Assembly (NCBI GenBank): GCA_963734575.1
Contig: CAVTHT010000007.1
Location: 288,549 to 352,548 of the forward strand
Reading direction: 5' to 3'
DNA: 64,000 nucleotides
Source: an uncultured beta proteobacterium
GTDB lineage: Bacteria > Pseudomonadota > Gammaproteobacteria > Burkholderiales > Casimicrobiaceae
In this document: positions 1 through 64,000 of the stretch, piece by piece
Layout: each line of letters opens with the position of its first letter
Position numbering within the stretch: the stretch's first letter is position 1
The notes under the pieces: model-generated
Told to the model about the DNA's origin: nothing
Seen by the model: only the letters and a program-made list of their open reading frames with translations
The model's database searches: none
Program-made: the position numbers and the translations under genes

Positions 1-1161
1 ATCATCGCCGCGGCCGAGGTGACGGACGCGCAGGCGATCCATCCCGGGTATGGCTTCCTTTCCGAGAACGCCGACTTCGCGGAGAAGGTGGAGCGCTCCG
101 GCTTCGTGTTCATCGGTCCGAAGCCGGAAACGATCCGGCTCATGGGCGACAAGGTGAGCGCCAAGGTAGCCATGCTGAAGGCGGGCGTGCCGTGCGTGCC
201 CGGCTCCGAAGGCGCGCTGCCCGAAGATCCGAAGGAGATCGTGCGCATCGCGCGCACCGTCGGCTATCCGGTCATCATCAAGGCGGCGGGCGGCGGGGGC
301 GGGCGCGGCATGCGCGTCGTGCACACCGAGGCGGCGCTGCTCTCGGCGGTGACACTGACCCGCGCCGAAGCAGGCGCCGCGTTCGGCAATCCCACGCTGT
401 ACATGGAGAAGTTCCTCGCCAATCCGCGGCACATCGAGATCCAGGTGCTCGCGGACTCGCAGAAGGACGCCGTGTACCTCTTCGAGCGCGACTGCTCCAT
501 GCAGCGGCGCCACCAGAAGATCATCGAGGAGGCGCCGGCGCCGGGCATCCCGGCGCGCGCCCTGGCGCGCATCGGCGAGCGCTGCGCCGAGGCCTGCCGC
601 AAGATCGCCTACCGTGGCGCGGGCACGTTCGAGTTCCTGTACGAGGACGACGAGTTCTTCTTCATCGAGATGAACACGCGCGTGCAGGTGGAGCACCCGG
701 TGACCGAGCTCATCACCGGCATCGACATCGTGCAGGAGCAGATCCGCATCGCGTGCGGGCAGAAGCTGCGCTTCCGCCAGCGCGACATCGTGCGCCGCGG
801 CCACGCGATCGAATGCCGGATCAATGCCGAGGACCCCTACACGTTCGTGCCCTCGCCGGGCCGCATCACCTCGTGGCATGCGCCGGGCGGGCCGGGCATC
901 CGCGTCGATTCGCACGCGTACCACAACTATTTCGTGCCGCCGTACTACGACTCCATGATCGGCAAGGTGATCGCGTACGGCGATACCCGCGAGCAGGCCA
1001 TCGCGCGCATGCGGGTCGCGCTCTCCGAGATGGTGGTCGAGGGCATCAAGACGAACATCCCGCTGCACCAGGAGCTCCTGATGGACGAGAAATTCCTGCG
1101 CGGCGGAACGTCGATCCACTATCTCGAGGAGAAGCTCGCGAAGCGCAAGGCGGCGGCGTGA
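1..1161 (+). CDS. accC: acetyl-CoA carboxylase biotin carboxylase subunit, 3' portion (5' end lies outside the window)
   Basis: ORF 19..1161 translation carries the biotin carboxylase ATP-grasp motifs ([34 protein letters not shown]). The frame runs to the window edge. Confidence 0.9.
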
Positions 1162-1339
1162 GGCGGGGAGCAGGGGCCCCACGCAGTGGGGATGCGACCG
1201 GGCCGAATCGACGCGCGAGGTCGATCCCGACGCGCTCGACACGGCGACACGCGAGCGGAGGGCGAGGCGGCGTGAGGCGGGGAGCAGGGGCCCCACGCAG
1301 TGGGGATGCGACCGGGCCGAATCGACGCGCGAGGTCGAC
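1148..1339. repeat. two copies of a ~75 bp direct repeat (period ~117 bp) that begin at the accC stop codon; each copy carries a small hairpin (cccac-gca-gtggg)
   Basis: ggcggcgtgaggcggggagcaggggccccacgcagtggggatgcgaccgggccgaatcgacgcgcgaggtcga occurs at ~1150 and again at ~1267. The alternate-frame ORF 192..1355 shows the duplicated peptide [24 protein letters not shown]. Confidence 0.8.
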
Positions 1340-1394
1340 GCTGGCGCACGGCTGAGCGACGCACGATGTCCGAGGCGGCCTGACAGGCACCGCG

Positions 1395-2288
1395 ATGGGC
1401 TATCGGGCGGTGCGCTTCGACACCGACGCGGCGGCGGCCGAGAGGTGGGCGGACGCGTTGCTCGATGCCGGCGCGCTGTCGGTGGATCTCGCGGACCGCG
1501 ACGCGGAAACCGTCGCCGAGTCGCCGCTCTACGGCGAGCCTGGCAGCGACGTTGCAGTGGCATGGCCTGCCACGCGCCTCACGGCGCTCTTCGGCGACCA
1601 GGACGCCCTCGACCGCGCGCTCGCGGACGTCGTGGCCACGATGGGACCCGTGCCGCCGTACGTGGTCCTCGACGTACCCGAGCAGGACTGGGTGCGCGCC
1701 ACGCAGGCGCAGTTCGGGCCGATACGCATCGACGAGCAGTTGTGGATCATCCCGTCGTGGTCGGACGTCGGTCGATCCGGACGCGGTCAATCTCGTGCTC
1801 GACCCCGGTCTCGCTTTCGGTACGGGGTCGCATCCGACGACACGGCTTTGCCTCGCCTGGCTGTCGGCCGACCCTGCCGGGAGGCGCGACCGCTGCTCGA
1901 CTACGGCTGCGGGTCCGGCATCCTCGCGATCGCCGCCGCGCGGCTGGGCGCATCCGATGTCGTCGGCACCGACATCGATCCGCAGGCCATCGTCGCGAGC
2001 CGCGACAACGCGGCGCGCAACGGCGTCGCGGCCCGGTTCTTCGCGGCCGACGCTGTCCCGTCCGAGCGGCTGTTCGACGTCGTGGTGGCCAACATCCTGG
2101 CCAATCCGCTGATTGTGCTCGCACCCGCGCTGGCGCACCGTGTGGTGCCCGGTGGCCGGCTGCTGCTGTCGGGCATCCTCGTCGCGCAGGCTGCAGAGGT
2201 ACAGGAAGCGTACCGCCCCTGGTTTAGAATCGCGCCGTGGAAGGAGGAGGACGGCTGGGTCGCGCTCGAGGGAACGCGCCTGCGCTGA
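1395..2288 (+). CDS. prmA: ribosomal protein L11 methyltransferase; two compensating frame switches near 1760-1880
   Basis: The N-terminal and C-terminal PrmA motifs ([28 protein letters not shown]) lie in frame 0. The central conserved segment [31 protein letters not shown] lies in the frame of ORF 1465..2112. Confidence 0.85.
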
Positions 2289-2321
2289 TCACCACGCCAA
2301 CGACGCTCCACCCGCCCCGGA

Positions 2322-3137
2322 ATGCCCGAAGAAAAATACACGCGCTGCCCGGCCTGCAAGACGATCTTCCGGGTGACCGCGCAGCAGCTCGCGGTGCGTG
2401 CCGGCCAGGTGCGCTGCGGCCAATGCCAGACGGTGTTCGATGGCAATGCACAGCTTCTCCCCGTGGCTGCGCCATCCGCAAACGCCGACGACGGTTACGA
2501 CGAAGCGACCATGGGCCCGGCCACGATGACGTTGCGCATGCCGCAGCCCGCTGCCGCGCCTGCGCCTGTCGCGGCCCCCGCGATGGCCGGTACGCTGGGC
2601 GGGCGACAGGCGACGTACCACGAGCGCTTCACCTGGCCCGACGACGAGCGCAAGCGCCGCAGCGCGACGCTGCTCTACGGGATCGGCGTTCCGCTGCTGG
2701 TGCTGCTCCTGGCCGGGCAGGCGCTCTATCACTTCCGCGACACCGTGGCGGCGCGCTGGCCCGCGATGCGCCCGGCCCTCCTCGGCATGTGCCGCGTCTC
2801 CGGTTGCGCCGTCGAGCCGGTGCGCGACGTGGACAACCTTTCCATCGAAGCCTCCGACCTGCAGGCCGATCCCGCGCACCGCGGGCTGCTGGTCCTAACG
2901 GCCACGCTGCGCAATCGCGCGGCGTGGGCGCTCGCCTACCCCCACGTCGAGCTGACCCTCACCGATGCGCGCGACCAGGTCGTCGCCCGCCGCGCCCTCC
3001 TTCCTGCGGAGTACGCGGGCGGTACCGCCGATCTCGCGGGCGGGATTCCCGCGAACGGCGAAGTGCCGCTCAAGCTTTTCATCGACGCCAGTGCCACGAG
3101 CCAGGCGGGCTACCGGCTATACCTGTTCTATCCGTGA
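2322..3137 (+). CDS. MJ0042-type zinc-ribbon / DUF3426-like membrane protein
   Basis: N-terminal CPACKTIFRV...RCGQCQTVF double CxxC zinc ribbon, a Pro/Ala-rich linker, then a predicted TM helix (LLYGIGVPLLVLLLAG). This is the usual neighbour downstream of prmA in betaproteobacteria. Confidence 0.7.
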   Translation: MPEEKYTRCPACKTIFRVTAQQLAVRAGQVRCGQCQTVFDGNAQLLPVAAPSANADDGYDEATMGPATMTLRMPQPAAAPAPVAAPAMAGTLGGRQATYHERFTWPDDERKRRSATLLYGIGVPLLVLLLAGQALYHFRDTVAARWPAMRPALLGMCRVSGCAVEPVRDVDNLSIEASDLQADPAHRGLLVLTATLRNRAAWALAYPHVELTLTDARDQVVARRALLPAEYAGGTADLAGGIPANGEVPLKLFIDASATSQAGYRLYLFYP

Positions 3138-3277
3138 TGCATCATTATGGTGCATTATCGAAGCAACGAAAGTCATTGAAATTCATGTTGTTACGTGAAC
3201 GCAGTGGGATATTCGGCGGCCTCGACGCAGGCCCGACAGGCGCTCGGTCCCGGCAGGCGTACCCGGAGGAAGGTACA

Positions 3278-3327
3278 GTTGCACCAATGTAGCCAATCCG
3301 CCTGAAGCGTTCGCACCAAGTCGGTGC
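3278..3327 (+). promoter_or_regulatory. two putative NtrC (sigma54 enhancer) binding sites upstream of glnA
   Basis: ttGCACCAatgtaGccaAt at 3278-3296, and the near-palindrome cGCACCaagtcGGTGCg at 3311-3327. Both match TGCACC-N5-GGTGCA. Confidence 0.55.
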
Positions 3328-3399
3328 GCACGCTCACCTCGGCGTGCCGACGAATCGCTAACCCATTGGGCGCCCGGGCCTCCGAACGGCCGACTTGCG

Positions 3400-3417
3400 G
3401 CGGCATGCTTCTCGCTA
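3400..3417 (+). promoter_or_regulatory. putative sigma54 (-24/-12) promoter of glnA
   Basis: cGGCATGCTTCTCGCTa has GG-N10-GC spacing like TGGCACG-N4-TTGCA. It sits ~55 bp upstream of the glnA ATG and downstream of the NtrC sites. Confidence 0.5.
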
Positions 3418-3470
3418 TTACCGGGCACCCCCCATATTCAGCCCAACAAGGCTTCCACCAGGAGACAGCA

Positions 3471-4884
3471 ATGACGACCCCCGCCGACGTGCTCAAGATG
3501 CTCAAGGAGAAGGAGGTGAAGTTCGTCGACCTCCGCTTCACGGATACCCGTGGCAAGGAGCAGCACGTCTCGGTGCCGACCAAGCAGTTCACGATGGACA
3601 AGTTCGAGAACGGCCACGCCTTCGACGGCTCGTCGATTGCCGGCTGGAAGGGCATCCAGGCTTCCGACATGCTGCTCATGCCGGACGCCGGCACGGCCTA
3701 CATCGATCCGTTCATGGACGAGACCACGCTCAACGTCATGTGCGACGTCGTCGAGCCGTCCGACGGCAAGGGCTATGAGCGCGATCCGCGCTCGCTCGCC
3801 AAGCGCGCCGAGGCGTACCTCAAGTCGACCGGACTGGGCGACACCGCGTACTTCGGTCCCGAACCCGAGTTCTTCATCTTCGACGCCGTCGAGTGGTCGG
3901 TGGACATGTCGGGAAGCTACTGCAAGGTGTTCTCGAGCGAGGCCGCATGGTCGAGCGCCGAGAAGTTCGAAGGCGGCAACATGGGCCACCGGCCGTCGGT
4001 GAAGGGCGGCTACTTCCCCGTGCCCCCGGTCGATCACCTCCAGGACGTGCGCTCCGCGATCTGTCTCGCGCTCGAGCAGATGGGCGTCGAGGTCGAAGTG
4101 CATCACCACGAGGTGGCGAACGCCGGCCAGTGCGAGATCGGCACCAAGTTCGAGACGCTCGTGAAGCGGGCGGACTGGCTGCAGATGCTGAAATACGCGG
4201 TGCACAACACCGCCCATGCGTATGGCAAGACCGCCACGTTCATGCCGAAGCCCATCGTCGGCGACAACGGGTCGGGCATGCACGTGCACCAGTCGATCTG
4301 GAAGGACGGCAAGAACCTCTTCGCGGGCGACGGCTACTCGGGCCTCTCCGAAGCTCGCGCTGTACTACATCGGCGGCGTCATCAAGCACGCGAAGGCGCT
4401 CAATGCGATCACCAATCCGGGCACCAACTCGTACAAGCGTCTCGTGCCCGGCTTCGAGGCCCCGATCAACCTCGCGTATTCGGCACGCAACCGGTCCGCG
4501 GCGATCCGCATTCCTTACGTCACGAACCCGAAGGGCCGGCGCATCGAGGTGCGCTTCCCGGATCCGACGGCGAATCCGTACCTCGCGTTCTCCGCCTTGC
4601 TGATGGCCGGCCTCGACGGCATCCAGAACAAGATCCACCCGGGCGACCCGATGGACAAGAACCTGTACGACCTCGAGCCGGAAGAGGCCGCGCAGGTGCC
4701 GCATCCGTGCGCGTCGCTGGACGAGGCGCTCGATCACCTGGCGCGCGATCGCGAGTTCCTCACGCGCGGCGGCGTGTTCACCAATGACATGCTGGACGGC
4801 TACATGCAGCTCAAGATGGAGGAGGTCACGCGCTTCCGCATGACCACGCATCCGGTCGAGTACGAGATGTATTACAGCCTGTAA
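3471..4884 (+). CDS. glnA: glutamine synthetase type I; frame switch near 4340-4360
   Basis: RBS caggagacagcaATG. N-terminal [33 protein letters not shown]. The C-terminal half continues in the frame of ORF 4216..4884 ([17 protein letters not shown]...[23 protein letters not shown]). Confidence 0.9.
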
Positions 4885-4912
4885 ACCGCGCGCCCGGCGG
4901 GCGCGTTGCTCG
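4885..4912 (+). terminator. weak GC hairpin after glnA, not followed by a T-run
   Basis: ccgcgcgcccggcgggcgcg can form a stem-loop directly after the glnA TAA. Confidence 0.25.
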
Positions 4913-5010
4913 GGGTAAATTAGGGGTGGGTCCTGGCGGGCCCGCCCCTTTTCATGGCCGGCAATCGGCTGCGCTCGGCGGCTCCGCCGGATTTTCTCTA
5001 CACTGCCCCG

Positions 5011-5595
5011 ATGCGCACCCCACCCATCGCTCCTGCTTCCGTGATCCGGTCATCGCGGTGCCGTCTCCTCGTGATGACGCTCGCGCTTACTCTTGGCGGC
5101 GCCGCAGCTGCGGGCGCCGCTACCCTCGGCGACCGTGTCAAGGAGATGCACTGCACGTCGCGCCCGAAGCCGGTGGAAGGCACGATGCTCTACAAGTGCG
5201 ACACCGCTTCGGGCACGTCGTACTTCAGCGTCGAGGGCACGTCGTCGAGTGCAGCACCATCCCCGCGCACGAGCGGCCCGCCTGCGACCGGCAATGGTGC
5301 AGGGACGGTGCCTGCGGTGCGGCCCGGCACCAGTGCGTTCCCGCGCGTCGATGCGGAAACCCAGAAGGGGCGCGACGACGTGCGCCGGCGCGTATTGCAG
5401 GACGAGCTCGCCGCCGAGGAGAAACTGCTCGTGGAAGCACGCACGGCATTCGCCGACGGTGCGCCCGCGCCACTGCCCGAGGAGCGCAGCAGCGCGGACA
5501 AGTATCGCGAGCGCCTCGCGCGCCTGCGCCAGGCCGTCACTCTGCACGAACGCAATGTCGAGGCGCTCAAGAAGGAGATCGGCGGATTGCGTTGA
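5011..5595 (+). CDS. secreted DUF4124-like protein
   Basis: Signal-peptide-like N-terminus (LLVMTLALTLGGAAAAGAA). DUF4124-like core (TMLYKCDTASGTSYFSVEG). It sits in the conserved position between glnA and ntrB. An alternative start lies at 4954. Confidence 0.55.
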   Translation: MRTPPIAPASVIRSSRCRLLVMTLALTLGGAAAAGAATLGDRVKEMHCTSRPKPVEGTMLYKCDTASGTSYFSVEGTSSSAAPSPRTSGPPATGNGAGTVPAVRPGTSAFPRVDAETQKGRDDVRRRVLQDELAAEEKLLVEARTAFADGAPAPLPEERSSADKYRERLARLRQAVTLHERNVEALKKEIGGLR

Positions 5596-5733
5596 CTTCC
5601 GTGCGGACGCGCCGGGCGGCGCGTCGCGCGCGGGCGGGCGGTGGTAGCGGCGCATGGTCGCGCAGCGATTGCGTTCGGGGAACCGGGCGCAGATATTGCT
5701 AAACATCGATCACCGGCCGTTCCCCCGCCCCTC

Positions 5734-6831
5734 GTGAATCTCGGCTACCTCCCCGCGCACGCCCCCGACGACACGAACGACTCGTATCGCGGCCTGGACC
5801 TGCTCGCCACCGCGGTCCTCCTCCTCGGCGACGACGAACGCATCGTCTATGCGAACCCTGCGGCGGAGAACCTCTTCGAGATCTCGCGCAAGCAGCTCGT
5901 CGACCGCTCGCCGTCGGACCTCTTCGGCGACGCGACCGGCCTGCTCGCGGCAATCGCCAAGGCCGAGGCGAGCGGCGCGTCGTACACCGAGCAGGAGATC
6001 GAGATCGCGGCCGCGCGCCAGAAGCTGCATCTCACCTGCACGGTGTCGCCGGTGGACCTCGACGAGGCACGCCTCGTGCTCGAGTTCCGGCACATCGACC
6101 AGCAACTCAAGATCGCCCGCGAGGAGCGGCTGCTCGAGCAGCAGCAGGCCAATCGCGAGCTGATCCGCAGCCTCGCGCACGAGATCAAGAATCCGCTCGG
6201 CGGCATCCGCGGTGCGGCGCAGCTTCTCGAGCGCGAGCTCGACCGGCCGCCGCTCATCGAGTACACGCAGGTGATCATCGGCGAGGCCGACCGGCTGCAG
6301 TCGCTCGTCAATCGCCTGCTCACGCCGCATCGCCTGCCGCGCTTCCAGCCGACCAACATCCACGAGCTGCTCGTGCGCGTGAAGGGCGTCGTGCAGGCGG
6401 AGTTTCCGCACGTGAGCATCGATCCCGACTTCGACATCAGCCTGCCCGATTTCGAAGCCGATTCCGAGCAGCTCATGCAGGCGATCCTCAACGTCGTGCG
6501 CAACGCCGCGCAGGCCGTGACGGGCGCGACGGCCGACCCGCGCATCCGCCTCACCACGCGGGTCGCGCGCTACGTGACGCTCGCCAAGAAGCGGCATCGC
6601 CTCGCGCTGTCGCTCGCGGTTGCCGACAACGGCCCCGGCATTCCGGATGCGATCCGCGACCGCATCTTCTATCCGCTGGTCTCGGGGCGCGAGGGCGGCA
6701 GCGGGCTGGGCCTGACCATCGCGCAGACCTTCATCGCCCAGCACAATGGGACCATCGAATGCCAGAGCATCCCCGGCAATACCGTCTTCACCATCGTGCT
6801 GCCGCTCGAGCCGGCGCGGGCCGCGGGCTGA
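5734..6831 (+). CDS. ntrB: nitrogen regulation sensor histidine kinase NtrB; start uncertain (GTG 5734 or ORF start 5641)
   Basis: PAS region IVYANPAAENLF. H-box LAHEIKNPLGGIRGAAQLL. ATPase motifs DNGPGIP and GLGLTIAQ. Confidence 0.85.
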   Translation: MNLGYLPAHAPDDTNDSYRGLDLLATAVLLLGDDERIVYANPAAENLFEISRKQLVDRSPSDLFGDATGLLAAIAKAEASGASYTEQEIEIAAARQKLHLTCTVSPVDLDEARLVLEFRHIDQQLKIAREERLLEQQQANRELIRSLAHEIKNPLGGIRGAAQLLERELDRPPLIEYTQVIIGEADRLQSLVNRLLTPHRLPRFQPTNIHELLVRVKGVVQAEFPHVSIDPDFDISLPDFEADSEQLMQAILNVVRNAAQAVTGATADPRIRLTTRVARYVTLAKKRHRLALSLAVADNGPGIPDAIRDRIFYPLVSGREGGSGLGLTIAQTFIAQHNGTIECQSIPGNTVFTIVLPLEPARAAG

Positions 6832-6847
6832 AGCGCAGGAGAGCGCC

Positions 6848-8311
<1,464 letters not shown>

Positions 8312-8386
8312 CGCCGCCGCGCCGAAGCACACGCGGACTCACGCCGGCGGCCTGCGCGGCGCTGCTCGCGCCTACGGCACCTTCGC

Positions 8387-8989
8387 TCAGTTCTTGGGGT
8401 AGCCGCCGCCCACGTTGGGTGGGACGGGCTCGGCTTCCGCTTTCGGCGGCGGCTCGACCGCCTTCGGCGCGACCGGCCGCTGTTTCGCGGGCATCGACTT
8501 GGGATAGCCGGCCTCGTCGAGGAGCGCATGCCACCGGGGCTCGTTGTAGCCCTTCGCGACGAGCTTGTCCCCCACCTGCAGCACCGGCGCGGTCATCTCG
8601 CCGGTCAGCGCCTTGAGACGCTCGGCGCCCTTCGGTTCCTCCACGTTCACCTGCGTGAACGGAATGCCGCGGCGATTGAGCAATGCCTCCGCCATCTGGC
8701 AGATCTCGCCGCAGGCGAAGGTGAAGAGCGTCACGGGGAAATTCTCGGCGGCATTGCGCGCGGCCAGCGGGATGGCGTCGTTCTCGATGAAGTTCGCGCC
8801 CAGCCGCTTGGGCTGCACGTTCTTCGCTGCGCCCGGCGGCGGCCGGTCGGAATACACCACGCGCCCGTCGGGATCCGTGTAGCGATACACCTGCTGGCCC
8901 TGCGCGAACGCACCGGCGCAGACGAGCGCGGCAACGGCGGCGCAGACCAGCGCGGGGGTGCGGGGCCGTGGCGGAGCGTGACGAGTCAT
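8387..8989 (-). CDS. DUF4124 domain protein with a glutaredoxin-like C-terminal region
   Basis: Signal peptide, then QVYRYTDPDGRVVYSDRPPPGA (DUF4124 signature), then a FACGEIC motif in a thioredoxin-fold-like segment. Confidence 0.55.
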   Translation of the reverse strand: MTRHAPPRPRTPALVCAAVAALVCAGAFAQGQQVYRYTDPDGRVVYSDRPPPGAAKNVQPKRLGANFIENDAIPLAARNAAENFPVTLFTFACGEICQMAEALLNRRGIPFTQVNVEEPKGAERLKALTGEMTAPVLQVGDKLVAKGYNEPRWHALLDEAGYPKSMPAKQRPVAPKAVEPPPKAEAEPVPPNVGGGYPKN

Positions 8990-9000
8990 TGCTCCTCCTT

Positions 9001-11073
9001 CTAGGGCGGGGTGATCATCCCATTATGGCGGAGCAGTGCCTCGATCTGCGGTGGCCGACCGCGGAACGCTACGAATGACTCGATAGCCGGTCGGCTGCCC
9101 CCTTGCGCGAGCACTTCGTCGCGGAAGCGCGCACCGGCCTCCGCCGAGAGCACGCCCGCTTCCTCGAACAGGCTGTAGGCGTCAGCGGAGAGCACCTCGG
9201 CCCATTTGTAGCTGTAGTACCCGGCGGCGTAACCGCCGGCGAAGATGTGCCCGAACGCGTGCATGAAACGGTCGTAGTCGGGGCGCGGGATCACGGCCAC
9301 CTCGTCGCGCACGGCGTCGAGCACTGCCTGCGGCGAGACCTAGGCGCTGCCGCCGTGCGGGTCGTAGGCCGAGTGGAGCAGCATGTCGAACAGCGCGAAC
9401 TCGAGCTGGCGCACCGTCGCGAGACCGCTCTGGAAGTTCTTCGCGGCGAGCATGCGGTCGAAGAGCGCGTGCGGCAGCGGCTCGCCGGTGTCGACGTGCG
9501 CGGTCATGTGCCGCACCACGTCCCATTCCCAGCAGAAGTTCTCCATGAACTGGCTGGGAAGCTCGACCGCATCCCACTCGACGCCCTGGATGCCCGACAC
9601 GCCGGCGACCTCGACGCGCGTCAGCAGCTGGTGCAGGCCGTGGCCGAATTCGTGGAAGATGGTGATCACGTCGTCGTGGGTGAAGGTCGCGGGCTTGCCT
9701 CCGACCGGCGGCCGAGCAGGTTGCAGGTGAGGTACGCGACCGGGATGCTGGAGCGTGGCCGCCGATGCGGCGGCGGTTGATCGCGTCGTCCATCCACGCG
9801 CCGCCCTGCTTGCCCGTCGCGCGCGTAGTTGTCGAGGTAGAACTGGCCGATCGATCGCGCCGTCGCGATCGACGATGTCGAAGAAGCGCACGTCGGATGC
9901 CAGGTCGGGGCCTTGCGATTCGCGGATGTGGATCGCCGTAGATCGTCTCGACGACGCGGAACAGCCCGGCGAGCACCTTGGGCTCGGGGAAGTACTGCCG
10001 CACTTCCTGCTCGGAGAACGCGTAGCGCTTCGCCTTGAGCTTTTCGGATGCGTACGCGACGTCCCACGGCTCGAGTTGCGTCGAGCCCGAGGTCGGTGCG
10101 CGCGAACGCCACGAGCTCGGCGTAGTCGCGCTCGGCGAACGGCTTCGCGCGGGCCGCGAGGTCGCGCAGGAACGCGAGCACCTCGTCGGAGCTCGCCGCC
10201 ATCTTGGGCACCAGCGACACCTCGGCGAAATTGCGGTAGCCGAGCAGCACGCTCTCCTCGTGGCGCAGCTTGAGGATCTCGCCGATGATCGCGGTGTTGT
10301 CCCAGTCGGGCTTCGCGCCGAGGTCGGACGCGCGCGTCACGAAGCGCGCGATGCATCGTCGTCGCGCAGCGTGCGGTCGTCCGCGTACTGCATGACCGGC
10401 AGGTAGCACGGCATGCGCAGGGTGAGCTTCCAGCCCTCCTTGCCGTCGCTTGCCGCCGCGGCACGCGCTTCGTCGACGACGTCCTGCGGCACGCCGGCGA
10501 GGTCCTTCGCGTCGTCCACGTACAGCGTCCAGTCGTTGGTGGCGTCGAGCACGTTGTCGTCGAACTGCGCGGACAGCGACGCGAGCTCCTCCTGCAGCGC
10601 CTTGAAGCGCGCCTTCTTCTCGTCCGGCAGCTCGGCGCCGCCGAGCCGGAAATCGCGCAGCTCGTTGTCGAGCAGCTTGCGCCGCGCCGCATCGAGCCGC
10701 GGCGAACGCCGTCGACTCGCGCAGCGCGCGATAGCGCGCGTACAGCCGCACGTCCTGCGCGAGCTCGGTGTGGAACGCCGTGATGCGCGGCAGGTTGCCG
10801 TTGTAGGCGTCGCGCAACTCGGGCGTGCTGACGACGGCGTTGAGGTGGCGCACCGCGCCCCACGCGCGCTCGAGGTGGTCGAGCGCGTCGGCGAGCGGCT
10901 CGACGACGTTGTCCCAGGTCGGCTCGCCCGTGTCCTGCGCGACCCGCTCGACGGAGGCGCGCGCCTGCTCGAGCAGCGTGTCGACCGCGGGCGTGACGTG
11001 CTCGGCGCGGATCGACTCGAAGCGCGGCAGGCCCGAGAAGTCGAGCAGCGGATTGGCGGCGGATGCGTCCATG
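9001..11073 (-). CDS. prlC: oligopeptidase A (M3 family); split over all three reverse frames by several indels
   Basis: N-terminus MDASAANPLLDFSGLPRFESIRAEHVTPAVDTLL (frame of 9666..11447). Zinc site HEFGHGLHQLL (9340..10863). C-terminus HAFGHIFAGGYAAGYYSYKWAEVLSADAYSLFEE (9001..9324). Confidence 0.85.
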
Positions 11074-11129
11074 GTATGTCCTGCAGGAAAGGGTTCAGAG
11101 ACTGGCGGACGCGGCGGGGGCCGCGTCGC

Positions 11130-11838
11130 GCCGGCGCAGCTCGGCGTCGAGCTGCGCGAGGTCGTCGGGGGTGCCGACGTTGGCCCAGCGGCCGTGGTGG
11201 ATTTCGCCGCTGACGATGCCGGCGCCGATCCAGGCCCGGAAGAGCGGGCAGCAGTTTGAGCTTCACGCCGCGGGGAAGTTCGGCGAACAGCGCGGTGTCG
11301 TAGAGCCCGATGTTGCCGAAGGTGAGGTGCGGCCCGCCATCGAGCGCGATCCGCTCCCCCGTCGAGCACGAAATCCCCGTCCGGGTGGTAGGGCGGATTG
11401 GGCACCATCACGAGGTGCGCGCGCGGCGCGCGGGCATCGACGGCCATCGCGCGCGACGCGAGCCGTGGAGCGATGCGTAGTCGAAGTCGGTGCAGATGTC
11501 GCCGCTACACGATCAGCAGGATGCCGTCCGTCAGCAGCGGGAAGGCCGTCGCGATGCCGCCCGCGGTTTCGAGCGGCTCGGCCTCGATCGACCACTGCAG
11601 GCGCACGCCGTAGCGGCGACCGTCGCCGAGCGCGTCGACGAGCCGCTGCGCGAGGTGCGAGGCGTTGATCACGATGTCGATGATGCCCGGCGCGCGCAGC
11701 GCCTCGATCTGCCGCACGATGAGCGGCTTGCCGCCGACGGCGAGCAGCGGCTTCGGCACGGCGTCGGACAGCGGACGCATGCGCTCGCCGCGCCCGGCGG
11801 CGAGGATCATGGCGCCGATGCTGCCGTCGATGCATGCG
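11130..11838 (-). CDS. murU: N-acetylmuramate alpha-1-phosphate uridylyltransferase-like nucleotidyltransferase; boundaries approximate
   Basis: MILAAGRGERMRPLSDAVPKPLLAVGGKPLIVRQIEAL nucleotidyl-transferase signature at the 3' end of reverse ORF 11505..13013. The remainder lies in another frame. Confidence 0.65.
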
Positions 11839-11849
11839 GACATGCGATG

Positions 11850-12930
11850 GCGTGTCAGAACGTGTAGCCCGACGCGCTGCGCGATGCCTTCGAGCTCGTC
11901 GAGCAGAGCGCAGCAGTGGCGTGAGCGCGGCGTAGCGCGCGCAGGCGCCGCGCAGGTACGCCATGACGCGCGGCATGTCGGCGAGGTAGCCGGCCTTGCC
12001 GTCGCGATGGTACAGCCGCGCGAAGATGCCGAGCACCTTGAGCTGCCGCTGCACGCCCATCCATTCGAAGTCGCGCCAAACGTACGCTGAAGTCGCGGTC
12101 GACCGGCAGGCCCGCCGCGCGCGCGCGCTCCCAGTAGCGCACCGCGCAGTCGATCTGCTCGTCCTCGTCCCACGCGATGTACGCATCGCGCAGCAGCGAG
12201 ACGAGATCGTAGGTGATCGGCCCGATGACCGCATCCTGGAAATCGAGCACGCCGGGATTGGGCGTGCACACCATCAGGTTGCGCGAGTGGTAGTCGCGAT
12301 GCACGTACACGCGCGGCTGGGCGAGGTTGTTGTCGAGGACGAGACGGAAGGCGTGCTCCAGCACGTCGCGCTCGCTTCGCGTCGAGCGTTGCCCCGACGT
12401 GACGGCGCGACGTACCAGTCGGGGAAGAGGTCGAGCTCGCGCCGCAGCAGCGCCTCGTCGTAGGCGGGCAGCTCGCCTTCGCGCGTGGCGAGCTGCCAGC
12501 GCACCAGCGCGTCGATGGCGTCGAGGTAGAGGTCACGCGCGGACTCGCGATCGAGCGCGGCGAGGTAGGTCCGCGACCCGAGATCGGTGAGCAGCAGGAA
12601 GCCGCGCGTCGACGTCGGACGCGAGCACCTCCGGCGCGTGCACCTGCGCCTCGCGCAGGAGCGTCGCGACGTGCACGAACGGGCGGCAGTCTTCCATCGG
12701 CGGCGGCGCGTCCATCGCGACGAGCGTGCGATGTCCGCGCCACGGGGTGCGCGAGCGTCACGCGGAAATAACGGCGGAAGCTCGCATCGTCCGAGGCCGG
12801 CGCGAGAGTGAATTCGATGCTGCCGAGGACACCCGCAGCCCAGTGCGTCAGGGAGCCAAGACGCGGCGTCACGCGCGGCACGCGCGGCGTCGGCGGGCGA
12901 GGTCGAGAGAACGGGCGCGGCAGGATCCAT
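11850..12930 (-). CDS. amgK: anomeric MurNAc/GlcNAc kinase (aminoglycoside-phosphotransferase fold); several frame switches
   Basis: SIEFTLAPASDDASFRRYFRV; RVYVHRDYHSRNLMVCTPNPGVLDFQDAVIGPITYDLVSLLRDAYI; C-terminal QLKVLGIFARLYHRDGKAGYLADMP. Immediately followed by murU, as in Pseudomonas. Confidence 0.7.
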
Positions 12931-13086
12931 CGTCGGCGGGTGCAATGCGGCGCACCGGCGGCAGCCGTGCGGCGGGAAATGGTGGCGGTCGCTGCGTTCA
13001 CGTCACACCACATGGACGAGGTGCGTCGCTGGCCAAGTAGAATGCCCGGATTCTAGCTTGGCAGCAGCGCCGTTGCATCCGCAGCA

Positions 13087-15442
13087 ATGAAGCATTCCCT
13101 CTGCTCACTCCTCGTCCTCGCCGCTGCCGGCACCATCGCGACGCGTGCAATCGCGGCGGAGGGCAACGCATCTGCCGACGCTACTCCCGCGCCGCGACTG
13201 AAGCTCGCGCCGGACCTCACGCCGCCGGCGCGCGTGCAGATGCGCGTGCCGGGTACGCGGCCGCGCGCCCGCGACGTGGCGCACGGCCCAGCCGAGCAGG
13301 GCGCGCTGTTCCTGCGCGCCGACCGGCTCGAAGGCGACGGCCGCCGACCACGTCGACGCCGAGGGGCACGTCGAGTTGCGCGCGCGCAGCGAGACGGTGC
13401 TCGCCGACTGGCTGCGCTACGACTTCACGGCGGACGAGGTCTGGGGCAAGGGCGACGTCGTGCTCCGTCGCGGGATCGACTGGATCACCGGCCCCGAAGC
13501 GAAATACCGGCCGGAGACGCAGACGGGGTTCTTCGCCACCCCGCGCTACTTACCTGGGCGAGATCGGCGGACGCGGCACCGCGAGCGAGATTCGCTTCAC
13601 CGGACCCGATCAGTTCGAGGCAACCGAGGCGCGCTTCACGACGTGCGTCGCGCCGCGCGAGGACTGGTACGTGCGCATGGGCGAGCTCGAGGTGGACCAG
13701 GCGCGCAAGATCGGCACGGCGCACCACGCGCCGTCGTTTTCCTCGGCGCGCCGATCGCCTACACGCCCTGGATGTCGTTCCCGCTCTCGGACGAGCGCAA
13801 GTCGGGCTTTCTCGCGCCGATCCTCGGCTCGACCGGCACGCGCGGCTTCGAGCTCGCGACGCCGTATTACTTCAATCTCGCTCCCAACTACGACGCGACG
13901 GTGACGCCGCGGCTCATGACCAAGCGCGGCGTGCAGCTCGGCGCGCAGTTCCGGTATCTCTTGCGAGCCGTCCGCGGCGGCGAGATGAACGTCGAGGACC
14001 TGCCGAACGATCGCGTGACGGGGACGAACCGCTACGCGCTCGTCGTGGAAGCACAACCAGAACCTCGATTCGTGGGTGAGGGCCTCGCCGCGTACTGGGA
14101 CCTCGAACAAGGTCTCCGACGACACGTATTTCTGCGGATCTCGCGGACCGCATCGCGATCACGTCGGCAGACGACGCTGCCGCGCGAGGGCGGCTTCGCC
14201 TATACGCGCGGGCCGTGGCGCTTCCTCGCGCGCGAGCAGGCGTTCCAGACGCTGCAGGATCCGAACGCTCCGCCCGTGGGAACGCCGTACAACCGCATGC
14301 CGCAGCTGGTGGCCGCGATGCGCGAGATCGACTGGCGCGGTCTCACGTTCGCCGGCACCGGCGAGTACGTGCGCTTCCGCATCCCACGCTGCCGACCGGC
14401 CAGCGCGTGTACGCGTATCCGACCGCGGCGTGGGCTCGCCAGGGCGCCGCGTGGTTCGTGACCGCCCGCGCCGGCGTGCACGCGCGTCACTACGATCTCG
14501 ACCAGCCCGGTCGATGGCCGACCACCGCCGACTATCGCAATCCCGATCACCTCGCTCGACTCCGGCCTCGTCTTCGAGCGCGACTGGCATGTCGTTCGGC
14601 CAGCAACGTGGTGCAGACGCTCGAGCCGCGCGCGTTCTACGTCTACATCCCGTATCGCGACCAGAGCCGCGATCCCCGCGTTCGACACGGCGATCGACGA
14701 TTACAACTTCGGCCAGCTCTTCAGCGAGAACCGCTATCTCGGCAACGACCGCATCGGCGACGCCAACCAGCTCACGGTCGCGCTCACCTCGCGCCTCATC
14801 GATCCGCCGACGGGGGCCGAGCGCCTGCGCGTGGCGCTGGGCGAACGCTTCTACTTCGAGAACCAGCGGGTCACGCTGAACGAGCCCGCGCGCTCCGCAT
14901 CGCGCTCCGACGTGCTGCTCCTCGCCGAAGGACGGCTGAACGAGGCCTGGTCGATGGCGGGCCTGATGCAGTACAACTTCGCCGCGTCGCGCTCGGAACG
15001 CTTCGACCTGGGCGCGCGTTACACGCCGGCGGCGGGCAGGATACTGAGCGCCAGCTACCGCTACACGCGCCAGTTCGTCGATCCTTCGGGACTCAATCTG
15101 GAGCTTCGCCAGTTCGACGTCGCGGCGCAGTGGCCCATCACCGCCAACTGGACGTTTCTCGGGCGGTGGAACTACTCGCTGGTCGATCGCAAGACCCTGG
15201 AGGGGGTGGTCGGGGTCGAGTACAATGCCGATTGCTGGGTCGTGCGCGTCGTCGCGCAGCGCCTGACGACGACCACCCAGACGACCACGACATCGGTGTA
15301 CCTGCAGCTCGAGCTCACCGGGCTCGCGCGGTTCGGCACCAATCCCCTGGAACTGCTGCGTCGCACGGTCCCGGGGTACCTGAAAACGAACGATCCCGCC
15401 GTCTCGCCCCGCGAGCGCGGCAACCTCTTTCCCGAATTCTGA
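13087..15442 (+). CDS. lptD: LPS-assembly outer membrane protein LptD (OstA/Imp); several frame switches
   Basis: Signal peptide MKHSLCSLLVLAAAGT. LSDERKSGFLAPILGSTGTRGFELATPYYFNLAPNYDATVTPRLMTKRGVQLGAQFRYL. C-terminus NYSLVDRKTLEGVVGVEYNADCWVVRVVAQR. Confidence 0.9.
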
Positions 15443-15452
15443 GGTTCATGCA

Positions 15453-16835
15453 ATGGCAGCGTCTTCCTTCGCCCCGCGGGGCGTGCATGCATGCGCGCTC
15501 CTGCTCGCCGCGCTCCTCCTTGCCGGACAGTGCGCTGCGCAGGGTCCGGCCCGCGCCGCGACTCCCGCAGCATCCCAACCGACCGCCCCGGCGCCACGGG
15601 CCTCGCGCGCCGTGCCGCTCGACCGGGTGGTCGCTATCGTCAACGACGAGGCCGTGACGCAGCACGAGCTCGACGAGCAGAAGAACGCGGCACTGGAGCA
15701 GATGCGCGCGCAGAAGGTCGCGCCGCCCGCTCCCGACGTGCTCGAGAAGCAGGTGCTCGACCGGCTGATCACCGAGCGCGCGCTGATGCAGTACGCCAAG
15801 ATGTCCGGCCTCAAGGTCGACGACGTGCAGATCGAGCGCACGATCGAGCGCATCGCGCAGGAGAACAAGCTGACGCCCGATCAGCTGCGCCAGGCCGTGA
15901 TCAAGGAAGGGATCCCGTTCGACCAGTATCGCGACGGCCTGCGCAAGGAGATCCTCGTGCAGCGCATGCGCGAGCGCGAGGTGGATGCGCGCATCCAGGT
16001 CACCGATGCCGAGGTCGACGGCCTGCTCGCGACGATGGCTGCGCAGACCGGTGGCGACACCGAATACCGCCTGGCGCACATCCTCGTGCTCGCGCCCGAC
16101 CAAGGCACGCCGGAGCAGATCGAGGCGAAGCGCCGCCGGGCCGAGGAAGCGTTGCAGCAGATCAGGTCCGGCGCGGATTTCGCGCAGGTCGCGGCGGGCT
16201 TCTCCGATGCTCCCGATGCGCTGCAGGGTGGCGCGCTGGGCTGGCGCGCGCCGGCGCGACTGCCGTCGGTGTTCGCCGAGCCCGTGCGCACGATGAAGCC
16301 CGGCGACGTGTCCGGCGTGCTCCGTTCGGCAAGCGGCTTCCATATCGTCAAGCTGCTCGAGACGCGCAACGTGAACGCGCCGACCGTCGTCGAGCAGACC
16401 CACGCTCGTCATATCCTCATCAAGGTCAACGAGGCCACGTCCGAAGCCGAGGCGAAGGCTCGCATCGAGCGCATTCGCGACCGCATCGACGGCGGCAACG
16501 CGAAGTTCGAGGACCAGGCGCGGCTCAATTCGGAGGACGCATCGGCGGTCAAGGGCGGCGACCTCGGCTGGATCTCGCCCGGCGACACGGTGCCGGATTT
16601 CGAGAACGCGATGAAGACGCTGCAACCGGGCGAGCTCTCGGCGCCGGTGCGCACGCCGTTCGGCTGGCACCTGATCCAGGTGGTCGAGCGGCGTACGCAG
16701 GACATCACCGCGGAACGCAAGCGCGATCAGGCGCGCCTCGCGCTCCGTCAGCGCAAGTCGGACGAGGCGTTCCAGGACTGGGTCCGGCAGACGCGCGATC
16801 GCGCCTACGTCGAGATCAAGGCCGAGGAGCGGTAG
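15453..16835 (+). CDS. surA: periplasmic chaperone / peptidyl-prolyl isomerase SurA
   Basis: Intact ORF with signal peptide, SurA N-domain (VPLDRVVAIVNDEAVTQHELDEQ) and two parvulin domains. It is 10 bp downstream of lptD. Confidence 0.9.
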   Translation: MAASSFAPRGVHACALLLAALLLAGQCAAQGPARAATPAASQPTAPAPRASRAVPLDRVVAIVNDEAVTQHELDEQKNAALEQMRAQKVAPPAPDVLEKQVLDRLITERALMQYAKMSGLKVDDVQIERTIERIAQENKLTPDQLRQAVIKEGIPFDQYRDGLRKEILVQRMREREVDARIQVTDAEVDGLLATMAAQTGGDTEYRLAHILVLAPDQGTPEQIEAKRRRAEEALQQIRSGADFAQVAAGFSDAPDALQGGALGWRAPARLPSVFAEPVRTMKPGDVSGVLRSASGFHIVKLLETRNVNAPTVVEQTHARHILIKVNEATSEAEAKARIERIRDRIDGGNAKFEDQARLNSEDASAVKGGDLGWISPGDTVPDFENAMKTLQPGELSAPVRTPFGWHLIQVVERRTQDITAERKRDQARLALRQRKSDEAFQDWVRQTRDRAYVEIKAEER

Positions 16836-19323
16836 CAAGTCTCTGCGCGACACCACGTGACGCGCGGTTGCGCAGAGGCTCGCTGACCGTCACGCGCGGC
16901 CACAGCGCGACGCGCAGCAGGCGCGGGCGCGTCCCGGAGGCGAATCGCAGCTCGATGCGCAGCTGATCGAAACGCGCGTGCGGGCCTGCAGGCAGCGCCA
17001 CGGCCACGCCTCCCGACGTCGTTTTCCAGCCGCGGTCCTGCGAAGCGATGGCACGCCAGGGCCGCTGCGCACTCTCGCGACCCGCGATGCGCACGCTGCG
17101 CAGGGCCTGCGCGTCCTCGAGGCCGAGCACGACCTCACCGAACGTTGCCGGATCGAAAACCAGCTCCGCCGGCGAGACCAGCGTCACGGCGTCGCCATCC
17201 GGTGCAAGCGCGAGTGCACCCGGCTGCGGAATCATGGTGCCCGTCATGGCGGTCCAGCCGTCGTTGTCGGCGAGCTGCGGCGTGCCGAACGTCCACAGGC
17301 GCGCACCGCGCGGCACGTTGGCGTGCGACAGCATGAAGTCGCGCGCCGCATCCTCGAACGGCGTGTTGCGCCACGCCGTGAACGTGACGTACCCCGGCTT
17401 GCCGGCGTTGACGCCGTTCGAGCCGTTCCACGCCATCGGCGAGACGAAGCGCCCGCCGAAGTTGAACACGTCGCGCAGGCTCCGGTAGCCCACCGCGTAG
17501 GAAGGCTGTTCCGCGGGATGGCGCAAATCGGCGGTGTTGATCTCGACGACCGCCCATCCCGGATCGAGCGCGCGAAACGTGGCGAAAAGCGACCCCGGCG
17601 CTTCCATGCGGATCGCGTTGACCGCCGACGGACCGTACAGGATCGCACCCAGGTGGCCACTGGCCGGGATCGCGCCTTCCACACTCATGCCGCCGGTGTC
17701 GTAGTTCTTCATCGGGCTCGCGATGTGCACCGCGAACGGCCGCGCGGTTTCGTGCGGCGCCATGAATCCCTGCGATGACCAGATGCGCTCCGGAGCAATG
17801 CCCGCCTGCGCGAGCCACGCGGAGAGCTCGTCGTAGTGCAGATCGACGATGTGCCGGCGAAACGTCTCCCACTCGCGCGTCCAAGGATCGTCCCAGAACG
17901 CGGGCCGGCCATCCTTCGACTCGCGCGGGAAGCTGCGCGGCGGATCCACGTCGTCCCAGCGCGCGAAGCGCTTGCCGGCGAGCCGGCTCGCCTCTGCCAG
18001 GGTCAACGGCTTGGCGCGACGATAGCGGCGCAGGTCCGGCACGCCGGCCCCGCCCTTCCCGGCATACGGCCCGGTGCCCGCGAGCCAGTCGCGGAATTGG
18101 CGCAGCGTGCCGGGGTTGTAGTCGTACCACTGCGTCTGGTCGAAGAACGGATTGAGGTAGGTGTCGGGATCGAGATTGACGCCCACGAAAAGGTCCGGGT
18201 GCTCGCGCGCGAACGCCGCGACGATCCTGCCCGCCGCCTGCAGATTGCGTCGCTTGTAGCGCCGCACGTCGCGCGCATAGACGTTGAACGTCAGCGTGCG
18301 TGCGAGCTCGGGCGCTTCCTGCGAGCCCGGCAGGTGGCGCAGGTAGTCGTCCGCCATGACGGCGTTCTTCTCGTTCCACTGGCAGTTCGCGACATCCTGC
18401 TCGAGATGATCGTTGAGATCCCAGTCCGGCACGTCGCACGAGGCATCGGCCCATACCCCGCCATTCAGCGTGAACAGCACCGGAATGCGATGCCGTACGG
18501 CGTACGCGATGGTATTGCCGAGCGAATCCTCGGCAATGCGCCGCGCCCCGCAGCGCCGCTCGATGTCCCAATCGGGATCGAATACGAAGTCGGCGGCGGC
18601 GCCGCGCGTGGTGCGCAGGTACAGGATCGGCACGCGCATCCCGGTGCGTACCGTCGGCGACGCGTAGCTCGCGTACCACGTGTCGAGCTCTGCCGCGCCG
18701 CCCAGGCCGATCGCCGACAGCGCGGGCAGCACGTGGAATGGTGTCGCGGCGGCAGGACGCGGGAACTCCGCGAAGCGATGCAGCGCGGCGGGCTCGATCA
18801 CGTTCCTCGTCGCGAGCACGCTTTCGCGGCCGTCGCGTGCGATCGCCACGATCTCGACGCGGCGCCGATCGACCGGAGGCACCGCATCGGGCAGGGTCGC
18901 GGTGATTGCGAATCCCGGCGCGCCACTGTCGGGATAACCCGCCGGCGCGTCGGCGCCCTCGGGTTTCGGAAGCCCGTAGCGTGCGGCGAACGTTTGGCCA
19001 TCGATGCGCACCTCGACGCCGCGGATGCCGGCGGTGTCGAGCGCCCATCCCGCGAGCGTGACGGTCGGGCCGATGAGCGCGTCGCCAGGCGGAGCGGTCA
19101 CGCTGCCGATCGGATCGGAGGATTGCGCCGCGGGTTGTGTCGTGGGCTGGGTTGCGGAGACGGGCGCGCGGTCTGCGCGTCCGCGCGTGGCGAGCGCGTA
19201 CAGCTCGATGCCGCTGATCGCCGCGACGATGGCCAGTACGCCGAGGAAGAGCGGCCACGTGCGGCCCGCGGCGGGCATGGAGGGCGTCGGCGCAACGTGT
19301 GCGCGTGTTGGGCGGACGCGCAC
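16816..19323 (-). CDS. large membrane-anchored protein of unrecognised family (paralog B of a tandem pair)
   Basis: Intact 835-aa ORF with GC3-rich codon usage. N-terminal TM helix, Pro/Thr/Ala linker, an Ig-like domain (TLAGWALDTAGIRGVEVRIDG), then a large conserved domain. About 50% identical to 19366..21849. Confidence 0.7.
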   Translation of the reverse strand: MRVRPTRAHVAPTPSMPAAGRTWPLFLGVLAIVAAISGIELYALATRGRADRAPVSATQPTTQPAAQSSDPIGSVTAPPGDALIGPTVTLAGWALDTAGIRGVEVRIDGQTFAARYGLPKPEGADAPAGYPDSGAPGFAITATLPDAVPPVDRRRVEIVAIARDGRESVLATRNVIEPAALHRFAEFPRPAAATPFHVLPALSAIGLGGAAELDTWYASYASPTVRTGMRVPILYLRTTRGAAADFVFDPDWDIERRCGARRIAEDSLGNTIAYAVRHRIPVLFTLNGGVWADASCDVPDWDLNDHLEQDVANCQWNEKNAVMADDYLRHLPGSQEAPELARTLTFNVYARDVRRYKRRNLQAAGRIVAAFAREHPDLFVGVNLDPDTYLNPFFDQTQWYDYNPGTLRQFRDWLAGTGPYAGKGGAGVPDLRRYRRAKPLTLAEASRLAGKRFARWDDVDPPRSFPRESKDGRPAFWDDPWTREWETFRRHIVDLHYDELSAWLAQAGIAPERIWSSQGFMAPHETARPFAVHIASPMKNYDTGGMSVEGAIPASGHLGAILYGPSAVNAIRMEAPGSLFATFRALDPGWAVVEINTADLRHPAEQPSYAVGYRSLRDVFNFGGRFVSPMAWNGSNGVNAGKPGYVTFTAWRNTPFEDAARDFMLSHANVPRGARLWTFGTPQLADNDGWTAMTGTMIPQPGALALAPDGDAVTLVSPAELVFDPATFGEVVLGLEDAQALRSVRIAGRESAQRPWRAIASQDRGWKTTSGGVAVALPAGPHARFDQLRIELRFASGTRPRLLRVALWPRVTVSEPLRNRASRGVAQRLATAPRP

Positions 19324-19365
19324 GCGGAAAATGGCGGGGGCCTGGAGGTTGTGAAGGTGCGCGGC

Positions 19366-21849
19366 TCAGCGCGCGGCGATGCTGCCTGTGCCGCTCGCGC
19401 GCTGCTGTCGCGACGTTGCGGCGCGCGCCGGTGCGGGATAGACGATGGCGATTCTATCAATCCGTGCATCGGCCGTCGCGGCCGCCACGGTCACCACAAT
19501 GCCGAGCTCCTGCACGATCGCACGTTGCGCCTGCCATCGCGCCGGCCACGTCACCGGCACGTTCCAGCCCGCCGCGGAGCGCGCGAGCTTGCCCGCGGAT
19601 ACGACGCCGCTGACGTCGACCCAGGACGATTCAGGCGACGTCCGCGCCAGCACCTGCACCGACGCGACTTCCGCCGGCGCGGCCAATCCGAGCACGAGAT
19701 GCGCGCTGCGGTCCGTGCGGATCACCTGGTCGGGCGGGGAGCGCAACACCAACCGGTTGCCGGGACAATGCGCGTCCACGTGACCGCCGCTCGCTGCCAG
19801 CGGGCCGCAGTCGAGGCTCCAGCCGTCGTCGTCGGCATGTCCGGGCGCGCCGAAGGTCCACAGCCGCGACCCGAGCGGCAGGTCGGCATGCGCCACCAGG
19901 AAATCACGCATGGCGGCTTCACCCGCCGTGTTGCGCCAGGACGTGTACGGCACGTAGCCGGGCTGCCCGGCGAAGAGACCGTTGGCGCCGTTCCACGCCA
20001 TCAGCGACACCTGACGTGCATCGAAGTTGAAGAGATCGCGGAACGCGCGGTATGAAACCGCATAGCCGGGCATTTCCGTCGGCTTCTTGAGGTCGGTCGG
20101 GTTCATCTCCACCACCGCCCAGCCGGGGTCCATGCGCGCGATCGTGGCGAAGAGGCTGTGGCCATTGGCGAGCGGATTGTCGTTGGCGGCCGCGGGTCCG
20201 TACAGGATGGCGCCGAGATGGCCGGCGCTGGGGATCGCGCCCTCGATCGATACGCCTGCCGAATCGTAGTTCGGGCTGTCGCCGCGGATGCGTATGGCGA
20301 TCGGCTTCAATCCCGGATCCGGTGTCATGAATCCCTGCGCGGAGAAGATCTTCGCTTCGGGAATGCCCGTCGCGTGCACCCATTCGGAGAGCTCGCTGTA
20401 GTGGAGCGCGACCACGTGCTTGCGAAACGCATCCCACTCGAGGAACCATGGCTCTTCCCAGAAGGGCGTCTCGCCCGACGGCACGCTGCGCGGATCTTCC
20501 GGCAGGCGGCGCGGCGGATCGACTTCGCTCCAGCGCGACCAGTTGCGGCGCGCCATGCGGTTCACCTGCGCGAGCGTCAGCGACGGCGTGCGGCGGTAGC
20601 GCGACAGGTCCGGCACGCCGGGTTGCGGCTTGCCGCCGTACGCGCCGGTGCCCGAGAGCCACTCGCGGAACTGCCGCAGCATGCCCGGGTTGTAGTCGAA
20701 CCAGTGACCGCGGCGTACGAACGGGTTCATGTACGTGTCGGCGTCGAGATTCACGCCGACGAAGAGGTCGGGATGCTCGCGGGCGAACGCGGCGATGATG
20801 GCGGCAGCGGCCTGCAGGTTGCGGCGCTTGTATGCACGCACCTGCGTCGCGTACACGTGATAGGTGAGGCTGCGGCCGAGCTCGGGCGATTCCGTGGAGC
20901 CGGGCAGGTGCTTCAGGAAATCGTCGGCGAGCACCTGGTTGTCCTGGTTCCACTGGCAGTTCGCAGGATCGCGCTCCAGCGCGTCGTTCACGTCCCATTC
21001 CGGCGTGTCGCACGTCGCATCGCCCCAGATCCCGCCGTTCAGGTTGAACTGCACGGGAACGCGCTTCTCGACCGCCCAGGTAATTACGTTGCGCAGGTTG
21101 TCCTCGGCGACGGGCCGGTCGCGGCACTTGTGGCCGAGATCGAACGTGGGATCGAACGCCCAGTCGTTGGCGGCGCCCTTCGTCGTGCGCAGATAAAGGA
21201 TCGGCACCGAGATGCCGACGCGCTGCGTGCCGGAGACGTAGGCGCGATACTCGGTGTCCGTCTCGGCAGCGCCACCCGCGGCGACACCCGACGTCATCAT
21301 CAGGAACGCGAACGAATCATCGTTGCTTGCGCGTGACGGGGTCTGCGCGCGCCATAGCGACAATGCCTCGGGCGCGATCGCGCTGCGCATGCCGAGTGTC
21401 GTGGCCACACCCGCGCGATTGATCGCCACCACTTCGACCGGCTGGCGCTGCAGCACCGAAGTGTCGAGCGGTTCGGCGAACTCGAAGCCGGCGGCACTCG
21501 AATCGGGATAGCCCGGCCTTGCCTGCGCAACGTCGGGCCGCGGGATGCCGTAGCGGGCACGCTGCGCTTTGCCGCCGATGCGCACCTCGACGCGATCGAT
21601 GCCGCTCCGATCGAGCGCCCAGCCGGTGATGTGCACTTCGGTGCCGACGATCGTCTCGCCGGTCGGTGCGTCGATCCATCCGACGGGTGCAGTCGCGACC
21701 GCGGGCGCAGCGGACGCCGCGGGCGCGGGTGTCGGAGCCGGCGGCGTGGTGACGACCCCGAGACGGAACCAGAGGCCCGCGCTCAGCAGGATGGCGACGA
21801 GCGCCGCCAGAGCGACGCGCACGCGACGGTCGCGCCAGGAAAGGATCAC
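19366..21849 (-). CDS. large membrane-anchored protein of unrecognised family (paralog A of a tandem pair)
   Basis: Intact 827-aa ORF with the same architecture as paralog B (HITGWALDRSGIDRVEVRIGG ... ILYLRTTKGAANDWAFDP ... AREHPDLFVGVNLDADTYMNPF ... ILYGPAAAN). Confidence 0.7.
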   Translation of the reverse strand: MILSWRDRRVRVALAALVAILLSAGLWFRLGVVTTPPAPTPAPAASAAPAVATAPVGWIDAPTGETIVGTEVHITGWALDRSGIDRVEVRIGGKAQRARYGIPRPDVAQARPGYPDSSAAGFEFAEPLDTSVLQRQPVEVVAINRAGVATTLGMRSAIAPEALSLWRAQTPSRASNDDSFAFLMMTSGVAAGGAAETDTEYRAYVSGTQRVGISVPILYLRTTKGAANDWAFDPTFDLGHKCRDRPVAEDNLRNVITWAVEKRVPVQFNLNGGIWGDATCDTPEWDVNDALERDPANCQWNQDNQVLADDFLKHLPGSTESPELGRSLTYHVYATQVRAYKRRNLQAAAAIIAAFAREHPDLFVGVNLDADTYMNPFVRRGHWFDYNPGMLRQFREWLSGTGAYGGKPQPGVPDLSRYRRTPSLTLAQVNRMARRNWSRWSEVDPPRRLPEDPRSVPSGETPFWEEPWFLEWDAFRKHVVALHYSELSEWVHATGIPEAKIFSAQGFMTPDPGLKPIAIRIRGDSPNYDSAGVSIEGAIPSAGHLGAILYGPAAANDNPLANGHSLFATIARMDPGWAVVEMNPTDLKKPTEMPGYAVSYRAFRDLFNFDARQVSLMAWNGANGLFAGQPGYVPYTSWRNTAGEAAMRDFLVAHADLPLGSRLWTFGAPGHADDDGWSLDCGPLAASGGHVDAHCPGNRLVLRSPPDQVIRTDRSAHLVLGLAAPAEVASVQVLARTSPESSWVDVSGVVSAGKLARSAAGWNVPVTWPARWQAQRAIVQELGIVVTVAAATADARIDRIAIVYPAPARAATSRQQRASGTGSIAAR

Positions 21850-21975
21850 AGCAAACGATGTTGCGGGAGACGGAGCGTGGCGCTACGCGGCATGGAAGCG
21901 CGCTCGCCGCGCACGGTGCGGAGCAGTCGACCCTCGGAGTGCGCGAACCCGTCGTGCCGCACTCCGATGCGGCTA

Positions 21976-22182
21976 CTCGACCTCGTTCTGGTAGACGTAC
22001 GCCTGCTGCTGAACGCGGCCCTGGTCCATGCGCCGGCGTTCCGCCAGATCCTGCGGCGGCTTGTCCCACCAGATCGCGCGGCCGTTCTGCTGCTCGCGAT
22101 CGAGCTCGGGCCTGTCGGCCTTCAGCTCGCGGATGAACTTCGTGAAGTCGGATTCGTAGTGTCGGGAAGGCAACATCATGAT
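21976..22182 (-). CDS. small conserved DUF3460-like protein
   Basis: C-terminal 69 aa of reverse ORF 21973..23331: MMLPSRHYESDFTKFIRELKADRPELDREQQNGRAIWWDKPPQDLAERRRMDQG. It lies just downstream of the methyltransferase on the same strand. Confidence 0.45.
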
Positions 22183-22220
22183 CGTGCTCCGGCGGGTCTC
22201 GCCGTCGAAGCGCGATCTTA

Positions 22221-23405
22221 TCATTCCGGCGCGACGTCCTGCCCCGCGGAGCCCGCCACGGTGCGCGTGGGACGACCCGTGACCAGCTCGAAACGGAACA
22301 GGCGGCACTCGATCGCGCCATTCCACAATGGCGTACGCGCCGAAGGGCGCAGGCCGATGAGCTTTGGCAGGCGCAGATCGCCCGTGAAGAGGCACGCGGT
22401 CCACCCGGCGAAGTGCTGCTTCAGTGCGTCGCCGAGGCGCGGATAGAACGTGGCGAGGCGCGCCTCGTCCTCGAGGCGCACGCCGTAGGGGGGATTGGCC
22501 ACGAGCACGCCGACAGGCGCCGGAGCCGGGCGTTGCAGCACGTCCGTGTGCTCGATCCCGAGCCATCCTCCGATGCCGGCCTGTGCGGCATTGAGCCCGG
22601 TCTGACGCACGGCTCCCTCGTCGCGGTCGCTCGCGAAGATCGGCGGGATCGTCGGATCGGGACGCACGCGATCGCGTGCCCGCTGGCGCAGGCGTTGCCA
22701 CGCGGGTCCGTCGAACCACGCGAGCTTCTGGAACCCGAAAGTGCGGGCGAGGCCCGGTGCACGATCGGCCGCCATCATCGCGGCCTCGATCGCGATGGTG
22801 CCGCTGCCGCACATCGGATCGAGGAATGGCGTGCCCGCGCTCCATCCGGACAGCAGGACCAGACCCGCGGCAAGATTCTCGCGCAGCGGCGCCACGTCGG
22901 CTTCGCGCCGGTAGCCGCGCTTGAACAGCGGCTCGCCCGAAGTGTCGAGATAGATCGTCGCTTCCGTCGCGGTGAGGAACACGTGCACGCGGACGTCGGG
23001 CCGCTGCTTGTCCACCGAGGGCCGCGTGCCGTGATGCGCGCGAAAGACATCGCAGACGCTGTCCTTGACCCTGAGGGTCGCGAACTCCAGGCTGCGCAGC
23101 GGCGAGCGCGTCGCCGCGGTGTCGACGCGCAGCGTGCGATCGGCGCGGAAGAGCTCCGGCCAGCGGACCTTCTGCACGAGCGCGTACAGGTCGTCCTCGC
23201 TGCGGTAGCGCCCGTGCGCGACCTGCCACAGCACCCGGCTCGCGAGGCGCGACTCGAGATTGACGGCATAGACGAGCGACAGCGGGCCCGAGAACGACAC
23301 GCCGCCGTCGACCGGCGCCACGTACTGGCACTCGAGCGCGGTGAGCTCGGCAGCGAGGGCCGCCTCGAGGCCGCGCGGGCAGGGCGCGAAGAACCGCTCG
23401 ATCAT
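22221..23405 (-). CDS. THUMP-domain class I SAM-dependent RNA methyltransferase (RlmL N-terminal-domain-like)
   Basis: THUMP and methyltransferase motifs LDPMCGSGTIAIEAA and VLVANPPYGVRL in an intact 394-aa ORF. Confidence 0.8.
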   Translation of the reverse strand: MIERFFAPCPRGLEAALAAELTALECQYVAPVDGGVSFSGPLSLVYAVNLESRLASRVLWQVAHGRYRSEDDLYALVQKVRWPELFRADRTLRVDTAATRSPLRSLEFATLRVKDSVCDVFRAHHGTRPSVDKQRPDVRVHVFLTATEATIYLDTSGEPLFKRGYRREADVAPLRENLAAGLVLLSGWSAGTPFLDPMCGSGTIAIEAAMMAADRAPGLARTFGFQKLAWFDGPAWQRLRQRARDRVRPDPTIPPIFASDRDEGAVRQTGLNAAQAGIGGWLGIEHTDVLQRPAPAPVGVLVANPPYGVRLEDEARLATFYPRLGDALKQHFAGWTACLFTGDLRLPKLIGLRPSARTPLWNGAIECRLFRFELVTGRPTRTVAGSAGQDVAPE

Positions 23406-23408
23406 CGC

Positions 23409-24199
23409 GCTACTTGAGCAGCCGCCGGCGCGTCAGCACCAGTGCCACGAAGAATCCCGCGCAGCCGTACGCCACCAGCACGAGGAGATGCAGCGCGATG
23501 TTTGCCGGTACCTGTGCCGTGAGCAAGCGGCCGGGCAAGATCGATCGCGTGCTTGAGCGGCAGGAACGCGGCGACCGCCTGCAGCGCTGCGGGAAGCTGC
23601 TCGACGGGAAAGAACACGCCCGACAGGAGCAGCATCGGGGTGAGCACGAGCGTGAAGAAGTACGTGAAGAAGTCGTACCCTGGCGCGAGTGCGGTCATGA
23701 TGAGGCCGAAGCTGCCGAACGCGAGCCCGATCAGGAAGCCGAGCGGCAGGATCCACAGCGCGTACCAGGTGTGCCCGTAGCCGAGCAGGATCAGCACGCA
23801 CAGGATCGCCGCCGTGGACATGAGCGCCTTCGTCGCGCACCAGATCCATTCCGCGACGAGCACGTCGTCGAGCGACAGCGGGGCGTTGATGATCGCGTCC
23901 CATGTGCGCTGCACGAACATGCGCGAGAACGCCGAGTACATGCCCTCGAAGCTCGCGGTGAACATGGCGCTCTGGCACACCATGCCCGTACCGATGAAGG
24001 CGATGTAGGGCATGCCGCCGACCACCGGCACGAAGGCGCCGATGCCGTAGCCGAGCGCCAGCATGTAGAGCAGCGGATCGGCGATGTTGCCGAGCACGCT
24101 CGCGATGGCGAGCTTGCGCCAGACGAGCAGGTTGCGCCTCCACACGGGCGTCCAGCGCAGCGACAGCTCCGGCGGTTTCAGCATGACGGTGGCGTTCAT
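23409..24199 (-). CDS. ABC-2 type transporter permease (NodJ/YadH-like); frame switch near 23520-23560
   Basis: MNATVMLKPPELSLRWTPVWRRNLLVWRKL and six TM segments. The true C-terminus (…AYGCAGFFVALVLTRRRLLK*) lies in another frame and ends at 23409. Confidence 0.75.
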
Positions 24200-24236
24200 G
24201 GTGCGTTCCCGGGTCGAGTGAAGGCGCGCGTGCCGC

Positions 24237-25160
24237 TCAGTAGCCGCGGCGCCGATCGATTTCGTTGCGCAGGGGCTCCCCGGCGCGCGCACGGCGGAGG
24301 TTGTCGAGGAGTTGCGCCGCCGCCACCTCCGGGCGTGGCGTGCCGGCGACATGCGGCGTGCACAGCACGCCCGGATGCCTCCAGAGCGCGCTTGACGGCG
24401 GCAGCGGCTCCTCCGGAAAGACGTCGAGCGCGGCGCCCGCGATGTGGCCCTCGTCGAGTGCCTCCAACAGCGCCGCATGGTCCAGTATCCCGCCGCGCGA
24501 CACGTCGATGACGAATGCGCCGCGCGGCAGCGCGTGCAATGCGTCGGCGTCGAGCAGCCCGCGCGTCTCGCGAGTGAGCGGCAGGGTGCACGCGAGGACG
24601 TGCACTTTCCGCAGGAGCTCGCGCAGGCCATCGGGCCCCCACGCCGCGCCGTCCGCGTCGCTCGACTTCGCGCGCCGCCATGCAGTCACGTCATAGCCCA
24701 GCGCGCGCAGTGCGCTTGCTACGGCCTGCCCATTGAGGCCGTAGCCGAGCACGCCCACGCGCTGCTGCGCCTCGGGCGCGGGCGCGAAACGCTCCCAGCG
24801 TCCCTCCAGGTGCTGCGCTTCGAGGCGCGCGAGATCGCGATGGAAACGCAGCGTCATCAGCGTGACGTATTGCGCGATGCGTTGCGCCTGCAACGGGTCC
24901 ACCGGGCGCACGACCGGAACGTCGGGCAGGTCGGGGGTCGCGAGGATCTCGTCGGCGCCGGCACCGGCGCAGGCGATGAAGCGCAGGCGCGGCAATGCAT
25001 TCGCGACGCCCGGTCGCAGGCGGAACGCGAGCAGCGCCTCGACGTCGTCGACGGCCGCGGTTGCGGGGTCCGTCTCGAACGTCTCGTGCGGCGCCAGCGT
25101 GCGCAGCGCGTCGAGCTGCTGCTGCACGAACGACGAGGTGGGGAGCACGAGGACGGACAT
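24237..25160 (-). CDS. D-isomer-specific 2-hydroxyacid dehydrogenase (glyoxylate/hydroxypyruvate reductase-like)
   Basis: NAD-binding GVLGYGLNGQAV. Catalytic region GAFVIDVSRGGILD...CTPHVAG. Confidence 0.8.
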   Translation of the reverse strand: MSVLVLPTSSFVQQQLDALRTLAPHETFETDPATAAVDDVEALLAFRLRPGVANALPRLRFIACAGAGADEILATPDLPDVPVVRPVDPLQAQRIAQYVTLMTLRFHRDLARLEAQHLEGRWERFAPAPEAQQRVGVLGYGLNGQAVASALRALGYDVTAWRRAKSSDADGAAWGPDGLRELLRKVHVLACTLPLTRETRGLLDADALHALPRGAFVIDVSRGGILDHAALLEALDEGHIAGAALDVFPEEPLPPSSALWRHPGVLCTPHVAGTPRPEVAAAQLLDNLRRARAGEPLRNEIDRRRGY

Positions 25161-25261
25161 GGCGGGTACGGCGAAACGCGCTACTGTACACGCTTGACAC
25201 CTGCCGCCGCGCTCACCTAACGTCTCGCGGTCATCCACGAAGCCTTCACCAAAGGTCGCTC

Positions 25262-26247
25262 ATGCTTCCCATGCTGTCGCGCGTCACCCGCCGGATCATG
25301 CTCGCTGCATTGCTCGCGCTGGTGGCGGGCGCCGTGCACGCGCAGGGGAGCTATCCCAACCGGCCGATCAGGATCGTCGTGCCGTATCCGGCCGGCGCTC
25401 TCACCGATCTTCTCGCGCGGGCGATCGGCGAGCGCCTGGCGGCGAACCTGAAGCAGCCCGTCGTGATCGACAACAAGCCCGGCGCCGGCACGCTCGTCGG
25501 CGCCGAGTTCGTCGCGAAGTCCCCGCCCGACGGATACACGCTGCTCATGGCAACGAGCACGACCCTCGGCATCAGCCCCGCGCTGTACAAGCCCTCGCCG
25601 GTGAACCCGGTGAAGGACTTCGCGCCGGTCTCGCCGGTCGGCACGGTTAACTTCTTCCTGATCGCGAACCCGGCCTTTCCCGCGTCCAGCGTGCGCGAGA
25701 TGATCGACGTGCTGAAGCGCGAGCCGGGCAAGTACAACTACGCCTCGGTCGGCAACGGCAGTCCGCATCATCTGTTCATGGAAGCGCTGAAAAGCGAGCA
25801 CGGGCTCGTCGTCCAGCACGTGCCGTACAAGGGAACGCAGGCCGCCCTGCCCGATCTCCTTACCGGGCAGGTGCATTTCATGTTCTGCGATGCCACGGTC
25901 GCGGTGCCGAACATCCAGGCGGGGAAGGTCAAGGCCCTCGGCACGTCGGCCGCCCGGCAGACCACGCTGATCGCCACCGTGCCGCCGGTCGCGGCCACCG
26001 TACCGGGTTTCGACTGGCAGGCATGGCAGGGCATCGTCGCGCCCGCGGGCACGCCGAAGGACGATCGTCGCGCTGCTCGCTGGCGAGCTGCAGAAGATCC
26101 AGGCGACGCCGGAATTTCGCGAGCAGCTCCTGAAGTTCGGCATGGAGCCGTTCGCGCCGCAGACGCCGGAACAGTTCGCGGCGATGATCGAGGCCGAGCA
26201 GCCGCGCTGGGCGCGCGCGATCAGGGATTCGGGCGCGAAGATCGACT
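25262..26247 (+). CDS. Bug-family (TctC-like) tripartite tricarboxylate transporter substrate-binding protein; frame switch near 26060
   Basis: Signal peptide plus NRPIRIVVPYPAGALTDLLARAIGERL...KPGAGTLVGAEFVAKSPPDGYTLLMATS. The C-terminus (...EQFAAMIEAEQPRWARAIRDSGAKID*) lies in another frame. Confidence 0.8.
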
Positions 26248-26354
26248 AGCGAAACCCGCCTCGCGGCCGCACGGGCACGCCGGCCGGGAGTGCGGTGCGG
26301 TACGGCGACCCGCGAATTTCTCGCTGCACGGCCACACCTACTTCACCGGAGTCC

Positions 26355-27347
26355 ATGTTGAGTCCCGTCATCGACGTCCACACGCATTGCCTGACCGAAG
26401 AGTGGTTCCAGCTCCTGCAGCAGCACGGCGCGCCGCGCTACAGCGTCAAGCCGGTGCTCGGCGGGCTGCGGGCAATCCACCTCGACGGTGCACCGTTCAT
26501 GACGCCGGTGCCGCCGATGTTCGACTACGACCTGCGCATCCGGACGATGAACGAAGTGGGCGTCGACATCGGCATCGTCTCGCTCACGTGCCCCAACTGC
26601 TACTGGGGCGGTCCCGAGATCAGCCTCAAGGCGGCGCGGATCATGAACGACGACATGACCGCCGCGCGCCGCGCGTATCCCGACCGCCTGCGCTGGTTCG
26701 CGTCGGTGCCGTGGGAGTATCCGGAGCTCGCGCTGCCGGAGCTCGAGCGCGCGTGCGCCGCCGGCGCGTCCGGCGTGATGGTGCTTGCCAACGTCAATGG
26801 CCGGCCCCTGACCGATCCCGCGTTCGCCACGATCTGGGAAGCGATCGATGCGCGCGGCCTGCCGGTGCTGGTGCATCCGACGGCGCCGCCGGGCGTGGCG
26901 GAGATGGACATGATGCGGTTCCAGCTCACCGCGTCCCTCGGCTTCACGTTCGATACGTCGCTCGCCGTGGCGCGCATGATCTTCGACGGCTTCTTCGATC
27001 GCTACCGGAGGCTTCGCATCATCGCCGCGCATGGCGGTGGTGCGCTCCCGTACATCGTGTCGCGCATGGACCAGTGCTTCGACAACATTCCGGCCTGCCG
27101 CGAGAAGATCGCGGTGCGGCCGTCGGAATACCTGCCCGCGATCTACGCCGACGCCGTGGTATTCGCGCCCGAGGTGCTCGATCTCTGCGTCAAGGTGTTC
27201 GGCGCCGACAACGTGATCTACGGCTCCGACTATCCGCACACGATCGGCGACATGCCAGGGTGCCTGCGGCGGGTCAACGGCCTGCCGGAGAGCGCGCGCG
27301 ACAAGGTCCGCGGGCGCAACGCCGAGCGGGTGTTCAACCTCTCGTGA
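26355..27347 (+). CDS. amidohydrolase-2 (ACMSD-like) family metal-dependent hydrolase/decarboxylase
   Basis: VIDVHTHCLTEEW ... VLVHPTAPP ... IAAHGGGALPYIVSRMD ... IYGSDYPH. Intact ORF. Confidence 0.8.
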   Translation: MLSPVIDVHTHCLTEEWFQLLQQHGAPRYSVKPVLGGLRAIHLDGAPFMTPVPPMFDYDLRIRTMNEVGVDIGIVSLTCPNCYWGGPEISLKAARIMNDDMTAARRAYPDRLRWFASVPWEYPELALPELERACAAGASGVMVLANVNGRPLTDPAFATIWEAIDARGLPVLVHPTAPPGVAEMDMMRFQLTASLGFTFDTSLAVARMIFDGFFDRYRRLRIIAAHGGGALPYIVSRMDQCFDNIPACREKIAVRPSEYLPAIYADAVVFAPEVLDLCVKVFGADNVIYGSDYPHTIGDMPGCLRRVNGLPESARDKVRGRNAERVFNLS

Positions 27348-27374
27348 TGCGGGCGTTGCGACCGCAGAGGGTCC

Positions 27375-28289
27375 CTAGTCGCGCAGCTCGCGCCCCGTCA
27401 GCTTGATGAAGAGGTCCTCGAGGTTCGCGGGCCGGTGCAGGTAGCGCACGCCGCGCACTGACGCCAGCGCGTCGAGCAGCGGCTTGGGATCGCGCGTGTA
27501 GCAGAACGCCGTCTCGCCGGCGACCTCGAGGCGCGCGGCGAGTGCGCGGCCCTGCGTCTGCGCCCAAGGGCGCGCCTCGTCGCCATAGACTTCCACCACT
27601 TCAGGCTCGACGTGCGCCTGCAGCAGCGCACGCGGCGTGTCGGACGCGATGAGCGTGCCGTGGTCGATCACCGCGAGACGCGTCGCGAGGCGCTCGGCTT
27701 CGTCCATGAAGTGCGTCGTCAGCAGGATCGTCTTGCCCTGCGAGAGCAGCTGGCGCAGGCCGTCCCAGATGAGATGCCGCGCCTGCGGATCGAGGCCGGT
27801 GGTCGGCTCGTCGAGAATCAGCAGCTCGGGATCGTTGATCAGCGCGCGCGCCAGCGTCAACCGCCGCTTCATGCCCCCCGACAGCGTGCGGATGCCGACG
27901 TCGCCCTTGCTGCCGAGGCCCGCGAACTCCAGCAGCTTCGGGATGCGCTGCGTCAGCGTCGACCGCGCGATGCCGAAGTACCGGCCGTAGATCTCCAGGT
28001 TCTCCACCACCGTGAAATCGGGGTCGAGGTTGTCCATTTGCGGCACGATGCCGACGCGCATGCGCGCCTGACGCGCTGCTTTCGGGACCGGCTGGCCGAC
28101 GAGCTCGATCTCGCCCGCATTGGGATCGATGAGGCCGAGGCAGCAGCGCAGCGTGGTCGTCTTGCCGGCGCCATTGGGGCCGAGCAGGCCGAAGCACTCG
28201 CCGCGATGGATGGCGAAATCGAGCCCGCGCACGACCTCGTTCGCGCCATACGACTTGCGCAGGCCCGTGCACGCGCAGCACGACGTCAT
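27375..28289 (-). CDS. ABC transporter ATP-binding protein (NodI/YadG-like)
   Basis: Walker [10 protein letters not shown], signature [15 protein letters not shown], Walker [13 protein letters not shown]. Intact. Confidence 0.85.
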
Positions 28290-28376
28290 CGTCGCGCGGC
28301 GACGTGCTGCGGCAGGCGTTGCGCGACCGGCGCGGCGGGCGCGTCGCGCGGCGGCGTGGTCAGCACGGGCGGCGCC

Positions 28377-29014
28377 TCACGCACCGGGAGCGACGGCCGG
28401 GCGCGTATGCCACATGCCGGTGATCACGCGCTGCAGCTGGGGCAGCCGGCCGTGGAAGAAGTGGCCGCAGCCCGGGAACACGATCACGGGCAGCTGTTGC
28501 GGCCGCGCCCAGGCGAAGACGTCGGCGAGTGCGACGACGTCGTCCTCCTCGCCGTGGATGACCACTGTGTCGGCGGGCACGGTCTCGAGCTCGAAGCGCT
28601 TCACCGCGGGCCCGACGAGCACGAGCCGCTCGGCCTGCACCTGCTTCGCGACCCGCGTCTGCACGTACGAGCCGAAGGAAAAGCCGGCGAGCACCACACG
28701 CGAGGCGCCGGAACCGGCAAACCGCTCGCGGGCGTAGGCGAGCGCCGCGAGCATGTCGTCCGTCTCGCCGCGACCCTCGTCGAAGTCGCCTTCGGAATCG
28801 CCGACCCCACGGAAGTTCGGGCGCACGCTGGCGTACCCGAGCGCGAGGAACGTGCGCGCGAGCGTCTGCGCGACCTTGTTGTCGAGGGTTCCGCCCTGCT
28901 GCGGATGCGGATGCGCCACCATCGCGATGCCGCACGGCGCGTGCGTGGGCGCGTTGATGACGATCTCGAGCCTGCCCGCCGGCCCGGGAATCGCGAGCCG
29001 CTCGCCGCTCCTGG
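28377..29014 (-). CDS. alpha/beta hydrolase fold protein
   Basis: HPHPQQGGTLDNKVAQTLARTFLALGYASVRPNFRGVGDSEGDFDEGRGETDDMLAALAYARE...LAGFSFGSYV...HGEEDDVV. Confidence 0.6.
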
Positions 29015-29017
29015 GCG

Positions 29018-29327
29018 TCAAATGCGCAGCCTCTCGACGATCTCGCCGCCGACGACGTGGCGATCGATGATCTCGTCGATGTCGCTGCGATCGACGTAGG
29101 TGTACCAGACCGCTTCCGGGTACACGACGAGCACGGGGCCTTCCTCGCAGCGGTCGAGGCACCCGGCGCGGTTCATCCGCACCTTGCCCTTGCCCGACGA
29201 GGCCGAGCGCCTTGATGCGGCCCTTCGCGTACTGGTGCAGCTCGTCGGCGCCATGGTTCGCGCAGCACGCCTCCGGCGCCTCGCGCCGGTTGCAGCAGAA
29301 GAAGACGTGACGCTGGTAGTAGCTCAT
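29018..29327 (-). CDS. thioredoxin-like [2Fe-2S] ferredoxin family protein; one frame switch
   Basis: MSYYQRHVFFCCNRREAPEACCANHGADELHQYAKGRIKALGL, continuing in another frame as GKGKVRMNRAGCLDRCEEGPVLVVYPEAVWYTYVD...IVERLRI*. Confidence 0.6.
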
Positions 29328-29403
29328 GACGGGGCGGAGTGGCGGACGCGCTCCGCCGGAAGGGGATCGCCAGGCGAGCGGCTGACGAACGTTGGATTAT
29401 ATC

Positions 29404-30535
29404 GGAGCGGCTGCGTTCACCGCGGCTCGCCCCAGCCGGGCCGTCCCGCGAGCGTGAACAGGAACGCGCTCGCCGCCACCGGCCAGAGCAGCAGCACGGT
29501 GTGGGTGAGGCCGTTGAAGTTGAGCAGGTGGCCGTAGGACCAGTTGAAGAGCGCGAGCGGCGCGCGCGTGAAGATGAGCTCCGGCGCGAGCAGGGTGGCG
29601 AGCAGCGACGACAGCAGCGCGATCGTGGCGATCGCCACCTGCGCCGGGCGCGGCAGCCAGATGGCGAGCATCAGGACGAGCGTGCCCGACCGCGACGCCG
29701 GTGGACACGCCGGGACGCAGCCACCGCTCGAGCACGATCGGGTGAGGAGCAGCGCCGCGGCCATCGCCTTCGTCATCACGGCCGGCGCGAGCAGCATCAG
29801 CACCGCGCCGCCGATCAGCGTCGCTCGCGCAGCAGCAGCGCGAGGAAGAGCCCGACACCCGAGCAGCTGGAACGCGCTGTGGGCGGCCTCGACGAGCGCG
29901 GTCGCGAGATCCGCGGTCATGCCCGACGTGGTTCACGCCCGGCAGCGCGGGCAGCTCGGTCGCGGGATCGAACATGGTCGCGAACAGCGGGATGCCGGGA
30001 TTGACCTGCACGACGAGCCGACGACCAGGATGAGCGCCAGTCCGACGTCGCCGGACTTGCCGCCGAGGAACCAGCGATGGCGCGCGCCGGAGATCGCGGC
30101 GCGCATCCGTGCCGAGTACGCGAACATGATGCCGAACGCCCCGCCGAACGCCGCGCCGACGCTGTTGCTCAGGAGGTCGATCACGTTGGCGTCGCGCGGC
30201 GGAAGCAGCATCTGCAGGCTCTCCATCGCGAACGACAGCGCGGCGCCGGCGGCGAGGGCGGCGGCGAACCGACCCCATGGATCCAGTCGTCGCGGCACGA
30301 GGGCGACGACCAGAAAACCGAGCGGCAGGTAGGCGAGGACGTTGGCCAGCACGTCGAAGCGCGTATAGCGCGCGCTCGCCCCGGTGAACAGGAAGAAGTG
30401 CGTGCCGGGCGGCACGGCGATCCAGGGTGGAAGGGCTGCAGGCTCGCATACACGATGCGCGAGCCCGTAGATCACCGCGAGGGCGTGCGGCAGCACGACT
30501 GCGGTGCGGGCTCGGCATGATCGCGGCGACTCGAC
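29404..30535 (-). CDS. VanZ-family membrane protein; multiple frame switches
   Basis: FDVLANVLAYLPLGFLVVALV...DANVIDLLSNSVGAAFGGAFGIMF, plus a C-terminal membrane extension (WLPRPAQVAIATIALLSSLLATLLAPELIF). Confidence 0.55.
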
Positions 30536-30542
30536 GGTCGAC

Positions 30543-31166
30543 CTACGCGGCGCTGCGCAGGGCGCCGTCGCCATGACGGTGATGTCGGGCGTCGTGTCGA
30601 CCGCGACGAAGCCGGCCTCGCGGAAGAGCGTTTCCGGGCCGTGGTAGTGCGCGGTCGGCGCCGCGTTGCCTTCGCTCCGGAACGGGAACGCATACACCGC
30701 GCGCACGCCGCGAGACGGCGAGCGAATCGAGTGCGCCGGCGAGCAGACGCGCGCGCCACGCCGCGCCGCCGCCACGGAGGTGCGATGACGAAGCACACGA
30801 TGGCGGCGCGCTCCGCGAGCGGCAGATCCGGCATGCCGGCGGCGCGCACCTCCATGCCGTGCCCCAGCAATGCGGCAGCTTGTGCAGCGGCTGCGCGTTG
30901 ACCCAGCCCGACGACATCGTCGCCGGCATAGGCGAGATAGCCCTCCATCTCGCCCACTTCGATCCGTGACGCCATGGCGACGCGGTTGGCGGCGACCGTC
31001 GAACGCGGCCCAGTCCATCGTGTGCGGGCACGTGATAGAAGTGGCAGTAGCACTTCGCCCACTTCGGATTGTCGGCGAATGCGGCGCCGCGCTCGTGATC
31101 GAAGAAGCGCAGGTAGTCGTCACGGCGGGCCGGGGTGAGCGGCTCGATGCGAAGGTCGTTCTCGGT
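30543..31166 (-). CDS. GNAT-family N-acetyltransferase; frame switches
   Basis: MTENDLRIEPLTPARRDDYLRFFDHERGAAFADNPKWAKCYCHFYHVP, then in another frame EGYLAYAGDDVVGL...VIAPPWRRRGVARALLAGALD (acetyl-CoA-binding motif). Confidence 0.6.
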   Translation of the reverse strand, partial: TENDLRIEPLTPARRDDYLRFFDHERGAAFADNPKWAKCYCHFYHVPAHDGLGRVRRSPPTASPWRHGSKWARWRAISPMPATMSSGWVNAQPLHKLPHCWGTAWRCAPPACRICRSRSAPPSCASSSHLRGGGAAWRARLLAGALDSLAVSRRARGVCVPVPERRQRGADRALPRPGNALPRGRLRRGRHDARHHRHGDGALRSAA

Positions 31167-31291
31167 CATGCGCATCATGATCGCACGGCGTGCGTGCGAT
31201 CGCGGACGAGCGGCCGTTCCAGGCACGTCGACGGGAGCGCAGGCGGGCTCGCTGGGCGCGTCACCTCGGCACCAGCGCGCGCGGCGGCCGC

Positions 31292-32358
31292 GTCGTCAGC
31301 GGCCGGCCTTGATCTCCGTCCACAGCCGGCTGCGCAGGCGTCGCTGCGCCGTGGTGAGGTCCTTCAGCTGCTCGAGCTTCGCCTGCACTTCCTTCGGCGG
31401 GAAGATCGCCGGGTACTTGAGGAGCTCGGGCTTGATGTACTTCCGCGCGTCGAGGTTCGGATTGCCGGAGCCGATCAGGTTCGTGAGCTCGGCCGAATTG
31501 CGTTCCGTCGAGCATGAAATCGATGAACTGGAGCGCGAGGTCGGGGCGCGGTGCGCTCTTGTGGATCACCATGTTGTCGACCGCGAGCACGGCGCCTTCC
31601 TTGGGCAAGCCCTGCAGGATGTGGAACTTGCGGCCCGCGGCCTGCGCGTCGAGGTTCGCCTGGAAGATGTCGTTCGAATAGCCGTGCACGAGCCAGATGT
31701 TGCCGACGGTCAGCTCCTTGATGTACGACGAGGCGTTGAACGCGGCCCAGTACGGCTTCGCCTTCTTGATGAGGTCCGCGGCCTCGCGCCAGTGCTTCTC
31801 GTCGACGTCGTTGGCGGAGTAGCCGAGGTACTTGAGCGCCGCGGCGAAGAGCTCGTTGGCGCTGTCGAGCACCGTGACGCGTCCCTTCACCTTCTCGAGA
31901 TACTTCGGATCGAAGATGACGGCCCAGGTGTCGGTCGGAAGGCCCAGCTCCTTCATCTTCTCGTCGTTGTAGCCGATGATCGTCGTCGACATCGCATACG
32001 GCACCGAGTACTGGTTGCCGGGGTCGAACGGCGTGTTGAGATAGGCCGGATCGACGTTCTTCACGTTCGGCAGCTTGCCCTTGTCGAGCGGCTGCAGCTG
32101 ACCGCCGCGGATCAGCGCCTGCACCGCGTTGGATGTCGGGACGAGGACGTCGTAGCCCTTCGCGCCCGCCGCGAGCTTGGCGAGCAGCTCCTCGTTGTCG
32201 GAGTAGTACGTCTGCACCACCTCGCACTTGCAGAGCGCCTCGAAGCGCTTCACGGTCTCGGGGGCGATGTAGTTGTTCCAGTTGTAGAGGTGCAGCTGGT
32301 CGGCCGCGATGGCGGGCATGGCCGCGAGCGCGGCGAGCAGGGCGAGGATGCGGATCAT
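31292..32358 (-). CDS. potD: polyamine (spermidine/putrescine) ABC transporter periplasmic binding protein; frame switch near the 3' end
   Basis: RBS AGGAGG plus ATG. MIRILALLAALAAMPAIAADQLHLYNWNNYIAPETVKRFEALCKCEVVQTYYSDNEELLAKL... Confidence 0.8.
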
Positions 32359-33140
32359 GGGGATACCTCCTGTTCGGCACGGAGCAGGCTGGGCGAGATT
32401 TTGGATGCGATGACGATCAGCAGCAACGTCAGCAGCATCAGCAGCGTTGACACCGCGTTCACCTCCGGCGTGACGGCGATCTTGATCATCGAATAGATCT
32501 GCAGCGGCAGCGTGACGGTGCCCGCCCCTGCCGTGAAGAACGTGATCACGAAGTCGTCGATGGACAGCGTGAAGGCCATCAGCGCCCCGGCAACCACGCC
32601 CGGCATGATGAGCGGCAGGGTCACGTGGCGAAACGCCTGCCAGGCGGTCGCACCGCAATCGCGCGCGGCCTCCACGAGGCTTTCGTCCATCCCTGCGAGG
32701 CGGGCCCGGACCACGATCGCGACGAAGCCGATGCAGAAGGCGATGTGCGCGAGCGCAACGGACGCGAGGCCGAGCGTGAAGTTCAGCAGGACGAAGAAGA
32801 TCAGCAGCGACACGCCCACGAGGATCTCGGGAATCGCGATCGGAGTCAGCACCAGCACGGGCAGCAGCCGCGTCCGGTAGCGGTACATCGCGACGCCGGC
32901 CATCGTGCCGAGCACGGTGGAAACGAGGCTTGCGACGAGCCCGATCAGGAGCGAGTTGGCCGCCGCGGTGAGCATCGCCTCGTCGGCGAAGAGCTGCCGG
33001 TACCACGTCAGCGTGAATCCCACCCACTCGGCATTCAGGCGCGAGTCGTTGAACGAGTACACCATCACGATGACGAGCGGCAGGTACAGGAACGCGTAGC
33101 CCAGCAGCGCCGCCGCCCACAGCCAGTAGCGATGCCTACG
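32355..33140 (-). CDS. potC: polyamine ABC transporter permease
   Basis: YWLWAAALLGYAFLYLPLVIVMVYSFNDSRLNAEWVGFTLTWYRQLF...EAARDCGATAWQAFRHVTLPLIMPGV. Its stop overlaps the potD ATG (ATGA). Confidence 0.75.
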   Translation of the reverse strand, partial: RRHRYWLWAAALLGYAFLYLPLVIVMVYSFNDSRLNAEWVGFTLTWYRQLFADEAMLTAAANSLLIGLVASLVSTVLGTMAGVAMYRYRTRLLPVLVLTPIAIPEILVGVSLLIFFVLLNFTLGLASVALAHIAFCIGFVAIVVRARLAGMDESLVEAARDCGATAWQAFRHVTLPLIMPGVVAGALMAFTLSIDDFVITFFTAGAGTVTLPLQIYSMIKIAVTPEVNAVSTLLMLLTLLLIVIASKISPSLLRAEQEVSP

Positions 33141-34050
33141 CACGCTGCGGCCCCCGCGCGGCCGCCGCTGCGCCCGATCCACGCGGCGAGCCCTGCAAGC
33201 GCCAGCGCCGCGATGGTGAGCACGATCGAGAGCACGCTGCCGAACGGCCAGTCGCGCGTCTCGAGGAATTGCTGCTTGATGACGTTGCCGATCAGGCTGT
33301 CGTCGGGTCCGCCGAGGATGTCCGGGATCGCGAAGATGCCGAGCGCCGGGAATGAACACCAGCGCGGCGCCAGCGTACACGCCCGGCAGCGAGAGCGGGA
33401 ACGTGATGCGCCAGAAACGCTGCCAGCCGTTGGCGCCGAGATCCTGCGCCGCATCGAGCAGCGCCTGGTCGTGCTTCTCGAGGTTCGCGTAGAGCGGCAG
33501 CACCATGAACGGCAGGTGCACGTAGACGAGGCAGACCAGCACCGCGAAGGACGAGAAGAGCAGCGACACCGGGCTGGCGCCGACGATCGCCAGCACGCGG
33601 TTCACGGCGCGCGCGAGCGCGCGCCTGCGGACCCAGGATGATCATCCAGGCGTAGATGCGGATCAGGAAGTTGCTCCAGAACGGCAGGATGACGAGCAGC
33701 AGCAGGAGATCGCGGTGCGCGCTTCGGGCTGCGCGCGATCAGCGTGGCCAGCGGGTACGCGAGGGCGAGGCAGGCGAGGGTCGTGATCGCGGCGTACCCG
33801 ACCGACTTCAGGAACACTTCGGCGTAGATCGGGCTCCGGAATGAAGCGCGCGTAGCTCTCGAGGTTCGAGGTCGAGCTTGCCCGGCTTCGTCGACGAGCG
33901 GCGCGAGGCCGCCGAACTCGCCGGGCGAGCGGAACGACGCCAGCACCATGATCAGCGCGGGCAGGGCGAAGAACACGATCAGGTACAGCGAGCGGCGGAC
34001 CGCCCACCAGCCATTTGCCGGTCCGCGCCGCGCGAGTCTGCAGGCTCACC
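33140..34050 (-). CDS. potB: polyamine ABC transporter permease; several frame switches
   Basis: Fragments SPIYAEVFLKSVGYAAITTLACLALAYPLATLIARSPK, IPDILGGPDDSLIGNVIKQQFLETRDWPFGSVLSIVLTI, and DAAQDLGANGWQRFWRITFPLSLPGV across frames. Confidence 0.65.
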
Positions 34051-34062
34051 GCGGAACGACCT

Positions 34063-35150
<1,088 letters not shown>

Positions 35151-35298
35151 CGGCGTATAATCCTGCGGCCCTGGTGAATTGCTGCGCCGCGATTGTAGCG
35201 GAAACGACCATGATCTCCTGGCTGCGCATTGCCTGTCGCTTACAGCGTGCAACGCACGACGCATGGGGAGCCTAGGCCACATGGCCGTGCGCCATGGC

Positions 35299-35317
35299 GT
35301 TGCACCGGCGCTGCAAC
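35299..35317. promoter_or_regulatory. palindrome GTTGCA-N7-TGCAAC in the potA / hypothetical divergent intergenic region; possible operator
   Basis: gttgcaccggcgctgcaac sits ~70 bp upstream of the 35388 ATG and ~150 bp upstream of potA. Confidence 0.3.
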
Positions 35318-35387
35318 TGTGACAAAACCGCCTGAAGCGCATTGCCACCGCGATGCTTCGGCAGCGAACCCGTAGTAGAGTCCCCCC

Positions 35388-36128
35388 ATGCCCAGCGAGC
35401 AGCCATCTTCCCGCTTCCTCGACCAGCTGCGCAAGCAATCGGATGCCCTGCGCAAGAATCAGGAGGAGAGCCGTCCCATCGAGGACACGATGCGGGCCAT
35501 GGACCGCCAGCTGTGGAGCGCGTTCCGCTGGCTGGACGAGGCGCTGCGTCATCTCGAGGTGATCCGGCCGCGCGTGCAGCACGCCTTCCAGCTCTCCGGC
35601 GTGCTGACGATCAACGCACCGCGTTACGAGCGCGGCTTCATCAACTATCGGCGGCGCGCCGTGGGGGGCCTCGATCTTCTCGAGCACGTCGAGCTCTTCT
35701 ACCGGCTGACCACCGACGCGCCGATCGTGCTCAAGGTGCAGCCGGGCTCCGCAGCCGCCATCGACGAGCGCCTGCGCGCGTCGCATCTGCAGTTCCGCTA
35801 CGACACCGAGCTCGACGAGCACCGTGTCGTGCGCCATGGCGTGTTCACGGTCAGCCCGGAGATCACGGCACACGTGCGCTTCGAGCCGGATTACCGCCGG
35901 CAGCGGTGCGAGGTGACGCTGCGCAACATCGATCGCTTCGAGTCGGTCATCCTCGATTTCGCGGGCAACGCGCTGGACGAGTCCGCGCTCGAGGACCTCG
36001 TCCACTTCATCCTGGGCGAGAACAACCAGTTCCTGCGCCGCGCGCCTCTTGCAGGAATGGGCGCCCGCCGCCACGACGCCGCGCTGGCCAAGGCGTCGGG
36101 CAGCTTCCCGTCCCGCACCACGGCCTGA
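35388..36128 (+). CDS. conserved hypothetical protein; family not recognised
   Basis: Intact 246-aa ORF with GC3-rich codon usage. [27 protein letters not shown]... Confidence 0.5.
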
Positions 36129-36137
36129 CGCGCCGCG

Positions 36138-37670
36138 CTAGAAAAGCTGCACGGCGAGCAGCACGACGCCGCCGTCAGCAGGAGCGCGATGATCCCGAGC
36201 AGGCGTGTTGCGCTCGCGCTGCGCGCGGCCGATCTCCCGAAAGCGGTTGTCCATGTCCACCGGCACGGTGAGCAGGCGCTGGTGGATGAGGCGCGGCAGC
36301 TCGGGCAGGTGATTGACGAGGTACGGTGCTTCGGCGAGCAGCCGACGCTGGAAGCCCGCGCCAGCCGATCTGGTCGCGCATCCAGCGCTCGAGGAACGGC
36401 TTGGCCGTCACCCAGAGGTCGAGCTCGGGATCGAGATGCCGCCCGAGACCCTCGATGTTGATCAGCGTCTTCTGGAGCAGCACGAGCTGCGGCTGGATCT
36501 CCACGTTGAACCGACGCGACGCCCGGAAGAGCTGCATCAGGAGCTTGCCGAGCGAGATGTACTTGAGCGGCTGGTCGAAGATCGGCTCGCACACCACCCG
36601 GATCTCGGCCTCGAGCTCGTCGACGCGCGTGTCGGGCGGCACCCATCCGGATTCCACGTGCGCCGTGGCGACGCGGTGGTAGTCGCGGCGGAAGAAGGCG
36701 AGGAAGTTCTGCGCGAGATAGCTCTGGTCGCGCGGGGAGAGCGTCCCGACGATGCCGAAGTCGACGCGCCACGTACTTGCCGAAATTGGCCGCGTCCACC
36801 GCCACGAAGATGTTGCCCGGGTGCATGTCGGCGTGGAAGAACGCGTCGCGGAACACCTGGGTGAAGAAGAGCTCGACGCCGGCGCGGGCGAGGCGCTTGA
36901 TGTCGATGCCGGCCTCGCGCAGGCGCTCGATCTGGGCGATCGGGATGCCCGACATGCGCTCCATCACCATCACCTCGGTCGTGCAGAAGTCCCAATAGAC
37001 GTCGGGCACGCGCAGCAGCGGCGAGTTGCGGAAGTTGTAGCGAAGCTGCGAGCAGTTCGCGGCCTCGCGCGACAGGTCGAGCTCGTCGCGCAGCGAGCGT
37101 TCGAACTCGGCGACGACCTCGCGCGGGCGCAGCCGCTTGCCGTCCGACCACAGCTTCTCGACCATCACTGCCGCGGTCGTGCAGCAGCGACAGGTCCTTG
37201 CCGATGACGTGTTCGATCCCGGGACGCAGCACCTTGATCGCCACCGGCGTGCCGTTGGGCAGTTCGGCGAAGTGCACCTGCGCGACGGATGCGCTCGCCA
37301 CCGGCGTGCGCTCGAAATCGCGGAACACGTCGTCCACCGGCCGGCCGTAGTTGCGCTCGAGGATCGCGACCACCTGCTCCGACGGAAACGGCGGCACGCG
37401 ATCCTGCAGCCGCGCGAGCTCGTCGGCGATGTCGGGCGGCATGAGGTCGCGCCGCGTCGAGAGCATCTGTCCGAACTTGACGAAGATGGGACCGAGCGCC
37501 TCGAGCGCGAGGCGCAGGCGCACGGCGCGCGGCGTGGTGAAGTCGCGGCCGAAGCGCAGGAAGCGCGCAGCGGGCCGCACGGCGCGAAAGCGCTCGTGCC
37601 CGAGGAGGAATTCATCGAGGCCGTAGCGCAGCGCGACGAACATGATGCGGGCGAGGCGGGTCGAGCGCAT
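36138..37670 (-). CDS. ubiB: ubiquinone biosynthesis regulatory kinase-like protein UbiB (ABC1/ADCK family); frame switches
   Basis: [83 protein letters not shown]-terminal TM region. Confidence 0.85.
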
Positions 37671-37815
37671 CGGCGGATTGTAAGGGATGCAGGAAGTGCG
37701 GCCCGCGCGCACATCCCTGGCACCGATTGCGTGCCGCGCGGAGACGACCGTTGTGCACGATCCGGCGCAGCGGTCGATGCCTGCTATTGATCGTGTAGTG
37801 GCAGCGATCGAGCGC

Positions 37816-37967
37816 AGGGGCGAATCCCGGCTGGCTCCGGGTCGCCGCAAGCGTGCACTCCTGCGGGTCCCGGCGCAGCGCAGGGTCGTGACCCAACACG
37901 CCCCACGCGCCGCGCCACCCGCGACGGAGCGCGCGGCTCAAAGTCGCTGCGCCGGGATTCGCCCCTG
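37816..37967. repeat. 17-bp perfect inverted repeat (caggggcgaatcccggc / gccgggattcgcccctg) flanking a ~118 bp GC-rich segment
   Basis: Arms at 37816-37832 and 37951-37967, in the non-coding gap between ubiB and the upstream ORFs. Confidence 0.7.
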
Positions 37968-38163
37968 CTCCATTGGCACCTCCGTCGCTGCATCGTCGCC
38001 CGGTTCTGTGGTGCTGAACGCGATCGAGACCCCGGGCGATAGCGGAGCGCCGTCGCCATCCGCGATGGGATCGCTGCGGGGCCGGCGACGTTGGCGCAGT
38101 CGGTGGAGCGCGGGTGGCGAGCGTGCCGTCCGCTCGTGGGTTGAGCGGCGGTCCGCGAGCCGG

Positions 38164-38281
38164 GCACCCGTGCCACCGAGGCGCGTGCGCCACCCGGAGC
38201 CGGGCACCGCAGCGGTCACATTGCGGCAAGAACGTCTTGCGCACCCGCGCCACCGAGGCGGGTGCGCCCACCCGGAGCCGG
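38164..38281. repeat. two copies of a ~40 bp REP-like hairpin element (gcaccc-g[t/c]gccaccgaggcg-[c/g]gtgcgc-cacccggagccgg)
   Basis: Copy 1 at 38164-38203, copy 2 at 38241-38281. Each contains the inverted repeat gcgcaccc/gggtgcgc. Confidence 0.7.
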
Positions 38282-38355
38282 TCAACGCAGCGATCCCATC
38301 GCGACCAAAGCAACGGTCCGCCTGACCGCGCTCATCCGCGCACCTTGCAATAGCC

Positions 38356-38381
38356 AAAAAAAGCCGCGCATGAGGCGCGGC
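38356..38381 (-). terminator. rho-independent terminator for minus-strand transcription ending at 38403
   Basis: The plus strand reads aaaaaaa-gccgcgc-atgag-gcgcggc. On the minus strand this is a 7-bp GC stem with a 5-nt loop followed by TTTTTTT. Confidence 0.7.
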
Positions 38382-38402
38382 TTCGCGAGCTCGGAGGAGG
38401 GC

Positions 38403-38630
38403 TCAGCGCATGAAAACGCAGCACGACGCATCGGACTGGCGCCGCAGCACGAAACGTGGACGCCGCTTGCGGGGCGGCTTCGGCGCCGGTTCGGTGTCGC
38501 TCGGGAGGCTGGCGTCCGCCTCGTCGAGCGCTCCGCCGGTCACGTTCGATGTATCGGTGTCGCTGTTGCTGGAAGTGGAGGGATCGGCTTCGGCGGGGCG
38601 GTTGCCGCGCCGTTCACGTTGAGCCGCCAT
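38403..38630 (-). CDS. small acidic Ser/Thr/Asp-rich protein with a basic C-terminal tail; unknown
   Basis: 75-aa ORF with GC3 ~75%. Its ATG lies 3 nt after the stop of the upstream ORF and it is followed by a strong terminator. MAAQRERRGNRPAEADPSTSSNSDTDTSNVTGGALDEADASLPSDTEPAPKPPRKRRPRFVLRRQ. Confidence 0.35.
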   Translation of the reverse strand: MAAQRERRGNRPAEADPSTSSNSDTDTSNVTGGALDEADASLPSDTEPAPKPPRKRRPRFVLRRQSDASCCVFMR

Positions 38631-38633
38631 GGA

Positions 38634-39080
38634 TCAGGCTGCCGCTTTCGCGATCGCGGCGTGCGATGCGAACAGGCGTGCGAGGAGATCCGCGACGGCG
38701 CGGTCGGCGTCGGCGGGACCGCGCGCGGCGTGCGCCGGGACGACCAGGGTCGTGGCGCCGGCGAGATGCGCCTTGCCATACATGGGGTGCTCCGCATGGG
38801 CGGCCCAGTCGGCGGCGTCCAGGATGAGCAGCGTCAGGCGGGGTTCGATGCCGTAACGGCGTGCGAGCTTGGCGTAGCGGCGCTCCGCGGCATCGGCGCA
38901 GAAGGCGGCGGCGTCGTCCTGGCCTCGGCTCATGGCGACCGCGAAGGAAAACCACGGCAGCGCCTCGAGGGCGCTCCCCGGGCGGTCGGCCGAAGCGTCG
39001 ACCCGGGTGCCGGCCCTGCGGACCGGCATCGGTTGTACTGCGTTCATCGTTCTCTCCAGTGTCCTGCGTGAGGGCCGCAC
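38634..39080 (-). CDS. hypothetical protein inserted between ubiJ and ubiB
   Basis: 148-aa ORF with strong GC3 bias on the minus strand, same orientation as the ubi genes. No recognisable motif. Confidence 0.5.
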   Translation of the reverse strand: MRPSRRTLERTMNAVQPMPVRRAGTRVDASADRPGSALEALPWFSFAVAMSRGQDDAAAFCADAAERRYAKLARRYGIEPRLTLLILDAADWAAHAEHPMYGKAHLAGATTLVVPAHAARGPADADRAVADLLARLFASHAAIAKAAA

Positions 39081-39250
39081 GGCAACGACGCCGGCAGCCG
39101 CGGTATGGACGGCAGTTTGCCGTCGCGCGGCTTGCGGATCGCTTACGGATGCGGTTCGGGGGCGCCTGTCGAGGGGGCAGGCAACCGGCTGGTGGGCGCC
39201 GGAGAGAAGGCGATGGCCGACCCCCGCGAGGAGGTCCGCCGGCGATGGAG

Positions 39251-39838
39251 CTAAGCCGGCCTGGCGTCGAGGCGCGTCGCGAGGGCCTGGAGGCGCTGCT
39301 CGAGGGCGTCAACCCGCTGGGCGAGCACGCTTGCCTGCTCGCCGAAGACGCGGGCTTCCTCGCCGCTCGCGAGGAGGTCCGTCTGCTCGTGGAAATAGGC
39401 CGCGACGCTCTCTGCCAGCCGACCGGCAGCGTGCTCGGGCATGGCCAGGGCCTGCCTGCCGGCACCGGCCAGGCGCTGGCCGACCATCGGGCCGAGCCAG
39501 CGGCTGAAGAACTGCTCGATCCAGAACGGCGTGGTCTGGGCGAGCTCGCGCAGCGTGGCGGCGAGCGCGGGATCGCCTTCCGCGGCCACGACGGCGTCCC
39601 AGCGGGCGGGGTCGGCCAGGAGTCCCGGGACCGACCACGGCTGGATCACCAGGCGCAGGTCCGGCGGGGCGTCCGCCAGGGCATGCGCCGCGAGCAGTCC
39701 GGTGTCGTCGATCCGGAGCGCCACCACCACCGGGCCGGAGACGACCACGAAGGTCCGCCCGGCGTGCGCCGCAAGCCGCTGCCGCGCCCAGCTCTCGCGC
39801 TCCAGCATGCTGTTGGCCAGGCTGGCCGCCGGATCCAC
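39251..39838 (-). CDS. ubiJ: ubiquinone biosynthesis accessory factor UbiJ (SCP2 domain)
   Basis: MDPAASLANSMLERESWARQRLAAHAGRTFVVVSGPVVVALRIDDTG... plus a C-terminal coiled-coil. It sits downstream of ubiE. Confidence 0.7.
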   Translation of the reverse strand: MDPAASLANSMLERESWARQRLAAHAGRTFVVVSGPVVVALRIDDTGLLAAHALADAPPDLRLVIQPWSVPGLLADPARWDAVVAAEGDPALAATLRELAQTTPFWIEQFFSRWLGPMVGQRLAGAGRQALAMPEHAAGRLAESVAAYFHEQTDLLASGEEARVFGEQASVLAQRVDALEQRLQALATRLDARPA

Positions 39839-39845
39839 GGCGGCC

Positions 39846-40770
39846 TTAGTGGGCGAGGGCCGCTTCGTTCTGCTGGATGCCCGCGAGCAGCCAGCCCGAG
39901 GATCCGTCGACCGGCTTCGTCAGGTTCCAGGTCTCGTCGAAGGGCTTGGCGACGTCGCTGCCGTCCTCGCGCAGGAGGCCGGTGAAGCGCACGCTCGCCC
40001 AGTGCTGCGCGCCTTCGGTCACGACCTCGAGCAGCTCGGCGTCGAGTCGAACGACGGCGGTGGGCTCGTGCGCGCTGCGGCCGGCGAGGTCGCGCTGGAT
40101 CTCTTCGAACATCTGCGGGGTCGTGACGGTCGACAGCGTGCGCCGGTCCGCCGCATCCCATGCGGCCTGCAGCGCGTTGAACTGGCGCCGCGCCTCGCGC
40201 AGGAAACCGTCGCGATCGAAGCCCGCCGGAATGCGGCGATCGGTAGCTCGCACCGAGCACCGGCTCGACGCGATCGGGCCCGCCCCACGCGCTGTCGGTG
40301 CGGGAATTGCCCGACAGCATCGGCTCGGCGCGCCGCGCGCCTGCACCAGCGCCGGCATATTGCACCGGACTCGCTGCGCGGCGCATGAACAATGCGCGCA
40401 CGACGAAGATCACGCCCACCGCAAGCAGCCCGAGCAGGAGCAGGCTCGCGAAGCCTTCCGACAGGCCGAAGTGCGAAAGCAGCGCCGCGAGGCCGAGGCC
40501 AGCGGCGATGCCGGCAATCGGGCCCATCCAGCGCGACAGTCCGCTGCGCGCGGGTGCCGCGGCCGGAGCCATCGGCGCCGCGGCCCGCGGCGCGCTGGCC
40601 GAAGGCTGCGCCGGCATCACGGGTTGCGCCGCGGGACCCGACGCCTGCGGGGCCGCGGGCGGTGCGATGCTCTGGCGCTGCGCGCCGAAGCTGCGGCCAC
40701 CGCCGAGCCGGCGGGCATCCACGCTGTCGACCACCGTCGTCAGGGCTACGACTACTGCAAGGGCAGCCAT
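39846..40770 (-). CDS. Tim44-like domain membrane protein; frame switch
   Basis: N-terminal TM plus Pro/Ala-rich region, then in another frame FDRDGFLREARRQFNALQAAWDAADRRTLSTVTTPQMFEEIQ (Tim44 C-terminal domain). Confidence 0.65.
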
Positions 40771-40801
40771 CCATCCTTTGCTTCGCACGCGAACCTCCTG
40801 G

Positions 40802-41536
40802 TCAGAACACGCGGCCGACGTGCAGTGCAACCACACCGGCAGCAAGATTGGACACTTCGACCCTGCCAAACCCTGCTTGTTCCATCATGCCCTTCAGGGT
40901 TTGCTGGTCGGGATGCATGCGGATCGATTCCGCGAGATAGCGATAGCTCGCTGCGTCGCCTGCGACGAGTTGTCCGAGGCGCGGCAGCACGTTGAAGCTG
41001 TACCAGTCGTACGCGGGTCGCAGCGGCCGCCACACGCGGCTGAACTCGAGCACCGCCGCGATGCCGCCCGGCCGCAGCACGCGCGCCATCTCGGCGAGCG
41101 CCTGCTCCTTGTGGGTGACGTTGCGAAGTCCGAACGCGATGCTGACGCAATCGAAGCTGCGATCCGGGAACGGCAGCTTCTCGGCATCGCATTGCGCGGC
41201 GGGCACCGCGAGGCCGCGGTCGAGCAGCTTGTCGCGTCCCGCGGCGAGCATCGCGTGGTTGATGTCGGTGAGGAGGACCGTGCCGGCGGGACCCACGCGC
41301 TCCGCGAAGAGGCGCGCGAGATCGCCGGTGCCGCCGGCGAGGTCGAGCACGCGCATGCCCGGGCGCACGCCGGTCGCCTCGACGGCGAAGCGCTTCCACC
41401 AGCGGTGCAGGCCGGCCGACATGAGATCGTTCATGAGGTCGTACTTGCCCGCGACGGAATCGAATACGCCCTGCACGCGCCGCCGCTTCTCCTCGGTGGG
41501 GACTTCCTCGTAACCGAAATGGGTCGAGTCGCTCAT
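40802..41536 (-). CDS. ubiE: ubiquinone/menaquinone C-methyltransferase
   Basis: [49 protein letters not shown]...[11 protein letters not shown]... Intact. Confidence 0.9.
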
Positions 41537-41544
41537 GGGTGCAC

Positions 41545-41931
41545 TCAGGGCTCGCGCTTCGCACCGGCGGCGGCGAGGCGCTGCAGGTAACGCTGCCAGA
41601 GCTCGTCCTGGCGCGCGCCGAGGTCGTAGAGGTAATCCCAGGCGTAGATGCCCGAGTTGTGACCGTCGGAGAACGTGGGGCGGATCGCGTAGTGACCGAC
41701 GGGCTCGACTTCGGTGACCGCGACGTCGCGCTTGCCGGTCTGCAGCGTCTCCTGCCCGGGGCCGTGGCCGCGCACTTCCGCCGACGGCGAGTGCACGCGC
41801 AGGAACTCGTACGGCAGGCGGAACGTGCGGCCGTCGTCGAATGCGACCTCGAGCACGCGCGACTGCTGGTGCAGCGTGATGCCGGTGGGGTGCGGGACTT
41901 TCGGTTCGGCAGGCATGGATTCGCTGCGCAC
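41545..41931 (-). CDS. DUF971 (gamma-butyrobetaine hydroxylase N-terminal-like) protein
   Basis: [36 protein letters not shown]...[26 protein letters not shown]. Confidence 0.6.
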
Positions 41932-41985
41932 CGGGGTTCGGTGCGGAGCGAAAGGTTAGCACAGCGCCTGCTGCGGCGTGCCGCC

Positions 41986-43149
41986 CTAGATCGTAGGCGG
42001 CGCGGAGGCTTCCGGCATGACTTCGAGGTTGCCGATGCCCGAGAACACGTTGCGGTTCTTCGATTCCTTGCCGTGCAGCTTGATCTCGAGCCGCAGGTCG
42101 TTGAGGGAGTCGGCGTTGCGCAGCGCGTCCTCGTAGCTGATGAGCCCGGCCTCGTAGAGGTCGAACAGCGACTGGTCGAACGTCTGCATGCCGAGCTCGC
42201 GCGACTTCTTCATGATGTCCTTGATGCCGAACACGTCGCCCTTGAACACGAGGTCCGACACGAGCGGCGAGTTCAGCATGATCTCGACCGCGGGCACGCG
42301 GCCGCGACCGTCGCGCCGCGGGATCAGCCGCTGGGCGACGAAGGCGCGGATGTTGAGCGACAGGTCCATGAGCAGCTGCGTGCGGCGCTCCTCCGGGAAG
42401 AAGTTGATGACCCGGTCGAGCGCCTGGTTCGTGCTGTTCGCGTGCAGCGTGGCGAGGCAGAGGTGTCCCGTCTCCGCGAACGAGATCGCGTAGTCCATCG
42501 TCTCGCGGTCGCGGATCTCGCCGATCAGGATCACGTCCGGGGCCTGGCGCAGGGTGTTCTTGAGGGCGATCTGCCAGCCGTCGGTGTCCACGCCCACCTC
42601 GCGCTGCGTGATGATGCAGTTGCGGTGGTCGTGCACGAACTCGATCGGGTCCTCGATCGTGATGATGTGGCCGTAGCTGTTCTGGTTGCGGTAGCCGAGG
42701 AGCGAGGCCATCGACGTCGACTTGCCGCAGCCGGTCGCGCCGATGAACAGCATGATGCCGCGCTTGGACATGATCACGTCGCGCAGCACCGGCGGCAGGC
42801 CGAGCTCCTCGAACTTCGGGATGTCGGTGGTGATCGTGCGCAGCACCATGCCGACGCGGCTCTGCTGCACGAAGGCATTGACCCGGAAGCGGCCCACACC
42901 CGGCGGCGCGATCGCGAAGTTGCACTCCTTGGTCGCCTCGAACTCGGACGCCTGCTTGTCGTTCATCACGCTGCGCACGAGCTCGATCGTGTGCTGCGGC
43001 GTGAGCGCGGTCTTCGACACCGGCGAGATCTTGCCGTCGATCTTGAGCGCGGGCGGGAAGCCCGCGGTGATGAAGAGGTCGGAGCCGTTCTGCTTCACCA
43101 GGAGCTCGAGAAGCTCGTGGACGAACTTGGTGGCGCGTTCGCGTTCCAT
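41986..43149 (-). CDS. pilU: type IV pilus retraction ATPase PilU
   Basis: PilT-family ATPase; GATGCGKST Walker A; intact 387 aa. Second gene of the pilT-pilU pair. Confidence 0.85.
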
Positions 43150-43221
43150 GGGGTTCCGTTGGTAATTCGAGGCGCTGGCTCGCGCCGTTCAACGCGCGAG
43201 GCACCGCCTCGTGTCGGGTAA

Positions 43222-44265
43222 TCAACCCATAAATAAATCTTTGTTCACGGCGCGCGTGCGCGCTTCCGCCATGTTGATCGCGTTGCGCTTCACGAGCTCC
43301 TGCAGGCACTGGTCGAGCGTCTGCATGCCCATCGCCTGATTGGTCTGGATCGAGGAGTACATCTGCGCGACCTTGTTCTCGCGAATCAGGTTACGGATCG
43401 CCGGATTGCCGATCATGATCTCGTGCGCGGCGACGCGCCCCTGACCGTCCTTGGTCTTCAGCAGCGTCTGGGAAACCACGGCGACCAGCGACTCCGACAG
43501 CATCGCGCGGACCATGTCCTTCTCCGCGGCGGGGAAGACGTCGATGATGCGGTCCACCGTCTTGGCGGCCGAGCTCGTGTGCAGGGTGCCGAACACCAGG
43601 TGCCCCGTTTCCGCGGCCGTGAGCGCGAGCCGGATGGTCTCGAGGTCGCGCATTTCGCCGACCAGGATGTAATCGGGATCCTCGCGTAGCGCGCTGCGCA
43701 GCGCGTTGGCGAACGACAGTGTGTGCGGCCCGACCTCGCGCTGGTTGATGAGGCACTTCTTCGATTCGTGCACGAATTCGATCGGATCCTCGATCGTGAG
43801 CACGTGCCCGTACTCGTTCTCGTTGACGTGGTTCACCATCGCGGCGAGGGTGGTCGACTTGCCCGACCCGGTCGGCCCGGTCACGAGGATCAGGCCGCGC
43901 GGGCGCGTGGTCAGCTCGGCGAACACCCGCGGCGCCTTGAGGTCCTCGAGCGAGAGCACCTTCGAGGGAATCGTCCGGAACGCCGCCGCGGCGCCGCGCT
44001 CCTGCCGGAAGGCGTTCACGCGGAAGCGCGCGAGGTTCGGCACCGCAAACGAGAAGTCGCACTCGAGGTTCTCCTCGTAGTGCTTGCGCTGCTGGTCGCT
44101 CATGATGTCGTACACCATGGCGTGGACGTCCTCGTGCTCCATCGGCGGCAGGTTGATCCGGCGGATGTCCCCGTGCACGCGGATCATGGGCGGCAGCCCC
44201 GCGGACAGGTGCAGGTCGGAGGCCTTGTTCTTGACGGAGAAGGCGAGGAGCTCGGTGATGTCCAT
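43222..44265 (-). CDS. pilT: type IV pilus twitching-motility ATPase PilT
   Basis: [33 protein letters not shown]...[14 protein letters not shown]...; intact 347 aa. Confidence 0.9.
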
Positions 44266-44358
44266 TTATACTTTCGGCGGTCCGGTCGGACATCGCACAG
44301 AGGCAAGGCACATGCCAGAGGGCCGCCGCTGCGCTGACCATGCCGTTGTCATTGGATT

Positions 44359-45051
44359 ATGAGCCTGCGCGAGAACGGGTGGCAAGGCGTGGTGGCCCGG
44401 GTGGCCCGGGCGGCGGTCGCCGCCGGACGCGATCCTGCAACAGTCGGGATCCTCGCGGTCAGCAAGACCTTCCCGTCGGACGCCATTCGTGCCGTCCACG
44501 CCGCCGGAGCCAGGGCCTTCGGCGAGAACTACGTCCAGGAAGCCCTCGCCAAGATGGACGCGCTGGGCGACCTCGCCGACCTCGCGTGGCACCTCATCGG
44601 TCCCCTGCAGAGCAACAAGACGCGCGTGGTGGCCGAGCGCTTCGCCTGGGTGCATACCGTGGACCGGCTGAAGATCGCCGAGCGCCTCGCCGCGGCGCGG
44701 CCTGCGGGGCGGGCACCGCTGCAGCTCTGCATCCAGGTGAACATCAGCGGCGAAGCGACCAAGAGCGGCATCGACGCGAAGGAAGCGCTGGCGCTGGCAC
44801 GCGACGTCGCCGCGCTGCCGCAGGTGCGCCTGCGCGGCTTCATGGGCATCGCCGAGCCCACACCCGACGACGCGCGACAGCGCGCGCAGTTCCGCACGCT
44901 GCGGCAGTGTCTCGAGCGTGCCCGCGCCGAGGGCCTCGACGTCGACACGCTGTCGATGGGGATGTCGGCCGATCTCGAGGCGGCCATCGCCGAAGGCGCG
45001 ACGCTGGTGCGCGTGGGGAGCGCCATCTTCGGCGAGCGTCCCTCGCCATGA
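44359..45051 (+). CDS. yggS: PLP-homeostasis protein (YggS/alanine-racemase-fold)
   Basis: AVSKTFPSDAIRAVHAAGARAFGENYVQEALAK...WHLIGPLQSNK; intact. Confidence 0.85.
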   Translation: MSLRENGWQGVVARVARAAVAAGRDPATVGILAVSKTFPSDAIRAVHAAGARAFGENYVQEALAKMDALGDLADLAWHLIGPLQSNKTRVVAERFAWVHTVDRLKIAERLAAARPAGRAPLQLCIQVNISGEATKSGIDAKEALALARDVAALPQVRLRGFMGIAEPTPDDARQRAQFRTLRQCLERARAEGLDVDTLSMGMSADLEAAIAEGATLVRVGSAIFGERPSP

Positions 45052-45101
45052 ATCGCCGGCGCGTGCCACACTCGCGCCCACCGAACTGCACGGAACATCC
45101 A

Positions 45102-45926
45102 TGGCAATCACCTTCATCGGCGGCGGCAACATGGCGCAGGCGCTGATCGGCGGCCTCACCGCCCGCGATGCGCGCACCGCCATCGGCGTCGTCGATCCGG
45201 CACCCGCCCAGCAGGCCGCGCTCCGCGCCCGGCTGCCGCGGGTGGACGTGGCTGCGGCCGCCGCTGAATCGGCCACCCTCGCGCGGTCGCGCCTCCTCGT
45301 GCTCGCCGTCAAGCCGCAGCAGATGCGTGACGCGGTACGGCCGCTGGTGCCGTTTCTCGGCTCACGGCCCGTCGTGCTGTCGATCGCGGCAGGCATCCGG
45401 CTGACCGACCTGCAGCGCTGGCTGGGCGGCTACGACCAGCTCGTGCGCGCCATGCCCAACACGCCCGCGCTGATCGGCAAGGGCATCGCGGGCATGTACG
45501 CGGCCCCATCGGTGGATGCCGCCGGGCCGCGAGCTCGCGGCGAGCGTGCTCGCGGCCGGCGGCGAGGTCGTGTGGGTGGGCGAGGAGGCGAAGCTCGACG
45601 CGATCACCGGCATCTCGAGCAGCGGTGCCGCCTACGTGTTCTATTTCATGGAGGCGCTCGAGCGCTCGGCACGCGAGCTCGGCTTCGCGGACAAGGAGGC
45701 GCGCGCCCTCGCCTACGCCACGTTCGCAGGCGCGATCGCCCTCGCCCAATCGAGCGAGCGCACGCCGGCCGAATTGCGTGCGAACGTGACCTCGAAGGGC
45801 GGCACCACCGAGCGGGCCCTGGCGAGCCTCGAAGAGGATGGCGTCGGGGACGCGATCGTCAAGGCCGTGATGGCGGCGACGGCGCGCGCGAACGAACTCG
45901 GCGATCTGTTCGGCAAGGAGGCGTGA
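45102..45926 (+). CDS. proC: pyrroline-5-carboxylate reductase; frame switch near 45520
   Basis: MAITFIGGGNMAQALIGGL...RAMPNTPALIGKGIAGMY, then in another frame ...ITGISSSGAAYVFYFMEAL...TSKGGTTERAL. Confidence 0.85.
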
Positions 45927-45928
45927 GC

Positions 45929-46510
45929 GTGGATCAGGCGCTGCGCTTCCTGATCGATACGGCCTTCGGCCTCCTGATGTACAGCTTCCTCCTGCGGTTC
46001 CTGATGCAGGCACTTCGGGCACCCTTCCGCAATCCGCTGGGGCCGGCAGTGATGGCGCTCACCGACTGGGCGGTGAAGCCCGTGCGTCGCGTGGTGCCCG
46101 GGGTGCGCGGCGTCGACTGGGCGACGCTTCTCCTCGCGTGGCTCACGCAATGGTTGTGGCTGCTCGTGCTCGCGCTGGTCGCGGCGGGCGCGCTCTCGGG
46201 ACCGGCGGTGGCGATGTTCGCGCTGCTCGCGATCGTGGAGCTCGTGAAGGCGGTGATCTGGATCCTGATCATCGCGGTGTTCGCCCAGGCGATCCTGTCG
46301 TGGGTCGCGCCCGATGGACCGCTGGCGGGACTCCTCAACGCGCTTACGTTCCGGTTCCTGTCGCCGCTGCGCCGCATGGTGCCTCCCATCGGCGGCACGC
46401 TCGACCTGTCGGCGCTGATCTTCATCGTGATCGCCCAGCTCGTGCTCATGCTGCCAGTGCGATGGCTGGAAGGCGCGGTGGTACAGGCCTTCCGCGGCGG
46501 CGCGCTGTAA
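45929..46510 (+). CDS. yggT: YggT-family membrane protein
   Basis: RBS AAGGAGG then GTG. VDQALRFLIDTAFGLLMYSFLLRFLMQ... and four TM segments. Confidence 0.7.
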   Translation: MDQALRFLIDTAFGLLMYSFLLRFLMQALRAPFRNPLGPAVMALTDWAVKPVRRVVPGVRGVDWATLLLAWLTQWLWLLVLALVAAGALSGPAVAMFALLAIVELVKAVIWILIIAVFAQAILSWVAPDGPLAGLLNALTFRFLSPLRRMVPPIGGTLDLSALIFIVIAQLVLMLPVRWLEGAVVQAFRGGAL

Positions 46511-46827
46511 TGTCCGACGCGGCGTGGTGCCGCGTCGAGCGCTCGGGTCCCTCCCTCGCGCTGATCCTCAGCGTGCATGCCCAGCCGGGCGCGCGGCGCA
46601 GCGAGGTCGCAGGTGTGCATGGCGACTCGCTCAAGATTCGCCTCGCCGCGCCTGCGGTCGAAGGCAAGGCCAACGACGCGCTGCTGCGCTTCCTTGCCGA
46701 CGCATTCGGCGTGCCGCTGCGGCAAGTCGCGCTGCTGCGCGGCGAGACCGCCCGCCGCAAGCTCGTGCGCATCGACGACCCCGTGCACCGGCCCGATCGC
46801 GACTGGGGGCGCGGCCCGTCGCCGTAG
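46510..46827 (+). CDS. yggU: DUF167 (YggU) protein
   Basis: LALILSVHAQPGARRSEVAGVHGDSLKIRLAAPAVEGKANDALLRFLADAFGV. The start overlaps the yggT stop (TAATG). Confidence 0.65.
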   Translation: MSDAAWCRVERSGPSLALILSVHAQPGARRSEVAGVHGDSLKIRLAAPAVEGKANDALLRFLADAFGVPLRQVALLRGETARRKLVRIDDPVHRPDRDWGRGPSP

Positions 46828-46829
46828 CG

Positions 46830-47615
46830 ACCGCTCAGGCGCTCGCCGCGAGCGTGTTGGCGAGCCGCACGAAATCCGAGCACGGCCAGCGTCTCGCCGC
46901 GCGCACCGGGATCGATGCCCGCGGCCGCGATCCTGCCTTCGTCACAGATCGGCCGCAGCGCATTGCGCAGCGTCTTGCGGCGCTGGCCGAAGCTCGCGGC
47001 AACGACGCGCTCGAACAGATCCCGATCGGTGATGCCGGGAGCAGCGCTGCGCAACGGCACGAGACGCGCTACCGCCGAGTCGACTTTCGGCGCCGGCCGG
47101 AATGCGCCGGGTGGCACGACGAAGAGCCGCGTGATCGCGAAGCGCACCTGCAGCATCACCGTCAGCCGGCCGTAGTCCGCCGTGCCGGGGCGTGCGGCCA
47201 TGCGCGCGACGACTTCCTTCTGCAGCATCACGTGCACGTCGCGCAGGAGGTCGCTGTACCCGGCGAGCTGGAACAGCAGCGGCGAGCTGATGTTGTAGGG
47301 AAGGTTGCCGACGATGCGCAGGTCGCGGCCGAGGGCGCTGAAATCGAACTCGAGCGCGTCACCCACCACCAGCGTCAGCTGCTCGCGCGGGAACTCCTCC
47401 TCGAGCCGCGCGGCGAGATCGCGATCGATCTCGAGCGCGGTGACGTGCCCGGCGCGCTCGATGAGCGAGCGCGTGAGTGCCGCCAGACCGGGACCGATCT
47501 CGACGATGGTCTCGCCATGCCGGGGCGACACCGCATCGACGATGCGCGCGATGTAATGCGGATCGACCAGGAAGTTCTGGCCGAAGCGCTTGCGGGGCTG
47601 GTGCGCTGCGGGCAC
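46830..47615 (-). CDS. rsmA: 16S rRNA (adenine1518/1519-N6)-dimethyltransferase; 1-bp indel near the 3' end removes the stop in the raw frame
   Basis: RKRFGQNFLVDPHYIARIV...VEIGPGLAALT...GNLPYNISSPLLF. The true C-terminus ...ETLAVLGFVRLANTLAASA* is only seen after a 1-nt correction. Confidence 0.85.
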
Positions 47616-47633
47616 GCTGCCGCGACGGCCGCT

Positions 47634-48662
47634 TCAGGCGGCGCGCGCACCGCCCGACGTGAGCTCGATGGCGAGCGCGAGCGCAGCTTCGAGGCTGCCG
47701 GGATCGGCGGTGCGCGCCTTCTGGGCATCGGCGGCCAGATCGAGCGCGGTGCCGTGGTCCACCGATGTGCGGATGAACGGCAGCCCCAGCGTCACGTTGA
47801 CCCCGCCCCCGAAGCTTGCCGCCTTGAGCGTCGGCAGGCCCTGGTCGTGGAACATGGCGATGATCGCGTCGTAGCCGCGGGCGTGCGCGGGGACGAAGAT
47901 CGTGTCGGCAGGCACGGGCCCGTCGACGTCGATGCCGCGCGCGCGTGCAGCGGCAATCGCCGGCGCGATCACGTCGATCTCCTCGCGCCCCATGTGGCCG
48001 CCTTCGCCGGCGTGGGGATTGAGTCCGCACACCGCGAGCCGCGGATGCGCGATGCCGAAGCGCGCAGCGAGATCGTGCGCGACGATGGCGATGGTTTCCT
48101 CCACGGCCGCGTCCGTGATCGCGGTCGGCACGTCCCTGAGCGGCAGGTGCGTCGTGACCAGCGCGACGCGCAGCGGGTGCGCGGCCTCGCCGCCGACCAG
48201 CAGCATCACCACGCGTGGCGTGTGCGTGCGCTCGGCGAGGAACTCGGTGTGGCCCGAGAAGGGAATGCCCGCGTCGAGCAGCACGCTCTTCTGCACCGGG
48301 GCGGTCACCATCGCCGAGAATGCGCCGGCCGCGCACGCGTCGCAGGCGCGGCTCAGCATGAGCAGCACGCTGTGCGCGTTGGTCGGGTCGGGATGGCCGG
48401 GCCGCACCGGCGCGGCGACCGGCTGGTGCCACACCTCGATTGCGCCGGGCGGGGCGTGGAGCGCGGCGGGATCGTGATCGACGTAGACCGGATGCAGGCC
48501 GATGCGCGCCGCGCGTTCCTCGAGCAGCGGGCGATCGCCGATTACCACGATGCGCGCGGCGCGCGATGCGGCGTCATGGCGGGCGGCGATCATCGCGCAA
48601 AGTTCCGGACCGATGCCGGCCGGCTCGCCGGCGGTCAACGCGATGGTGGGATACGCGCTCAT
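47634..48662 (-). CDS. pdxA: 4-hydroxythreonine-4-phosphate dehydrogenase
   Basis: MSAYPTIALTAGEPAGIGPEL...GHTEFLAE...GLNPHAGEGGHMGREE; intact. Confidence 0.9.
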   Translation of the reverse strand: MSAYPTIALTAGEPAGIGPELCAMIAARHDAASRAARIVVIGDRPLLEERAARIGLHPVYVDHDPAALHAPPGAIEVWHQPVAAPVRPGHPDPTNAHSVLLMLSRACDACAAGAFSAMVTAPVQKSVLLDAGIPFSGHTEFLAERTHTPRVVMLLVGGEAAHPLRVALVTTHLPLRDVPTAITDAAVEETIAIVAHDLAARFGIAHPRLAVCGLNPHAGEGGHMGREEIDVIAPAIAAARARGIDVDGPVPADTIFVPAHARGYDAIIAMFHDQGLPTLKAASFGGGVNVTLGLPFIRTSVDHGTALDLAADAQKARTADPGSLEAALALAIELTSGGARAA

Positions 48663-50891
48663 GAGCGGATGGTGACCTCGCAGGCGTCGCTGTCGCCGAA
48701 CCGCTCGACCTTCACGTCTTCCGTCACGGAGATCCGTGCGTGCGCGCCGTCCATCGCGACCGCCGCCTGCGCGAAGCCATCGAGCGCCTGCGTCGGCCGG
48801 CCGAACAGCCAGAGCTGCGCGAGCGGGCGCGCCGTGTCGATGTCGCCGGTGTGCTGCACCGCGGGTCCCAGCGGCAGCACGTAGCCTTCACGCCCGAAGA
48901 CCGGGAACTGATCGAGCGTCGCGCGGTAGCGCATCACGCGATTGCCGGGCACGCGCTGGCGCGAGTTGAGATCGAACCAGCCGCCCGGCGGCAGCGCGAT
49001 CTCGGCCTCGCCATCGGGCTGCACGATCGGCGCGACGAGGAGCGCATCGCCGCACATGAACTGGGTTTCGCAGCGCCGCGCGAGGGTGCTGCCCGGAAAG
49101 GCGAGCGGCATCGCGCGCATGACCGGCATGCCGGTGCGCGAGGCCTGCTGCAGGACTCGCTCGAGGTACGGCAGCAGGCGGTACCTGAAACGCGATCCAC
49201 TTGCGCGCGATCGCCTCGGCTTGCTCGCCGCCGGCCCACGGCTCGCGCTCCGCCGGCCCGCGCACCACGCAATGCGAGGCGAACAGCGCGGCCTGCAGCC
49301 AGCGCATGCCGAGCTCGGCATCGTGGGGTCCCGCACCATACGTGCCCGGTGCCGCGAAGGCGTGCAGCGGCATGCCGCTCATGCCGAGCGACAGCGCACC
49401 GCGGATCGTCGCGGCGAGCCCCTCCCAGTCGTTCTGCGCGGCGCGGCCCGCGGGCACGGCGGCACGCTGACCCGCGCTCCAGCCGGCACGCGCCACGACG
49501 AGGGGCGGTCCGTCCTGCGGCGCGCGAAAGCGGGCGGCGGCATCGTGCACGCAACGGTTGAACAGCACGGGATAGACGTTGTGCAGGCGCGCGCCGCGCT
49601 CGCCGCCGTGCGCGAACGCATCTTCCGGAACGTGCTCGCCGCCCTCGGTCTGGACGGCATCGACACCCACCGCGAAGAGATCTGCATGGGCATCGCGCCA
49701 CCAGCTCGCCGCCGCGGGGTTGGCGAAATCCACGAGGCCGCAGTCGGGCGGCTGCGCCAGCGCCGACTTGCCGGCCGCCGACGCGTTGCCGAACCATGCG
49801 CCGCTCAGCACGTACGGCCCGCCGTGCGCGGCACGCAGCAGGTAGCCGCGACTCGCGAGCGCCTCGAAGAGCGGCGAATGCACCGACACGTAGGGCGACT
49901 CGCTGACCGCGACGCGAACATCGTGGCGCTTGATGTCGCGCAGTGCTGCGGCGGGCTCGCCGTATCGCGTGGGGTCCCAGTCGAAATCGAAACCGCGTTC
50001 GGTGGTCCACGTCGCAGCCGCATCGAGCGCGATCACGTCGCACGGGATCTTGCGCCGGCGCAGCTGGGCGATGGCCCGCGCCGCATCCTCGGGTGTCGCG
50101 TAGGCGCTGCGCGCGAGCTGCAGCCCCAGGCTCCACAGCGGCACGTCCGGCGCGTGGCCGGTGACCTCGGCGTGGCGCTCGAGGATCGTCGCGGGCGTGT
50201 CGGCGGCGTACAGAAAGAGGTCCAGCGCCTCGTCGTCGACGACGAAGCCGTACGTGCGATGCGACCAGTCCGGATGCCCGACGCCGTGGATCACCGCGCC
50301 GGGCGTGTGCACGAACGCGCCCCACGCCCCCTTGCCACGCCCCGGGCTCCAGGCGAACGGCGTCTCGTGGTGCGCGAGGCCGGCGTTGACGCCCTGCGCG
50401 TCCTGCACCCACGAATGCAGCAGCTGTCCGCGACGATCGAGCGGCCCGTATTTCTCGCCGAGACCATAGACCGGCTCGCCTGCCGCGAGCGCGAAGGCCG
50501 CCATCCACTGGCCACCCTGGCGCACGCGACCGAACGCCGGCAGGCGCGTCGTGCCGTCCGGCAGCTCGTCCTCGATGGAGCCGACGAGCGCGACGCCTTC
50601 GCGCACGAGCCGGAAGGCGAGCGGCGCGCCGCGCAGCTCGAGCGTGGCGTCGCCGCTGCCGAAGCGATAGACGCCGGCTTCCTGCGCGAACGTGCAGGGC
50701 TTTGCGCGCCCCGCGATGAGCCCGTGGTCGGGCCGCGTCTTCGGTCCGATGCGCAGCCGAAATACGCCGGGGCCGAACGACGACACCTCGAGGATGTCGC
50801 CGGTGGACGTTGCGAACGATGCGCCGGCGGACGTCGAGCCGATGCAATGCGGCGCCTCGAGGCGCAGGTACGAGGTGGCGTCGAAAGGCAT
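48659..50891 (-). CDS. glycoside hydrolase family 31 alpha-glucosidase/alpha-xylosidase; one frame switch
   Basis: GEKYGPLDRRGQLLHSWVQDAQG ... VIALDAAATWTTERGFDFDWDPTRY ... C-terminal domain PYLERVLQQASRTGMPVMRAMPLAFPGS. Its stop overlaps the pdxA ATG (ATGA). Confidence 0.8.
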
Positions 50892-50906
50892 CGGCCGGCT
50901 CGCGCG

Positions 50907-51800
50907 TCAGCCGGCGAAGTACGGTTCCGGAAGTCCCGGCACGTCGACGTTCATCGCGAACAATCCGCCCGAGGCGGGAAAGCGCTGCAGCTCGTCGTCG
51001 GACAGCCGCTGGCGCGCCGTGGTGACGTACAGCGTGCGCAGGTCGGCGCCACCGAACGCACACATCGAGGGACAGCTCGCCGGCAGTGCGTAGCGCGCGA
51101 GGAGCTCGCCACGCGGCGAGAACCGCACGACGGCTCCGCCGTGATAGAGCGCGACCCAGTAGCAGCCGTCGCTGTCGACGGCCGCACCATCGGGCCGATC
51201 GCCGGGCGCGGTGAAGCGCGCGAACACGCGGCCGTTGCCGATGTCGCCCGTGCGCGGATCGAAGTCGAACGCGCGCACCGTCTGCGCGGGCGTATCGGCG
51301 TGATACATCGTGCGTCCGTCGGGACTCCATGCGAGGCCGTTGGAGATGGTCAGCTCGCCCACCATGGGCGTGAGCGTGCCGTCCTGCTCGAGGCGCATCA
51401 GCGCGGCCGTCGCGCCGTCGCGCCGCTCGTTCATGTACCCGGGCCAGAAGCGCCCCTGCGGATCGCAGCGGCCGTCGTTGAAGCGATGCGTCGCCGTGTC
51501 GTAGGGCGCGTCGGCGATCCTGCGCAGGGGTTGCCCGGCGCGGTCGAGGCGCCACACGCCGCTGCGCATCGCCGCGATGAAGCCGCCGCTGCGGCACAGC
51601 GCGAAGCAGCCGATCGATTCCGGCAGCTTCATCTTCACGTTGTCCCCACTCCGCGGATCGAACCGATTGAGTGAGGGCTCGTTGATGTCGATCCAGTAGA
51701 GCACCCGCTCGACGAGCGACCATACCGGACCTTCGCCGAGGCTCGCGCGGGCGTCGAGCACGCACGTGAAAGCGGAGGTGGATGGAGACGAATCGTTCAT
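50907..51800 (-). CDS. SMP-30/gluconolactonase/LRE-like lactonase
   Basis: LGEGPVWSLVERVLYWIDI...RFNDGRCDPQGRFWPGYM...ISNGLAWSPDGRTMYHADT...DGAAVDSDGCYWVALYHGGAV. Confidence 0.75.
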   Translation of the reverse strand: MNDSSPSTSAFTCVLDARASLGEGPVWSLVERVLYWIDINEPSLNRFDPRSGDNVKMKLPESIGCFALCRSGGFIAAMRSGVWRLDRAGQPLRRIADAPYDTATHRFNDGRCDPQGRFWPGYMNERRDGATAALMRLEQDGTLTPMVGELTISNGLAWSPDGRTMYHADTPAQTVRAFDFDPRTGDIGNGRVFARFTAPGDRPDGAAVDSDGCYWVALYHGGAVVRFSPRGELLARYALPASCPSMCAFGGADLRTLYVTTARQRLSDDELQRFPASGGLFAMNVDVPGLPEPYFAG

Positions 51801-52726
51801 GCGGCTGCCCGGACGGATATCTCCATCGTACAAGAAAAGGATTCGCCGGCACCCAGCACGCGCGTGCCGGTGTCGCGCTCGCCGCGCTCGGCGCGATTGA
51901 AGGCGTCGGTCATCTGCGTCACCGGCTCGATGGCAAGGAACGTGCCGTGCGGCGGAACGTAGACGACGAAATAGGGACATGCGGTGTCGCCGCGCAGCGT
52001 CGTCACGCGCGCTGCTGCCGGATGACGGAGCTCGGCCGCGCCCTGCCAGCCGGTGTAGACGTTGTCGAGGAAGAGATTGGCGATGCCGCGCGGCGGATCG
52101 AACAGGAACTTGCCGGCGACGGCGGCGTGACGCACGGGCAGGATCGTGTCGTCGGTCTCCCACACGCCTTTCGCACCGAAGCCGAGCGTTGTGTCGGGCG
52201 AGCCGGGGAAGAACGGATGCCAGCCGAGGCCGAACGGGAACGGTCCATCGCCGCGGTTCGTGAGCGTGAGGCGCATGCGCAGCACCGCGTTCGTGTCGTC
52301 GCCACCGAGCTGCAACCACTGCGTCGCGCGGAACGGCCATGGCCATGCGCGTGCATTGGCATCCCCCGTGCCGCTCCTGCGCGGTTCGTGTTCAGAGGCC
52401 AGCAACGCGCTCGTCTCGTCGTGATCGAGCACGTCCCACGGCCGCTGCCAGCCGACGCCATGGATCGCGTGCGGGTGATCGCCGAAGTTGCGGTCGAGCT
52501 GGTGCATCGTGCCGCGGAACGCGAGGCGCCCGCGCTCGATGCGATTCGAGTACGGCACGAGCGGATAGCACGCGTGGCGGCGCACGTCCCCGTCGGCGAT
52601 CGCGTCGGACGGCGTGGCGCGCAGCACCGGTGCGCCCCGCCAGTCGAAGCGCGCGATCGCGCCGCCCGTCGTCGGCGCGAGATCCACGACGGCATCGTCG
52701 TGGCGCAGGGTGAGGAGGGAAGGCAT
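51797..52726 (-). CDS. aldose 1-epimerase family protein
   Basis: YPLVPYSNRI...HAIHGVGWQRPWDVL...GLGWHPFF...; intact. Its stop overlaps the lactonase ATG (ATGA). Confidence 0.7.
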   Translation of the reverse strand: MPSLLTLRHDDAVVDLAPTTGGAIARFDWRGAPVLRATPSDAIADGDVRRHACYPLVPYSNRIERGRLAFRGTMHQLDRNFGDHPHAIHGVGWQRPWDVLDHDETSALLASEHEPRRSGTGDANARAWPWPFRATQWLQLGGDDTNAVLRMRLTLTNRGDGPFPFGLGWHPFFPGSPDTTLGFGAKGVWETDDTILPVRHAAVAGKFLFDPPRGIANLFLDNVYTGWQGAAELRHPAAARVTTLRGDTACPYFVVYVPPHGTFLAIEPVTQMTDAFNRAERGERDTGTRVLGAGESFSCTMEISVRAAA

Positions 52727-52834
52727 GGTCGACGATCGCGGCCAACTGCGGCGCAGGAGATGCGCTCGATTCTACGCGACGGCCCTCGCGCTCGCGCCGG
52801 CACGGTCGTTGCAATCGCGCGCCGCAGCGTGACC

Positions 52835-52840
52835 TATAAT
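52835..52840 (+). promoter_or_regulatory. perfect TATAAT -10 hexamer upstream of azlC; the paired -35 (TTGCAA at 52809) gives a 20-nt spacer, so this is uncertain
   Basis: A perfect AT-rich hexamer in a ~70% GC background, 58 bp upstream of the azlC ATG. Confidence 0.25.
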
Positions 52841-52897
52841 GCGGCTCGACCAGGGAGGCGCCGGCTTCCCTTTTTTGTTGCCCGCGATCACGCTGCC

Positions 52898-53605
52898 ATG
52901 TCACGCGCCTTTTCCGCCAGCGACTTCCGCGAAGGGTTCGTGGAGATGCTGCCCGCGTGCATCGGCCTCATCCCGTTCGGTCTCGTGACGGGTATCGGCG
53001 CTGCGGCGGCCGGTGCAGACTTCTGGGCCGCGCTCGGGATGAGCGCGATCATCTTTTCCGGTGCGGCGCAGGTGCTCGCGGCGCAGCTCTTCGCGAGCGG
53101 TGCGCCGGTCGGCGTCATCATCCTGACGTGTTTCGTGGCCGGCCTGCGCTTCCTGCTCTACAGCGCTGCCATGGCGCCGTACCTGCGGCCGTTGCCCGCG
53201 CGGTGGCAGCAGGGGCTCGCGTTCCTGCTCACCGACCAGGCCTTCGCCGCGTCGATCCGCCGCTTCGACGCGAGCGCCGATCCGCACGCGGGCGCATCGC
53301 ATTTCCTCGGCGGCGGGTCCGCGCTGTGGATCGGCTGGCAGGTGACCAACATCATCGGGTTCTTCGCCGGCGCGTCGATCCCGGCGTCGTGGTCGCTCGA
53401 TTTCGCGGTGCCGCTGTGCTTCCTCGCGCTGGTTGCGCCCGCTTTGCGCAGCTCCGCGCACGTCGCCGCCGCCGTCACCGCGGGCGTGAGCGTGCTGCTG
53501 CTCGGCGGGCTGCCCATGAAGCTCAACTTGATCGCGGCCGGGCTCCTCGGCATCGCCGCGGGCGTGGCCACCGAGTTCGGCCACGCGCGGGCGAAGCGCG
53601 CATGA
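52898..53605 (+). CDS. azlC: branched-chain amino acid exporter component AzlC
   Basis: MSRAFSASDFREGFVEMLPACIGLIPFGLVTGIGAAAAGADFWAALGMSAIIFSGAAQ... Confidence 0.75.
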   Translation: MSRAFSASDFREGFVEMLPACIGLIPFGLVTGIGAAAAGADFWAALGMSAIIFSGAAQVLAAQLFASGAPVGVIILTCFVAGLRFLLYSAAMAPYLRPLPARWQQGLAFLLTDQAFAASIRRFDASADPHAGASHFLGGGSALWIGWQVTNIIGFFAGASIPASWSLDFAVPLCFLALVAPALRSSAHVAAAVTAGVSVLLLGGLPMKLNLIAAGLLGIAAGVATEFGHARAKRA

Positions 53606-53669
53606 GGGCGCCGGGCCGCCCCCAGCCCGAATGCCGGAGCGCGCAGCGCGGGGCACTCCAGTGAGCCCG

Positions 53670-53999
53670 ATGCTGAAGATCTGGGTGGTGATCGTCGTCG
53701 TCGGCGGGCTCAACTACCTTTCGCGCCTGTCGTTCATTGCGCTCTTCTCGCGGCGGAGCATGCCCACCGGCGTGGCGCGGGCGCTCAAGTACGTGCCTGC
53801 TGCGATGCTCACCGCGCTGATCGTCCCGATGATCCTGGCGGCACCTGCGGGCGTGCTGCCGGTCCATCTCAACGCGCGCGTGTGGGCCGCGCTCGTGGCG
53901 GGGGTGGTGGCGTTCCGCACTCGCAGCACGCTCGCGACGCTCGTCACGGGCATGGCGACGCTGTGGATTCTCGAGGCCACGGTCCTGCCCGCGGCCTGA
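53670..53999 (+). CDS. azlD: AzlD-family small membrane protein
   Basis: MLKIWVVIVVVGGLNYLSRLSFIALFSRRSMPTGVARALKYVPAAMLTALIVPMIL. Downstream partner of azlC. Confidence 0.6.
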   Translation: MLKIWVVIVVVGGLNYLSRLSFIALFSRRSMPTGVARALKYVPAAMLTALIVPMILAAPAGVLPVHLNARVWAALVAGVVAFRTRSTLATLVTGMATLWILEATVLPAA

Positions 54000-54047
54000 C
54001 CGGGGCGCTGCCATCGGCTAACATTGCAGTTCTCCCCCGGAGATCCC

Positions 54048-54893
54048 ATGCGCTTCGAAGGCACCGACACGTACGTCGCCACCCCGGACCTGATGCTCGC
54101 GGTCAACGCGGCGATCGCGCTCGAGCGTCCGCTGCTCGTCAAGGGCGAGCCGGGGACCGGCAAGACGATGCTCGCCGAGGAAGTCGCGCGCTCGCTGCAG
54201 CGACCCCTCTACCAGTGGCACGTCAAGTCCACGACCAAGGCGCAGCAGGGCCTGTACGAGTACGACGCCGTGTCGCGGCTGCGCGATTCGCAGCTCGGCG
54301 ATGGCCGCGTGGCCGACATCGCGAACTACATCAAGCGCGGCGTGCTGTGGGAGGCGTTCGAGGCGGAGACCCCGGCCGTCGTGCTGATCGACGAGGTGGA
54401 CAAGGCCGACATCGAGTTTCCGAACGACCTCCTGCGCGAGCTCGACCGCATGGAGTTCTACGTCTACGAGACGCAGCAGACCATCCGGGCGCGGCATCGG
54501 CCCCTCGTCGTCATCACCAGCAACAACGAGAAGGAGCTGCCCGACGCCTTCCTGCGCCGCTGCTTCTTCCATTACATCCGCTTCCCCGATCGCGAGACCA
54601 TGACGCGCATCGTCGACGTGCACTTCCCGGGGCTCAAGAAGGCTCTGCTGCAGGAGGCGCTGGAGGTGTTCTTCAACCTGCGCGACGTGCCGGGACTGAA
54701 GAAGCGGCCGTCGACGTCCGAGCTCCTCGACTGGCTCAAGCTGCTGCTCGCCGAGGACATCCCGCCGGAGGCGCTGCACAGCACCGACCGCAAGGTGCTG
54801 ATCCCGCCGCTGCACGGGGCGCTGCTCAAGAACGAGCAGGACGTGCATCTCTTCGAGCGCGTCGCCTTCATGGCCCGCGCCGGCAGGAGCTGA
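54048..54893 (+). CDS. MoxR-like AAA+ ATPase (AAA_5 / CoxD-NorQ-CbbQ type)
   Basis: LLVKGEPGTGKTMLAEEVA (Walker A), VLIDEVDKAD (Walker B), arginine finger region; intact. Confidence 0.8.
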   Translation: MRFEGTDTYVATPDLMLAVNAAIALERPLLVKGEPGTGKTMLAEEVARSLQRPLYQWHVKSTTKAQQGLYEYDAVSRLRDSQLGDGRVADIANYIKRGVLWEAFEAETPAVVLIDEVDKADIEFPNDLLRELDRMEFYVYETQQTIRARHRPLVVITSNNEKELPDAFLRRCFFHYIRFPDRETMTRIVDVHFPGLKKALLQEALEVFFNLRDVPGLKKRPSTSELLDWLKLLLAEDIPPEALHSTDRKVLIPPLHGALLKNEQDVHLFERVAFMARAGRS

Positions 54894-54903
54894 CGGGCCC
54901 GCC

Positions 54904-55518
54904 GTGGCCTTCGTCGATCCCGTCGTGCTCGCCGGCCGGCGCGTGACGCTGGAGCCGCTCGCGCACGGGCACGAAGCGGCACTGCGTGCGGCCGCGTCCG
55001 ACGGCGCGCTGTGGAACCTCTGGTACACCTCCGTGCCTTCGCCCGAGCGGGTCGGCGCGTACATCGAGACCGCACTCGACATGCGCGATCGCCTCGGCGC
55101 GATGCCGTTCGTGGTGCGCGACAACGCCGAGGACGCGATCGTCGGCACCACGCGCTATTTCAACGTCGAGGCGACGCACCGGCGCCTGGAGATCGGCCAC
55201 ACGTGGTACGCGAAGCGCGTGCAGCGCACCGCCGTCAACACGGAGTGCAAGCTGCTGCTGCTGGGTCACGCCTTCGAGCAGCTCGGCTGCATCGCCGTCG
55301 AGTTCCGCACCAGCGCGTTCAACTTCGCCTCGCGCGAGGCGATCGCACGCCTCGGCGCGAAACAGGACGGCATCCTGCGCAATCACATGCTGCTGCCCGA
55401 TGGCACGCGGCGCGACACCGTGGTGTTCAGCATCCTCGACAACGAGTGGCCGGCGGTGCGCAGGCACCTCGCCTGGCGCCTCGAGCGCCACGGCGGCGCC
55501 GGGGTCGGCCGCGAATAG
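54904..55518 (+). CDS. GNAT-family N-acetyltransferase (RimJ/RimL-like)
   Basis: VTLEPLAHGHEAALRAAASDGALWNLWY...RRLEIGHTWYAKRVQRTAVNTECKLLLLGHAFEQLGCIAVEFRTSAFNFASREAIARLG. Confidence 0.75.
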   Translation: MAFVDPVVLAGRRVTLEPLAHGHEAALRAAASDGALWNLWYTSVPSPERVGAYIETALDMRDRLGAMPFVVRDNAEDAIVGTTRYFNVEATHRRLEIGHTWYAKRVQRTAVNTECKLLLLGHAFEQLGCIAVEFRTSAFNFASREAIARLGAKQDGILRNHMLLPDGTRRDTVVFSILDNEWPAVRRHLAWRLERHGGAGVGRE

Positions 55519-55526
55519 AGGCGGCC

Positions 55527-56702
55527 ATGCTGGTCGACTTCTTCCTGCATCTCAAGTCCGCGCGCCTGCCGGTCTCCACGCGCGAATTCCTAACTCTGCT
55601 CGAGGCGCTGGACGAGCGGGTGGTGTCACTCTCGCTCGACGACTTCTACGTGCTCGCGCGCACGTGCCTCGTGAAGGACGAGGCGCATTTCGACCGCTTC
55701 GATCTCGCGTTCGGCTCGTACTTCAAGGGCATCAACGCGATCTTCGACATTCGCGCCGAGATCCCGGACGCGTGGCTGCGCAAGGAGTTCGAGCGCCATC
55801 TCAGCGCCGAGGACAAGGCGAGGATCGAGGCGCTCGGGGGTCTCGACAAGCTCATGGAGACGTTCAAGCAGCGCCTCGCCGAGCAGAAGGAGCGCCATGC
55901 CGGCGGCTCCAAGTGGATCGGCACGGGTGGGACGAGTCCCTTCGGCGCGTACGGCTACAACCCGGAGGGCATCCGCATCGGCCAGGTGGGCAGCGGCAAC
56001 CGCAGCGCGGTCAAGGTGTGGGACGAGCGCAGCTTCCGCAATCTCGACGGCGAGGTCGAGCTCAACACGCGCAACCTCAAGATCGCGCTGCGCAAGCTGC
56101 GGCGCTTCGCGCGCGAGGGCGTGCCCGAGGAGCTCGATCTCGAGGGCACGATCGAAGGCACCGCGAAGAACGCGGGGTGGCTCGATCTCCACCTCATGCC
56201 CGAGCGGCGCAACCGCATCAAGGTGCTGCTCTTCCTCGACGTCGGCGGCTCGATGGATCCGCACGTGCGTGCCTGCGAGGAGCTCTTCTCGGCGGCGAAG
56301 AGCGAGTTCCGGCACCTCGAGTACTTCTACTTCCACAACTGCGTCTACGACCACGTGTGGCGCGACAACGGCCGGCGCCGCAACGAGCGGAGGTCGACCC
56401 TGGAGATCCTGCGCACCTACGGCCCGGACTGGAAGCTCATCTTCGTCGGTGACGCCGCGATGAGCCCGTACGAGCTCATGGAGGTCGGCGGCAGCGTCGA
56501 GTACAGCAACGACGAGCCCGGGGTCGTGTGGCTCACGCGCCTCGTCGAGCATTTCCGGCGCGCCATCTGGTGGAATCCCGAGCCGCCACGCGCGTGGGAG
56601 TACACGCGCTCGACCCAGATCATCCAGCAGGTGCTGGGACCGCGCATGTTCCCGCTGACCCTCGACGGGGTGGGGCAGGGCATCGACGCCCTGCGACACT
56701 GA
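55527..56702 (+). CDS. VWA-domain protein, CoxE-like; partner of the MoxR ATPase
   Basis: MLVDFFLHLKSARLPVSTREFLTLLEAL...VLLFLDVGGSMDPH (MIDAS DxSxS)... Confidence 0.8.
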   Translation: MLVDFFLHLKSARLPVSTREFLTLLEALDERVVSLSLDDFYVLARTCLVKDEAHFDRFDLAFGSYFKGINAIFDIRAEIPDAWLRKEFERHLSAEDKARIEALGGLDKLMETFKQRLAEQKERHAGGSKWIGTGGTSPFGAYGYNPEGIRIGQVGSGNRSAVKVWDERSFRNLDGEVELNTRNLKIALRKLRRFAREGVPEELDLEGTIEGTAKNAGWLDLHLMPERRNRIKVLLFLDVGGSMDPHVRACEELFSAAKSEFRHLEYFYFHNCVYDHVWRDNGRRRNERRSTLEILRTYGPDWKLIFVGDAAMSPYELMEVGGSVEYSNDEPGVVWLTRLVEHFRRAIWWNPEPPRAWEYTRSTQIIQQVLGPRMFPLTLDGVGQGIDALRH

Positions 56703-56703
56703 G

Positions 56704-57576
56704 GTGACGCCGGCGCCGGAGCTCCAGGCGGCCGTGCTGGCGGCCCTCGGGGCGGGCGGCGCACCGGCGAGCTGGCGGGTCGCTGCGAACAGCAGCTTCA
56801 ACGCCACTTGGCGCCTCGACTGCGGCGCCGGAAGCTTCTTCGTGAAGTGCGGCCCGCCGGAGCGGCACGCCATGCTCGATGGCGAAGCGGCGGGACTTGC
56901 CGCGCTGGCAGCCACGCGTGCGGTGCGCGTGCCGGCGGTGGCCGCGCTCGGTGGCACGGAGCGCCACGCGTTCCTCGCGCTGGAGTGGCTGAATCTGGTC
57001 CGCGGTGGGTGCGACGCCGCGCTCGGCCGGGCGCTGGCTGCGCTGCATCGCTGCACGTCCGAGCGCTTCGGCTGGACGCGCGACAACACGATCGGCAGCA
57101 CGCCGCAGGAGAACGCGTGGTCGGCAACGTGGATGGAGTTCTTCCGCGATCGCCGTCTTGCACCGCAGTTCCGGCGCGCGCGGGACCGCGGCGTCCGCGA
57201 GCTTACCGACGCGGGTGAGCGCTTGCTCGCGCGGGTGCCCGCACTGCTCGCCGGGCATCAACCCCGACCGTCGCTGTTGCACGGCGACCTGTGGTCCGGC
57301 AATGCCGGGCGGCTGCAGGACGGCACCCCCGTGGTGTTCGACCCCGCGGTGTATTTCGGCGATCGCGAAGCCGATCTCGCCATGACCGAGCTCTTCGGCG
57401 GCTTCGGGCCCGACTTCCATGCGGCGTATCGGGAAGCCTGGCCGCTCGACCCGGGCTACGCCACGCGGCGCACGCTCTACAACCTCTACCACGTGCTCAA
57501 CCACTGCAACCTCTTCGGCGGCGGCTACGCGCAACAGGCGCTCGCCATGATCGCCGAGCTGCGCGCGGCCGCGTGA
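56704..57576 (+). CDS. fructosamine/ketosamine-3-kinase family protein
   Basis: SFFVKCGPPERHAMLDGEAAGLAALA...LLHGDLWSGNAG...FDPAVYFGDREADLAMTELFGGF. GTG start 2 nt after the VWA stop. Confidence 0.8.
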   Translation: MTPAPELQAAVLAALGAGGAPASWRVAANSSFNATWRLDCGAGSFFVKCGPPERHAMLDGEAAGLAALAATRAVRVPAVAALGGTERHAFLALEWLNLVRGGCDAALGRALAALHRCTSERFGWTRDNTIGSTPQENAWSATWMEFFRDRRLAPQFRRARDRGVRELTDAGERLLARVPALLAGHQPRPSLLHGDLWSGNAGRLQDGTPVVFDPAVYFGDREADLAMTELFGGFGPDFHAAYREAWPLDPGYATRRTLYNLYHVLNHCNLFGGGYAQQALAMIAELRAAA

Positions 57577-57760
57577 CGGCGCCGCCGGCCCTTCTTCCCG
57601 CGAGGAACCAGCATGGCCGGCGTGATTCACGCGCGGTTCGCTGCATCCAGTCTTGCCTGCGCTACGTACATCGGACACGGCCAGGCGTCGCCAATCGCCG
57701 CCCGGCCGCCGGCGCCAGAACATGGCGTCGCCCGCGAACGTTCGGAGAGGAGATCCAATC

Positions 57761-59294
57761 ATGTCCGCTGCTGCCACCCTGCCCGCCTTCCGGCGCGCGC
57801 TCGCCCCGTTGCTACTCGCGAGCGCCATCGCCGCGGCGTGGGCCCCGCCCACGCACGCCTCGAGCCATCGCGAGGCGCCCTTCATCGCCGGCCTGCCCAA
57901 GGTCGACGCGAGCGACTTCTACATGTTCCGCAGCTACGAGCCGGGCCGCGAGGACTACGTGGTCCTGGTCGCCAACTACATCCCGCTGCAGGATGCCTAC
58001 GGCGGTCCCAACTTCTTCAAGCTGGACGCGAATGCGCTGTACGAGATCCACGTCGTCAACGACGGCGGCGCGCGCGAGAACCTCACGTTCCAGTTCCGGT
58101 TCCAGAACGTGAACGACGACAACCAGCTCACGGTCGGCGGCAAGCAGGTCTCGATCCCGCTGGTGCAGAACGGCGTCAAGGACGTGAACCAGCCCAACGA
58201 CCCGGCGCTCAACGTGCACGAGACGTACACCGTCGACGTCGTCCGCGGCCCGCGCCGTACCGGCAACCGCGCAGCCGGTGACGAACCTCAACACCGGCGG
58301 CACGAGCTTCGACAAGCCGGTCGACAACATCGGCATGAAGACCATCTCGGACTACGTCCGCTACGGCAATCGCCACGTGTGGGATGTCGCGATTCCCGGA
58401 TGCACCGGCGGCGGCCGGGTGTTCGTCGGCCAGCGCAAGGATCCGTTCGTCGTGAACCTCGGCGAGACCTTCGACCTCGTCAACATCAAGTATCCCGCCG
58501 TCGAGCTCAACCCGGCGGCCGAATTCGCGACGGTCGACACGCTGTCCGACAAGAACGTCACCTCGATCATCACTGGAGGTGCCGATCGCGTGCCTCACCG
58601 AAGGCAAGGGCACGGTCATCGGCGCGTGGACGACGCGCGAGCCTTCCCGCAAGCCAGGTGCTCGCGGCGACGGGCGGCAGCGGCCTCGATCCGACGACGC
58701 AAAGCGGCGAGTACGTGCAGGTCTCGCGCCTCGGCATGCCGCTGGTGAACGAGGTCGTCATCGGGCTCAAGGACAAGAACCGCTTCAACGCGAGCGAGCC
58801 CAAGGACGACGCGCAGTTCGCCGACTACGTGACCAACCCGACGCTGCCGGCGCTGATCGAGATCCTGTTCGGCAAGGCCGGCGTGAAAGCGCCGACCAAC
58901 TTCCCGCGCACCGACCTCGTGGCGGCCTTCCTCACCGGCGTGCCGGGCCTCAACCAGCCCGCGAGCGTCACGGCCTCCGAGATGCTGCGTCTCAACACGG
59001 CCATCGCACCGACGCCCGAAGGGCTCGCAGAAGCGCCTCGGCGTGCTCGCCGGCGACAACGCGGGATTCCCGAACGGGCGCCGGCCCGGTGACGACGTCG
59101 TCGACATCGAGCTGCGCGTGGCGATGGGCGTGCTGTGCACGCTGTCGCTCGGCGGCTGCACGCCGGCCGATGCGCCGGCTGGGACGCTGCACTACACGGA
59201 CGGCGCCTACATCACGGACGCGTACTTCTCGGCGGACTTTCCGTTCCTGCGCGCGCCGCATCCCGGGATCGCCGAACGCCGGACAACCCGTTGA
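57761..59294 (+). CDS. secreted DUF4331-family protein; several frame switches
   Basis: RBS ggagaggag then ATG. Signal peptide, then SSHREAPFIAGLPKVDASDFYMFRSY...HVVNDGG, ...LGMPLVNEVVIGLKDKNRFN..., and C-terminal GDNAGFPNGRRPGDDVVDIELRV across frames. Confidence 0.65.
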
Positions 59295-59379
59295 AGGCGA
59301 AGCAGCGCTGACGTAGCGCGAGCGGTGCCGCGCCTCCCGGTGCGGCACCGTCCTTCCTGCATCCGCACGCGAGGTCGCG

Positions 59380-60580
59380 ATGCTCCGTTACCGCTCGTTC
59401 CCCAGGGCTGCACGCCTTGCCGTCGCAGCCCTGCTCTTCTCTCCGTCGTCGCGACCGTAGCGGCGGCGCCGTACACGCCGGCGTCCGACGACGTGGTGCT
59501 GGAGCGCCTGCCCGAGAAGCTCGATCCGTCGCTCGCGGAACTGAAGCGCCTGCGCACGGCGCTCGTGCGGCGACCAGACGACACCACTCTCGCCGCACGC
59601 CTCGCGCGGCGCGCGATAGAGGCATCGCGCGAGACCGGTGATCCGCGCTTCCTCGGCCAGGCGCAGGCGGCACTGGCGCCATGGTGGAACGCGCCGGACG
59701 CGCCGGTGGACATCGTGGTGCTGCGCGCGACGATCCGCCAGAGCCTGCACGACTTCCCCGCAGCGCTCGCGCGATCTCGATCGCGTGCTGGCGATCGCAC
59801 CCGCGCACGGCGCAGGCGCGGCTCACCCGCGCCACCGATGCTCACCGTGGTCGGCCGCTACGACGAGGCGACGCGCGACTGCGACGCGCTCGCGCGCCTC
59901 GCCGTCGAGCTCGTGACTCGCGCGTGCCGTGCGGCACCCGCCAGCCTCGACGGACGCGCGGCGGAAGCGTACGCAAGCCTGGCGAGCGCCCTGCAGCGCA
60001 CCCGGCGCGACCACGCCGGAGCTGGCCGCGTGGGGCCATACCCTCGCCGCGGAGATCGCCGCACGCCGCGGCGACGCGACCGCCGCGGAGGCGCACTTCC
60101 GGCAGGCACTCGCCGCCGATCCGCGCGATGCCTACCTGCGCGGCGCGTACGCCGATTTCCTGCTCGATCGCGGCCGGCCGCGCGAAGCCGCTGCACTCGT
60201 CGCGGGCGAGCTGCGCAACGACGGTCTCCTGCTGCGCCTCGCCCTCGCGGAAACGCGCTTCACCGATGCGACAGCGGAGAGCGGCGCGCTGCCGCCGACA
60301 TCGCGAGGACCTCGCTGCCCGCTTCGATGCGTCGCGGCGCGCGGCGATATCGTGCACCGGCGCGAGGAGGCGCGCTATGCGCTGCTGCTCGAAGGCGATG
60401 CCGCCGCGCGCTCTGGCGCTGGCCCGCGCCAACTGGGCGGTGCAGCGCGGAGCCGGCGGACCTGCGCATCCTCGTCGAGGCCGCACGCGCGCGACGAACG
60501 AGCGACGCGCCTCGACGTCGTGCGCCGCTGGCGGCACGACGCACCGACTGCGACGACGTCGCGGTGGTCGCCGCACTGGG
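59380..60580 (+). CDS. TPR-repeat protein with signal peptide; frame switches, 3' end not resolved
   Basis: MLRYRSFPRAARLAVAALLFS..., then TPR-like repeats (GDPRFLGQAQAALAPWWNAPD..., AEAHFRQALAADPRDAYLRGAYADFLLDRGRPREAAALV). Confidence 0.5.
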
Positions 60581-60591
60581 AGAGCGCGCGC

Positions 60592-61754
60592 ATGAAGCGC
60601 ATCGATGCGCTGCTCGCCGTGCTCGCTGCTGGCGTGCCACGTTCGCGACCGGCGGCGCTCGCGCACAAGCCGAGCGACAGCTATCTCACGCTGAAGCGCG
60701 ACGGCGCGGCGTGCAGGGCCGCTGGGACATCGCGCTGCGCGACCTCGACGCCGCGCATCGGCCTCGACGCCAACGGCGACGGCGAGATCACCTGGGGCGA
60801 GCTGCGCGCGCGCGCGCGCGGCGATCGCCGCGTACGCCCTGTCGCGCCTGGCGCTGCGCTCCGGCGGCGAGCCGTGCGCGCTGCCACGTCGCGCAGCTGC
60901 GTGGATCACCACACCGACGGCGCCTACGCGGTGCTCGAGCTCGTCGGCGACTGCCCGCAGCGGCCCGCACGCTCGACAGTCGAGCTATCGGCCTGCTGTT
61001 CGACATCGACCCGCAGCATCGCGGACTGCTGCAGTTCGTGGAGCGCGGGCGGCACGCACCAGCGTGGTCTTCGCCGGCGGACCGCGCCGCGACAGGTCGT
61101 CGGCGGCGAGCCGGCGGCGCGCTGCGCAGTTCCGCCACCTACGTGCGCGAAGGCGTGTGGCACATCTGGCTCGGCGTTCGACCACATCCTGTTCCTGCTG
61201 TCGCTGCTGCTGCCCGCGGTGCTCGTGCGCCGCGACGCGGCGCTGGCAGCCGGCGGCGTCGTTCCGTGCCGCGTTCGTCGACGTGCGAAGGTCGTCACCG
61301 CGTTCACGCTCGCGCACTCGATCACGCTGTCGCTCGCGGCGCTCGGCGTCGTTGCGCTGCCGTCGCGCTGGGTGGAGTCGGCGATCGCGCTCTCGGTGGT
61401 GCTCGCCGCGCTCAACAACCTGCTTCCCGCTCGTGCGCCAAGCGACGCTGGATCGCCGCATTCGCGTTCGGCCTCGTGCACGGCTTCGGCTTCGCGGGCG
61501 CGCTGCGCGGATCTCGGCCTGCCGTCGGGCTCGCTCGCGCTTTCGCTCGCCGGCTTCAACCTCGGCGTCGAGCTCGGCCAGCTCGCGATCGTCGCGGCGT
61601 TCCTGCCGCTCGGCGTTCGCGTTGCGCGCGACGTCGCGCCTACCGCCGCGTCGCGCTTGCCGGCGGCTCCGCGGTCATCGCCGCGGTCGCGGCGGTGTGG
61701 CTCGTCGAGCGCGCGTTCGACGTGCCGGTGTTCGCCGCGTTCGCCGCGTCCTGA
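60592..61754 (+). CDS. HupE/UreJ_2-family putative metal (Ni/Co) transporter with an N-terminal periplasmic domain; frame switches
   Basis: RBS gggagag then ATG. MKRIDALLAVLAAG...AHKPSDSYLTLK..., then TM core HILFLLSLLLPAVLV, KVVTAFTLAHSITLSLAALGVVALP, FAFGLVHGFGFAGAL, and LSLAGFNLGVELGQLAIVAAFLPL. Confidence 0.65.
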
Positions 61755-61758
61755 GCGC

Positions 61759-62279
61759 TACAGGAGCGGTGCCCGCGCTCGGATCGGCGGGAAGCTCCTC
61801 CGGCACGTCCTGCCAGGGCATGACGTGGATCCCGCTCGCGAGCAGCGATACGCCGACGGGCTCACCCTTGGCGAGCCGGTTGCGCATCGCGACGTGCATC
61901 GTGAGCGTCGTGTGCAATGCCATGTCGGGGCGGCCGTTCACGTGGATGCTCAGGTTGGCCTGCGCGCCCAGCGGGATGAATTCGGCGATGACGCCCTGCA
62001 CCGGGTTCTCGTGCTCGCCGCGCGAGGGCCGGTCGCGCCGATGCAGGATCACCGCGTCGGCGGGAATCGTCCACGCCACCTGCGTTCCGGGCTCGAAGCC
62101 CGCGCGTGCCGCGCCTCGAGCTGCACGCCCTGCCAGTCGAGCACCGTCATCGTGTCGCCCGCGGGCTGCGCGGCGACGCGCGCGCTGAACACGTTCTTGA
62201 TGTCGACGAGACGCGCGACGAGCACGTTCGCCGGGGCGAGTCGTGCAGGCACGGTCCTTGCGCGCCTTGCCCGCCTCAT
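61759..62279 (-). CDS. tandem TOBE (Mop-like, molybdate/oxyanion-binding OB-fold) module. It is either a separate ~140-aa di-Mop protein or the C-terminal extension of the upstream MVP-like ORF. One 1-nt indel lies between the two TOBE domains.
   Basis: TOBE-1: ANVLVARLVDIKNVFSARVAAQPAGDTMTVLDWQGVQLEA...GFEPGTQVAWTIPADAVILH (compare ModC NVLPGTL...LRLGDQTLWV...LPPGSRLRVRIAARDVSLA). TOBE-2: NPVQGVIAEFIPLGAQANLSIHVNGRPDMALHTTLTMHVAMRNRLAKGEPVGVSLLASGIHV (compare ModE SARNQLPGII...). Confidence 0.5.
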
Positions 62280-63820
62280 CCACGCCGAAGATGGCGCGGC
62301 GGATGAGCACGCTGGCGTTCTTGTGGAACGTCTCGAAGTCGTTCTCCGCCGCCACCTGGCGGATGCGCGAGGCGAGGTTCTCGCACACGTACCCGATGAA
62401 GTCGTTCACCCGGAAGATGGCCTTGTCCTTCTCCGAGTCCCCCTCCACGTCGAACTGCCACTTGTACGAGAGCTTGATGCGCAGCCGGGCGTGATCCCGC
62501 GTGGCCACCTCGAACAGATCCGTGGCGAAGTCCGGCCCCAGGCGCAGCATGAGCACCTTGAGCTGCCTCGGCCGCTTGGGCGTGCTGCCGGACAGGTCCA
62601 GCACCGTCACGTCCTCGTACGGGCGCAGCATCACCTTCGCCGGGCCGAACTCGACTCGCGCGTGGTTGGTCTCGAAGTCGTTGATCAGCACCGCCGTGTT
62701 GTCCTCGATGCGCAGCACGATGGCTCGCGTGCGGTCGATCCGCTCCGGAGACGGCGCGGCCGAGCGCGGCGCCTTGGGGTCCTTGCCATCCACGGCGGCC
62801 AGCTGCGGCGCGGGAGGAGGCGGCGCCAGCCCCAGCAGCGCCTCGGCCTCCGCGGAGAGCCGCTTCTCGTGCAGCTCCTGGTGGGCCTCGGGCATGAACT
62901 GGCACGGGCCCTGGACCAGCGACACCTTGCCGGAGCGCAGATCCCTCACGTAGAGGCCCTCGCCCTGCCCCAGCGACAGCGCGACGATCTCCTTGTGGAT
63001 CAGCACCCGCTCGTTGGGCACGTACGTCCGAGGCCCGCGCACGATCCACGTATCACCCGCCTTGCGCGCCCGCGACTCGCCGCCCTCGTCCGGCTCGGAG
63101 AAGTCATCGAGCGCCTGGAGCTTCAGCCCCTGCATCTCGGAGAGCACGTGCTTGCGGCGGACGTCGCCCTCGAGCGCCTCGCCCGGCTCGAGGAAGAAGA
63201 CGTCCGGCCCGGAGATGATCTTGCGGCGGCCCTCCTGGATCTTCCCGGTGGTGCGGTCCACGGGGTTGAGCACCACGCAGTACTCGGTCTCCTTGAGCAT
63301 GCGAGCCTTCTCGGCGGAGACGACGACCACCGCGGCATTGGGCACGTAGCGGCCGGGGCCACGGACCAGCCACTCGTCACCGGCCTCGCGGCGACGCGGC
63401 CCGCCGGGGGCCCGCTCGTCCATGAAGGCGTTGAGCGCCTGCAGCCGCAGCGCGTCGTAGACTCCGAGCACGTGCTCGGGGGTGATCTCTCCCTCCATCT
63501 CTTCGCCGGGGTACAGCGGGAAGACCTGGGGACCGACGCGCACCTCGCGATCTCCCACCGCGATGCGCGCCTGGCCGAACTCGTCCAGCGCGACCTTGCC
63601 GCCCTCGCGCACCACGGGGTTGCGCACCACGCACCAGTTGCCGGTGCCCAGCTCGATCATCCGGCTCTTGGTGACGAGCGTGAGGTGGGCCTCCAGGGTG
63701 AGGACCTTGGGGCCGATCTCCACCAGCACGACGCCGCGGTTCGCGTCCTCGATGTAGGCGTACTCGCGGTTCTTCAGGGAGATGCGCTGGATGGCTTCGG
63801 TTGGAGTTCGGGATCGCCAT
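62280..63820 (-). CDS. major vault protein (MVP) homolog: N-terminal MVP/vault repeats plus MVP shoulder (SPFH-like) domain. One frame switch at codon ~8. There is no in-frame stop before the TOBE module.
   Basis: RBS GAGGAGG-N5-ATG at 63820. Segment-by-segment matches to human MVP: FPLYPGEEMEGEITP vs FPLYPGEVLEKDITP; AGDEWLVRGPGRYVPN vs AGDEWLFEGPGTYIPR; YCVVLNPVD...FFLEPGEALEG...VLSEMQGLKLQAL vs YCVILDPVG...FFLQPGEQLEQ...VLSEQQGLLLRAL; GDTWIVRGPRTYVPN vs GDHWLIRGPLEYVPS; EGLYVRDLRSGKV vs EGIYVQDVKTGKV; TPKRPRQLKVLMLRLGPDFATDLFEVATRDHARLRIKLSYKWQFDV vs [85 protein letters not shown] vs [39 protein letters not shown]. Confidence 0.8.
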
Positions 63821-64000
63821 GAGTTCCTCCTCGGGTTCGCGGCAAGGGACTGCCAGCCGCGTGCCGCCCAGAGCCCAGAGCGGCGCCCGTTTTCCAGCAC
63901 CAAAATGGCACGCCTCCGCTCCAATCCGGCCCCGAGGCCGTGGTAGCTTCCGGCGCATGCCCGACGTCAGCTCGCGAAAGTTCGTGCAGATCTTCCAGCT

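What the first reader, a model, noticed from the sequence alone, without database searches (positions are those of the whole stretch)
1..64000. Pervasive short-range frame switches in otherwise conserved genes
At least 25 conserved genes change frame over a few bases and often change back: prmA, glnA, prlC, murU, amgK, lptD, ABC permease, tctC, ferredoxin, vanZ, GNAT, potA, potB, potD, ubiB, tim44-like, proC, rsmA, GH31, DUF4331, TPR, hupE, MVP, Mop.

Neighbouring genes are intact: surA, pdxA, pilT, pilU, ntrC, ubiE, and the two large paralogs.

This density of indels in essential genes (glnA, lptD, rsmA, proC) is implausible biologically. It points to homopolymer or indel errors, for example unpolished long reads or a low-coverage MAG. 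Every pseudogene call here is therefore provisional, and the apparent fusions need confirmation.
Basis: seen in the sequence. Interest (0 to 1): 0.5.

Follow-up and report, generated by a model that had tools for sequence, protein, structure and literature searches.

The report
Assembly indel errors, not gene decay
The many broken genes in this 64-kb stretch are caused by roughly a hundred stray single-base insertions that behave like sequence-assembly errors rather than real mutations, so this is a data-quality warning, not biology.

Summary
Intact orthologues from four related Casimicrobiaceae MAG loci cover 38,959 coding bases of the window. Aligned against them, the window carries 95 frame-breaking one-base indels in 21 of 38 genes. 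The same five genes in 80 relatives give 0-2 calls each, at most 7; the window gives 39.

The indels look like consensus errors, not mutations:
- 80 are insertions and 15 deletions, the opposite of the deletion bias I recall for bacteria.
- They fall on all codon phases (8:9:4) and share no sequence motif.
- They sit in three blocks at 7.2 per kb (9.7-14.7, 33.3-37.2 and 58.3-61.6 kb), against 0.4 per kb elsewhere.
- Once the indels are removed, the hit genes show no relaxed constraint. dN/dS is 0.14-0.26 and there are no extra lineage-specific amino-acid changes.

These are not homopolymer errors: 21 of 27 precisely placed insertions are not next to an identical base, and none lies in a run of 4 or more. 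In prmA, the case I read through, the frame changes back because three +1 insertions add up.

The sequencing platform cannot be identified, and no same-species sequence was found for a direct test. Every pseudogene or fusion call in this window should be treated as an artefact until the reads are checked.

The parts
1768..1889 (+). prmA: three successive +1 insertions. The frame leaves at about 1768 and is restored by about 1889.
   Evidence: Three-frame reading. Codon Viterbi switches at 1768 and 1889. The repaired protein aligns through both junctions with PrmA structure 1ufk.
4340..4352 (+). glnA: a single +1 insertion (GAA[G]CTC). The reading frame moves from frame 2 to frame 0 and stays there to the stop codon.
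   Evidence: The repaired GlnA aligns at residues 8-469 with 9n4x_A, E 8.5e-228.
9342..9344 (-). prlC: an in-frame TAG where the closest relative has TGG. This is the only internal stop by substitution seen in the referenced genes.
9709..14671 (.). Dense block A: 39 frame-breaking indels (35 insertions, 4 deletions), mean spacing 131 bp. They fall in prlC (13), murU (5), amgK (8) and lptD (13).
   Evidence: DNA alignment to L001. Protein-to-DNA alignment. Spacing fits a Poisson process within the block.
14672..23526 (.). Clean stretch: the 3' third of lptD, surA, two large tandem paralogues, DUF3460 and an RlmL-like gene, with no frame-breaking indel.
   Evidence: for the referenced genes. The second paralogue is a single 827-aa ORF.
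23527..23527 (-). ABC-2 permease: one +1 insertion.
26057..26057 (+). tctC: one +1 insertion.
28269..28269 (-). ABC transporter ATPase: one +1 insertion near the 5' end.
29198..29198 (-). Ferredoxin-like gene: one +1 insertion.
29414..31491 (-). VanZ-like / GNAT region and the 3' end of potD: about 15 frame switches. No orthologue was available, so this rests on reference-free evidence and is less certain.
   Evidence: Codon Viterbi. VanZ Pfam hit on one fragment.
33350..37178 (-). Dense block B: 17 indels (14 insertions, 3 deletions) in potB (7), potA (4), ubiB (5) and one hypothetical gene on the + strand.
   Evidence: Alignment to L082 proteins.
37683..39260 (-). Unidentified coding region whose GC3 phase hops about 11 times. 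It is probably a gene shredded by the same indels.
   Evidence: No ORF here has a Pfam hit.
40807..45061 (.). Clean stretch: ubiE, a GBBH-like gene, pilU, pilT and yggS, with no frame-breaking indel.
45524..45524 (+). proC: one +1 insertion.
46880..46880 (-). rsmA: one +1 insertion 13-17 codons before the stop codon.
49190..49190 (-). GH31 glycosidase: one +1 insertion.
58265..61634 (+). Dense block C: 28 indels (22 insertions, 6 deletions) in DUF4331 (6), a TPR protein (8) and a HupE-like protein (14).
   Evidence: Alignment to L017 proteins. Codon Viterbi switch points agree. Spacing analysis.
62114..62239 (-). Two frame changes between the MVP homologue and the Mop/TOBE-like ORF. They may be indels or simply gene boundaries; this is unresolved.

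Best explanation
The frame switches are errors in the deposited consensus sequence, not features of the organism's DNA. Roughly 100-120 spurious single bases were written into the contig, and far fewer were dropped.

The process was blind to reading frame and to sequence motif. It ran at about 0.7% per base in three or four blocks of 3-6 kb and about 0.04% per base elsewhere.

The most likely origin is a single-molecule long-read assembly, probably a metagenome-assembled genome, in which those blocks were supported by too few or poorly aligned reads for the consensus or polishing step to remove insertion calls. That origin is inferred, not shown.

The underlying genes (glnA, lptD, prlC, ubiB, potAB and the others) are almost certainly intact and functional in the living cell.
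For: 1. Strength of the observation. 95 events lie in 38,959 coding bp, against 0-2 per roughly 7.5 kb for the same genes in 80 relatives. The relatives include both Illumina and Nanopore MAGs, and all read these genes in a single frame.

2. Direction. 80 insertions against 15 deletions (binomial p 7e-12). The convincing isolated events outside the blocks are all insertions. From memory, not re-checked here, real bacterial indel mutation is biased towards deletion (Mira, Ochman and Moran 2001).

3. No relaxed selection.
- dN/dS against L001 is 0.14-0.26 in prlC, murU, amgK and lptD, against 0.04-0.19 in intact neighbours.
- In a relative-rate test with four outgroups, window-specific amino-acid changes near the indels are 3.7%, against 4.2% for L001.
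- Neutral decay that produced 39 indels in 5 kb should have brought hundreds of substitutions with it.
- Only one internal stop by substitution was seen.

4. Blind to coding and to sequence. Insertion codon phases are 8:9:4. No 2-, 3- or 4-mer is enriched around the 80 insertion sites after multiple testing.

5. Piecewise error rate. The rate is 7.2 per kb inside the blocks and 0.40 per kb outside. Spacing within blocks is Poisson-like with CV about 1. Heterogeneity among genes gives chi-square 148 on 37 df. The blocks cut through genes: the last 770 bp of lptD are clean.

6. Implausible as biology. Core genes carry 13 shifts each (lptD, prlC), yet the repaired proteins align end to end with homologues and solved structures.

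7. Precedent in the same family. The Nanopore-only MAG locus L005 has four +1 insertions within about 80 nt of murU, also not in long homopolymers. That catalogue was built with Flye plus one round of Medaka, and its authors report Nanopore-associated errors in lower-coverage MAGs (PMC12313526).
Against: - No reads, depths or quality values are available, so the error origin is inferred, not observed.
- The signature is not the usual one for long-read assemblies. The literature read here describes mostly deletions, and errors tied to homopolymers (PMC12007338; abstract of PMC8812927). Here the errors are insertions that avoid homopolymers: 21 of 27 are not next to an identical base against 13 expected (P = 0.001).
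- The insertions create new CpG dinucleotides more often than random insertion would: 10 of 27 against 3.2 expected. I cannot name a platform or program that gives exactly this profile.
- Most Nanopore MAG loci of the same family are far cleaner than the window.
- The window's source and any same-species sequence are absent from the collections searched, so no independent assembly confirms the intact state for this species.
Confidence: 0.9

Rival explanations
1. The errors are homopolymer-length errors, the specific artefact the first reader named. In that case the platform (454, Ion Torrent, older Nanopore or HiFi) miscounted runs of identical bases.
For: A minority of insertions extend a run of 2-3 identical bases: 6 of 27. 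Homopolymer indels are described as the commonest residual error in long-read assemblies (PMC12007338; PMC8812927 abstract).
Against: 21 of 27 precisely placed insertions are not adjacent to an identical base, which is more than random insertion would give (13 expected, P = 0.001). None lies in a run of 4 or more, although block A contains 19 such runs. Insertions outnumber deletions 80 to 15, whereas homopolymer miscounts in Nanopore assemblies are mostly deletions.
Confidence: 0.03
2. The artefact comes from a consensus collapsed over mixed strains. Where two co-assembled strains differ by a SNP, the consensus writes both alleles side by side, giving a one-base insertion that differs from its neighbour. 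The blocks would be regions where a second strain's reads piled up.
For: This would explain three features: insertions rather than deletions, the excess of insertions that differ from both neighbours, and the block structure. Collapsed alleles are a documented source of apparent frameshifts in another system (title and abstract of PMC8445201).
Against: Strain-level SNPs sit mostly at third codon positions, so insertions should flank wobble bases. The observed phases are 8 after the wobble base, 9 after codon position 1 and 4 after position 2, so the phase this model disfavours is the commonest. There is no excess of window-specific substitutions in the blocks.
Confidence: 0.12
3. The indels are real and recent pseudogenisation or a mutator burst. 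The organism, or the single cell or lineage sampled, really carries these insertions and is losing these genes.
For: The sequence as given contains them. One true nonsense substitution is also present in prlC. Genomes in decay with many frameshifted genes do exist (general knowledge).
Against: - Core genes with no second copy in the window are hit up to 13 times each (lptD, prlC, ubiB, glnA, proC, rsmA).
- The insertion bias of 80 to 15 runs against the deletion bias I recall for bacteria.
- dN/dS and the relative-rate test show no relaxation of constraint at all.
- The dense blocks stop inside genes.
- Neighbouring non-essential genes, including the two large paralogues of unknown function, are untouched.
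Confidence: 0.03
4. The shifts are decoded through programmed recoding. The cell would read through them by ribosomal +1 frameshifting, transcriptional slippage or RNA editing.
For: Nearly all shifts go in one direction (+1). Organisms with many programmed +1 sites are known among ciliates (Euplotes, general knowledge).
Against: - There is no shared slippery or stimulatory motif: no k-mer is enriched at the 80 sites.
- The sites fall on all codon phases.
- None is conserved in any of 80 relatives.
- Density reaches 13 per gene, with shifts as little as 7-30 nt apart.
- The sites are confined to blocks rather than to gene classes.
- Transcriptional slippage needs homopolymer tracts, which are absent.
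Confidence: 0.01

Closest known systems
Residual indel errors in long-read-only assemblies and MAGs that fragment genes
   Same: One-base indels break otherwise conserved ORFs. The number of broken genes is far above that of relatives. Removing the indels restores full-length proteins. The problem is reported to be worse in low-coverage MAGs (PMC12313526, PMC12007338, PMC9262707 abstract).
   Different: The published profiles read here are dominated by deletions and by homopolymer contexts. This window shows 84% insertions, avoidance of homopolymers, a CpG-creating bias, and sharp blocks of 3-5 kb at about 0.7% error beside nearly clean sequence.
Homopolymer-length errors (454, Ion Torrent, Nanopore R9, PacBio CCS)
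   Same: Both cause one-base frame shifts in coding sequence.
   Different: The indels here are not in homopolymer runs.
Pseudogene-rich decaying bacterial genomes (for example Mycobacterium leprae, Sodalis; general knowledge)
   Same: Many genes are interrupted by frameshifts.
   Different: Here there is no relaxed constraint, insertion rather than deletion bias, core genes hit many times, and damage confined to blocks.
Programmed +1 ribosomal frameshifting (prfB in bacteria, pervasive in Euplotes; general knowledge)
   Same: The shifts are nearly all in the +1 direction.
   Different: There is no conserved shift motif, no conservation in relatives, all codon phases are used, and there are up to 13 sites per gene.

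Membership tests
Consensus/assembly indel artefact | The indels are absent from accurate independent reads of the same DNA. | not testable with these tools
   No reads are available. No same-species sequence was found: best LptD 84%, PilU 93%, SurA 93%, and the exact PilT is not on record.
Consensus/assembly indel artefact | The indels are indifferent to coding: any codon phase, no motif, and no respect for gene boundaries. | tested here: met
   Phases 8:9:4. No enriched k-mer. Block A ends inside lptD.
Consensus/assembly indel artefact | Once the indels are removed, the affected genes look as constrained as intact ones. | tested here: met
   dN/dS is 0.14-0.26 against 0.04-0.19 in neighbours. 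Relative rate is 3.7% against 4.2%. Repaired GlnA and PrmA align end to end with solved structures.
Consensus/assembly indel artefact | The error rate varies in stretches along the contig, as expected if it tracks local read support (my expectation, not documented in a source read here). | tested here: met
   7.2 per kb in the blocks against 0.40 per kb outside, with Poisson-like spacing within blocks. The link to read depth itself is not testable.
Homopolymer-length sequencing error | The indel lies within, and changes the length of, a run of identical bases. | tested here: not met
   21 of 27 insertions are not next to an identical base. 0 of 27 lie in runs of 4 or more, although block A has 19 such runs.
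True pseudogenes / genome decay | Relaxed selection, with dN/dS rising towards 1, excess lineage-specific changes and accumulating stop codons. | tested here: not met
   One internal stop codon was found in about 13,000 aligned codons.
True pseudogenes / genome decay | The indel spectrum is biased towards deletions (recalled as typical of bacteria; not re-checked here). | tested here: not met
   80 insertions against 15 deletions.
Programmed ribosomal frameshifting | A conserved slippery or shift-prone motif at the site. | tested here: not met
   No enriched 2-4-mer within 6 nt either side of the 80 sites.
Programmed ribosomal frameshifting | The shift site is conserved in orthologues of related organisms. 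| tested here: not met
   Orthologues in L001, L081, L082, L017 and 80 surveyed loci are read in one frame.
Transcriptional slippage / RNA editing | A homopolymeric slippery tract at the site, or evidence from RNA. | tested here: not met
   There are no tracts at the sites. RNA evidence is not testable here.

The most novel reading that the evidence does not exclude
The inserted bases are either real or reflect something real in the DNA. One possibility is stretches of 3-5 kb carrying a chemical DNA modification or damage that derails single-molecule base-calling in a CpG-biased way. Another is a genuine insertion-only mutational process acting on patches of the chromosome in a lineage caught just after the event. 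The evidence does not strictly exclude either, because no reads were seen and the signature (insertions, avoidance of homopolymers, CpG creation, sharp blocks) matches no error profile I could document.
Probability: 0.03. Interest if true: 0.6.

Novelty: not a real feature. Interest (0 to 1): 0.07.

Why it matters
The value is practical.

- Any gene call, pseudogene call, apparent gene fusion, completeness estimate or metabolic inference from this contig, and probably from the rest of its genome, is unreliable until it is polished. About a third of the genes in the window would be called broken or fragmented.
- The error signature is a useful caution. These are non-homopolymer insertions clustered in blocks, so correction tools and quality checks that look mainly at homopolymers would miss most of them. 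Reference-guided, frameshift-aware alignment or GC3 frame plots find them easily in a 70% G+C genome.
- Nothing here bears on an open biological question.

Tried and rejected
- Looked up the exact PilT protein to find the source contig or an identical strain. It is not on record.
- Searched 5.8 billion proteins with a repaired LptD and with the intact PilU, hoping for a same-species copy to test the indels directly. The best hits were 84% and 93%, so there is no independent copy. For that reason I did not spend the metagenome scan: the JGI hits in those searches were at most 69% and 90% identical. My E-value cut-off would also have hidden short fragments of the window's own gene.
- Ran tblastx of the whole window against the 80 SurA loci. 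Outside the syntenic part it mostly gave high-G+C noise, but it did point to L016, L017 and others as references for 57.8-61.7 kb.
- Tested whether insertions are double-called wobble SNPs from mixed strains. The codon phases do not fit.
- Tested for a shared motif, including GATC, which looked enriched by eye. Nothing survives multiple testing.
- Scanned ORFs of 37.6-39.5 kb against Pfam and found nothing. That gene remains unidentified.
- The first banded alignment crashed on paths leaving the band. It was rerun with failures skipped, 3 of 322 jobs.
- Tried to name the platform from the error profile. Neither the Nanopore nor the PacBio CCS (HiFi) profile in the papers read matches, so I leave the platform open.
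- Several alignment calls at poorly conserved termini are probably not real and are flagged as weak: tim44-like 40335, SGL 50921/51841, aldose epimerase 52412/52435, hypothetical gene 36066.

Full report
**What the window is.** It is 64 kb at about 70% G+C, with no tRNA gene and no Rfam match. The gene content is that of a betaproteobacterium: accC, prmA, glnA-ntrBC, prlC, murU-amgK, lptD-surA, potABCD, ubiB, ubiE, pilTU, proC, pdxA-rsmA and others. A scan of one genome per species with SurA found no identical sequence. The closest locus, L001, is a Microflora Danica MAG (MFD05942.bin.1.462) at 93% SurA identity and about 83% nucleotide identity. The other hits are mostly Casimicrobiaceae and unclassified betaproteobacterial MAGs at 54-77%.

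**Checking the observation.** In a genome with about 93% G+C at third codon positions, the reading frame can be seen directly.
- A simple frame HMM showed many genes changing frame internally while their neighbours do not.
- L001 is collinear with window 8387-29581 and reads every gene in one frame.
- Two further loci, L081 and L082, were fetched through PilU homologues. They are collinear, in reverse orientation, with window 33-53 kb, and all their genes are called intact.
- L017 and several other SurA loci carry single-frame orthologues of the DUF4331, TPR and HupE-like genes at 57.8-61.7 kb.

I aligned these orthologous proteins to the window DNA with a dynamic program that allows one-base insertions and deletions at a penalty. 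The result was 95 frame-breaking events in 38,959 referenced coding bases, in 21 of 38 genes. An independent, reference-free codon-usage Viterbi places switches at the same coordinates. It also adds a dense patch at 29.4-31.3 kb, and the GC3 phase hops repeatedly in 37.7-39.2 kb. glnA and prmA were read by eye in three frames, and the repaired proteins align end to end with solved structures.

As a control, the same alignment on the same five genes in 80 related loci gives 0-2 calls per locus, at most 7. These are mostly paired calls at divergent termini. The window gives 39.

**Anatomy of the indels.**
- Direction: 80 are one-base insertions in the window and 15 are one-base deletions (p 7e-12). 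This accounts for the 'changes frame and changes back' impression in prmA, where the frame returns after three +1 insertions.
- Distribution: three blocks hold 84 events at 7.2 per kb: 9709-14671, 33350-37178 and 58265-61634. The other 27 kb of referenced coding sequence holds 11 events at 0.40 per kb. Several of those 11 are weak calls, and all the convincing ones are insertions. Within blocks the spacing is as expected for a random process, with CV about 1. Block A ends inside lptD, and it is followed by 8.85 kb without a single event.
- Context: for 27 insertions the close relative L001 allows placement to the base. Of these, 21 are not adjacent to an identical base, against 13 expected for random insertion (P = 0.001). 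None is in a run of 4 or more, although block A has 19 such runs. Ten create a new CpG, against 3.2 expected.
- Inserted bases: they are 70% G or C, like the genome, with no strand asymmetry.
- Codon phase: 8:9:4.
- Motif: no 2-, 3- or 4-mer is enriched within 6 nt of the 80 sites after multiple testing.

**Error or biology.** After the indels are removed, the heavily hit genes look as constrained as their neighbours.
- dN/dS against L001 is 0.14-0.26 for prlC, murU, amgK and lptD, and 0.04-0.19 for intact genes.
- In a relative-rate test with four outgroup genomes, amino-acid changes unique to the window near the indels are 3.7% of sites, against 4.2% unique to L001.
- If 39 indels had accumulated neutrally in 5 kb, hundreds of unconstrained substitutions should have come with them. 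They are not there.
- Only one internal stop by substitution was found, a TGG to TAG change in prlC.
- The insertion excess is also opposite to the deletion bias of bacterial mutation, a point I take from memory of the literature and did not re-check.
- Thirteen shifts each in lptD and prlC, and shifts in glnA, proC, rsmA and ubiB, are not compatible with a living cell unless the shifts are decoded. Nothing supports decoding: there is no motif, no phase preference, no conservation in any relative, and sites lie as little as 7-30 nt apart.

The coherent reading is that the bases were added by the sequencing and consensus process.

**What kind of error.** The papers I read describe residual long-read assembly errors as mainly deletions and mainly homopolymer-associated (PMC12007338; PMC8812927 abstract). 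This profile is therefore unusual.

I considered a consensus that writes both alleles of a strain-level SNP. That would give non-identical-neighbour insertions in blocks. However, the codon phases do not favour wobble positions.

The two-rate block structure, with random spacing inside blocks, fits stretches where the consensus rested on very few or poorly aligned single-molecule reads. This remains an inference.

A small precedent exists in the same family. The Nanopore-only MAG locus L005 has four +1 insertions within about 80 nt of murU, again not in long homopolymers. That catalogue was assembled with Flye and one round of Medaka, and its authors note Nanopore-associated errors in lower-coverage MAGs (PMC12313526). 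Most loci of that catalogue are nevertheless far cleaner than the window. I cannot say that the window comes from it, nor which platform produced it.

**What could not be done.** The decisive test is whether accurate reads reproduce the indels, and it needs the reads. I looked for an independent same-species sequence as a substitute and found none: the exact PilT is absent, and the best LptD, PilU and SurA matches are 84%, 93% and 93%.

**Verdict.** There are three corrections: the errors are insertions rather than homopolymer miscounts, the one change-back read through (prmA) arises from three summed +1 insertions, and the errors are clustered in blocks. This is a sequence-quality artefact of low biological interest. 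All pseudogene and fusion calls in the window should be regarded as artefactual until the assembly is polished.

Noticed in passing
window 62241-63793 (-), with 61744-62097 (-) downstream: A bacterial homologue of the eukaryotic Major Vault Protein, with Pfam Vault, Vault_2, Vault_3, Vault_4 and MVP_shoulder domains all above threshold. It is followed by a small Mop/TOBE-like ORF. It is unclear whether the MVP gene is truncated or frameshifted at 62114-62239.
   Followed up: partly
window 16860-19350 (-) and 19367-21848 (-): Two tandem paralogues of about 800 aa with no Pfam domain, separated by a single stop codon and both free of indels. The closest relative, L001, has only one copy at this position next to surA.
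   Followed up: partly
window 1152-1233 and 1266-1347: An 82-nt direct repeat (95% identical, 114-bp period) whose first copy overlaps the accC stop codon. It could be a real tandem duplication in the accC-prmA spacer or another assembly artefact.
   Followed up: no
window 9342-9344 (-): prlC carries an in-frame TAG where L001 has TGG, next to a GAC to GCC change. It is the only substitution-type stop found in the referenced genes, which suggests substitution errors are much rarer than insertions.
   Followed up: yes
window 13087-16830 (+) versus 46803-48674 (-): lptD-surA is not followed by pdxA-rsmA as I recall it is in many proteobacteria. Here pdxA-rsmA sit 30 kb away on the other strand, downstream of a GH31 gene. 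L081 and L082 share this arrangement, so it is a lineage feature and not a misassembly.
   Followed up: partly
L005 5721-5799 (murU, - strand): A Nanopore-only Microflora Danica MAG shows four +1 insertions within about 80 nt. This is a small-scale version of what the window shows.
   Followed up: partly
proteins P0121, P0124, P0131: PilU homologues of 563-655 aa on long ENA contigs, against the usual length of about 387 aa. They look like fusions with a neighbouring gene, possibly caused by similar indel errors in other long-read assemblies.
   Followed up: no
window 37683-39260: A stretch of about 1.6 kb between ubiB and the gene downstream of the tim44-like gene. No ORF has a Pfam hit and the GC3 phase changes about 11 times. 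It is probably an unidentified gene too fragmented by indels to recognise.
   Followed up: partly

Follow-up and report, generated by a model that had tools for sequence, protein, structure and literature searches.

The 64-kb window examined here (the whole stretch of Casimicrobiaceae DNA that was analysed, 64,000 nucleotides) carries, next to surA, two long genes whose products had resisted assignment to any family, and the question it raises is what these proteins are and what they might do. The original prediction described them as two intact, adjacent ORFs on one strand, of 835 and 827 aa and 42 nt apart, and the ORF list gives identical coordinates. The two genes, termed A and B below, are:

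16816..19323, minus strand: paralogue A, 835 aa from GTG 19323, A-type subfamily
19366..21849, minus strand: paralogue B, 827 aa from GTG 21849, B-type subfamily of a candidate GH-A-like family

The database gene models begin slightly further downstream, that of A (P0001, 820 aa) with an ATG at 19278, 15 aa after the GTG, and that of B (P0292, 818 aa) 9 aa after its GTG. No clear ribosome-binding site favoring either choice was found in a search at the alternative starts, and the A-B gap is therefore 42 or 87 nt. Both are real genes rather than chance ORFs of high-GC DNA, A having at least 868 homologues and B at least 777 at E<=1e-50, whereas the 739-aa plus-strand ORF antisense to the pair (17836-20055) is a chance ORF. 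The absence of frame disruption in A and B also held: many neighboring genes change frame relative to the closest relative (locus L003), but A and B do not. Homopolymer-associated sequencing error, considered as a source of the neighbors' frameshifts, which include breaks in the lptD, amgK/murU-like and peptidase M3 genes, was not supported on testing.

Judged by sequence, A and B belong to a large but unnamed family. Pfam, NCBIfam and the PDB, searched with single sequences and with profiles, gave no match to the core of about 480 aa, in keeping with the earlier statement that the family was unrecognized; for the PDB this covers phmmer with both proteins and hmmsearch with two profiles. Glycoside-hydrolase Pfam models matched neither A nor B at E<=1, nor any of 24 diverse members at E<=10, and the profiles for GH42 (PF02449, Glyco_hydro_42), GH35 (PF01301) and GH5 (PF00150) gave no significant match to A or B. 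The motifs that had been quoted as conserved, ILYLRTT, NLDPDTY.NPF and MAWNGSNG, do form invariant columns in a 42-sequence alignment.

The two proteins share one architecture, as was originally proposed for the N-terminal anchor and the Ig-like domain, and this is seen in hydropathy, AF2 models and sub-threshold matches to Big_7. Its elements are:

19174..19257, minus strand: A, N-terminal transmembrane anchor, aa 23-50 (no other Kyte-Doolittle window of the protein exceeds 1.6; AF2 helix 23-50)
18796..19110, minus strand: A, Ig-like β-sandwich resembling Big_7, aa 72-176 (AF2 strands; PF17957, 18.9 bits)
17314..18738, minus strand: A, (β/α)8 barrel core, aa about 196-670, interrupted by inserted loops and subdomains
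16894..17301, minus strand: A, C-terminal β-sandwich, aa 675-810 (AF2 strands 675-809)
21751..21831, minus strand: B, N-terminal transmembrane anchor, aa about 7-33 (hydropathy; AF2 helix 7-24)
21376..21684, minus strand: B, Ig-like β-sandwich, aa 56-158 (AF2 strands; PF17957, 21.3 bits)
19885..21312, minus strand: B, (β/α)8 barrel core, aa 180-655
19441..19866, minus strand: B, C-terminal β-sandwich, aa 662-803 (AF2)

A check of topology by Kyte-Doolittle hydropathy and AF2 helices found a single hydrophobic segment in each protein, near the N-terminus, and none elsewhere. The RDRRVR stretch preceding the helix of B is consistent with its predicted N-in orientation, and the lone N-terminal helix, preceded by Arg-rich sequence, and three conserved cysteines (C258, C296 and C314 in the core of A) together predict that the bulk of both proteins is extracytoplasmic. 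An A-L-A|T motif follows the helix of A, which may be a signal anchor or a cleaved signal peptide. In A the helix leads into a P/T/A-rich linker predicted to be disordered (aa about 48-67, AF2 pLDDT <50); a second disordered segment, the C-terminal tail (residues 815-835, pLDDT <50), overlaps surA. The N-terminal β-sandwich resembles Big_7 (PF17957) and scores below the curated gathering cut-off of 24.1 bits in both proteins, but the homologous domain of a relative (P0127) reaches 46.8 bits, and some A and B homologues carry precomputed PF17957 annotation. In a search with the family profile, thousands of Ig-repeat proteins match positions 50-170 only; this accessory domain is not what defines the family. 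Foldseek also recovered matches of about 130-145 aa to CBM29, CBM86 and CBM6-type modules, which may belong to the C-terminal β-sandwich or to another domain of A.

The suggestion that the core might be a glycoside-hydrolase-like TIM barrel was borne out by the models. DSSP analysis of the AF2 predictions recovers a (β/α)8 barrel of the clan GH-A kind, counted as eight β/α units with β1 at 196-198 in A and 180-185 in B, and the Foldseek comparison that had been proposed as a check returned (β/α)8 glycoside hydrolases as the best fold matches, at only 9-13% identity. The top matches fall in GH42, GH35 and GH164 (e.g. 4UCF, 1KWK, 8Z43, 8FAA, 6T5O), and, grouped by activity, the strongest structural hits belong to exo-β-galactosidases, β-mannosidases, exo-glucosaminidases and β-amylases.

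By strand order, conserved residues of A and B appear to lie at the sites of the signature residues in the GH5/clan GH-A pattern. In A these are R237 after β2, N287 after β3, D385 after β4, Y563 on β6, E594 on β7 and W632 after β8. R237 and Y563 are invariant in members down to 32% identity, as is the glutamate on what DSSP order gives as the seventh strand (E594 in A, E581 in B). Over the same range position 385 is Asp or Glu; of 28 sequences, 26 have Asp there and 2 have Glu, and the preceding Asn is variable (N/T/S/G/A). The "NE" motif of the clan GH-A acid/base is absent, the fourth strand ending in N-L-D385-P-D387 with the carboxylate kept. The codons of the candidate catalytic residues are:

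18169-18171, minus strand: A, D385, candidate acid/base
17542-17544, minus strand: A, E594, candidate nucleophile
20743-20745, minus strand: B, D369, candidate acid/base
20107-20109, minus strand: B, E581, candidate nucleophile

A and B thus share the (β/α)8 barrel with GH42, GH35 and GH164 and differ from these clan GH-A families in several respects: 1) they lack any sequence or profile match to them in Pfam, NCBIfam or the PDB, even at E<=10; 2) their acid/base candidate is an Asp in N-L-D-P-D rather than the Glu of Asn-Glu; 3) they add large insertions (in the core of A at residues about 290-350 and 416-506), the N-terminal membrane anchor and the Ig domain; and 4) the trimerization domain of GH42 was not detected in them.

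The family is centered on metagenome-assembled genomes of the Casimicrobiaceae, which in this data set were recovered almost wholly in that form, and its hosts are soil bacteria. A and B are adjacent and 52% identical across 689 aa, so that the description of them as tandem paralogues stands in that sense; they are, however, no product of local duplication. They lie in two old clades, A-type and B-type, and other genomes have orthologues of each type at this locus; a recent tandem duplication is rejected on that ground. Both types occur together at this locus in one other genome besides that of the window. The immediate neighbors in the window are:

15453..16835, plus strand: surA, convergent (Pfam SurA_N and two Rotamase domains)
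21973..22179, minus strand: DUF3460 micro-protein, 68 aa, upstream, 123 nt from B
22221..23405, minus strand: THUMP/RlmL-type RNA methyltransferase, upstream (Pfam RlmL_1st, THUMP, UPF0020)

The identities given originally to the two upstream genes agree with our results, the methyltransferase through its three Pfam domains and the micro-protein through 94% identity to the Pfam-annotated DUF3460 gene of the closest relative. The reported overlap of about 20 bp with surA is confirmed by sequence (the 3' end of A shares 16816-16835, 20 bp) and recurs identically in that same relative, and pdxA does lie far off on the strand opposite to surA, at about 47.7-48.65 kb on the minus strand. Across 80 species loci, comparison of neighborhoods recovers a convergent surA downstream in 59, DUF3460 upstream of the family gene in 63, and the complete order DUF3460, family gene and convergent surA in 52. 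The proposal that the pair forms an operon with the DUF3460 and THUMP genes did not fare as well: a divergent class-I SAM methyltransferase gene stands upstream of the family gene, between it and DUF3460, in 41 of about 90 fetched loci, and the linkage of the pair to these upstream genes is hence a matter of synteny and not of a transcription unit conserved across genomes. A scan of 16.5-23.6 kb for promoters and terminators found no promoter-like site and terminator-like sites no commoner than in shuffled sequence, and is therefore uninformative on operon structure.

Beyond this locus, relatives of A and B repeatedly occur with genes that decorate or build glycans. In about 14 clusters the Ig domain and core are fused, through an extra TM helix, to an AT3 domain (PF01757) in proteins of about 1370 aa, and the gene cluster around such a fusion holds a GT2, a methyltransferase-GT2 fusion, more AT3 genes and an ABC-2 transporter pair. 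Stand-alone AT3 genes adjoin B-type genes in 7 of 8 B-type species loci, among them L089 (65 bp upstream) and L090, whereas most A-type loci have no AT3 gene within reach. Location inside polysaccharide-synthesis clusters is confined to distant relatives (L084, L088, L092); the neighbors are sulfatase-family, GT2, GT4, UDP-glucose dehydrogenase and Bac_transf genes at L088, and TPR/GT41, methyltransferase and hexapeptide-transferase genes at L092. The Pfam names NodS-like, NodI_C, ABC-2, deacetylase and AT3 at related loci suggested a Nod-factor-like system, which we did not adopt: the methyltransferase fits generic class-I models better than NodS, the deacetylase occurs in only 3 loci, and neither NodC nor NodA was seen at related loci. 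In the window itself, tblastn with three AT3 queries found no AT3 gene at E<=1e-6; there is no methyltransferase neighbor of the recurrent type, no glycosyltransferase beside the pair and no polysaccharide cluster, and the pair's neighbors are housekeeping genes (surA, lptD, the RNA methyltransferase).

The best reading is that A and B represent a candidate new GH-A-like family, predicted to be anchored in the inner membrane. From the genes, topology signals, fold, conservation pattern and neighborhood associations described above we infer catalysis, the residues responsible and a class of substrate, and we consider it reasonably likely that A and B are membrane-anchored periplasmic glycan-processing enzymes with a GH-A-like barrel, which remodel cell-envelope or secreted polysaccharide. 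Both would be type-II proteins (N-in, C-out) of the inner membrane with their bulk in the periplasm, arranged in the order TM helix, flexible Pro/Thr/Ala linker, Ig-like domain, clan GH-A-type (β/α)8 barrel and C-terminal β-sandwich, and would act as a glycosidase or transglycosidase tethered to the periplasmic side of the inner membrane, in the manner of PslG-type biosynthetic hydrolases. The putative acid/base would be the carboxylate at the end of β4 (D385 in A, D369 in B, Asp or Glu across the family) and the nucleophile the invariant β7 Glu (E594 and E581). The substrate class may be LPS O-chain or exopolysaccharide, which in related genomes would also be O-acylated and/or methylated. As long-diverged subfamilies, A and B probably differ in substrate or linkage, and the AT3 acyltransferase that usually accompanies B-type genes points to a distinction between glycan forms with and without acyl groups. 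Counting against this reading are the missing Asn-Glu, the housekeeping neighbors in the window and the mostly exo-acting, catabolic nature of the top fold matches.

The last of these points favors a different role, in which A and B would be catabolic periplasmic glycosidases that free sugars from imported environmental oligosaccharides and have no part in the host's own envelope; that the hosts are soil bacteria also speaks for it. We nonetheless regard this as improbable, for catabolic genes, whether sugar transporters, regulators or others, do not recur alongside, the locus is a fixed, housekeeping one (52 of 80 species), the recurrent partners are glycan-decorating or biosynthetic genes, and membrane tethering fits a surface-proximal substrate. 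Less probable still, and in our view very unlikely, is that the pair are catalytically dead glycan-binding or scaffold proteins of the envelope, or peptidoglycan enzymes resembling Cwp19/GHL10, tied to outer-membrane biogenesis at lptD-surA. An active site is indicated by the residues that stay invariant down to 32% identity (E594, Y563, R237 and several Asp), Cwp19 and PgaB match less well than GH42, GH35 and GH164 do, and convergence with surA is no evidence of co-expression.

The AT3 associations invite another explanation, namely that the barrel is a periplasmic partner of AT3 that binds the glycan acceptor and aids or catalyzes acyl transfer, filling the role of the OafA/OatA SGNH domain without being one itself, and that would not cut glycosidic bonds. 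AT3 proteins acylate extracytoplasmic glycans, an AT3-11th-TMH-SGNH layout has been described, and a review has asked whether AT3-only proteins require a partner, "SGNH or otherwise" (PMC9558356); the order of AT3, extra TM helix, Ig domain and core in the fusions resembles that layout, and the adjacency of B-type genes to stand-alone AT3 genes points the same way. Yet AT3 is out of reach in most A-type loci and in the window, and by strand order the conserved carboxylates appear to occupy the positions of a glycosidase catalytic pair, so that we hold this explanation to be improbable. A bolder form of the glycan-processing reading, which we likewise think unlikely, would make the Ig domain and GH-A-like barrel a new periplasmic module for AT3, fused to it in some lineages and separate in the Casimicrobiaceae, that would act with methyltransferases to remodel LPS or exopolysaccharide before transport and found a CAZy family with an Asp acid/base. 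Such a module might cut, transglycosylate or re-decorate the glycan at the inner-membrane surface, with the A and B types each handling differently decorated forms.

Two known systems offer parallels to A and B. PslG is a glycoside hydrolase associated with the inner membrane, and for the synthesis of Psl both its place at the membrane and its catalytic glutamates are important (PMC6813494); the N-terminal anchor and periplasmic GH-like domain predicted for A and B by hydropathy and AF2 recall such biosynthetic hydrolases. PslG, however, is a 442-aa member of an established CAZy family (GH39) encoded inside the psl operon, while A and B have about 830 aa, an extra Ig domain and no recognized family, and lie at a housekeeping locus without a polysaccharide operon. 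The AT3-SGNH acyltransferases (OafA, OafB, OatA) are like the fused relatives of A and B in carrying a module C-terminal to AT3 beyond an additional TM helix, but in the relatives this module is the Ig domain and GH-A-like barrel instead of SGNH, and A and B themselves have neither an AT3 domain nor an AT3 neighbor. In the literature consulted, which includes PMC9558356, the AT3 partners listed are SGNH, a racemase (VanT), NRF and α-HGSNAT, and the combination of Ig domain and barrel is not among them.

If the preferred reading is true, A and B would represent a candidate new glycoside-hydrolase family, with a clan GH-A fold and an atypical acid/base motif, kept at a fixed locus in most Casimicrobiaceae. 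In other respects this would be an ordinary uncharacterized enzyme family, and nothing known would be overturned. The recurrent fusion and adjacency to AT3 would add a third kind of extracytoplasmic AT3 partner besides SGNH, and may thereby bear on how AT3 proteins pass acyl groups to glycans.

The two genes under study, A and B, are adjacent minus-strand paralogues lying between surA and a gene for a DUF3460 protein, in the following arrangement:

15453-16835, plus strand: surA, with SurA_N and two rotamase domains (Pfam)
16816-19323, minus strand: A, 835 aa from a GTG start (six-frame ORF list)
19366-21849, minus strand: B, 827 aa from a GTG start (six-frame ORF list)
21973-22179, minus strand: DUF3460 protein of 68 aa, upstream of B across a gap of 123 nt
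22221-23405, minus strand: THUMP/RlmL-type methyltransferase, upstream of A and B on the same strand
47745-48629 (about 47.7-48.65 kb), minus strand: pdxA

The ORF list reproduces exactly the two lengths and the 42-nt spacing (from the GTG starts) given in the original prediction. The convergent 3' ends of surA and A, expected to overlap by ~20 bp, share 20 bp (16816-16835), and the overlap is likewise 20 bp in L003, the closest genome. The gene order in E. coli and Pseudomonas is lptD-surA-pdxA-rsmA, whereas in the window pdxA is split off from surA and lies ~31 kb away on the opposite strand, as had been noted.

The G+C content of the window is ~70%, and long chance ORFs are therefore common in it. 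That ORF length alone is no evidence here is shown by a 739-aa ORF (17836-20055, plus strand) antisense to both A and B, an unsupported high-GC shadow ORF. A and B are 52% identical across 689 residues; at least 868 homologues were scored for A and 777 at E<=1e-50 for B, and database entries 100% identical to each exist (P0001, 820 aa, and P0292, 818 aa). Despite the high-GC setting, both are genuine genes. The database starts lie 15 (A) and 9 (B) codons inside the GTG starts; no ribosome-binding site deciding between them was found, and the transmembrane (TM) segment is unaffected by the choice.

Both genes are free of frame disruption, as originally described, and unlike many of their neighbours. 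Within 8390-15440 and 23430-31170, many genes switch frame part-way relative to collinear L003: lptD (13087-15442) passes from frame 1 to 2, the amgK-like APH, murU-like NTP_transferase and peptidase M3 genes occupy three frames each, and switches also affect the ABC-2 permease, TctC, a 102-aa ORF and a GNAT gene. Intact against L003 are surA, A, B, DUF3460, THUMP, VanZ, Amidohydro_2 and 2-Hacid_dh. Because the essential lptD is broken, the breaks suggest assembly or sequencing errors more than decay; no homopolymers were found at the junctions inspected in window genes.

AF2 models of A (pLDDT 82.9, pTM 0.83) and B (pLDDT 83.6, pTM 0.85), resting on separate alignments (A1 and A2, respectively), present the same plan:

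N-terminus of A and B: TM helix
after the TM helix, A and B: Pro/Thr/Ala linker, low confidence
A 72-176: Ig-like β-sandwich, with Big_7 matches below threshold
A ~196-670: eight alternating β/α units with long insertions
A 675-810: C-terminal β-sandwich
C-terminal end of A and B: disordered tail

The anchor, linker and Ig-like domain proposed earlier are all recovered in the models. The N-terminal hydrophobic segment, preceded in B by RDRRVR, is the only one, hydropathy revealing no other in either protein. Three cysteines of A (C258, C296 and C314) are kept in both paralogues, C258 and C296 being invariant among the 42 sequences of A1, a pattern compatible with an extracytoplasmic protein.

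The ~480-aa core common to both proteins was left unmatched by Pfam (at E<=1 for A and B, and at E<=10 for 24 members with 27-56% whole-length identity to A and core identity down to 32%), by NCBIfam, and by PDB searches with single sequences and with two profiles. Because all sequence methods failed to recognise it, the core lies outside every family nameable by these searches, in agreement with the initial failure to assign one. The suspected glycoside-hydrolase-like TIM barrel is borne out by the models, in which the eight β/α units form a predicted clan GH-A-type (β/α)8 barrel.

Counted from the DSSP strings of the model, the strands of A are β1 196-198, β2 229-233, β3 282-286, β4 379-384, β5 514-521, β6 559-563, β7 591-596 and β8 626-629; β1 is more distinct in B (180-185), and helix 655-666 of A completes the eighth unit. 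The signature of GH5 and clan GH-A runs Arg, His or Asn, acid, Tyr, Glu, Trp. On this strand count the conserved residues of A would follow the same order: R237 past β2, N287 past β3, D385 and D387 past β4, Y563 on β6, E594 on β7 and W632 past β8. In an alignment of 28 sequences, with identity down to 32%, R237 never varies, and in all 27 sequences covering them Y563 and E594 stay the same. Position 385 carries Asp in 26 sequences and Glu in two, and D302, D305, D387, D401, D542 and E657 are likewise conserved. The putative acid/base motif is atypical: where clan GH-A has its canonical Asn-Glu, the family has N-L-D-P-D, in which the Asn varies.

A profile search across 1.84 billion representatives matched 4203 proteins at E<=1e-3, of which 435 reach E<=1e-30; many matches are Ig-repeat proteins aligned to the Ig part of the profile only. 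Core-bearing proteins share 32% identity or more with A over the core. GTDB species representatives encode a relative at 232 loci, and the best 80 of these belong nearly all to Casimicrobiaceae or unclassified betaproteobacterial/Burkholderiales MAGs, with DUF3460 upstream in 63, convergent surA downstream in 59 and both in 52. Also collinear in the window and the relatives' neighbourhoods are lptD, the amgK/murU-like pair and peptidase M3. The surA overlap and the position behind THUMP and DUF3460 on the same strand reflect conserved synteny and give no evidence of common function. Conservation of the operon first suggested with these two genes is argued against by a divergent class-I SAM methyltransferase inserted just upstream in about half of the loci (41 of the roughly 90 retrieved). 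Homologues of a DUF4331, TPR and HupE_UreJ_2 trio, found in the window at 57860-61623, ~40 kb from A and B, lie directly downstream of the family gene in four other loci (L001, L018, L020 and L056), between it and surA where the fetched flank reaches surA.

A and B typify two subfamilies. The A orthologue of L003 is 77% identical and single-copy, the best relatives of B reach at most 63%, and a B-type gene occupies the same position in 8 of the best 80 of 232 species loci. In a neighbour-joining tree of the core, B groups with these eight, and A and L003 belong to another clade, which is larger; one other genome, L090, has an A-type gene, DUF4331 and a B-type gene, in that order, between DUF3460 and surA. 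The separate clades, the B-type genes at the same locus elsewhere and L090 therefore mark the pair in the window as a co-occurrence of two long-diverged paralogues, which could stem from ancestral duplication with differential loss or from insertion by recombination. Of the tandem-paralogue description, adjacency and sequence identity stand, and recent tandem duplication is ruled out by the separate old clades, the single copy in L003 and the distance of B's relatives. Two further genomes hold second copies from a far more divergent clade, L088 (2728-6000 and 10001-13129) and L082 (6001-8304 and about 9123-11309, with ~33-36% identity); multiplicity at one locus therefore arose more than once.

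Several relatives lie in glycan-related surroundings. A ~1370-aa architecture, conserved in about 14 clusters at 45-100% identity, joins the Ig motif and the core to an Acyl_transf_3 (AT3, PF01757) O-acyltransferase domain by way of one more TM helix (392-410). In topology this helix is equivalent to helix 11 of AT3-SGNH proteins (PMC9558356), and fusion or adjacency of AT3 with an Ig domain and GH-A-like barrel is not among the AT3 partners described in this and a second AT3 paper. One such fusion, P0274 (L084 10001-14113; relatives P0411-P0422), belongs to an ABC-transporter-type polysaccharide cluster with GT2, a methyltransferase-GT2 fusion, more AT3 genes, TPR proteins and an ABC-2 transporter pair. 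Methyltransferases flank both P0274 and P0156, a relative (38% identity in the core) whose gene follows lptD-surA in the same orientation. A stand-alone AT3 gene adjoins the B-type gene in 7/8 B-type species loci; at L089 it is found 65 bp upstream in the same orientation, and it is present at L090 also. P0127 sits between two sulfatase-family genes, adjoining GT2, epimerase, GT4, UDP-glucose dehydrogenase and Bac_transf genes, with a second, divergent family member nearby; P0147 has TPR/GT41, methyltransferase and hexapeptide-transferase genes around it, and the neighbourhoods of P0145 and P0288 are uninformative or mixed. The window itself has a NodJ-like ABC-2 permease adjoining the THUMP gene (23430-24199) and a NodI_C-type ABC ATPase (27378-28274), separated by TctC, Amidohydro_2 and 2-Hacid_dh genes here and in L003 alike; the two are nearer each other in L001.

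On the evidence as a whole, A and B best fit an inner-membrane-tethered, periplasm-facing glycoside-hydrolase-like enzyme. Its substrate may be a decorated envelope or secreted glycan, and it may operate like PslG, in which normal Psl production depends on association with the membrane and on the catalytic glutamates (PMC6813494). A rival explanation casts the core as the acceptor-side partner of AT3 acyltransferases; neither an AT3 gene nor a methyltransferase of the recurrent type was found in the 64-kb window. The proteins might otherwise be catabolic periplasmic glycosidases, or else inactive binding or scaffold proteins, or peptidoglycan-directed proteins tied to outer-membrane biogenesis.

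A and B represent a family unnamed in Pfam, NCBIfam and PDB, with a predicted fold and a proposed general mechanism that are already familiar. The family has good prospects as a new CAZy family and offers a tractable target for biochemistry, though it is unsurprising in kind.

Follow-up and report, generated by a model that had tools for sequence, protein, structure and literature searches.

The MoxR ATPases include a subfamily named after PA2707 of Pseudomonas aeruginosa, with CoxD entered as a separate subfamily. In P. aeruginosa, the gene stands in the context PA2709 (cysK), PA2708 (DUF748) and PA2707 (MoxR). Members of the PA2707 subfamily are single-module AAA+ proteins of ~280 residues with a dedicated VWA gene (~390 residues) downstream, and the sole phenotype record that we found for them is that of a PA2706 transposon mutant, whose colony morphotype was unstable and which survived less well in mouse airways. 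NorQ/NorD, of the CGN subfamily, inserts FeB, a non-haem iron, into cytochrome c nitric oxide reductase, and to our knowledge no other MoxR/VWA couple has a mechanism worked out from structures. In that mechanism, a finger of the VWA protein enters the pore of the ring and a linker is remodelled (PMC13036017, PMC9976466). The CGN subfamily, which also takes in CbbQ/CbbO, is expected to show such a finger in the ATPase pore together with a contact at the C-terminus. CoxD/CoxE, which acts in CO dehydrogenase (CODH) maturation, likewise sets a MoxR-class ATPase beside a protein that matches Pfam VWA_CoxE.

The window studied here, a stretch of 64,000 nucleotides, carries a MoxR/VWA locus at 54048–57576, where all four open reading frames listed in a first-pass annotation are present on the + strand. 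The four families that it named (MoxR, GNAT, VWA and fructosamine kinase) are borne out by Pfam matches and motifs, and it was also right to describe a MoxR/VWA pair split by a GNAT gene in a tightly spaced run downstream of azlCD. The locus comprises a MoxR-class AAA+ ATPase gene (54048–54893, +; 281 aa), a GNAT N-acetyltransferase gene (54904–55518, +; 204 aa, GTG start), the gene for a VWA-domain partner of the ATPase (55527–56702, +; 391 aa, ATG start) and a gene for a fructosamine/ribulosamine-3-kinase homologue, FN3K (56704–57576, +; 290 aa, GTG start). Gene calls in the nearest relatives agree with all four start codons. The intergenic gaps are 10 nt from the MoxR stop to the GNAT start, 8 nt from the GNAT stop to the VWA ATG and 1 nt from the VWA TGA to the FN3K GTG. 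Upstream lie azlC (~52880–53605, +; Pfam AzlC, 1.9e-31) and azlD (53631–53999, +; Pfam AzlD, 1.3e-22), the latter ending 48 nt before the MoxR ATG; we treat them as context, and among the loci compared they adjoin MoxR in the window's clade only. The wider neighbours are GH31, SGL, aldose epimerase, azlCD, DUF4331, TPR and HupE/UreJ genes. A search of 52500–58200 for sigma-70-like promoters found none, and the same scan returned four terminator-like sites against 2.2 expected by chance. Three of these lie upstream, within or before azlC, and the only one inside or between the four genes is a weak match at 55522–55536, spanning the GNAT–VWA gap and the start of the VWA gene. The close spacing of the four genes suggests that they are co-transcribed.

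The MoxR protein matches Pfam AAA_5 (1.1e-12, profile positions 1–138 of 139) and AAA (3e-12), and its translation retains intact Walker A (GEPGTGKT) and Walker B (VVLIDEVD) motifs. It is a single AAA+ module of ~280 aa of the MoxR/AAA_5 type, as in the PA2707 subfamily. Identity is 91–96% within the window's clade, 73–83% to other Betaproteobacteria and 69–74% to Pseudomonas, Halomonas and Acinetobacter (70–71% for Pseudomonas spp.), and the Pseudomonas orthologues lie in the order PALP–DUF748–MoxR–VWA. Because these orthologues share the cysK–DUF748–MoxR–VWA context of PA2709–PA2707, we assign the MoxR–VWA pair to the PA2707 subfamily and not to CoxD/CoxE; orthology to PA2707 was drawn indirectly, through the Pseudomonas spp. 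proteins and their neighbours rather than through the PAO1 sequence itself. The VWA gene is downstream of MoxR on the same strand, here with the 615-nt GNAT gene in between. The locus departs from the subfamily pattern in this GNAT gene amid the partners, in the FN3K gene after VWA, and in its neighbours, which are azlCD instead of DUF748 and cysK. The remark that the locus is not recognisable as a described system does not hold, as its core pair belongs to a subfamily that is described, albeit uncharacterised. The protein falls well short of the NCBIfam equivalog for the MadB family (NF047784; 112.7 bits against a cut-off of 475), and we found no literature that treats MadB and MoxR together.

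The VWA protein had been called ‘CoxE-like’, which stands only as far as a weak Pfam match to VWA_CoxE (2.8e-08, 33.9 bits against a cut-off of 26.4) that is confined to profile positions 6–101 of 222. The group itself is PA2707; a CoxD/CoxE identity was rejected, as CoxD forms a subfamily apart and neither coxMSL nor other CODH genes occur in the neighbourhood of the locus. Homology searches gave 3991 representatives at E ≤ 1e-3, of which 534 also pass E ≤ 1e-30. Where the canonical VWA motif reads DxSxS, this protein reads DVGGS; among 34 homologues, the most distant at 34% identity, D238 and G241 never vary and G240 and S242 hardly do. With this motif, any metal-dependent binding of the client may work differently. 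An AF2 model (pLDDT 73) comprises helices over residues 1–120, a low-confidence stretch at 122–176 and alternating strands and helices at 190–391, a predicted architecture of an N-terminal helical domain, a disordered linker and a C-terminal VWA fold. The top Foldseek match of this model in the PDB is NorD in the NorQD complex, at a weak score (9qhe_G; E 9e-4, TM 0.25/0.38, 11% identity). The presumed logic of a MoxR hexamer with a VWA adaptor is shared with NorQ/NorD. The ATPases belong to distinct MoxR subfamilies, and the VWA protein here is shorter than NorD and differs from it in reading DVGGS in place of DxSxS. Neither the surroundings of the locus nor the related loci that we sampled contain nor genes or the RuBisCO cbb genes that would be the clients of CbbQ/CbbO.

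Of 84 related loci that we compared across the Beta- and Gammaproteobacteria, 79 have MoxR on the same strand as VWA and upstream of it, and in 58 of these 79 the two genes are immediate neighbours (gap ≤200 nt, no gene between); the same adjacency is seen in Acinetobacter baumannii. Between the two classes, MoxR is ~70–80% and VWA ~60% identical, and the pairwise divergences of the two proteins are correlated (Spearman 0.73). This upstream position, adjacency and correlated divergence identify the PA2707-type MoxR and VWA as a conserved pair. The reading that we favour, and consider reasonably probable, is that the conserved unit consists of these two genes, a PA2707-subfamily MoxR and its dedicated 391-aa VWA partner, with GNAT and FN3K as co-transcribed passengers. 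By analogy with NorQ/NorD, MoxR would form a hexameric ring onto which the VWA protein docks, its MIDAS-like face holding a putative client, and ATP hydrolysis by MoxR would remodel adaptor and client. In NorQ/NorD, a step of this kind lets a cofactor or metal be inserted or a complex mature. Binding between the ATPase and the VWA protein, and the existence of a client, are extrapolated here from other MoxR/VWA pairs.

The GNAT (Pfam Acetyltransf_3, 2.8e-14) is RimJ/RimL-like and PacT/PA3270-like. It scores 18.7 bits against 190 for the NCBIfam equivalog of RimJ, the ribosomal protein S5 alanine N-acetyltransferase, and its sequence places it in the broad Acetyltransf_3 family only. A Q-R-T-x-x-N-T stretch conserved across the aligned GNATs is a putative acetyl-CoA-binding motif. 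Among solved structures, those nearest to it are PacT-family toxins (8gxf, 3.5e-27; 8gxk; 8gxj; 1yre, which is PA3270, 3e-23), a likeness that puts it in the same GNAT subfamily by sequence and raises the question of a conflict system, in which the GNAT would be a PacT-like toxin that acetylates aminoacyl-tRNA or, alternatively, MoxR–VWA would be an NTP-dependent defence component. The variability of the GNAT amid conserved flanks would fit, and MoxR–VWA modules are reported from conflict systems (PMC7159879). The PacTA-type family is defined by a GNAT toxin with an adjacent HTH (Xre/AraC) antitoxin gene (PMC9561280), but the GNAT here has no antitoxin gene of the Xre, AraC or RHH type next to it. 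It lies within an operon of housekeeping-like genes, with MoxR 10 nt and VWA 8 nt away. Of the four proteins, PADLOC matched MoxR alone, and that only as a generic P-loop protein; MoxR also scores below the Pfam bpMoxR cut-off (17.3 against 27 bits). MoxR and VWA, at ~60–80% identity across two proteobacterial classes and seemingly vertical in descent, show the opposite of a defence-island pattern. We find a toxin or conflict role scarcely credible.

Of 86 loci centred on VWA, 15 have a GNAT gene embedded between MoxR and VWA (13 among the first 84), and Ralstonia has one there as well. Carriers of this trio, with gaps no longer than some tens of nucleotides, are Ralstonia, Cupriavidus, Polaromonas, Curvibacter and the window's clade, at a VWA identity of only 57–61% between that clade and the other four, so this part of the gene order does extend beyond the genome in which it was first noted. 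Conserved operon membership of this sort is the usual sign of a functional link. It argues for the GNAT as a true third component of the Burkholderiales MoxR–VWA system, whose acetylation target could be, for example, the client, a cofactor precursor or the VWA adaptor, with FN3K unrelated. Searches centred on the GNAT also lend this some weight: MoxR and/or VWA lie within 4 kb in 13 of the 21 loci with full 4-kb flanks, rearranged ones included. The other eight fully flanked loci, with neither gene within 4 kb, count against it. Of 63 GNAT-centred metagenome loci with room for it, only ~25 have MoxR upstream on the same strand, mostly directly adjacent, which speaks against an obligate GNAT. 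So do the 69 of the first 84 VWA-centred loci that lack the GNAT; on the tree, such relatives are scattered among GNAT-bearing ones and include close Burkholderiales (L054, L058 and L082). In a recurrent alternative order, SGL–GNAT–GMC oxidoreductase–MoxR(−)/VWA(+), the inverted MoxR rules out co-transcription with the GNAT. In other lineages, unrelated genes fill the same slot, among them GFA (L021 and L029; in some Pseudomonas and Stutzerimonas), UDG (L015) and HDOD (L035).

Divergence of the GNAT is uncoupled from that of VWA (Spearman 0.10, against the value of 0.73 for MoxR and VWA). The N-terminal ~110 residues, which form the acceptor side of the GNAT fold, hold its variation, and the flanking genes remain 85–95% identical; an acceptor half that diverges fast beside a nearly frozen MoxR and VWA is not what a shared, conserved substrate would predict. 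GNAT versions only 43–55% identical also occupy the same slot between flanking genes that are 85–90% identical, perhaps a sign that occupancy of the slot is maintained. Weighing these observations, we regard a third-component role for the GNAT as possible but rather unlikely. In a broader version that we consider improbable, the MoxR–VWA gap would be a functional docking slot for client or modifier genes (GNAT in many Burkholderiales, and GFA, UDG-like or HDOD genes), with the GNAT a real third component whose acetylation is coupled to remodelling and whose acceptor half tracks lineage-specific targets. Because the GNAT is missing from most loci, its slot holds other genes, its orthologues occur elsewhere and its divergence is uncoupled, it is not obligate to the pair. 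Under the favoured two-gene reading, the GNAT would have entered the MoxR–VWA intergenic slot in the ancestor or ancestors of several Burkholderiales lineages, where it would be co-transcribed and most likely act on a substrate of its own.

FN3K is an ordinary member of its family, which includes FN3K, FN3K-RP, the Arabidopsis thaliana protein 6oid and the E. coli YniA-like proteins. It matches Pfam PF03881 (Fructosamin_kin) over almost the full profile (positions 26–285 of 288; 1.5e-96, 323.4 bits against a cut-off of 22.4) and 6oid at 1.9e-57, and its translation holds the catalytic loop HGDLWSGN, of the shared HGDLWxGN form, and DPA. Only its position after the VWA gene is unusual, and this is limited to one sub-clade. 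The first-pass annotation had suggested a single protein-repair module combining acetylation, ketosamine removal via FN3K and ATP-driven remodelling; on this view, all three would act on a common glycated client. The spacing is indeed tight, FN3K starting 1–6 nt past the VWA stop in the window and four relatives (L001, L003, L004 and L085), and the four-gene order recurs in at least five other assemblies. That order is kept among close relatives (VWA ≥83% identical) and does not extend more widely; even within the window's clade, 6 of the 12 informative loci have FN3K next after VWA, and it is absent from L006, L086, L139, L152 and P0351 and lies 5 kb off in L002, with two genes between it and VWA. 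Outside the clade, FN3K is absent from all 78 VWA-centred and all GNAT-centred loci (more than 100 loci), so co-occurrence of FN3K with the pair largely failed to appear in the loci compared. Where MoxR is 91–96% identical within the clade, FN3K is only 61–71% identical, and we found no literature that links FN3K to MoxR or VWA. Together with the many pairs that have no gene between them, the variable GNAT slot and the uncoupled divergence, this leaves one functional four-gene module highly improbable. FN3K is a downstream neighbour outside the conserved system, probably co-transcribed with it to judge from the spacing: an ordinary protein-deglycation kinase that would have come by chance to lie at the 3′ end of the transcription unit in one sub-clade. 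Because the GNAT is limited to some Burkholderiales and FN3K to close relatives, the locus does not encode a four-part repair machine, and no coupling of acetylation, deglycation and remodelling is implied.

The analysis thus drops a tempting ‘deglycation-repair module’ and assigns the locus to the right subfamily. PA2707-type MoxR/VWA pairs are among the most strongly conserved MoxR systems, occurring in Pseudomonas, Acinetobacter and Ralstonia, and they have no established client or function. The neighbours at this locus that resemble clues to the client prove to be lineage-specific. The GNAT-embedded variant is present in the tractable Ralstonia solanacearum/syzygii and in Cupriavidus, where cooperation between the GNAT and the pair could be addressed.

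The cluster in the window consists of four intact, co-directional open reading frames on the forward strand. These encode a MoxR-type AAA+ ATPase of 281 amino acids (54048–54893; Pfam AAA_5/AAA, 1e-12), a GNAT acetyltransferase of 204 amino acids with a GTG start (54904–55518; Acetyltransf_3, 2.8e-14), a VWA-domain protein of 391 amino acids with an ATG start (55527–56702; VWA_CoxE, 2.8e-08) and a fructosamine-3-kinase (FN3K) of 290 amino acids with a GTG start (56704–57576; Fructosamin_kin, 1.5e-96). Translation of MoxR gave a Walker A motif (GEPGTGKT) and a Walker B motif (LIDEVD), and that of FN3K the catalytic loop HGDLWSGN. The upstream neighbours of MoxR are azlC and azlD (by Pfam), with azlD ending 48 nt before MoxR. 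The Pfam families, the coordinates and the gaps of 10 nt (MoxR–GNAT), 8 nt (GNAT–VWA) and 1 nt (VWA–FN3K) bear out the tight packing described in the first-pass annotation. Its label of ‘CoxE-type’ for the VWA protein stands on a match above the cut-off (33.9 against 26.4 bits), but a marginal one that covers less than half of the profile positions. Consensus scans across the region, which are uninformative at its 70% G+C, yielded no promoter-like sites; the sole terminator-like match in or between the four genes was weak and straddled the beginning of VWA, and such matches were about as frequent over the whole scanned region as expected by chance.

Each of the three genes downstream of FN3K (57761–61730), for DUF4331, TPR and HupE/UreJ_2 proteins, matches an intact orthologue at L001, a locus of a close relative, in two reading frames, with switches near 59020, 60009 and ~61440–61600. 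Either these genes are pseudogenes or the assembly carries indels here, long reads being one conceivable source. There may be another frameshift in the GH31 glycosidase gene (48888–50891, reverse strand), which encodes 667 amino acids against 744 in its L001 orthologue; its last ~100 residues are Arg/Ala-rich and resemble out-of-frame sequence. Metal-homeostasis genes (HupE/UreJ_2, NicO, NikR, ZnuA and ABC-3) recur just downstream of the cluster in the window’s clade (window, ~60589–61730; L003, 9443–11920; L004, 8141–9548; L086, 5813–7509). Other MoxR/VWA systems insert metals, and this recurrence may be a hint or a coincidence.

The MoxR–VWA pair is widely conserved. The window VWA protein has thousands of homologues: among 1.8 billion representatives, scanned without a profile, 3,991 matched at E ≤ 1e-3, of which 534 reached E ≤ 1e-30, and full-length relatives (~390 amino acids) extended to ~34% identity. 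The best 120 matches were 81–94% identical, and the nearest relatives are uncultured betaproteobacterial MAGs, some labelled Casimicrobiaceae. Searching one genome per GTDB species with an alignment of 14 VWA sequences returned at least 80 loci, from genera including Pseudomonas, Stutzerimonas, Azotobacter, Halomonas, Paraglaciecola, Kangiella, Thauera, Aromatoleum, Zoogloea, Rhodocyclus, Sulfuritalea, Cupriavidus, Polaromonas and Curvibacter. When neighbours were scored by tblastn of six window proteins against 84 loci, 79 had a co-directional MoxR upstream of VWA, and the gap was no more than 200 nt in 58 of these 79, leaving no gene between the two there.

An additional sample of PLSDB megaplasmids and mislabelled chromosomes added three cases. 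Ralstonia syzygii and R. solanacearum are represented, and the R. syzygii locus, the one of the two examined, is a MoxR–GNAT–VWA trio (79%, 68% and 61% identical to the window, respectively). In Acinetobacter baumannii, a gene annotated ‘AAA family ATPase’ has one annotated ‘VWA domain-containing protein’ immediately after it. That the pairing is not universal follows from Paracoccus ferrooxidans plasmid pFER4 (L168), where no MoxR gene lies within 4 kb of an alphaproteobacterial VWA orthologue (4001–5182; 52% identical), whose flanking genes encode a 74-amino-acid hypothetical protein and an M48 peptidase.

The slot between MoxR and VWA has taken an unusual number of independent insertions for a two-gene operon. 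Besides the GNAT, it holds GFA genes in Pseudomonas indica and Stutzerimonas (L021, 6514–6957; L029, 6561–6953), a UDG-superfamily gene (L015, 6456–7007), an HDOD gene in Thauera (L035, 5563–6957), two ORFs of unknown type (L078, 5923–6997) and, on the opposite strand, OmpA-like and HhH-GPD genes (L069, 4848–6948).

All-against-all clustering of neighbouring ORFs over the 84 loci found no third gene travelling with the pair that might encode its client; the recurrent neighbours were confined to particular lineages. In 13 Rhodocyclales/Comamonadaceae-type loci (L007, L009, L010, L013, L014, L028, L043, L054, L058, L060, L063, L068 and L083; for example, L068 3855–4289), MoxR is preceded at a distance of 1–3 kb by a co-directional DUF1841 gene; the position of this gene is taken by a DUF748 gene in Pseudomonas-type loci, to which DUF748 is confined. 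The pxpABC genes (Pseudomonas) and LysR plus cytochrome c genes (Cupriavidus) each appeared only in the single locus examined. Among the 84 loci, azlCD is upstream of MoxR only in L001–L006. Homologues of azlC and azlD (36–41% identical) also lie downstream of the pair in L117 (5250–6247) and L060 (11725–12713); azlCD is so common that these distant copies are probably there by chance.

Pseudomonas loci have the order PALP enzyme, DUF748 protein, MoxR, VWA, and in the published P. aeruginosa annotation PA2709 is cysK, PA2708 encodes a DUF748 protein and PA2707 encodes a MoxR family ATPase. PA2707 typifies one of seven to nine recognised MoxR subfamilies, separate from CoxD/APE2220 and CbbQ/NorQ. 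As the window MoxR is 70–71% identical to Pseudomonas orthologues in this matching context, we assigned the pair to the PA2707 subfamily, the comparison being with those orthologues and PAO1 PA2707 itself being known by annotation. Membership of the CoxD/CoxE group fails on context, with no CODH genes near the window locus, as does membership of NorQD and CbbQO. A reading as MadB (NCBIfam equivalog) was dropped because the score was far below the cut-off (112.7 against 475 bits) and a literature search was also negative; the window MoxR also fell under the 27-bit cut-off of Pfam bpMoxR, at 17.3 bits. We found no functional study of the PA2707 subfamily in the literature, the only phenotype note being on a PA2706 transposon mutant, whose colony morphotype was unstable and which survived less well in a mouse airway model. 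The pair is of an already-known, functionally uncharacterised kind.

Whether the GNAT belongs with this pair was considered from both sides. By tblastn, it sits between MoxR and VWA in only 13 of the 84 loci (L001–L006, L017, L023, L043 (Curvibacter), L063, L068 (Polaromonas), L077 (Cupriavidus) and L083). This embedded trio does span lineages whose VWA proteins are only ~60% identical, as a functional link would lead one to expect, but most orthologous pairs are without it, including those of Burkholderiales relatives (L054, L058 and L082) that are interspersed with GNAT-bearing loci in the MoxR+VWA tree. A GNAT-centred metagenome scan (at least 80 loci; 21 with full 4-kb flanks and 63 with room) was similarly divided: MoxR and/or VWA lay within 4 kb in 13 of the 21 fully flanked loci, against eight with neither, and only ~25 of the 63 had a co-directional MoxR upstream, in most cases as the immediate neighbour. 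A recurrent metagenome order (L092, L102, L116, L110, L115, L123 and L095; for example, L116 2934–8562) comprises SGL, GNAT and GMC oxidoreductase genes, all on the forward strand, and then an inverted MoxR divergent from a forward VWA, so that the GNAT is not co-transcribable with MoxR there. The window locus, too, has an SGL gene nearby, and the arrangement therefore looks like decayed synteny.

GNAT divergence is, moreover, uncoupled from that of its flanks. Pairwise identities of VWA correlated with those of MoxR (Spearman 0.73) but not with those of the GNAT (0.10). GNAT and VWA identities were 79% and 58% for Ralstonia versus L002, 68% and 82% for Ralstonia versus Cupriavidus, 53–54% and 83% for L005 and L006 versus the window, and 46–48% and 87–90% for L063 and L083 versus L068. 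In sliding windows, GNAT variation was concentrated in the N-terminal ~110 residues, with the C-terminal third conserved, while the 3′ part of MoxR and the 5′ part of VWA were not mosaic. A recombination tract behind the incongruent GNAT tree was therefore not supported, nor was cassette exchange via the flanks, and uneven N-terminal rates within the GNAT are the simpler reading. The N-terminal part of GNATs shapes the acceptor site, and a fast-changing acceptor side beside nearly frozen MoxR and VWA proteins argues against a shared conserved substrate. On balance, we consider a functional link between the GNAT and the pair unlikely, and favour the GNAT being a passenger, probably co-transcribed with the pair but acting on a substrate of its own.

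The closest solved relatives of the window GNAT are PacT-family proteins. PacT itself is a toxin of the GNAT type whose HTH antitoxin is encoded alongside it (PMC9561280); unlike PacT, the window GNAT has no HTH antitoxin gene next to it, its flanking genes being MoxR and VWA. PADLOC gave no match for GNAT, VWA or FN3K, and a defence or toxin–antitoxin reading was rejected on this outcome and on the gene neighbours at 8–10 nt.

FN3K, a well-conserved and ordinary member of its family in the window, was found in only L001–L004 of the 84 VWA-centred loci and was absent at every other sampled locus outside the window’s clade. Gene-called contigs of L001, L003 and L004 carry azlC–azlD–AAA–GNAT–VWA and then FN3K. 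FN3K comes immediately after VWA in the window, in these three loci, in L085 and (partially) in L151, starting 1–6 nt past the VWA stop in all but the last, but is not next after VWA in six other clade loci (L002, L006, L086, P0351, L139 and L152). In L002, it lies 5 kb off behind inserted PAS-domain and histidine-kinase genes, and in L086 a convergent ABC-3/ZnuA operon takes its place. The first-pass annotation had proposed that the four genes form a deglycation-repair module, to be taken as refuted if their order were not conserved beyond this genome. The order recurs in close relatives but is lost at greater distance, where the module is refuted by that yardstick, as FN3K linkage is confined to the immediate clade and to only part of it; what survives of the proposal is the conserved MoxR/VWA pair. 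The locus is a PA2707-type MoxR/VWA pair with a GNAT insert that only certain Burkholderiales have and an FN3K neighbour peculiar to its clade.

An AF2 model of the VWA protein, built on 34 homologues (mean pLDDT 73), predicts, with confidence, a helical domain at the N-terminus (residues 1 to ~120), followed by a low-confidence linker (122–176) and a C-terminal domain of strands alternating with helices (~190–391). A PDB sequence search gave nothing meaningful. With Foldseek, the only PDB match at E ≤ 0.001 was NorD of the NorQD cryo-EM complex (9qhe_G), with classical VWA domains next; many HGPRT and SPT fold matches were set aside as generic Rossmann-like noise. Across the 34 aligned homologues, down to 34% identity, D238, G241 and G308-D309 are invariant and G240 and S242 nearly so. 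The loop at residues 238–242 therefore reads D-V-G-G-S rather than D-x-S-x-S, a family-wide departure from the canonical motif in the predicted MIDAS-like site.

In NorQ/NorD, a VWA finger plugs the hexamer pore and the C-terminus contacts the ring, while ATP hydrolysis remodels the NorD linker and so enables iron insertion into the client; the authors propose this binding mode as general for MoxR/VWA couples (PMC13036017, PMC9976466). The window VWA protein resembles NorD in outline, an N-terminal domain being joined to the VWA domain by a flexible linker, and, like NorD, is encoded with an intact AAA+ module. From this shared architecture and the correlated divergence of MoxR and VWA, a NorQ/NorD-type mechanism is the most likely one for the pair. 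The sequence data show how the genes are paired, which domains they encode and how far they are conserved; it is by analogy with NorQ/NorD that we infer hexamer formation by MoxR, its binding to the VWA protein and the nature of the client. The pair would then use ATP, with the VWA protein as adaptor, to remodel a conserved client encoded elsewhere.

Follow-up and report, generated by a model that had tools for sequence, protein, structure and literature searches.

The sequence homologous to the major vault protein (MVP) on the minus strand of the window (the whole 64,000-nt stretch of contig CAVTHT010000007.1 that was analysed) is derived from a gene of a Hyalangium-like myxobacterium (Archangiaceae, Myxococcota). 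It is cut off within its shoulder domain and joined there to the 3' remnant of a modC-type gene on a betaproteobacterial chromosome. We infer that this junction most likely arose as an inter-genome chimera during long-read metagenome sequencing or assembly. The myxobacterial MVP family is already known, and the window holds no novel short bacterial vault protein. The coordinates of the features are collected in Table 1.

Table 1. Features at the junction between the MVP-homologous block and the modC remnant (window positions).
Feature	Position	Strand	Content or basis
Assembled ORF	61675..63924	-	749 codons; MVP and TOBE signals
modC-type ABC ATPase 3' remnant (linker and TOBE)	61784..62251	-	TOBE_2 match; internal frameshift near 62098/62099
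Breakpoint between myxobacterial-type and host-type DNA	62251..62252	.	Pairwise alignments to L001, L004, L005 (MVP) and L024 (modC)
MVP-homologous coding block	62252..63798	-	515 codons; 7 vault repeat modules and MVP_shoulder positions 1-97/118
Frameshift site	63799..63801	-	AACTCCAAC--CGAAGCC versus AACAACAGCAGCGAAGCC in relatives
GAGGAGG ribosome-binding site (63832-63826) and ATG (63820-63818)	63818..63832	-	Sequence; alignment with relatives
Sigma-54-type -24/-12 promoter-like element GGCACGCGGCTGGCA	63851..63865	-	GGCACG-N4-TGGCA
Conserved upstream blocks TGGAGC / CCA / TGG	63900..63954	-	Invariant columns 63954-63900, alignment A1, 7 myxobacterial loci

A Pfam search of the assembled ORF gave matches to MVP_shoulder (E = 3.4e-36), Vault_2 (2.8e-33, two stretches), Vault (4.2e-30, two stretches), Vault_3 (1.7e-20) and Vault_4 (8.2e-07), all five exceeding the curated cut-offs; NCBIfam has no model for this MVP family. 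Vertebrate MVPs aligned with the ORF at 37-43% amino acid identity (E about 1e-105 to 1e-112). The preliminary description of this DNA, which had proposed profile searches with Vault and MVP_shoulder, was therefore right about the homology to eukaryotic MVP: the profile matches are significant (E 1e-7 to 1e-36) and the identity to vertebrate proteins is about 40%. It was also right that the repeats are fewer than in animal MVP, seven against nine. The similarity that it traced from the N-terminus to the end of the shoulder does comprise the vault repeat array (Vault, Vault_2, Vault_3 and Vault_4) and the start of the shoulder, but it ceases at position 97 of the 118 of the MVP_shoulder profile, which is matched from 1 to 118 in the relative P0005.

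The AF2 model of a relative places the last beta strands of the shoulder domain among the parts missing from the window copy. Also absent are the cap-helix coiled coil, with modC sequence beyond 62252 instead, and the C-terminal cap-ring region; the copy ends where residue ~523 of ~760 would lie in an intact relative. The intact relatives (750-766 aa) have seven repeats followed by an entire shoulder, a cap-helix and a cap region at the C-terminus, and they align with rat MVP residues 12 to 859 of 861 (E 1e-141). An AF2 model of a relative with 92% identity showed seven beta-repeat modules, the P0005 model has a helix at residues 545-698 that aligned to the rat cap-helix region, and comparison of the relative's model with vault chains using Foldseek gave E values of 1e-40 to 1e-50. 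Since the intact relatives have the full shoulder and the cap, the short cap-less form is a truncation. The earlier reading of it as a shorter version without cap-helix and cap-ring thus described an artefact, and the suggestion that it may form something other than a closed vault rests on the truncation at 62251/62252 and not on the architecture of the family. In its true owner, the intact gene would encode some 755-765 aa with all of these parts (seven repeats, shoulder, cap-helix and C-terminal cap region). Copies of this protein presumably pack laterally into a vault-like shell, as judged from homology to eukaryotic MVP.

The origin of the block was established by comparison with proteins, genes and complete loci. 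The nearest proteins (85-93% amino acid identity, 750-766 aa) all belong to Myxococcaceae/Archangiaceae, whereas eukaryotic sequences reach at most 43%, so the homologue had correctly been taken as bacterial rather than eukaryotic. By blastn, the DNA of the block is 88-90% identical to the MVP genes of Hyalangium, Archangium and Vitiosangium. Against a set of 23 myxobacterial loci with 10-kb flanks, nucleotide identity was 83-90.5% to the 21 loci covering the whole block, every alignment ended at 62251-62252, and the match was confined to 62252-63799/63810, the rest of the window being non-syntenic. The 10-kb flanks of the 23 loci gave no match outside 62252-~63950 except ~70% matches to pilT paralogues. 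In a neighbour-joining tree the fragment was nested in the Hyalangium sequences as sister to H. versicolor (bootstrap 83/100). The codon-usage log-likelihood ratio of the block was +20.9 toward the myxobacterial model, and host genes, themselves part of the host training set, scored -12 to -22. The GC content of about 70% and the high GC3 that had been regarded as a bacterial hallmark are indeed shared with the neighbouring genes, but they do not discriminate, the myxobacterial loci having 67-70% GC and their MVP genes a GC3 of 0.86-0.95. The dN/dS of the fragment versus L001 and L004 was 0.09-0.15 (0.10-0.21 for real myxobacterial species pairs), and its 515 codons contain no indels and no stops relative to the same two loci. 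This is the level of purifying selection seen in myxobacteria and indicates that the fragment was a functional gene up to the join.

Myxobacterial-type DNA extends almost to the end of the window, as indicated by the upstream blocks conserved at 63954-63900, which are possibly an enhancer-binding-protein site. Downstream of these blocks, the motif GGCA[CT]G-N4-T[CGT]GC[AT] recurs at the equivalent place ahead of the start of MVP in 22 of the 23 myxobacterial loci, with 24 matches in total on both strands of the 844 kb of those loci. Its agreement with the consensus suggests a sigma-54-type promoter, from which the intact gene appears to be transcribed, given the conservation of the motif. The ATG of the window matches in position the GTG start of the myxobacterial relatives. 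It is, however, +1 out of frame, with one extra base at ~63799 (or two missing) versus all relatives, and the frameshift, after codon 7, separates 'MAIPNSN' from 'EAIQRISLKN...'. Hence, the GAGGAGG ribosome-binding site described 5 nt before the ATG is present, but the ATG that it precedes is not in the MVP frame.

Outside the MVP piece, the window is chromosome of a Casimicrobiaceae-like betaproteobacterium, with an AccC 94% identical to proteins of Casimicrobiaceae MAGs. The regions 47715-57529 and 61794-62234 are syntenic with the sister contig L024 (73-81% nucleotide identity). This contig carries modA-modB-modC (modA being SBP_bac_11), and the window keeps the modC tail only, 77.9% identical in nucleotides to positions 3036-3477 of L024. 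The reconstructed peptide of the remnant shares 70% identity with P0121 and ~50% with proteins annotated as 'molybdate transport system ATP-binding protein'. Of ModC, only the C-terminal ~150 residues remain; the part for the ATPase domain is absent, together with modB and modA. One ABC ATPase at 34-35 kb was considered as the lost half of modC and was rejected: despite a cross-match with L024 it is a separate ATPase with adjacent permease-like ORFs, which together look PotA/PotB/PotC-like from their translations. The direct contiguity of the MVP ORF with a HupE/UreJ gene, one of the hallmarks listed previously, does not exist either, as the modC remnant of roughly 0.5 kb intervenes. The native MVP neighbourhood, between ruvC-ruvA and ruvB (Melittangium and Vitiosangium) and with dksA-like and yebC genes, is not that of the window. 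The bacterial chromosomal context originally proposed therefore dissolves into Casimicrobiaceae-like neighbours and a Hyalangium-like MVP piece, joined inside two truncated genes.

The pairwise alignments to L001, L004, L005 and L024 revealed a blunt breakpoint without homology at the join. It cuts the host modC between the ATPase and TOBE domains, as it cuts the MVP shoulder. No mobile-element, integrase or IS signature was found near the junction, no tRNA in the whole window and no Rfam family in 55-64 kb. The repeat scan around the junction yielded GC-rich repeats at chance level. The 11-nt sequence TCGACATCAAG, common to the native MVP gene and modC, was rejected as crossover point, since it sits ~50 nt off the break. 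Neither GC content nor GC skew shows a step at 62250, because donor and host both have about 70% GC. Both the 36-mer across the junction and a 32-mer specific to the MVP allele of the window were absent from JGI metagenome contigs, which is weak evidence in either case.

The assembled ORF is already represented in a public database. P0001 (742 aa) equals its product read from an in-frame GTG seven codons inside the ORF, an upstream start that makes it read through the promoter region. In it, a spurious extension at the N-terminus precedes the MVP fragment, which is followed by ~49 aa of modC read out of frame, by the TOBE domain and by a tail. P0001 forms a singleton cluster on one contig among ~15 billion proteins. 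One unbroken frame of this length bearing both Pfam signals might be taken for a genuine new fusion protein, in which the wall of the MVP repeat barrel and a TOBE ligand-binding domain form a cap-less vault-like assembly. We give this very little credence, as the residues linking the two parts are modC in the wrong frame, TOBE falls in frame with MVP purely through the second frameshift, inside the modC remnant, the conserved start codon lies out of frame with the MVP part, and the shoulder is broken off mid-fold. Moreover, at 70% GC long ORFs regularly arise by chance (one antisense ORF over the same region has 1297 codons), and no second MVP-TOBE example exists in a database of 5.8 billion clusters. 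A genuine fusion protein is thus effectively refuted; the ORF is an accidental read-through, with no gene product to interpret. The possibility that a piece of a eukaryotic MVP gene had been joined to the bacterial contig, suggested by the fact that MVP is best known from eukaryotes, has a negligible probability and is refuted: against the eukaryotic identities of at most 43% stand 93% in amino acids and 90% in nucleotides to cultured myxobacteria (Hyalangium versicolor, Vitiosangium and Corallococcus), the block lacks introns, its ribosome-binding site and bacterial sigma-54-type promoter are conserved with myxobacterial genomes, and ruvA and ruvB flank the gene in Melittangium and Vitiosangium. 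The preliminary description had named such a contaminant as what would overturn its proposal; a foreign segment joined to the contig is essentially what was found, but it is myxobacterial and not eukaryotic.

Alternatively, the junction could be real: illegitimate recombination too typically yields blunt, homology-free joins. The junction is already part of the public assembly, where P0001 equals the fused ORF, and myxobacteria and Casimicrobiaceae-like bacteria both occur among soil-type metagenome MAG records. A recent gain of myxobacterial DNA by Casimicrobiaceae through illegitimate recombination, which destroyed modABC and left a non-functional truncated MVP fragment, is the main rival explanation, yet an unlikely one. 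Such a transfer must be very recent, given 515 codons without decay and a dN/dS as in functional orthologues, it would have left no trace of a mobile element, integrase, tRNA or repeat, and it would inactivate a transporter operon that the sister genome keeps intact. It would also be a singleton observation, with a junction 36-mer absent from JGI metagenomes, in a visibly error-prone assembly: the coding phase changes 62 times on the same strand in the window (a ceiling for the number of frameshifts, in which ordinary boundaries between adjacent same-strand genes are counted too), and its many frameshifts are typical of a noisy long-read MAG. It is rather doubtful that the promoter and the repeat-barrel part of the MVP gene crossed very recently between phyla, from a myxobacterium into a Casimicrobiaceae-like bacterium. 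If true, this would be a snapshot of how MVP genes pass from one bacterium to another, perhaps with a predatory myxobacterium as donor to the bacteria around it; the truncation and the frameshift would still leave the captured piece probably non-functional.

We therefore regard the inter-genome chimera as the probable explanation. In a chimera, an unsequenced Hyalangium-like myxobacterium would have supplied the DNA from 62252 to at least ~63950, with the promoter region and the initial 522 codons of its MVP gene, and a Casimicrobiaceae-like betaproteobacterium all the chromosomal DNA below 62251; a chimeric read used in extending the contig would be a possible route. The MVP block is a single clean frame while nearby host genes carry many frameshifts, which is compatible with different coverage, i.e. 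with a chimera; with ~3 frameshifts expected per 1.5 kb at the local rate, this difference is statistically not decisive. As assembled, the MVP gene is doubly broken, by the 5' frameshift and the 3' truncation. According to PMC3762200, citing van Zon 2002, MVP-MVP association and the assembly of vaults both require the cap-helix coiled coil, so the window copy, which lacks it, would not form anything.

These results call for caution, as what looked like a bacterial vault gene proved to be part of a gene of a known family, cut short where the contig of a noisy MAG is probably an assembly chimera, and the fused pseudo-protein already sits in a public database. The by-products useful for testing bacterial vaults, namely the architecture of seven repeats with a full cap-helix, the fixed ruvA/ruvB position and the conserved sigma-54-type promoter, apply to intact genes of cultured strains (Hyalangium, Corallococcus and Melittangium) and not to the window copy. 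Bacterial MVP homologues had been described as at best very sparsely documented, yet Myxococcales examples, among them Corallococcus coralloides H8MNI3 and Melittangium boletus, have been treated since 2013 (PMC3762200; bioRxiv 10.1101/872010, 2019; bioRxiv 10.1101/2023.11.10.566534, 2023), in all three sources by in silico analysis only. The second of these states that bacterial MVPs had previously been studied neither by in silico nor by in vivo work.

Compared with known systems, the window copy resembles the Myxococcales homologues (Corallococcus coralloides H8MNI3 and Melittangium boletus) in Pfam domain order, start position and upstream sigma-54-like element. It differs from them in that its shoulder falls 21 positions short at the end and neither a cap-helix nor a C-terminal region follows, in its additional 1-nt frameshift, and in adjoining betaproteobacterial genes instead of lying in a ruvA...ruvB neighbourhood. 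In the records of Hyalangium, Vitiosangium and Archangium, MVP homologues are labelled 'hypothetical protein' or 'major vault protein'. The downstream remnant resembles a ModC-type molybdate ABC ATPase with C-terminal TOBE and is syntenic with modC of L024, but it is frameshifted and reduced to the C-terminal part. Eukaryotic MVPs (rat, human and rabbit; PDB 4V60, 4HL8, 9BW5 and 9Z4W) have in common with the intact relatives the repeats, the shoulder, the long cap helix and the C-terminal helices, at about 40% identity and with nine repeat modules against seven in the myxobacterial proteins. Residues ~173-283 of rat MVP, which would correspond to R4-R5 by the boundaries of Tanaka 2009, have no counterpart in the latter. 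MVP assembles into a hollow barrel of two 39-mer halves; bacterial homologues are not known to form particles or to have vault RNA, PARP4 or TEP1 as partners. The shoulder and coiled coil of the relative also match cages of SPFH/band-7 proteins (HflK/C, prohibitin, flotillin and stomatin; Foldseek E 1e-7 to 1e-4), a link that has been noted in the literature too. However, SPFH proteins have no vault repeats and are 10-20% identical to the model, whereas the MVP chains, at 30-33%, are by far the better match.

Pfam profile searches with the minus-strand reading frame carrying the major vault protein (MVP)-like coding DNA (the MVP block, 62252..63798, 515 codons) returned five families above their curated cut-offs: MVP_shoulder (3.4e-36), Vault_2 (2.8e-33, two stretches), Vault (4.2e-30, two stretches), Vault_3 (1.7e-20) and Vault_4 (8.2e-07). 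The shoulder match ended at profile position 97 of 118, and a weak TOBE_2 match was visible downstream of it in the same frame. When the 519 residues of the MVP-like part were searched against a protein database, vertebrate and protist MVPs were returned at 37-43% identity (E ~1e-100 to 1e-112). The MVP homology that the preliminary description had recognised, and had proposed to check with the Vault and MVP_shoulder profiles, was thus confirmed, and the GAGGAGG motif it had reported 5 nt ahead of ATG 63820 is present at 63832-63826. DNA-level repeats inside the MVP block (63238-63279 with 63592-63633, and 63004-63235 with 63322-63525) reflect the tandem vault repeats, with their conserved 'CVV.NPV' strand.

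Besides the database protein P0001, the same search yielded some 50 proteins, 750-766 aa long, that were 67-93% identical across the whole query, and all the organism-named close relatives were Myxococcaceae/Archangiaceae (Vitiosangium, Hyalangium, Archangium, Corallococcus and Melittangium). When one genome of each species was scanned, 23 MVP loci were recovered, all of them myxobacterial; cultured Hyalangium versicolor and several complete Corallococcus chromosomes are among their sources. Nucleotide identity between the window and these loci (83-90.5%) was confined to 62252-63799/63810, and every full-length match stopped at one base, 62251-62252. A neighbour-joining tree placed the block within the Hyalangium group, as sister to H. 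versicolor (bootstrap 83/100). Pairwise dN/dS between the block and its relatives was 0.09-0.15, compared with 0.10-0.21 among bona fide myxobacterial species, and zero indels and zero stops were found across the 515 codons against two of the loci (L001 and L004). This indicates that the block diverged as a working gene and not as a decaying relic. Synonymous codon usage was scored under two models, one trained on myxobacterial flanking genes and the other on the window's own genes; the MVP block gave a log-likelihood ratio of +20.9 in favour of the myxobacterial model, and the window genes, which belonged to the host training set, gave -12 to -22.

The DNA upstream of the MVP start could also be aligned with the myxobacterial loci, ATG 63820 being the positional counterpart of their GTG start; this conserved start codon is thrown out of frame by one additional base near 63799 (or by the loss of two). 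A sigma-54-type element is located here (see the table). In the myxobacterial loci it lies about 50-60 nt ahead of each MVP start and hardly occurs anywhere else (24 hits in 844 kb), a distribution which suggests that myxobacterial MVP genes may be controlled by RpoN and an enhancer-binding protein. The conserved blocks 40-90 nt upstream of this element could be an upstream activator site, and their presence means that myxobacterial-type DNA extends essentially to the window end.

Coordinates of the features discussed in the text
Feature	Position	Strand	Remarks
Minus-strand reading frame	61675..63924	-	As listed by the ORF scan of the window
DUF4331 - TPR - HupE_UreJ_2 three-gene cassette	57653-61754	+	~4.1 kb insertion relative to the sister contig L024
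Sigma-54-type -24/-12 element GGCACGCGGCTGGCA	63865-63851	-	GGCACG-N4-T[C/G]GCA; same place in 22/23 myxobacterial loci
Conserved blocks TGGAGC ... CCA ... TGG	~63900-63954	-	Alignment A1 (window upstream region with myxobacterial loci); common to 7 myxobacterial loci
Stretches rich in apparent frameshifts	8961-15429, 28391-35018, 57778-59260 and elsewhere		Some phase changes only 100-300 nt apart

The host part of the window carries genes of the proteobacterial-chromosome type: accC, a histidine kinase gene, surA, rlmL, ABC transporters, pilT/pilU and yggS, together with genes for a GH31 glycosidase, an AAA ATPase, a GNAT protein, a fructosamine kinase, DUF4331, a TPR protein and HupE_UreJ_2. 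AccC shared 94% identity with proteins recorded under the name Casimicrobiaceae bacterium, and the other named matches were from Betaproteobacteria and Burkholderiales. Elsewhere in the window nothing matched the flanking 10 kb of the 23 myxobacterial loci except for ~70% matches to pilT paralogues. Hence the reading of an MVP homologue in a bacterial chromosomal context is partly supported: the homologue is bacterial, with myxobacterial proteins as the nearest, but it does not lie in its own context, since the neighbours are betaproteobacterial. A 246-kb ENA/NCBI sister contig (L024) was syntenic with window 47715-57529 (73-81% nt) and 61794-62234 (77.9% nt). In L024 the fructosamine kinase gene directly adjoins modC, without the three-gene cassette. 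Immediately below the MVP block, once one frameshift is bridged, the window encodes the end of a ModC-type ABC ATPase, namely the C-terminal linker and TOBE domain; this reconstructed peptide shared 70% identity with the L024 protein P0121 and ~50% with entries named 'molybdate transport system ATP-binding protein'. Ahead of modC, L024 has a modA-type binding-protein gene and more upstream genes, where the window has the MVP fragment. The L024 modC is itself split (2254-3509), P0121 being only 197 aa and starting past the Walker motifs, and that assembly seems to carry frameshift errors of the same kind.

The window is therefore a join of DNA from two phyla. MVP homology stops at ...AAGGACCG (62252) and modC-type sequence directly adjoins it; alignments to the MVP loci and the L024 modC revealed no shared bases at the breakpoint. 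The native MVP gene and modC share 11 identical nucleotides, TCGACATCAAG, but these lie ~50 nt from the break and were therefore ruled out as the crossover point. The join deprives MVP of its final 21 shoulder positions and of all that follows (the copy ends at the equivalent of residue ~523 of P0005, an intact Vitiosangium relative, ahead of the last shoulder strands), and modC of its ATPase domain. Past the break the fused ORF runs through modC in the wrong frame for ~49 residues, and only a second frameshift, near 62098, brings it back into the TOBE frame. That a long ORF spans the join is accidental; such read-through is expected at 70% GC, and the antisense strand over this region has a 1297-codon ORF. 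P0001 (742 aa; NCBI and ENA, found on a single contig of 352,548 bp) corresponds exactly to the fused ORF, read from an upstream GTG, so the junction is present in the public assembly; it forms a singleton cluster. A functional MVP-TOBE fusion is effectively excluded by the out-of-frame linker, the out-of-frame start codon and this singleton status, and the truncated fragment, lacking the cap-helix on which vault assembly depends, would be unable to assemble even in the event of translation.

Eukaryotic contamination is effectively excluded, as the myxobacterial relatives are far closer than the eukaryotic ones. We consider an assembly or library chimera the probable origin of the join. The fragment shows zero decay, so the join is either extremely recent or artificial; no integration signature is present (flanking repeats, tRNA, integrase/transposase genes and Rfam elements were searched for near the junction and none was found); the join breaks up a transporter operon of which the sister genome has an intact copy; and the junction is on record only once. 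The same four observations weigh against a real, very recent illegitimate recombination, an inter-phylum capture of an MVP fragment, which we regard as unlikely.

The chimera is also favoured by the visibly error-rich assembly. In the window 62 same-strand coding-phase changes were counted, an upper bound on frameshifts that includes ordinary boundaries of adjacent same-strand genes, and they clustered at 8.9-15.4, 28.4-35 and 57.8-59.3 kb; other stretches were clean for up to 4.8 kb. The genes affected include DUF4331, those upstream of surA and an ABC system which, judging from its translations, appears to be of the spermidine/putrescine type (Pot-like). This pattern is indicative of a noisy assembly that was polished unevenly and, taken with the 'contig_NNNNN' names under which sister contigs are recorded, suggests a long-read metagenome assembly.

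Bacterial MVPs are not barely documented, as had been supposed. Daly et al. 2013 (PMC3762200) listed those of Corallococcus coralloides (H8MNI3), Plesiocystis, Microscilla, Saprospira, Flexibacter and others, and modelled them as vault-competent; a 2019 preprint (10.1101/872010) covered MVPs of Myxococcales, Cytophagales and Oscillatoriales, and a 2023 preprint (10.1101/2023.11.10.566534) covered those of C. coralloides and Melittangium boletus and also contains AlphaFold models. All three treat these proteins in silico only. Bacterial homologues being already known, the window contributes no novel protein type: it is a fragment of one more orthologue in a foreign context, which is probably artefactual, and neither a new kind of protein nor a new short form.

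In Melittangium boletus (CP185340.1) and Vitiosangium (PZOX01000005.1) the MVP gene lies in the core chromosome, in a yebC-ruvC-ruvA ... ruvB neighbourhood; variable small genes around it include a dksA/traR-type zinc-finger gene, DUF7660 and an M10 peptidase gene. In cultured myxobacteria the product is labelled 'hypothetical protein' in NCBI/PGAP records and 'major vault protein' at JGI, the former probably because NCBIfam has no model matching bacterial MVP homologues (tested with P0005 and the window ORF). Intact relatives aligned with residues 12 to 172 and 216 to 859 of the 861 of rat MVP (E 1e-141), the gap indicating that about two of nine repeats are missing, which we take to be R4-R5 by the boundaries of Tanaka 2009. 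P0005 (761 aa) has the full shoulder (MVP_shoulder positions 1-118), and its AlphaFold2 model (mean pLDDT 76) comprises seven beta-repeat modules, an alpha/beta shoulder (417-542), a cap helix (545-698) and short C-terminal helices. Fewer repeats, as proposed in the preliminary description, are thus a property of the family, whereas the lack of cap-helix and cap-ring concerns only this truncated copy. In Foldseek searches the P0005 model matched the rabbit, human and rat vault chains (E 1e-50 to 1e-40), and the SPFH cage proteins were the next-best structural matches behind them.
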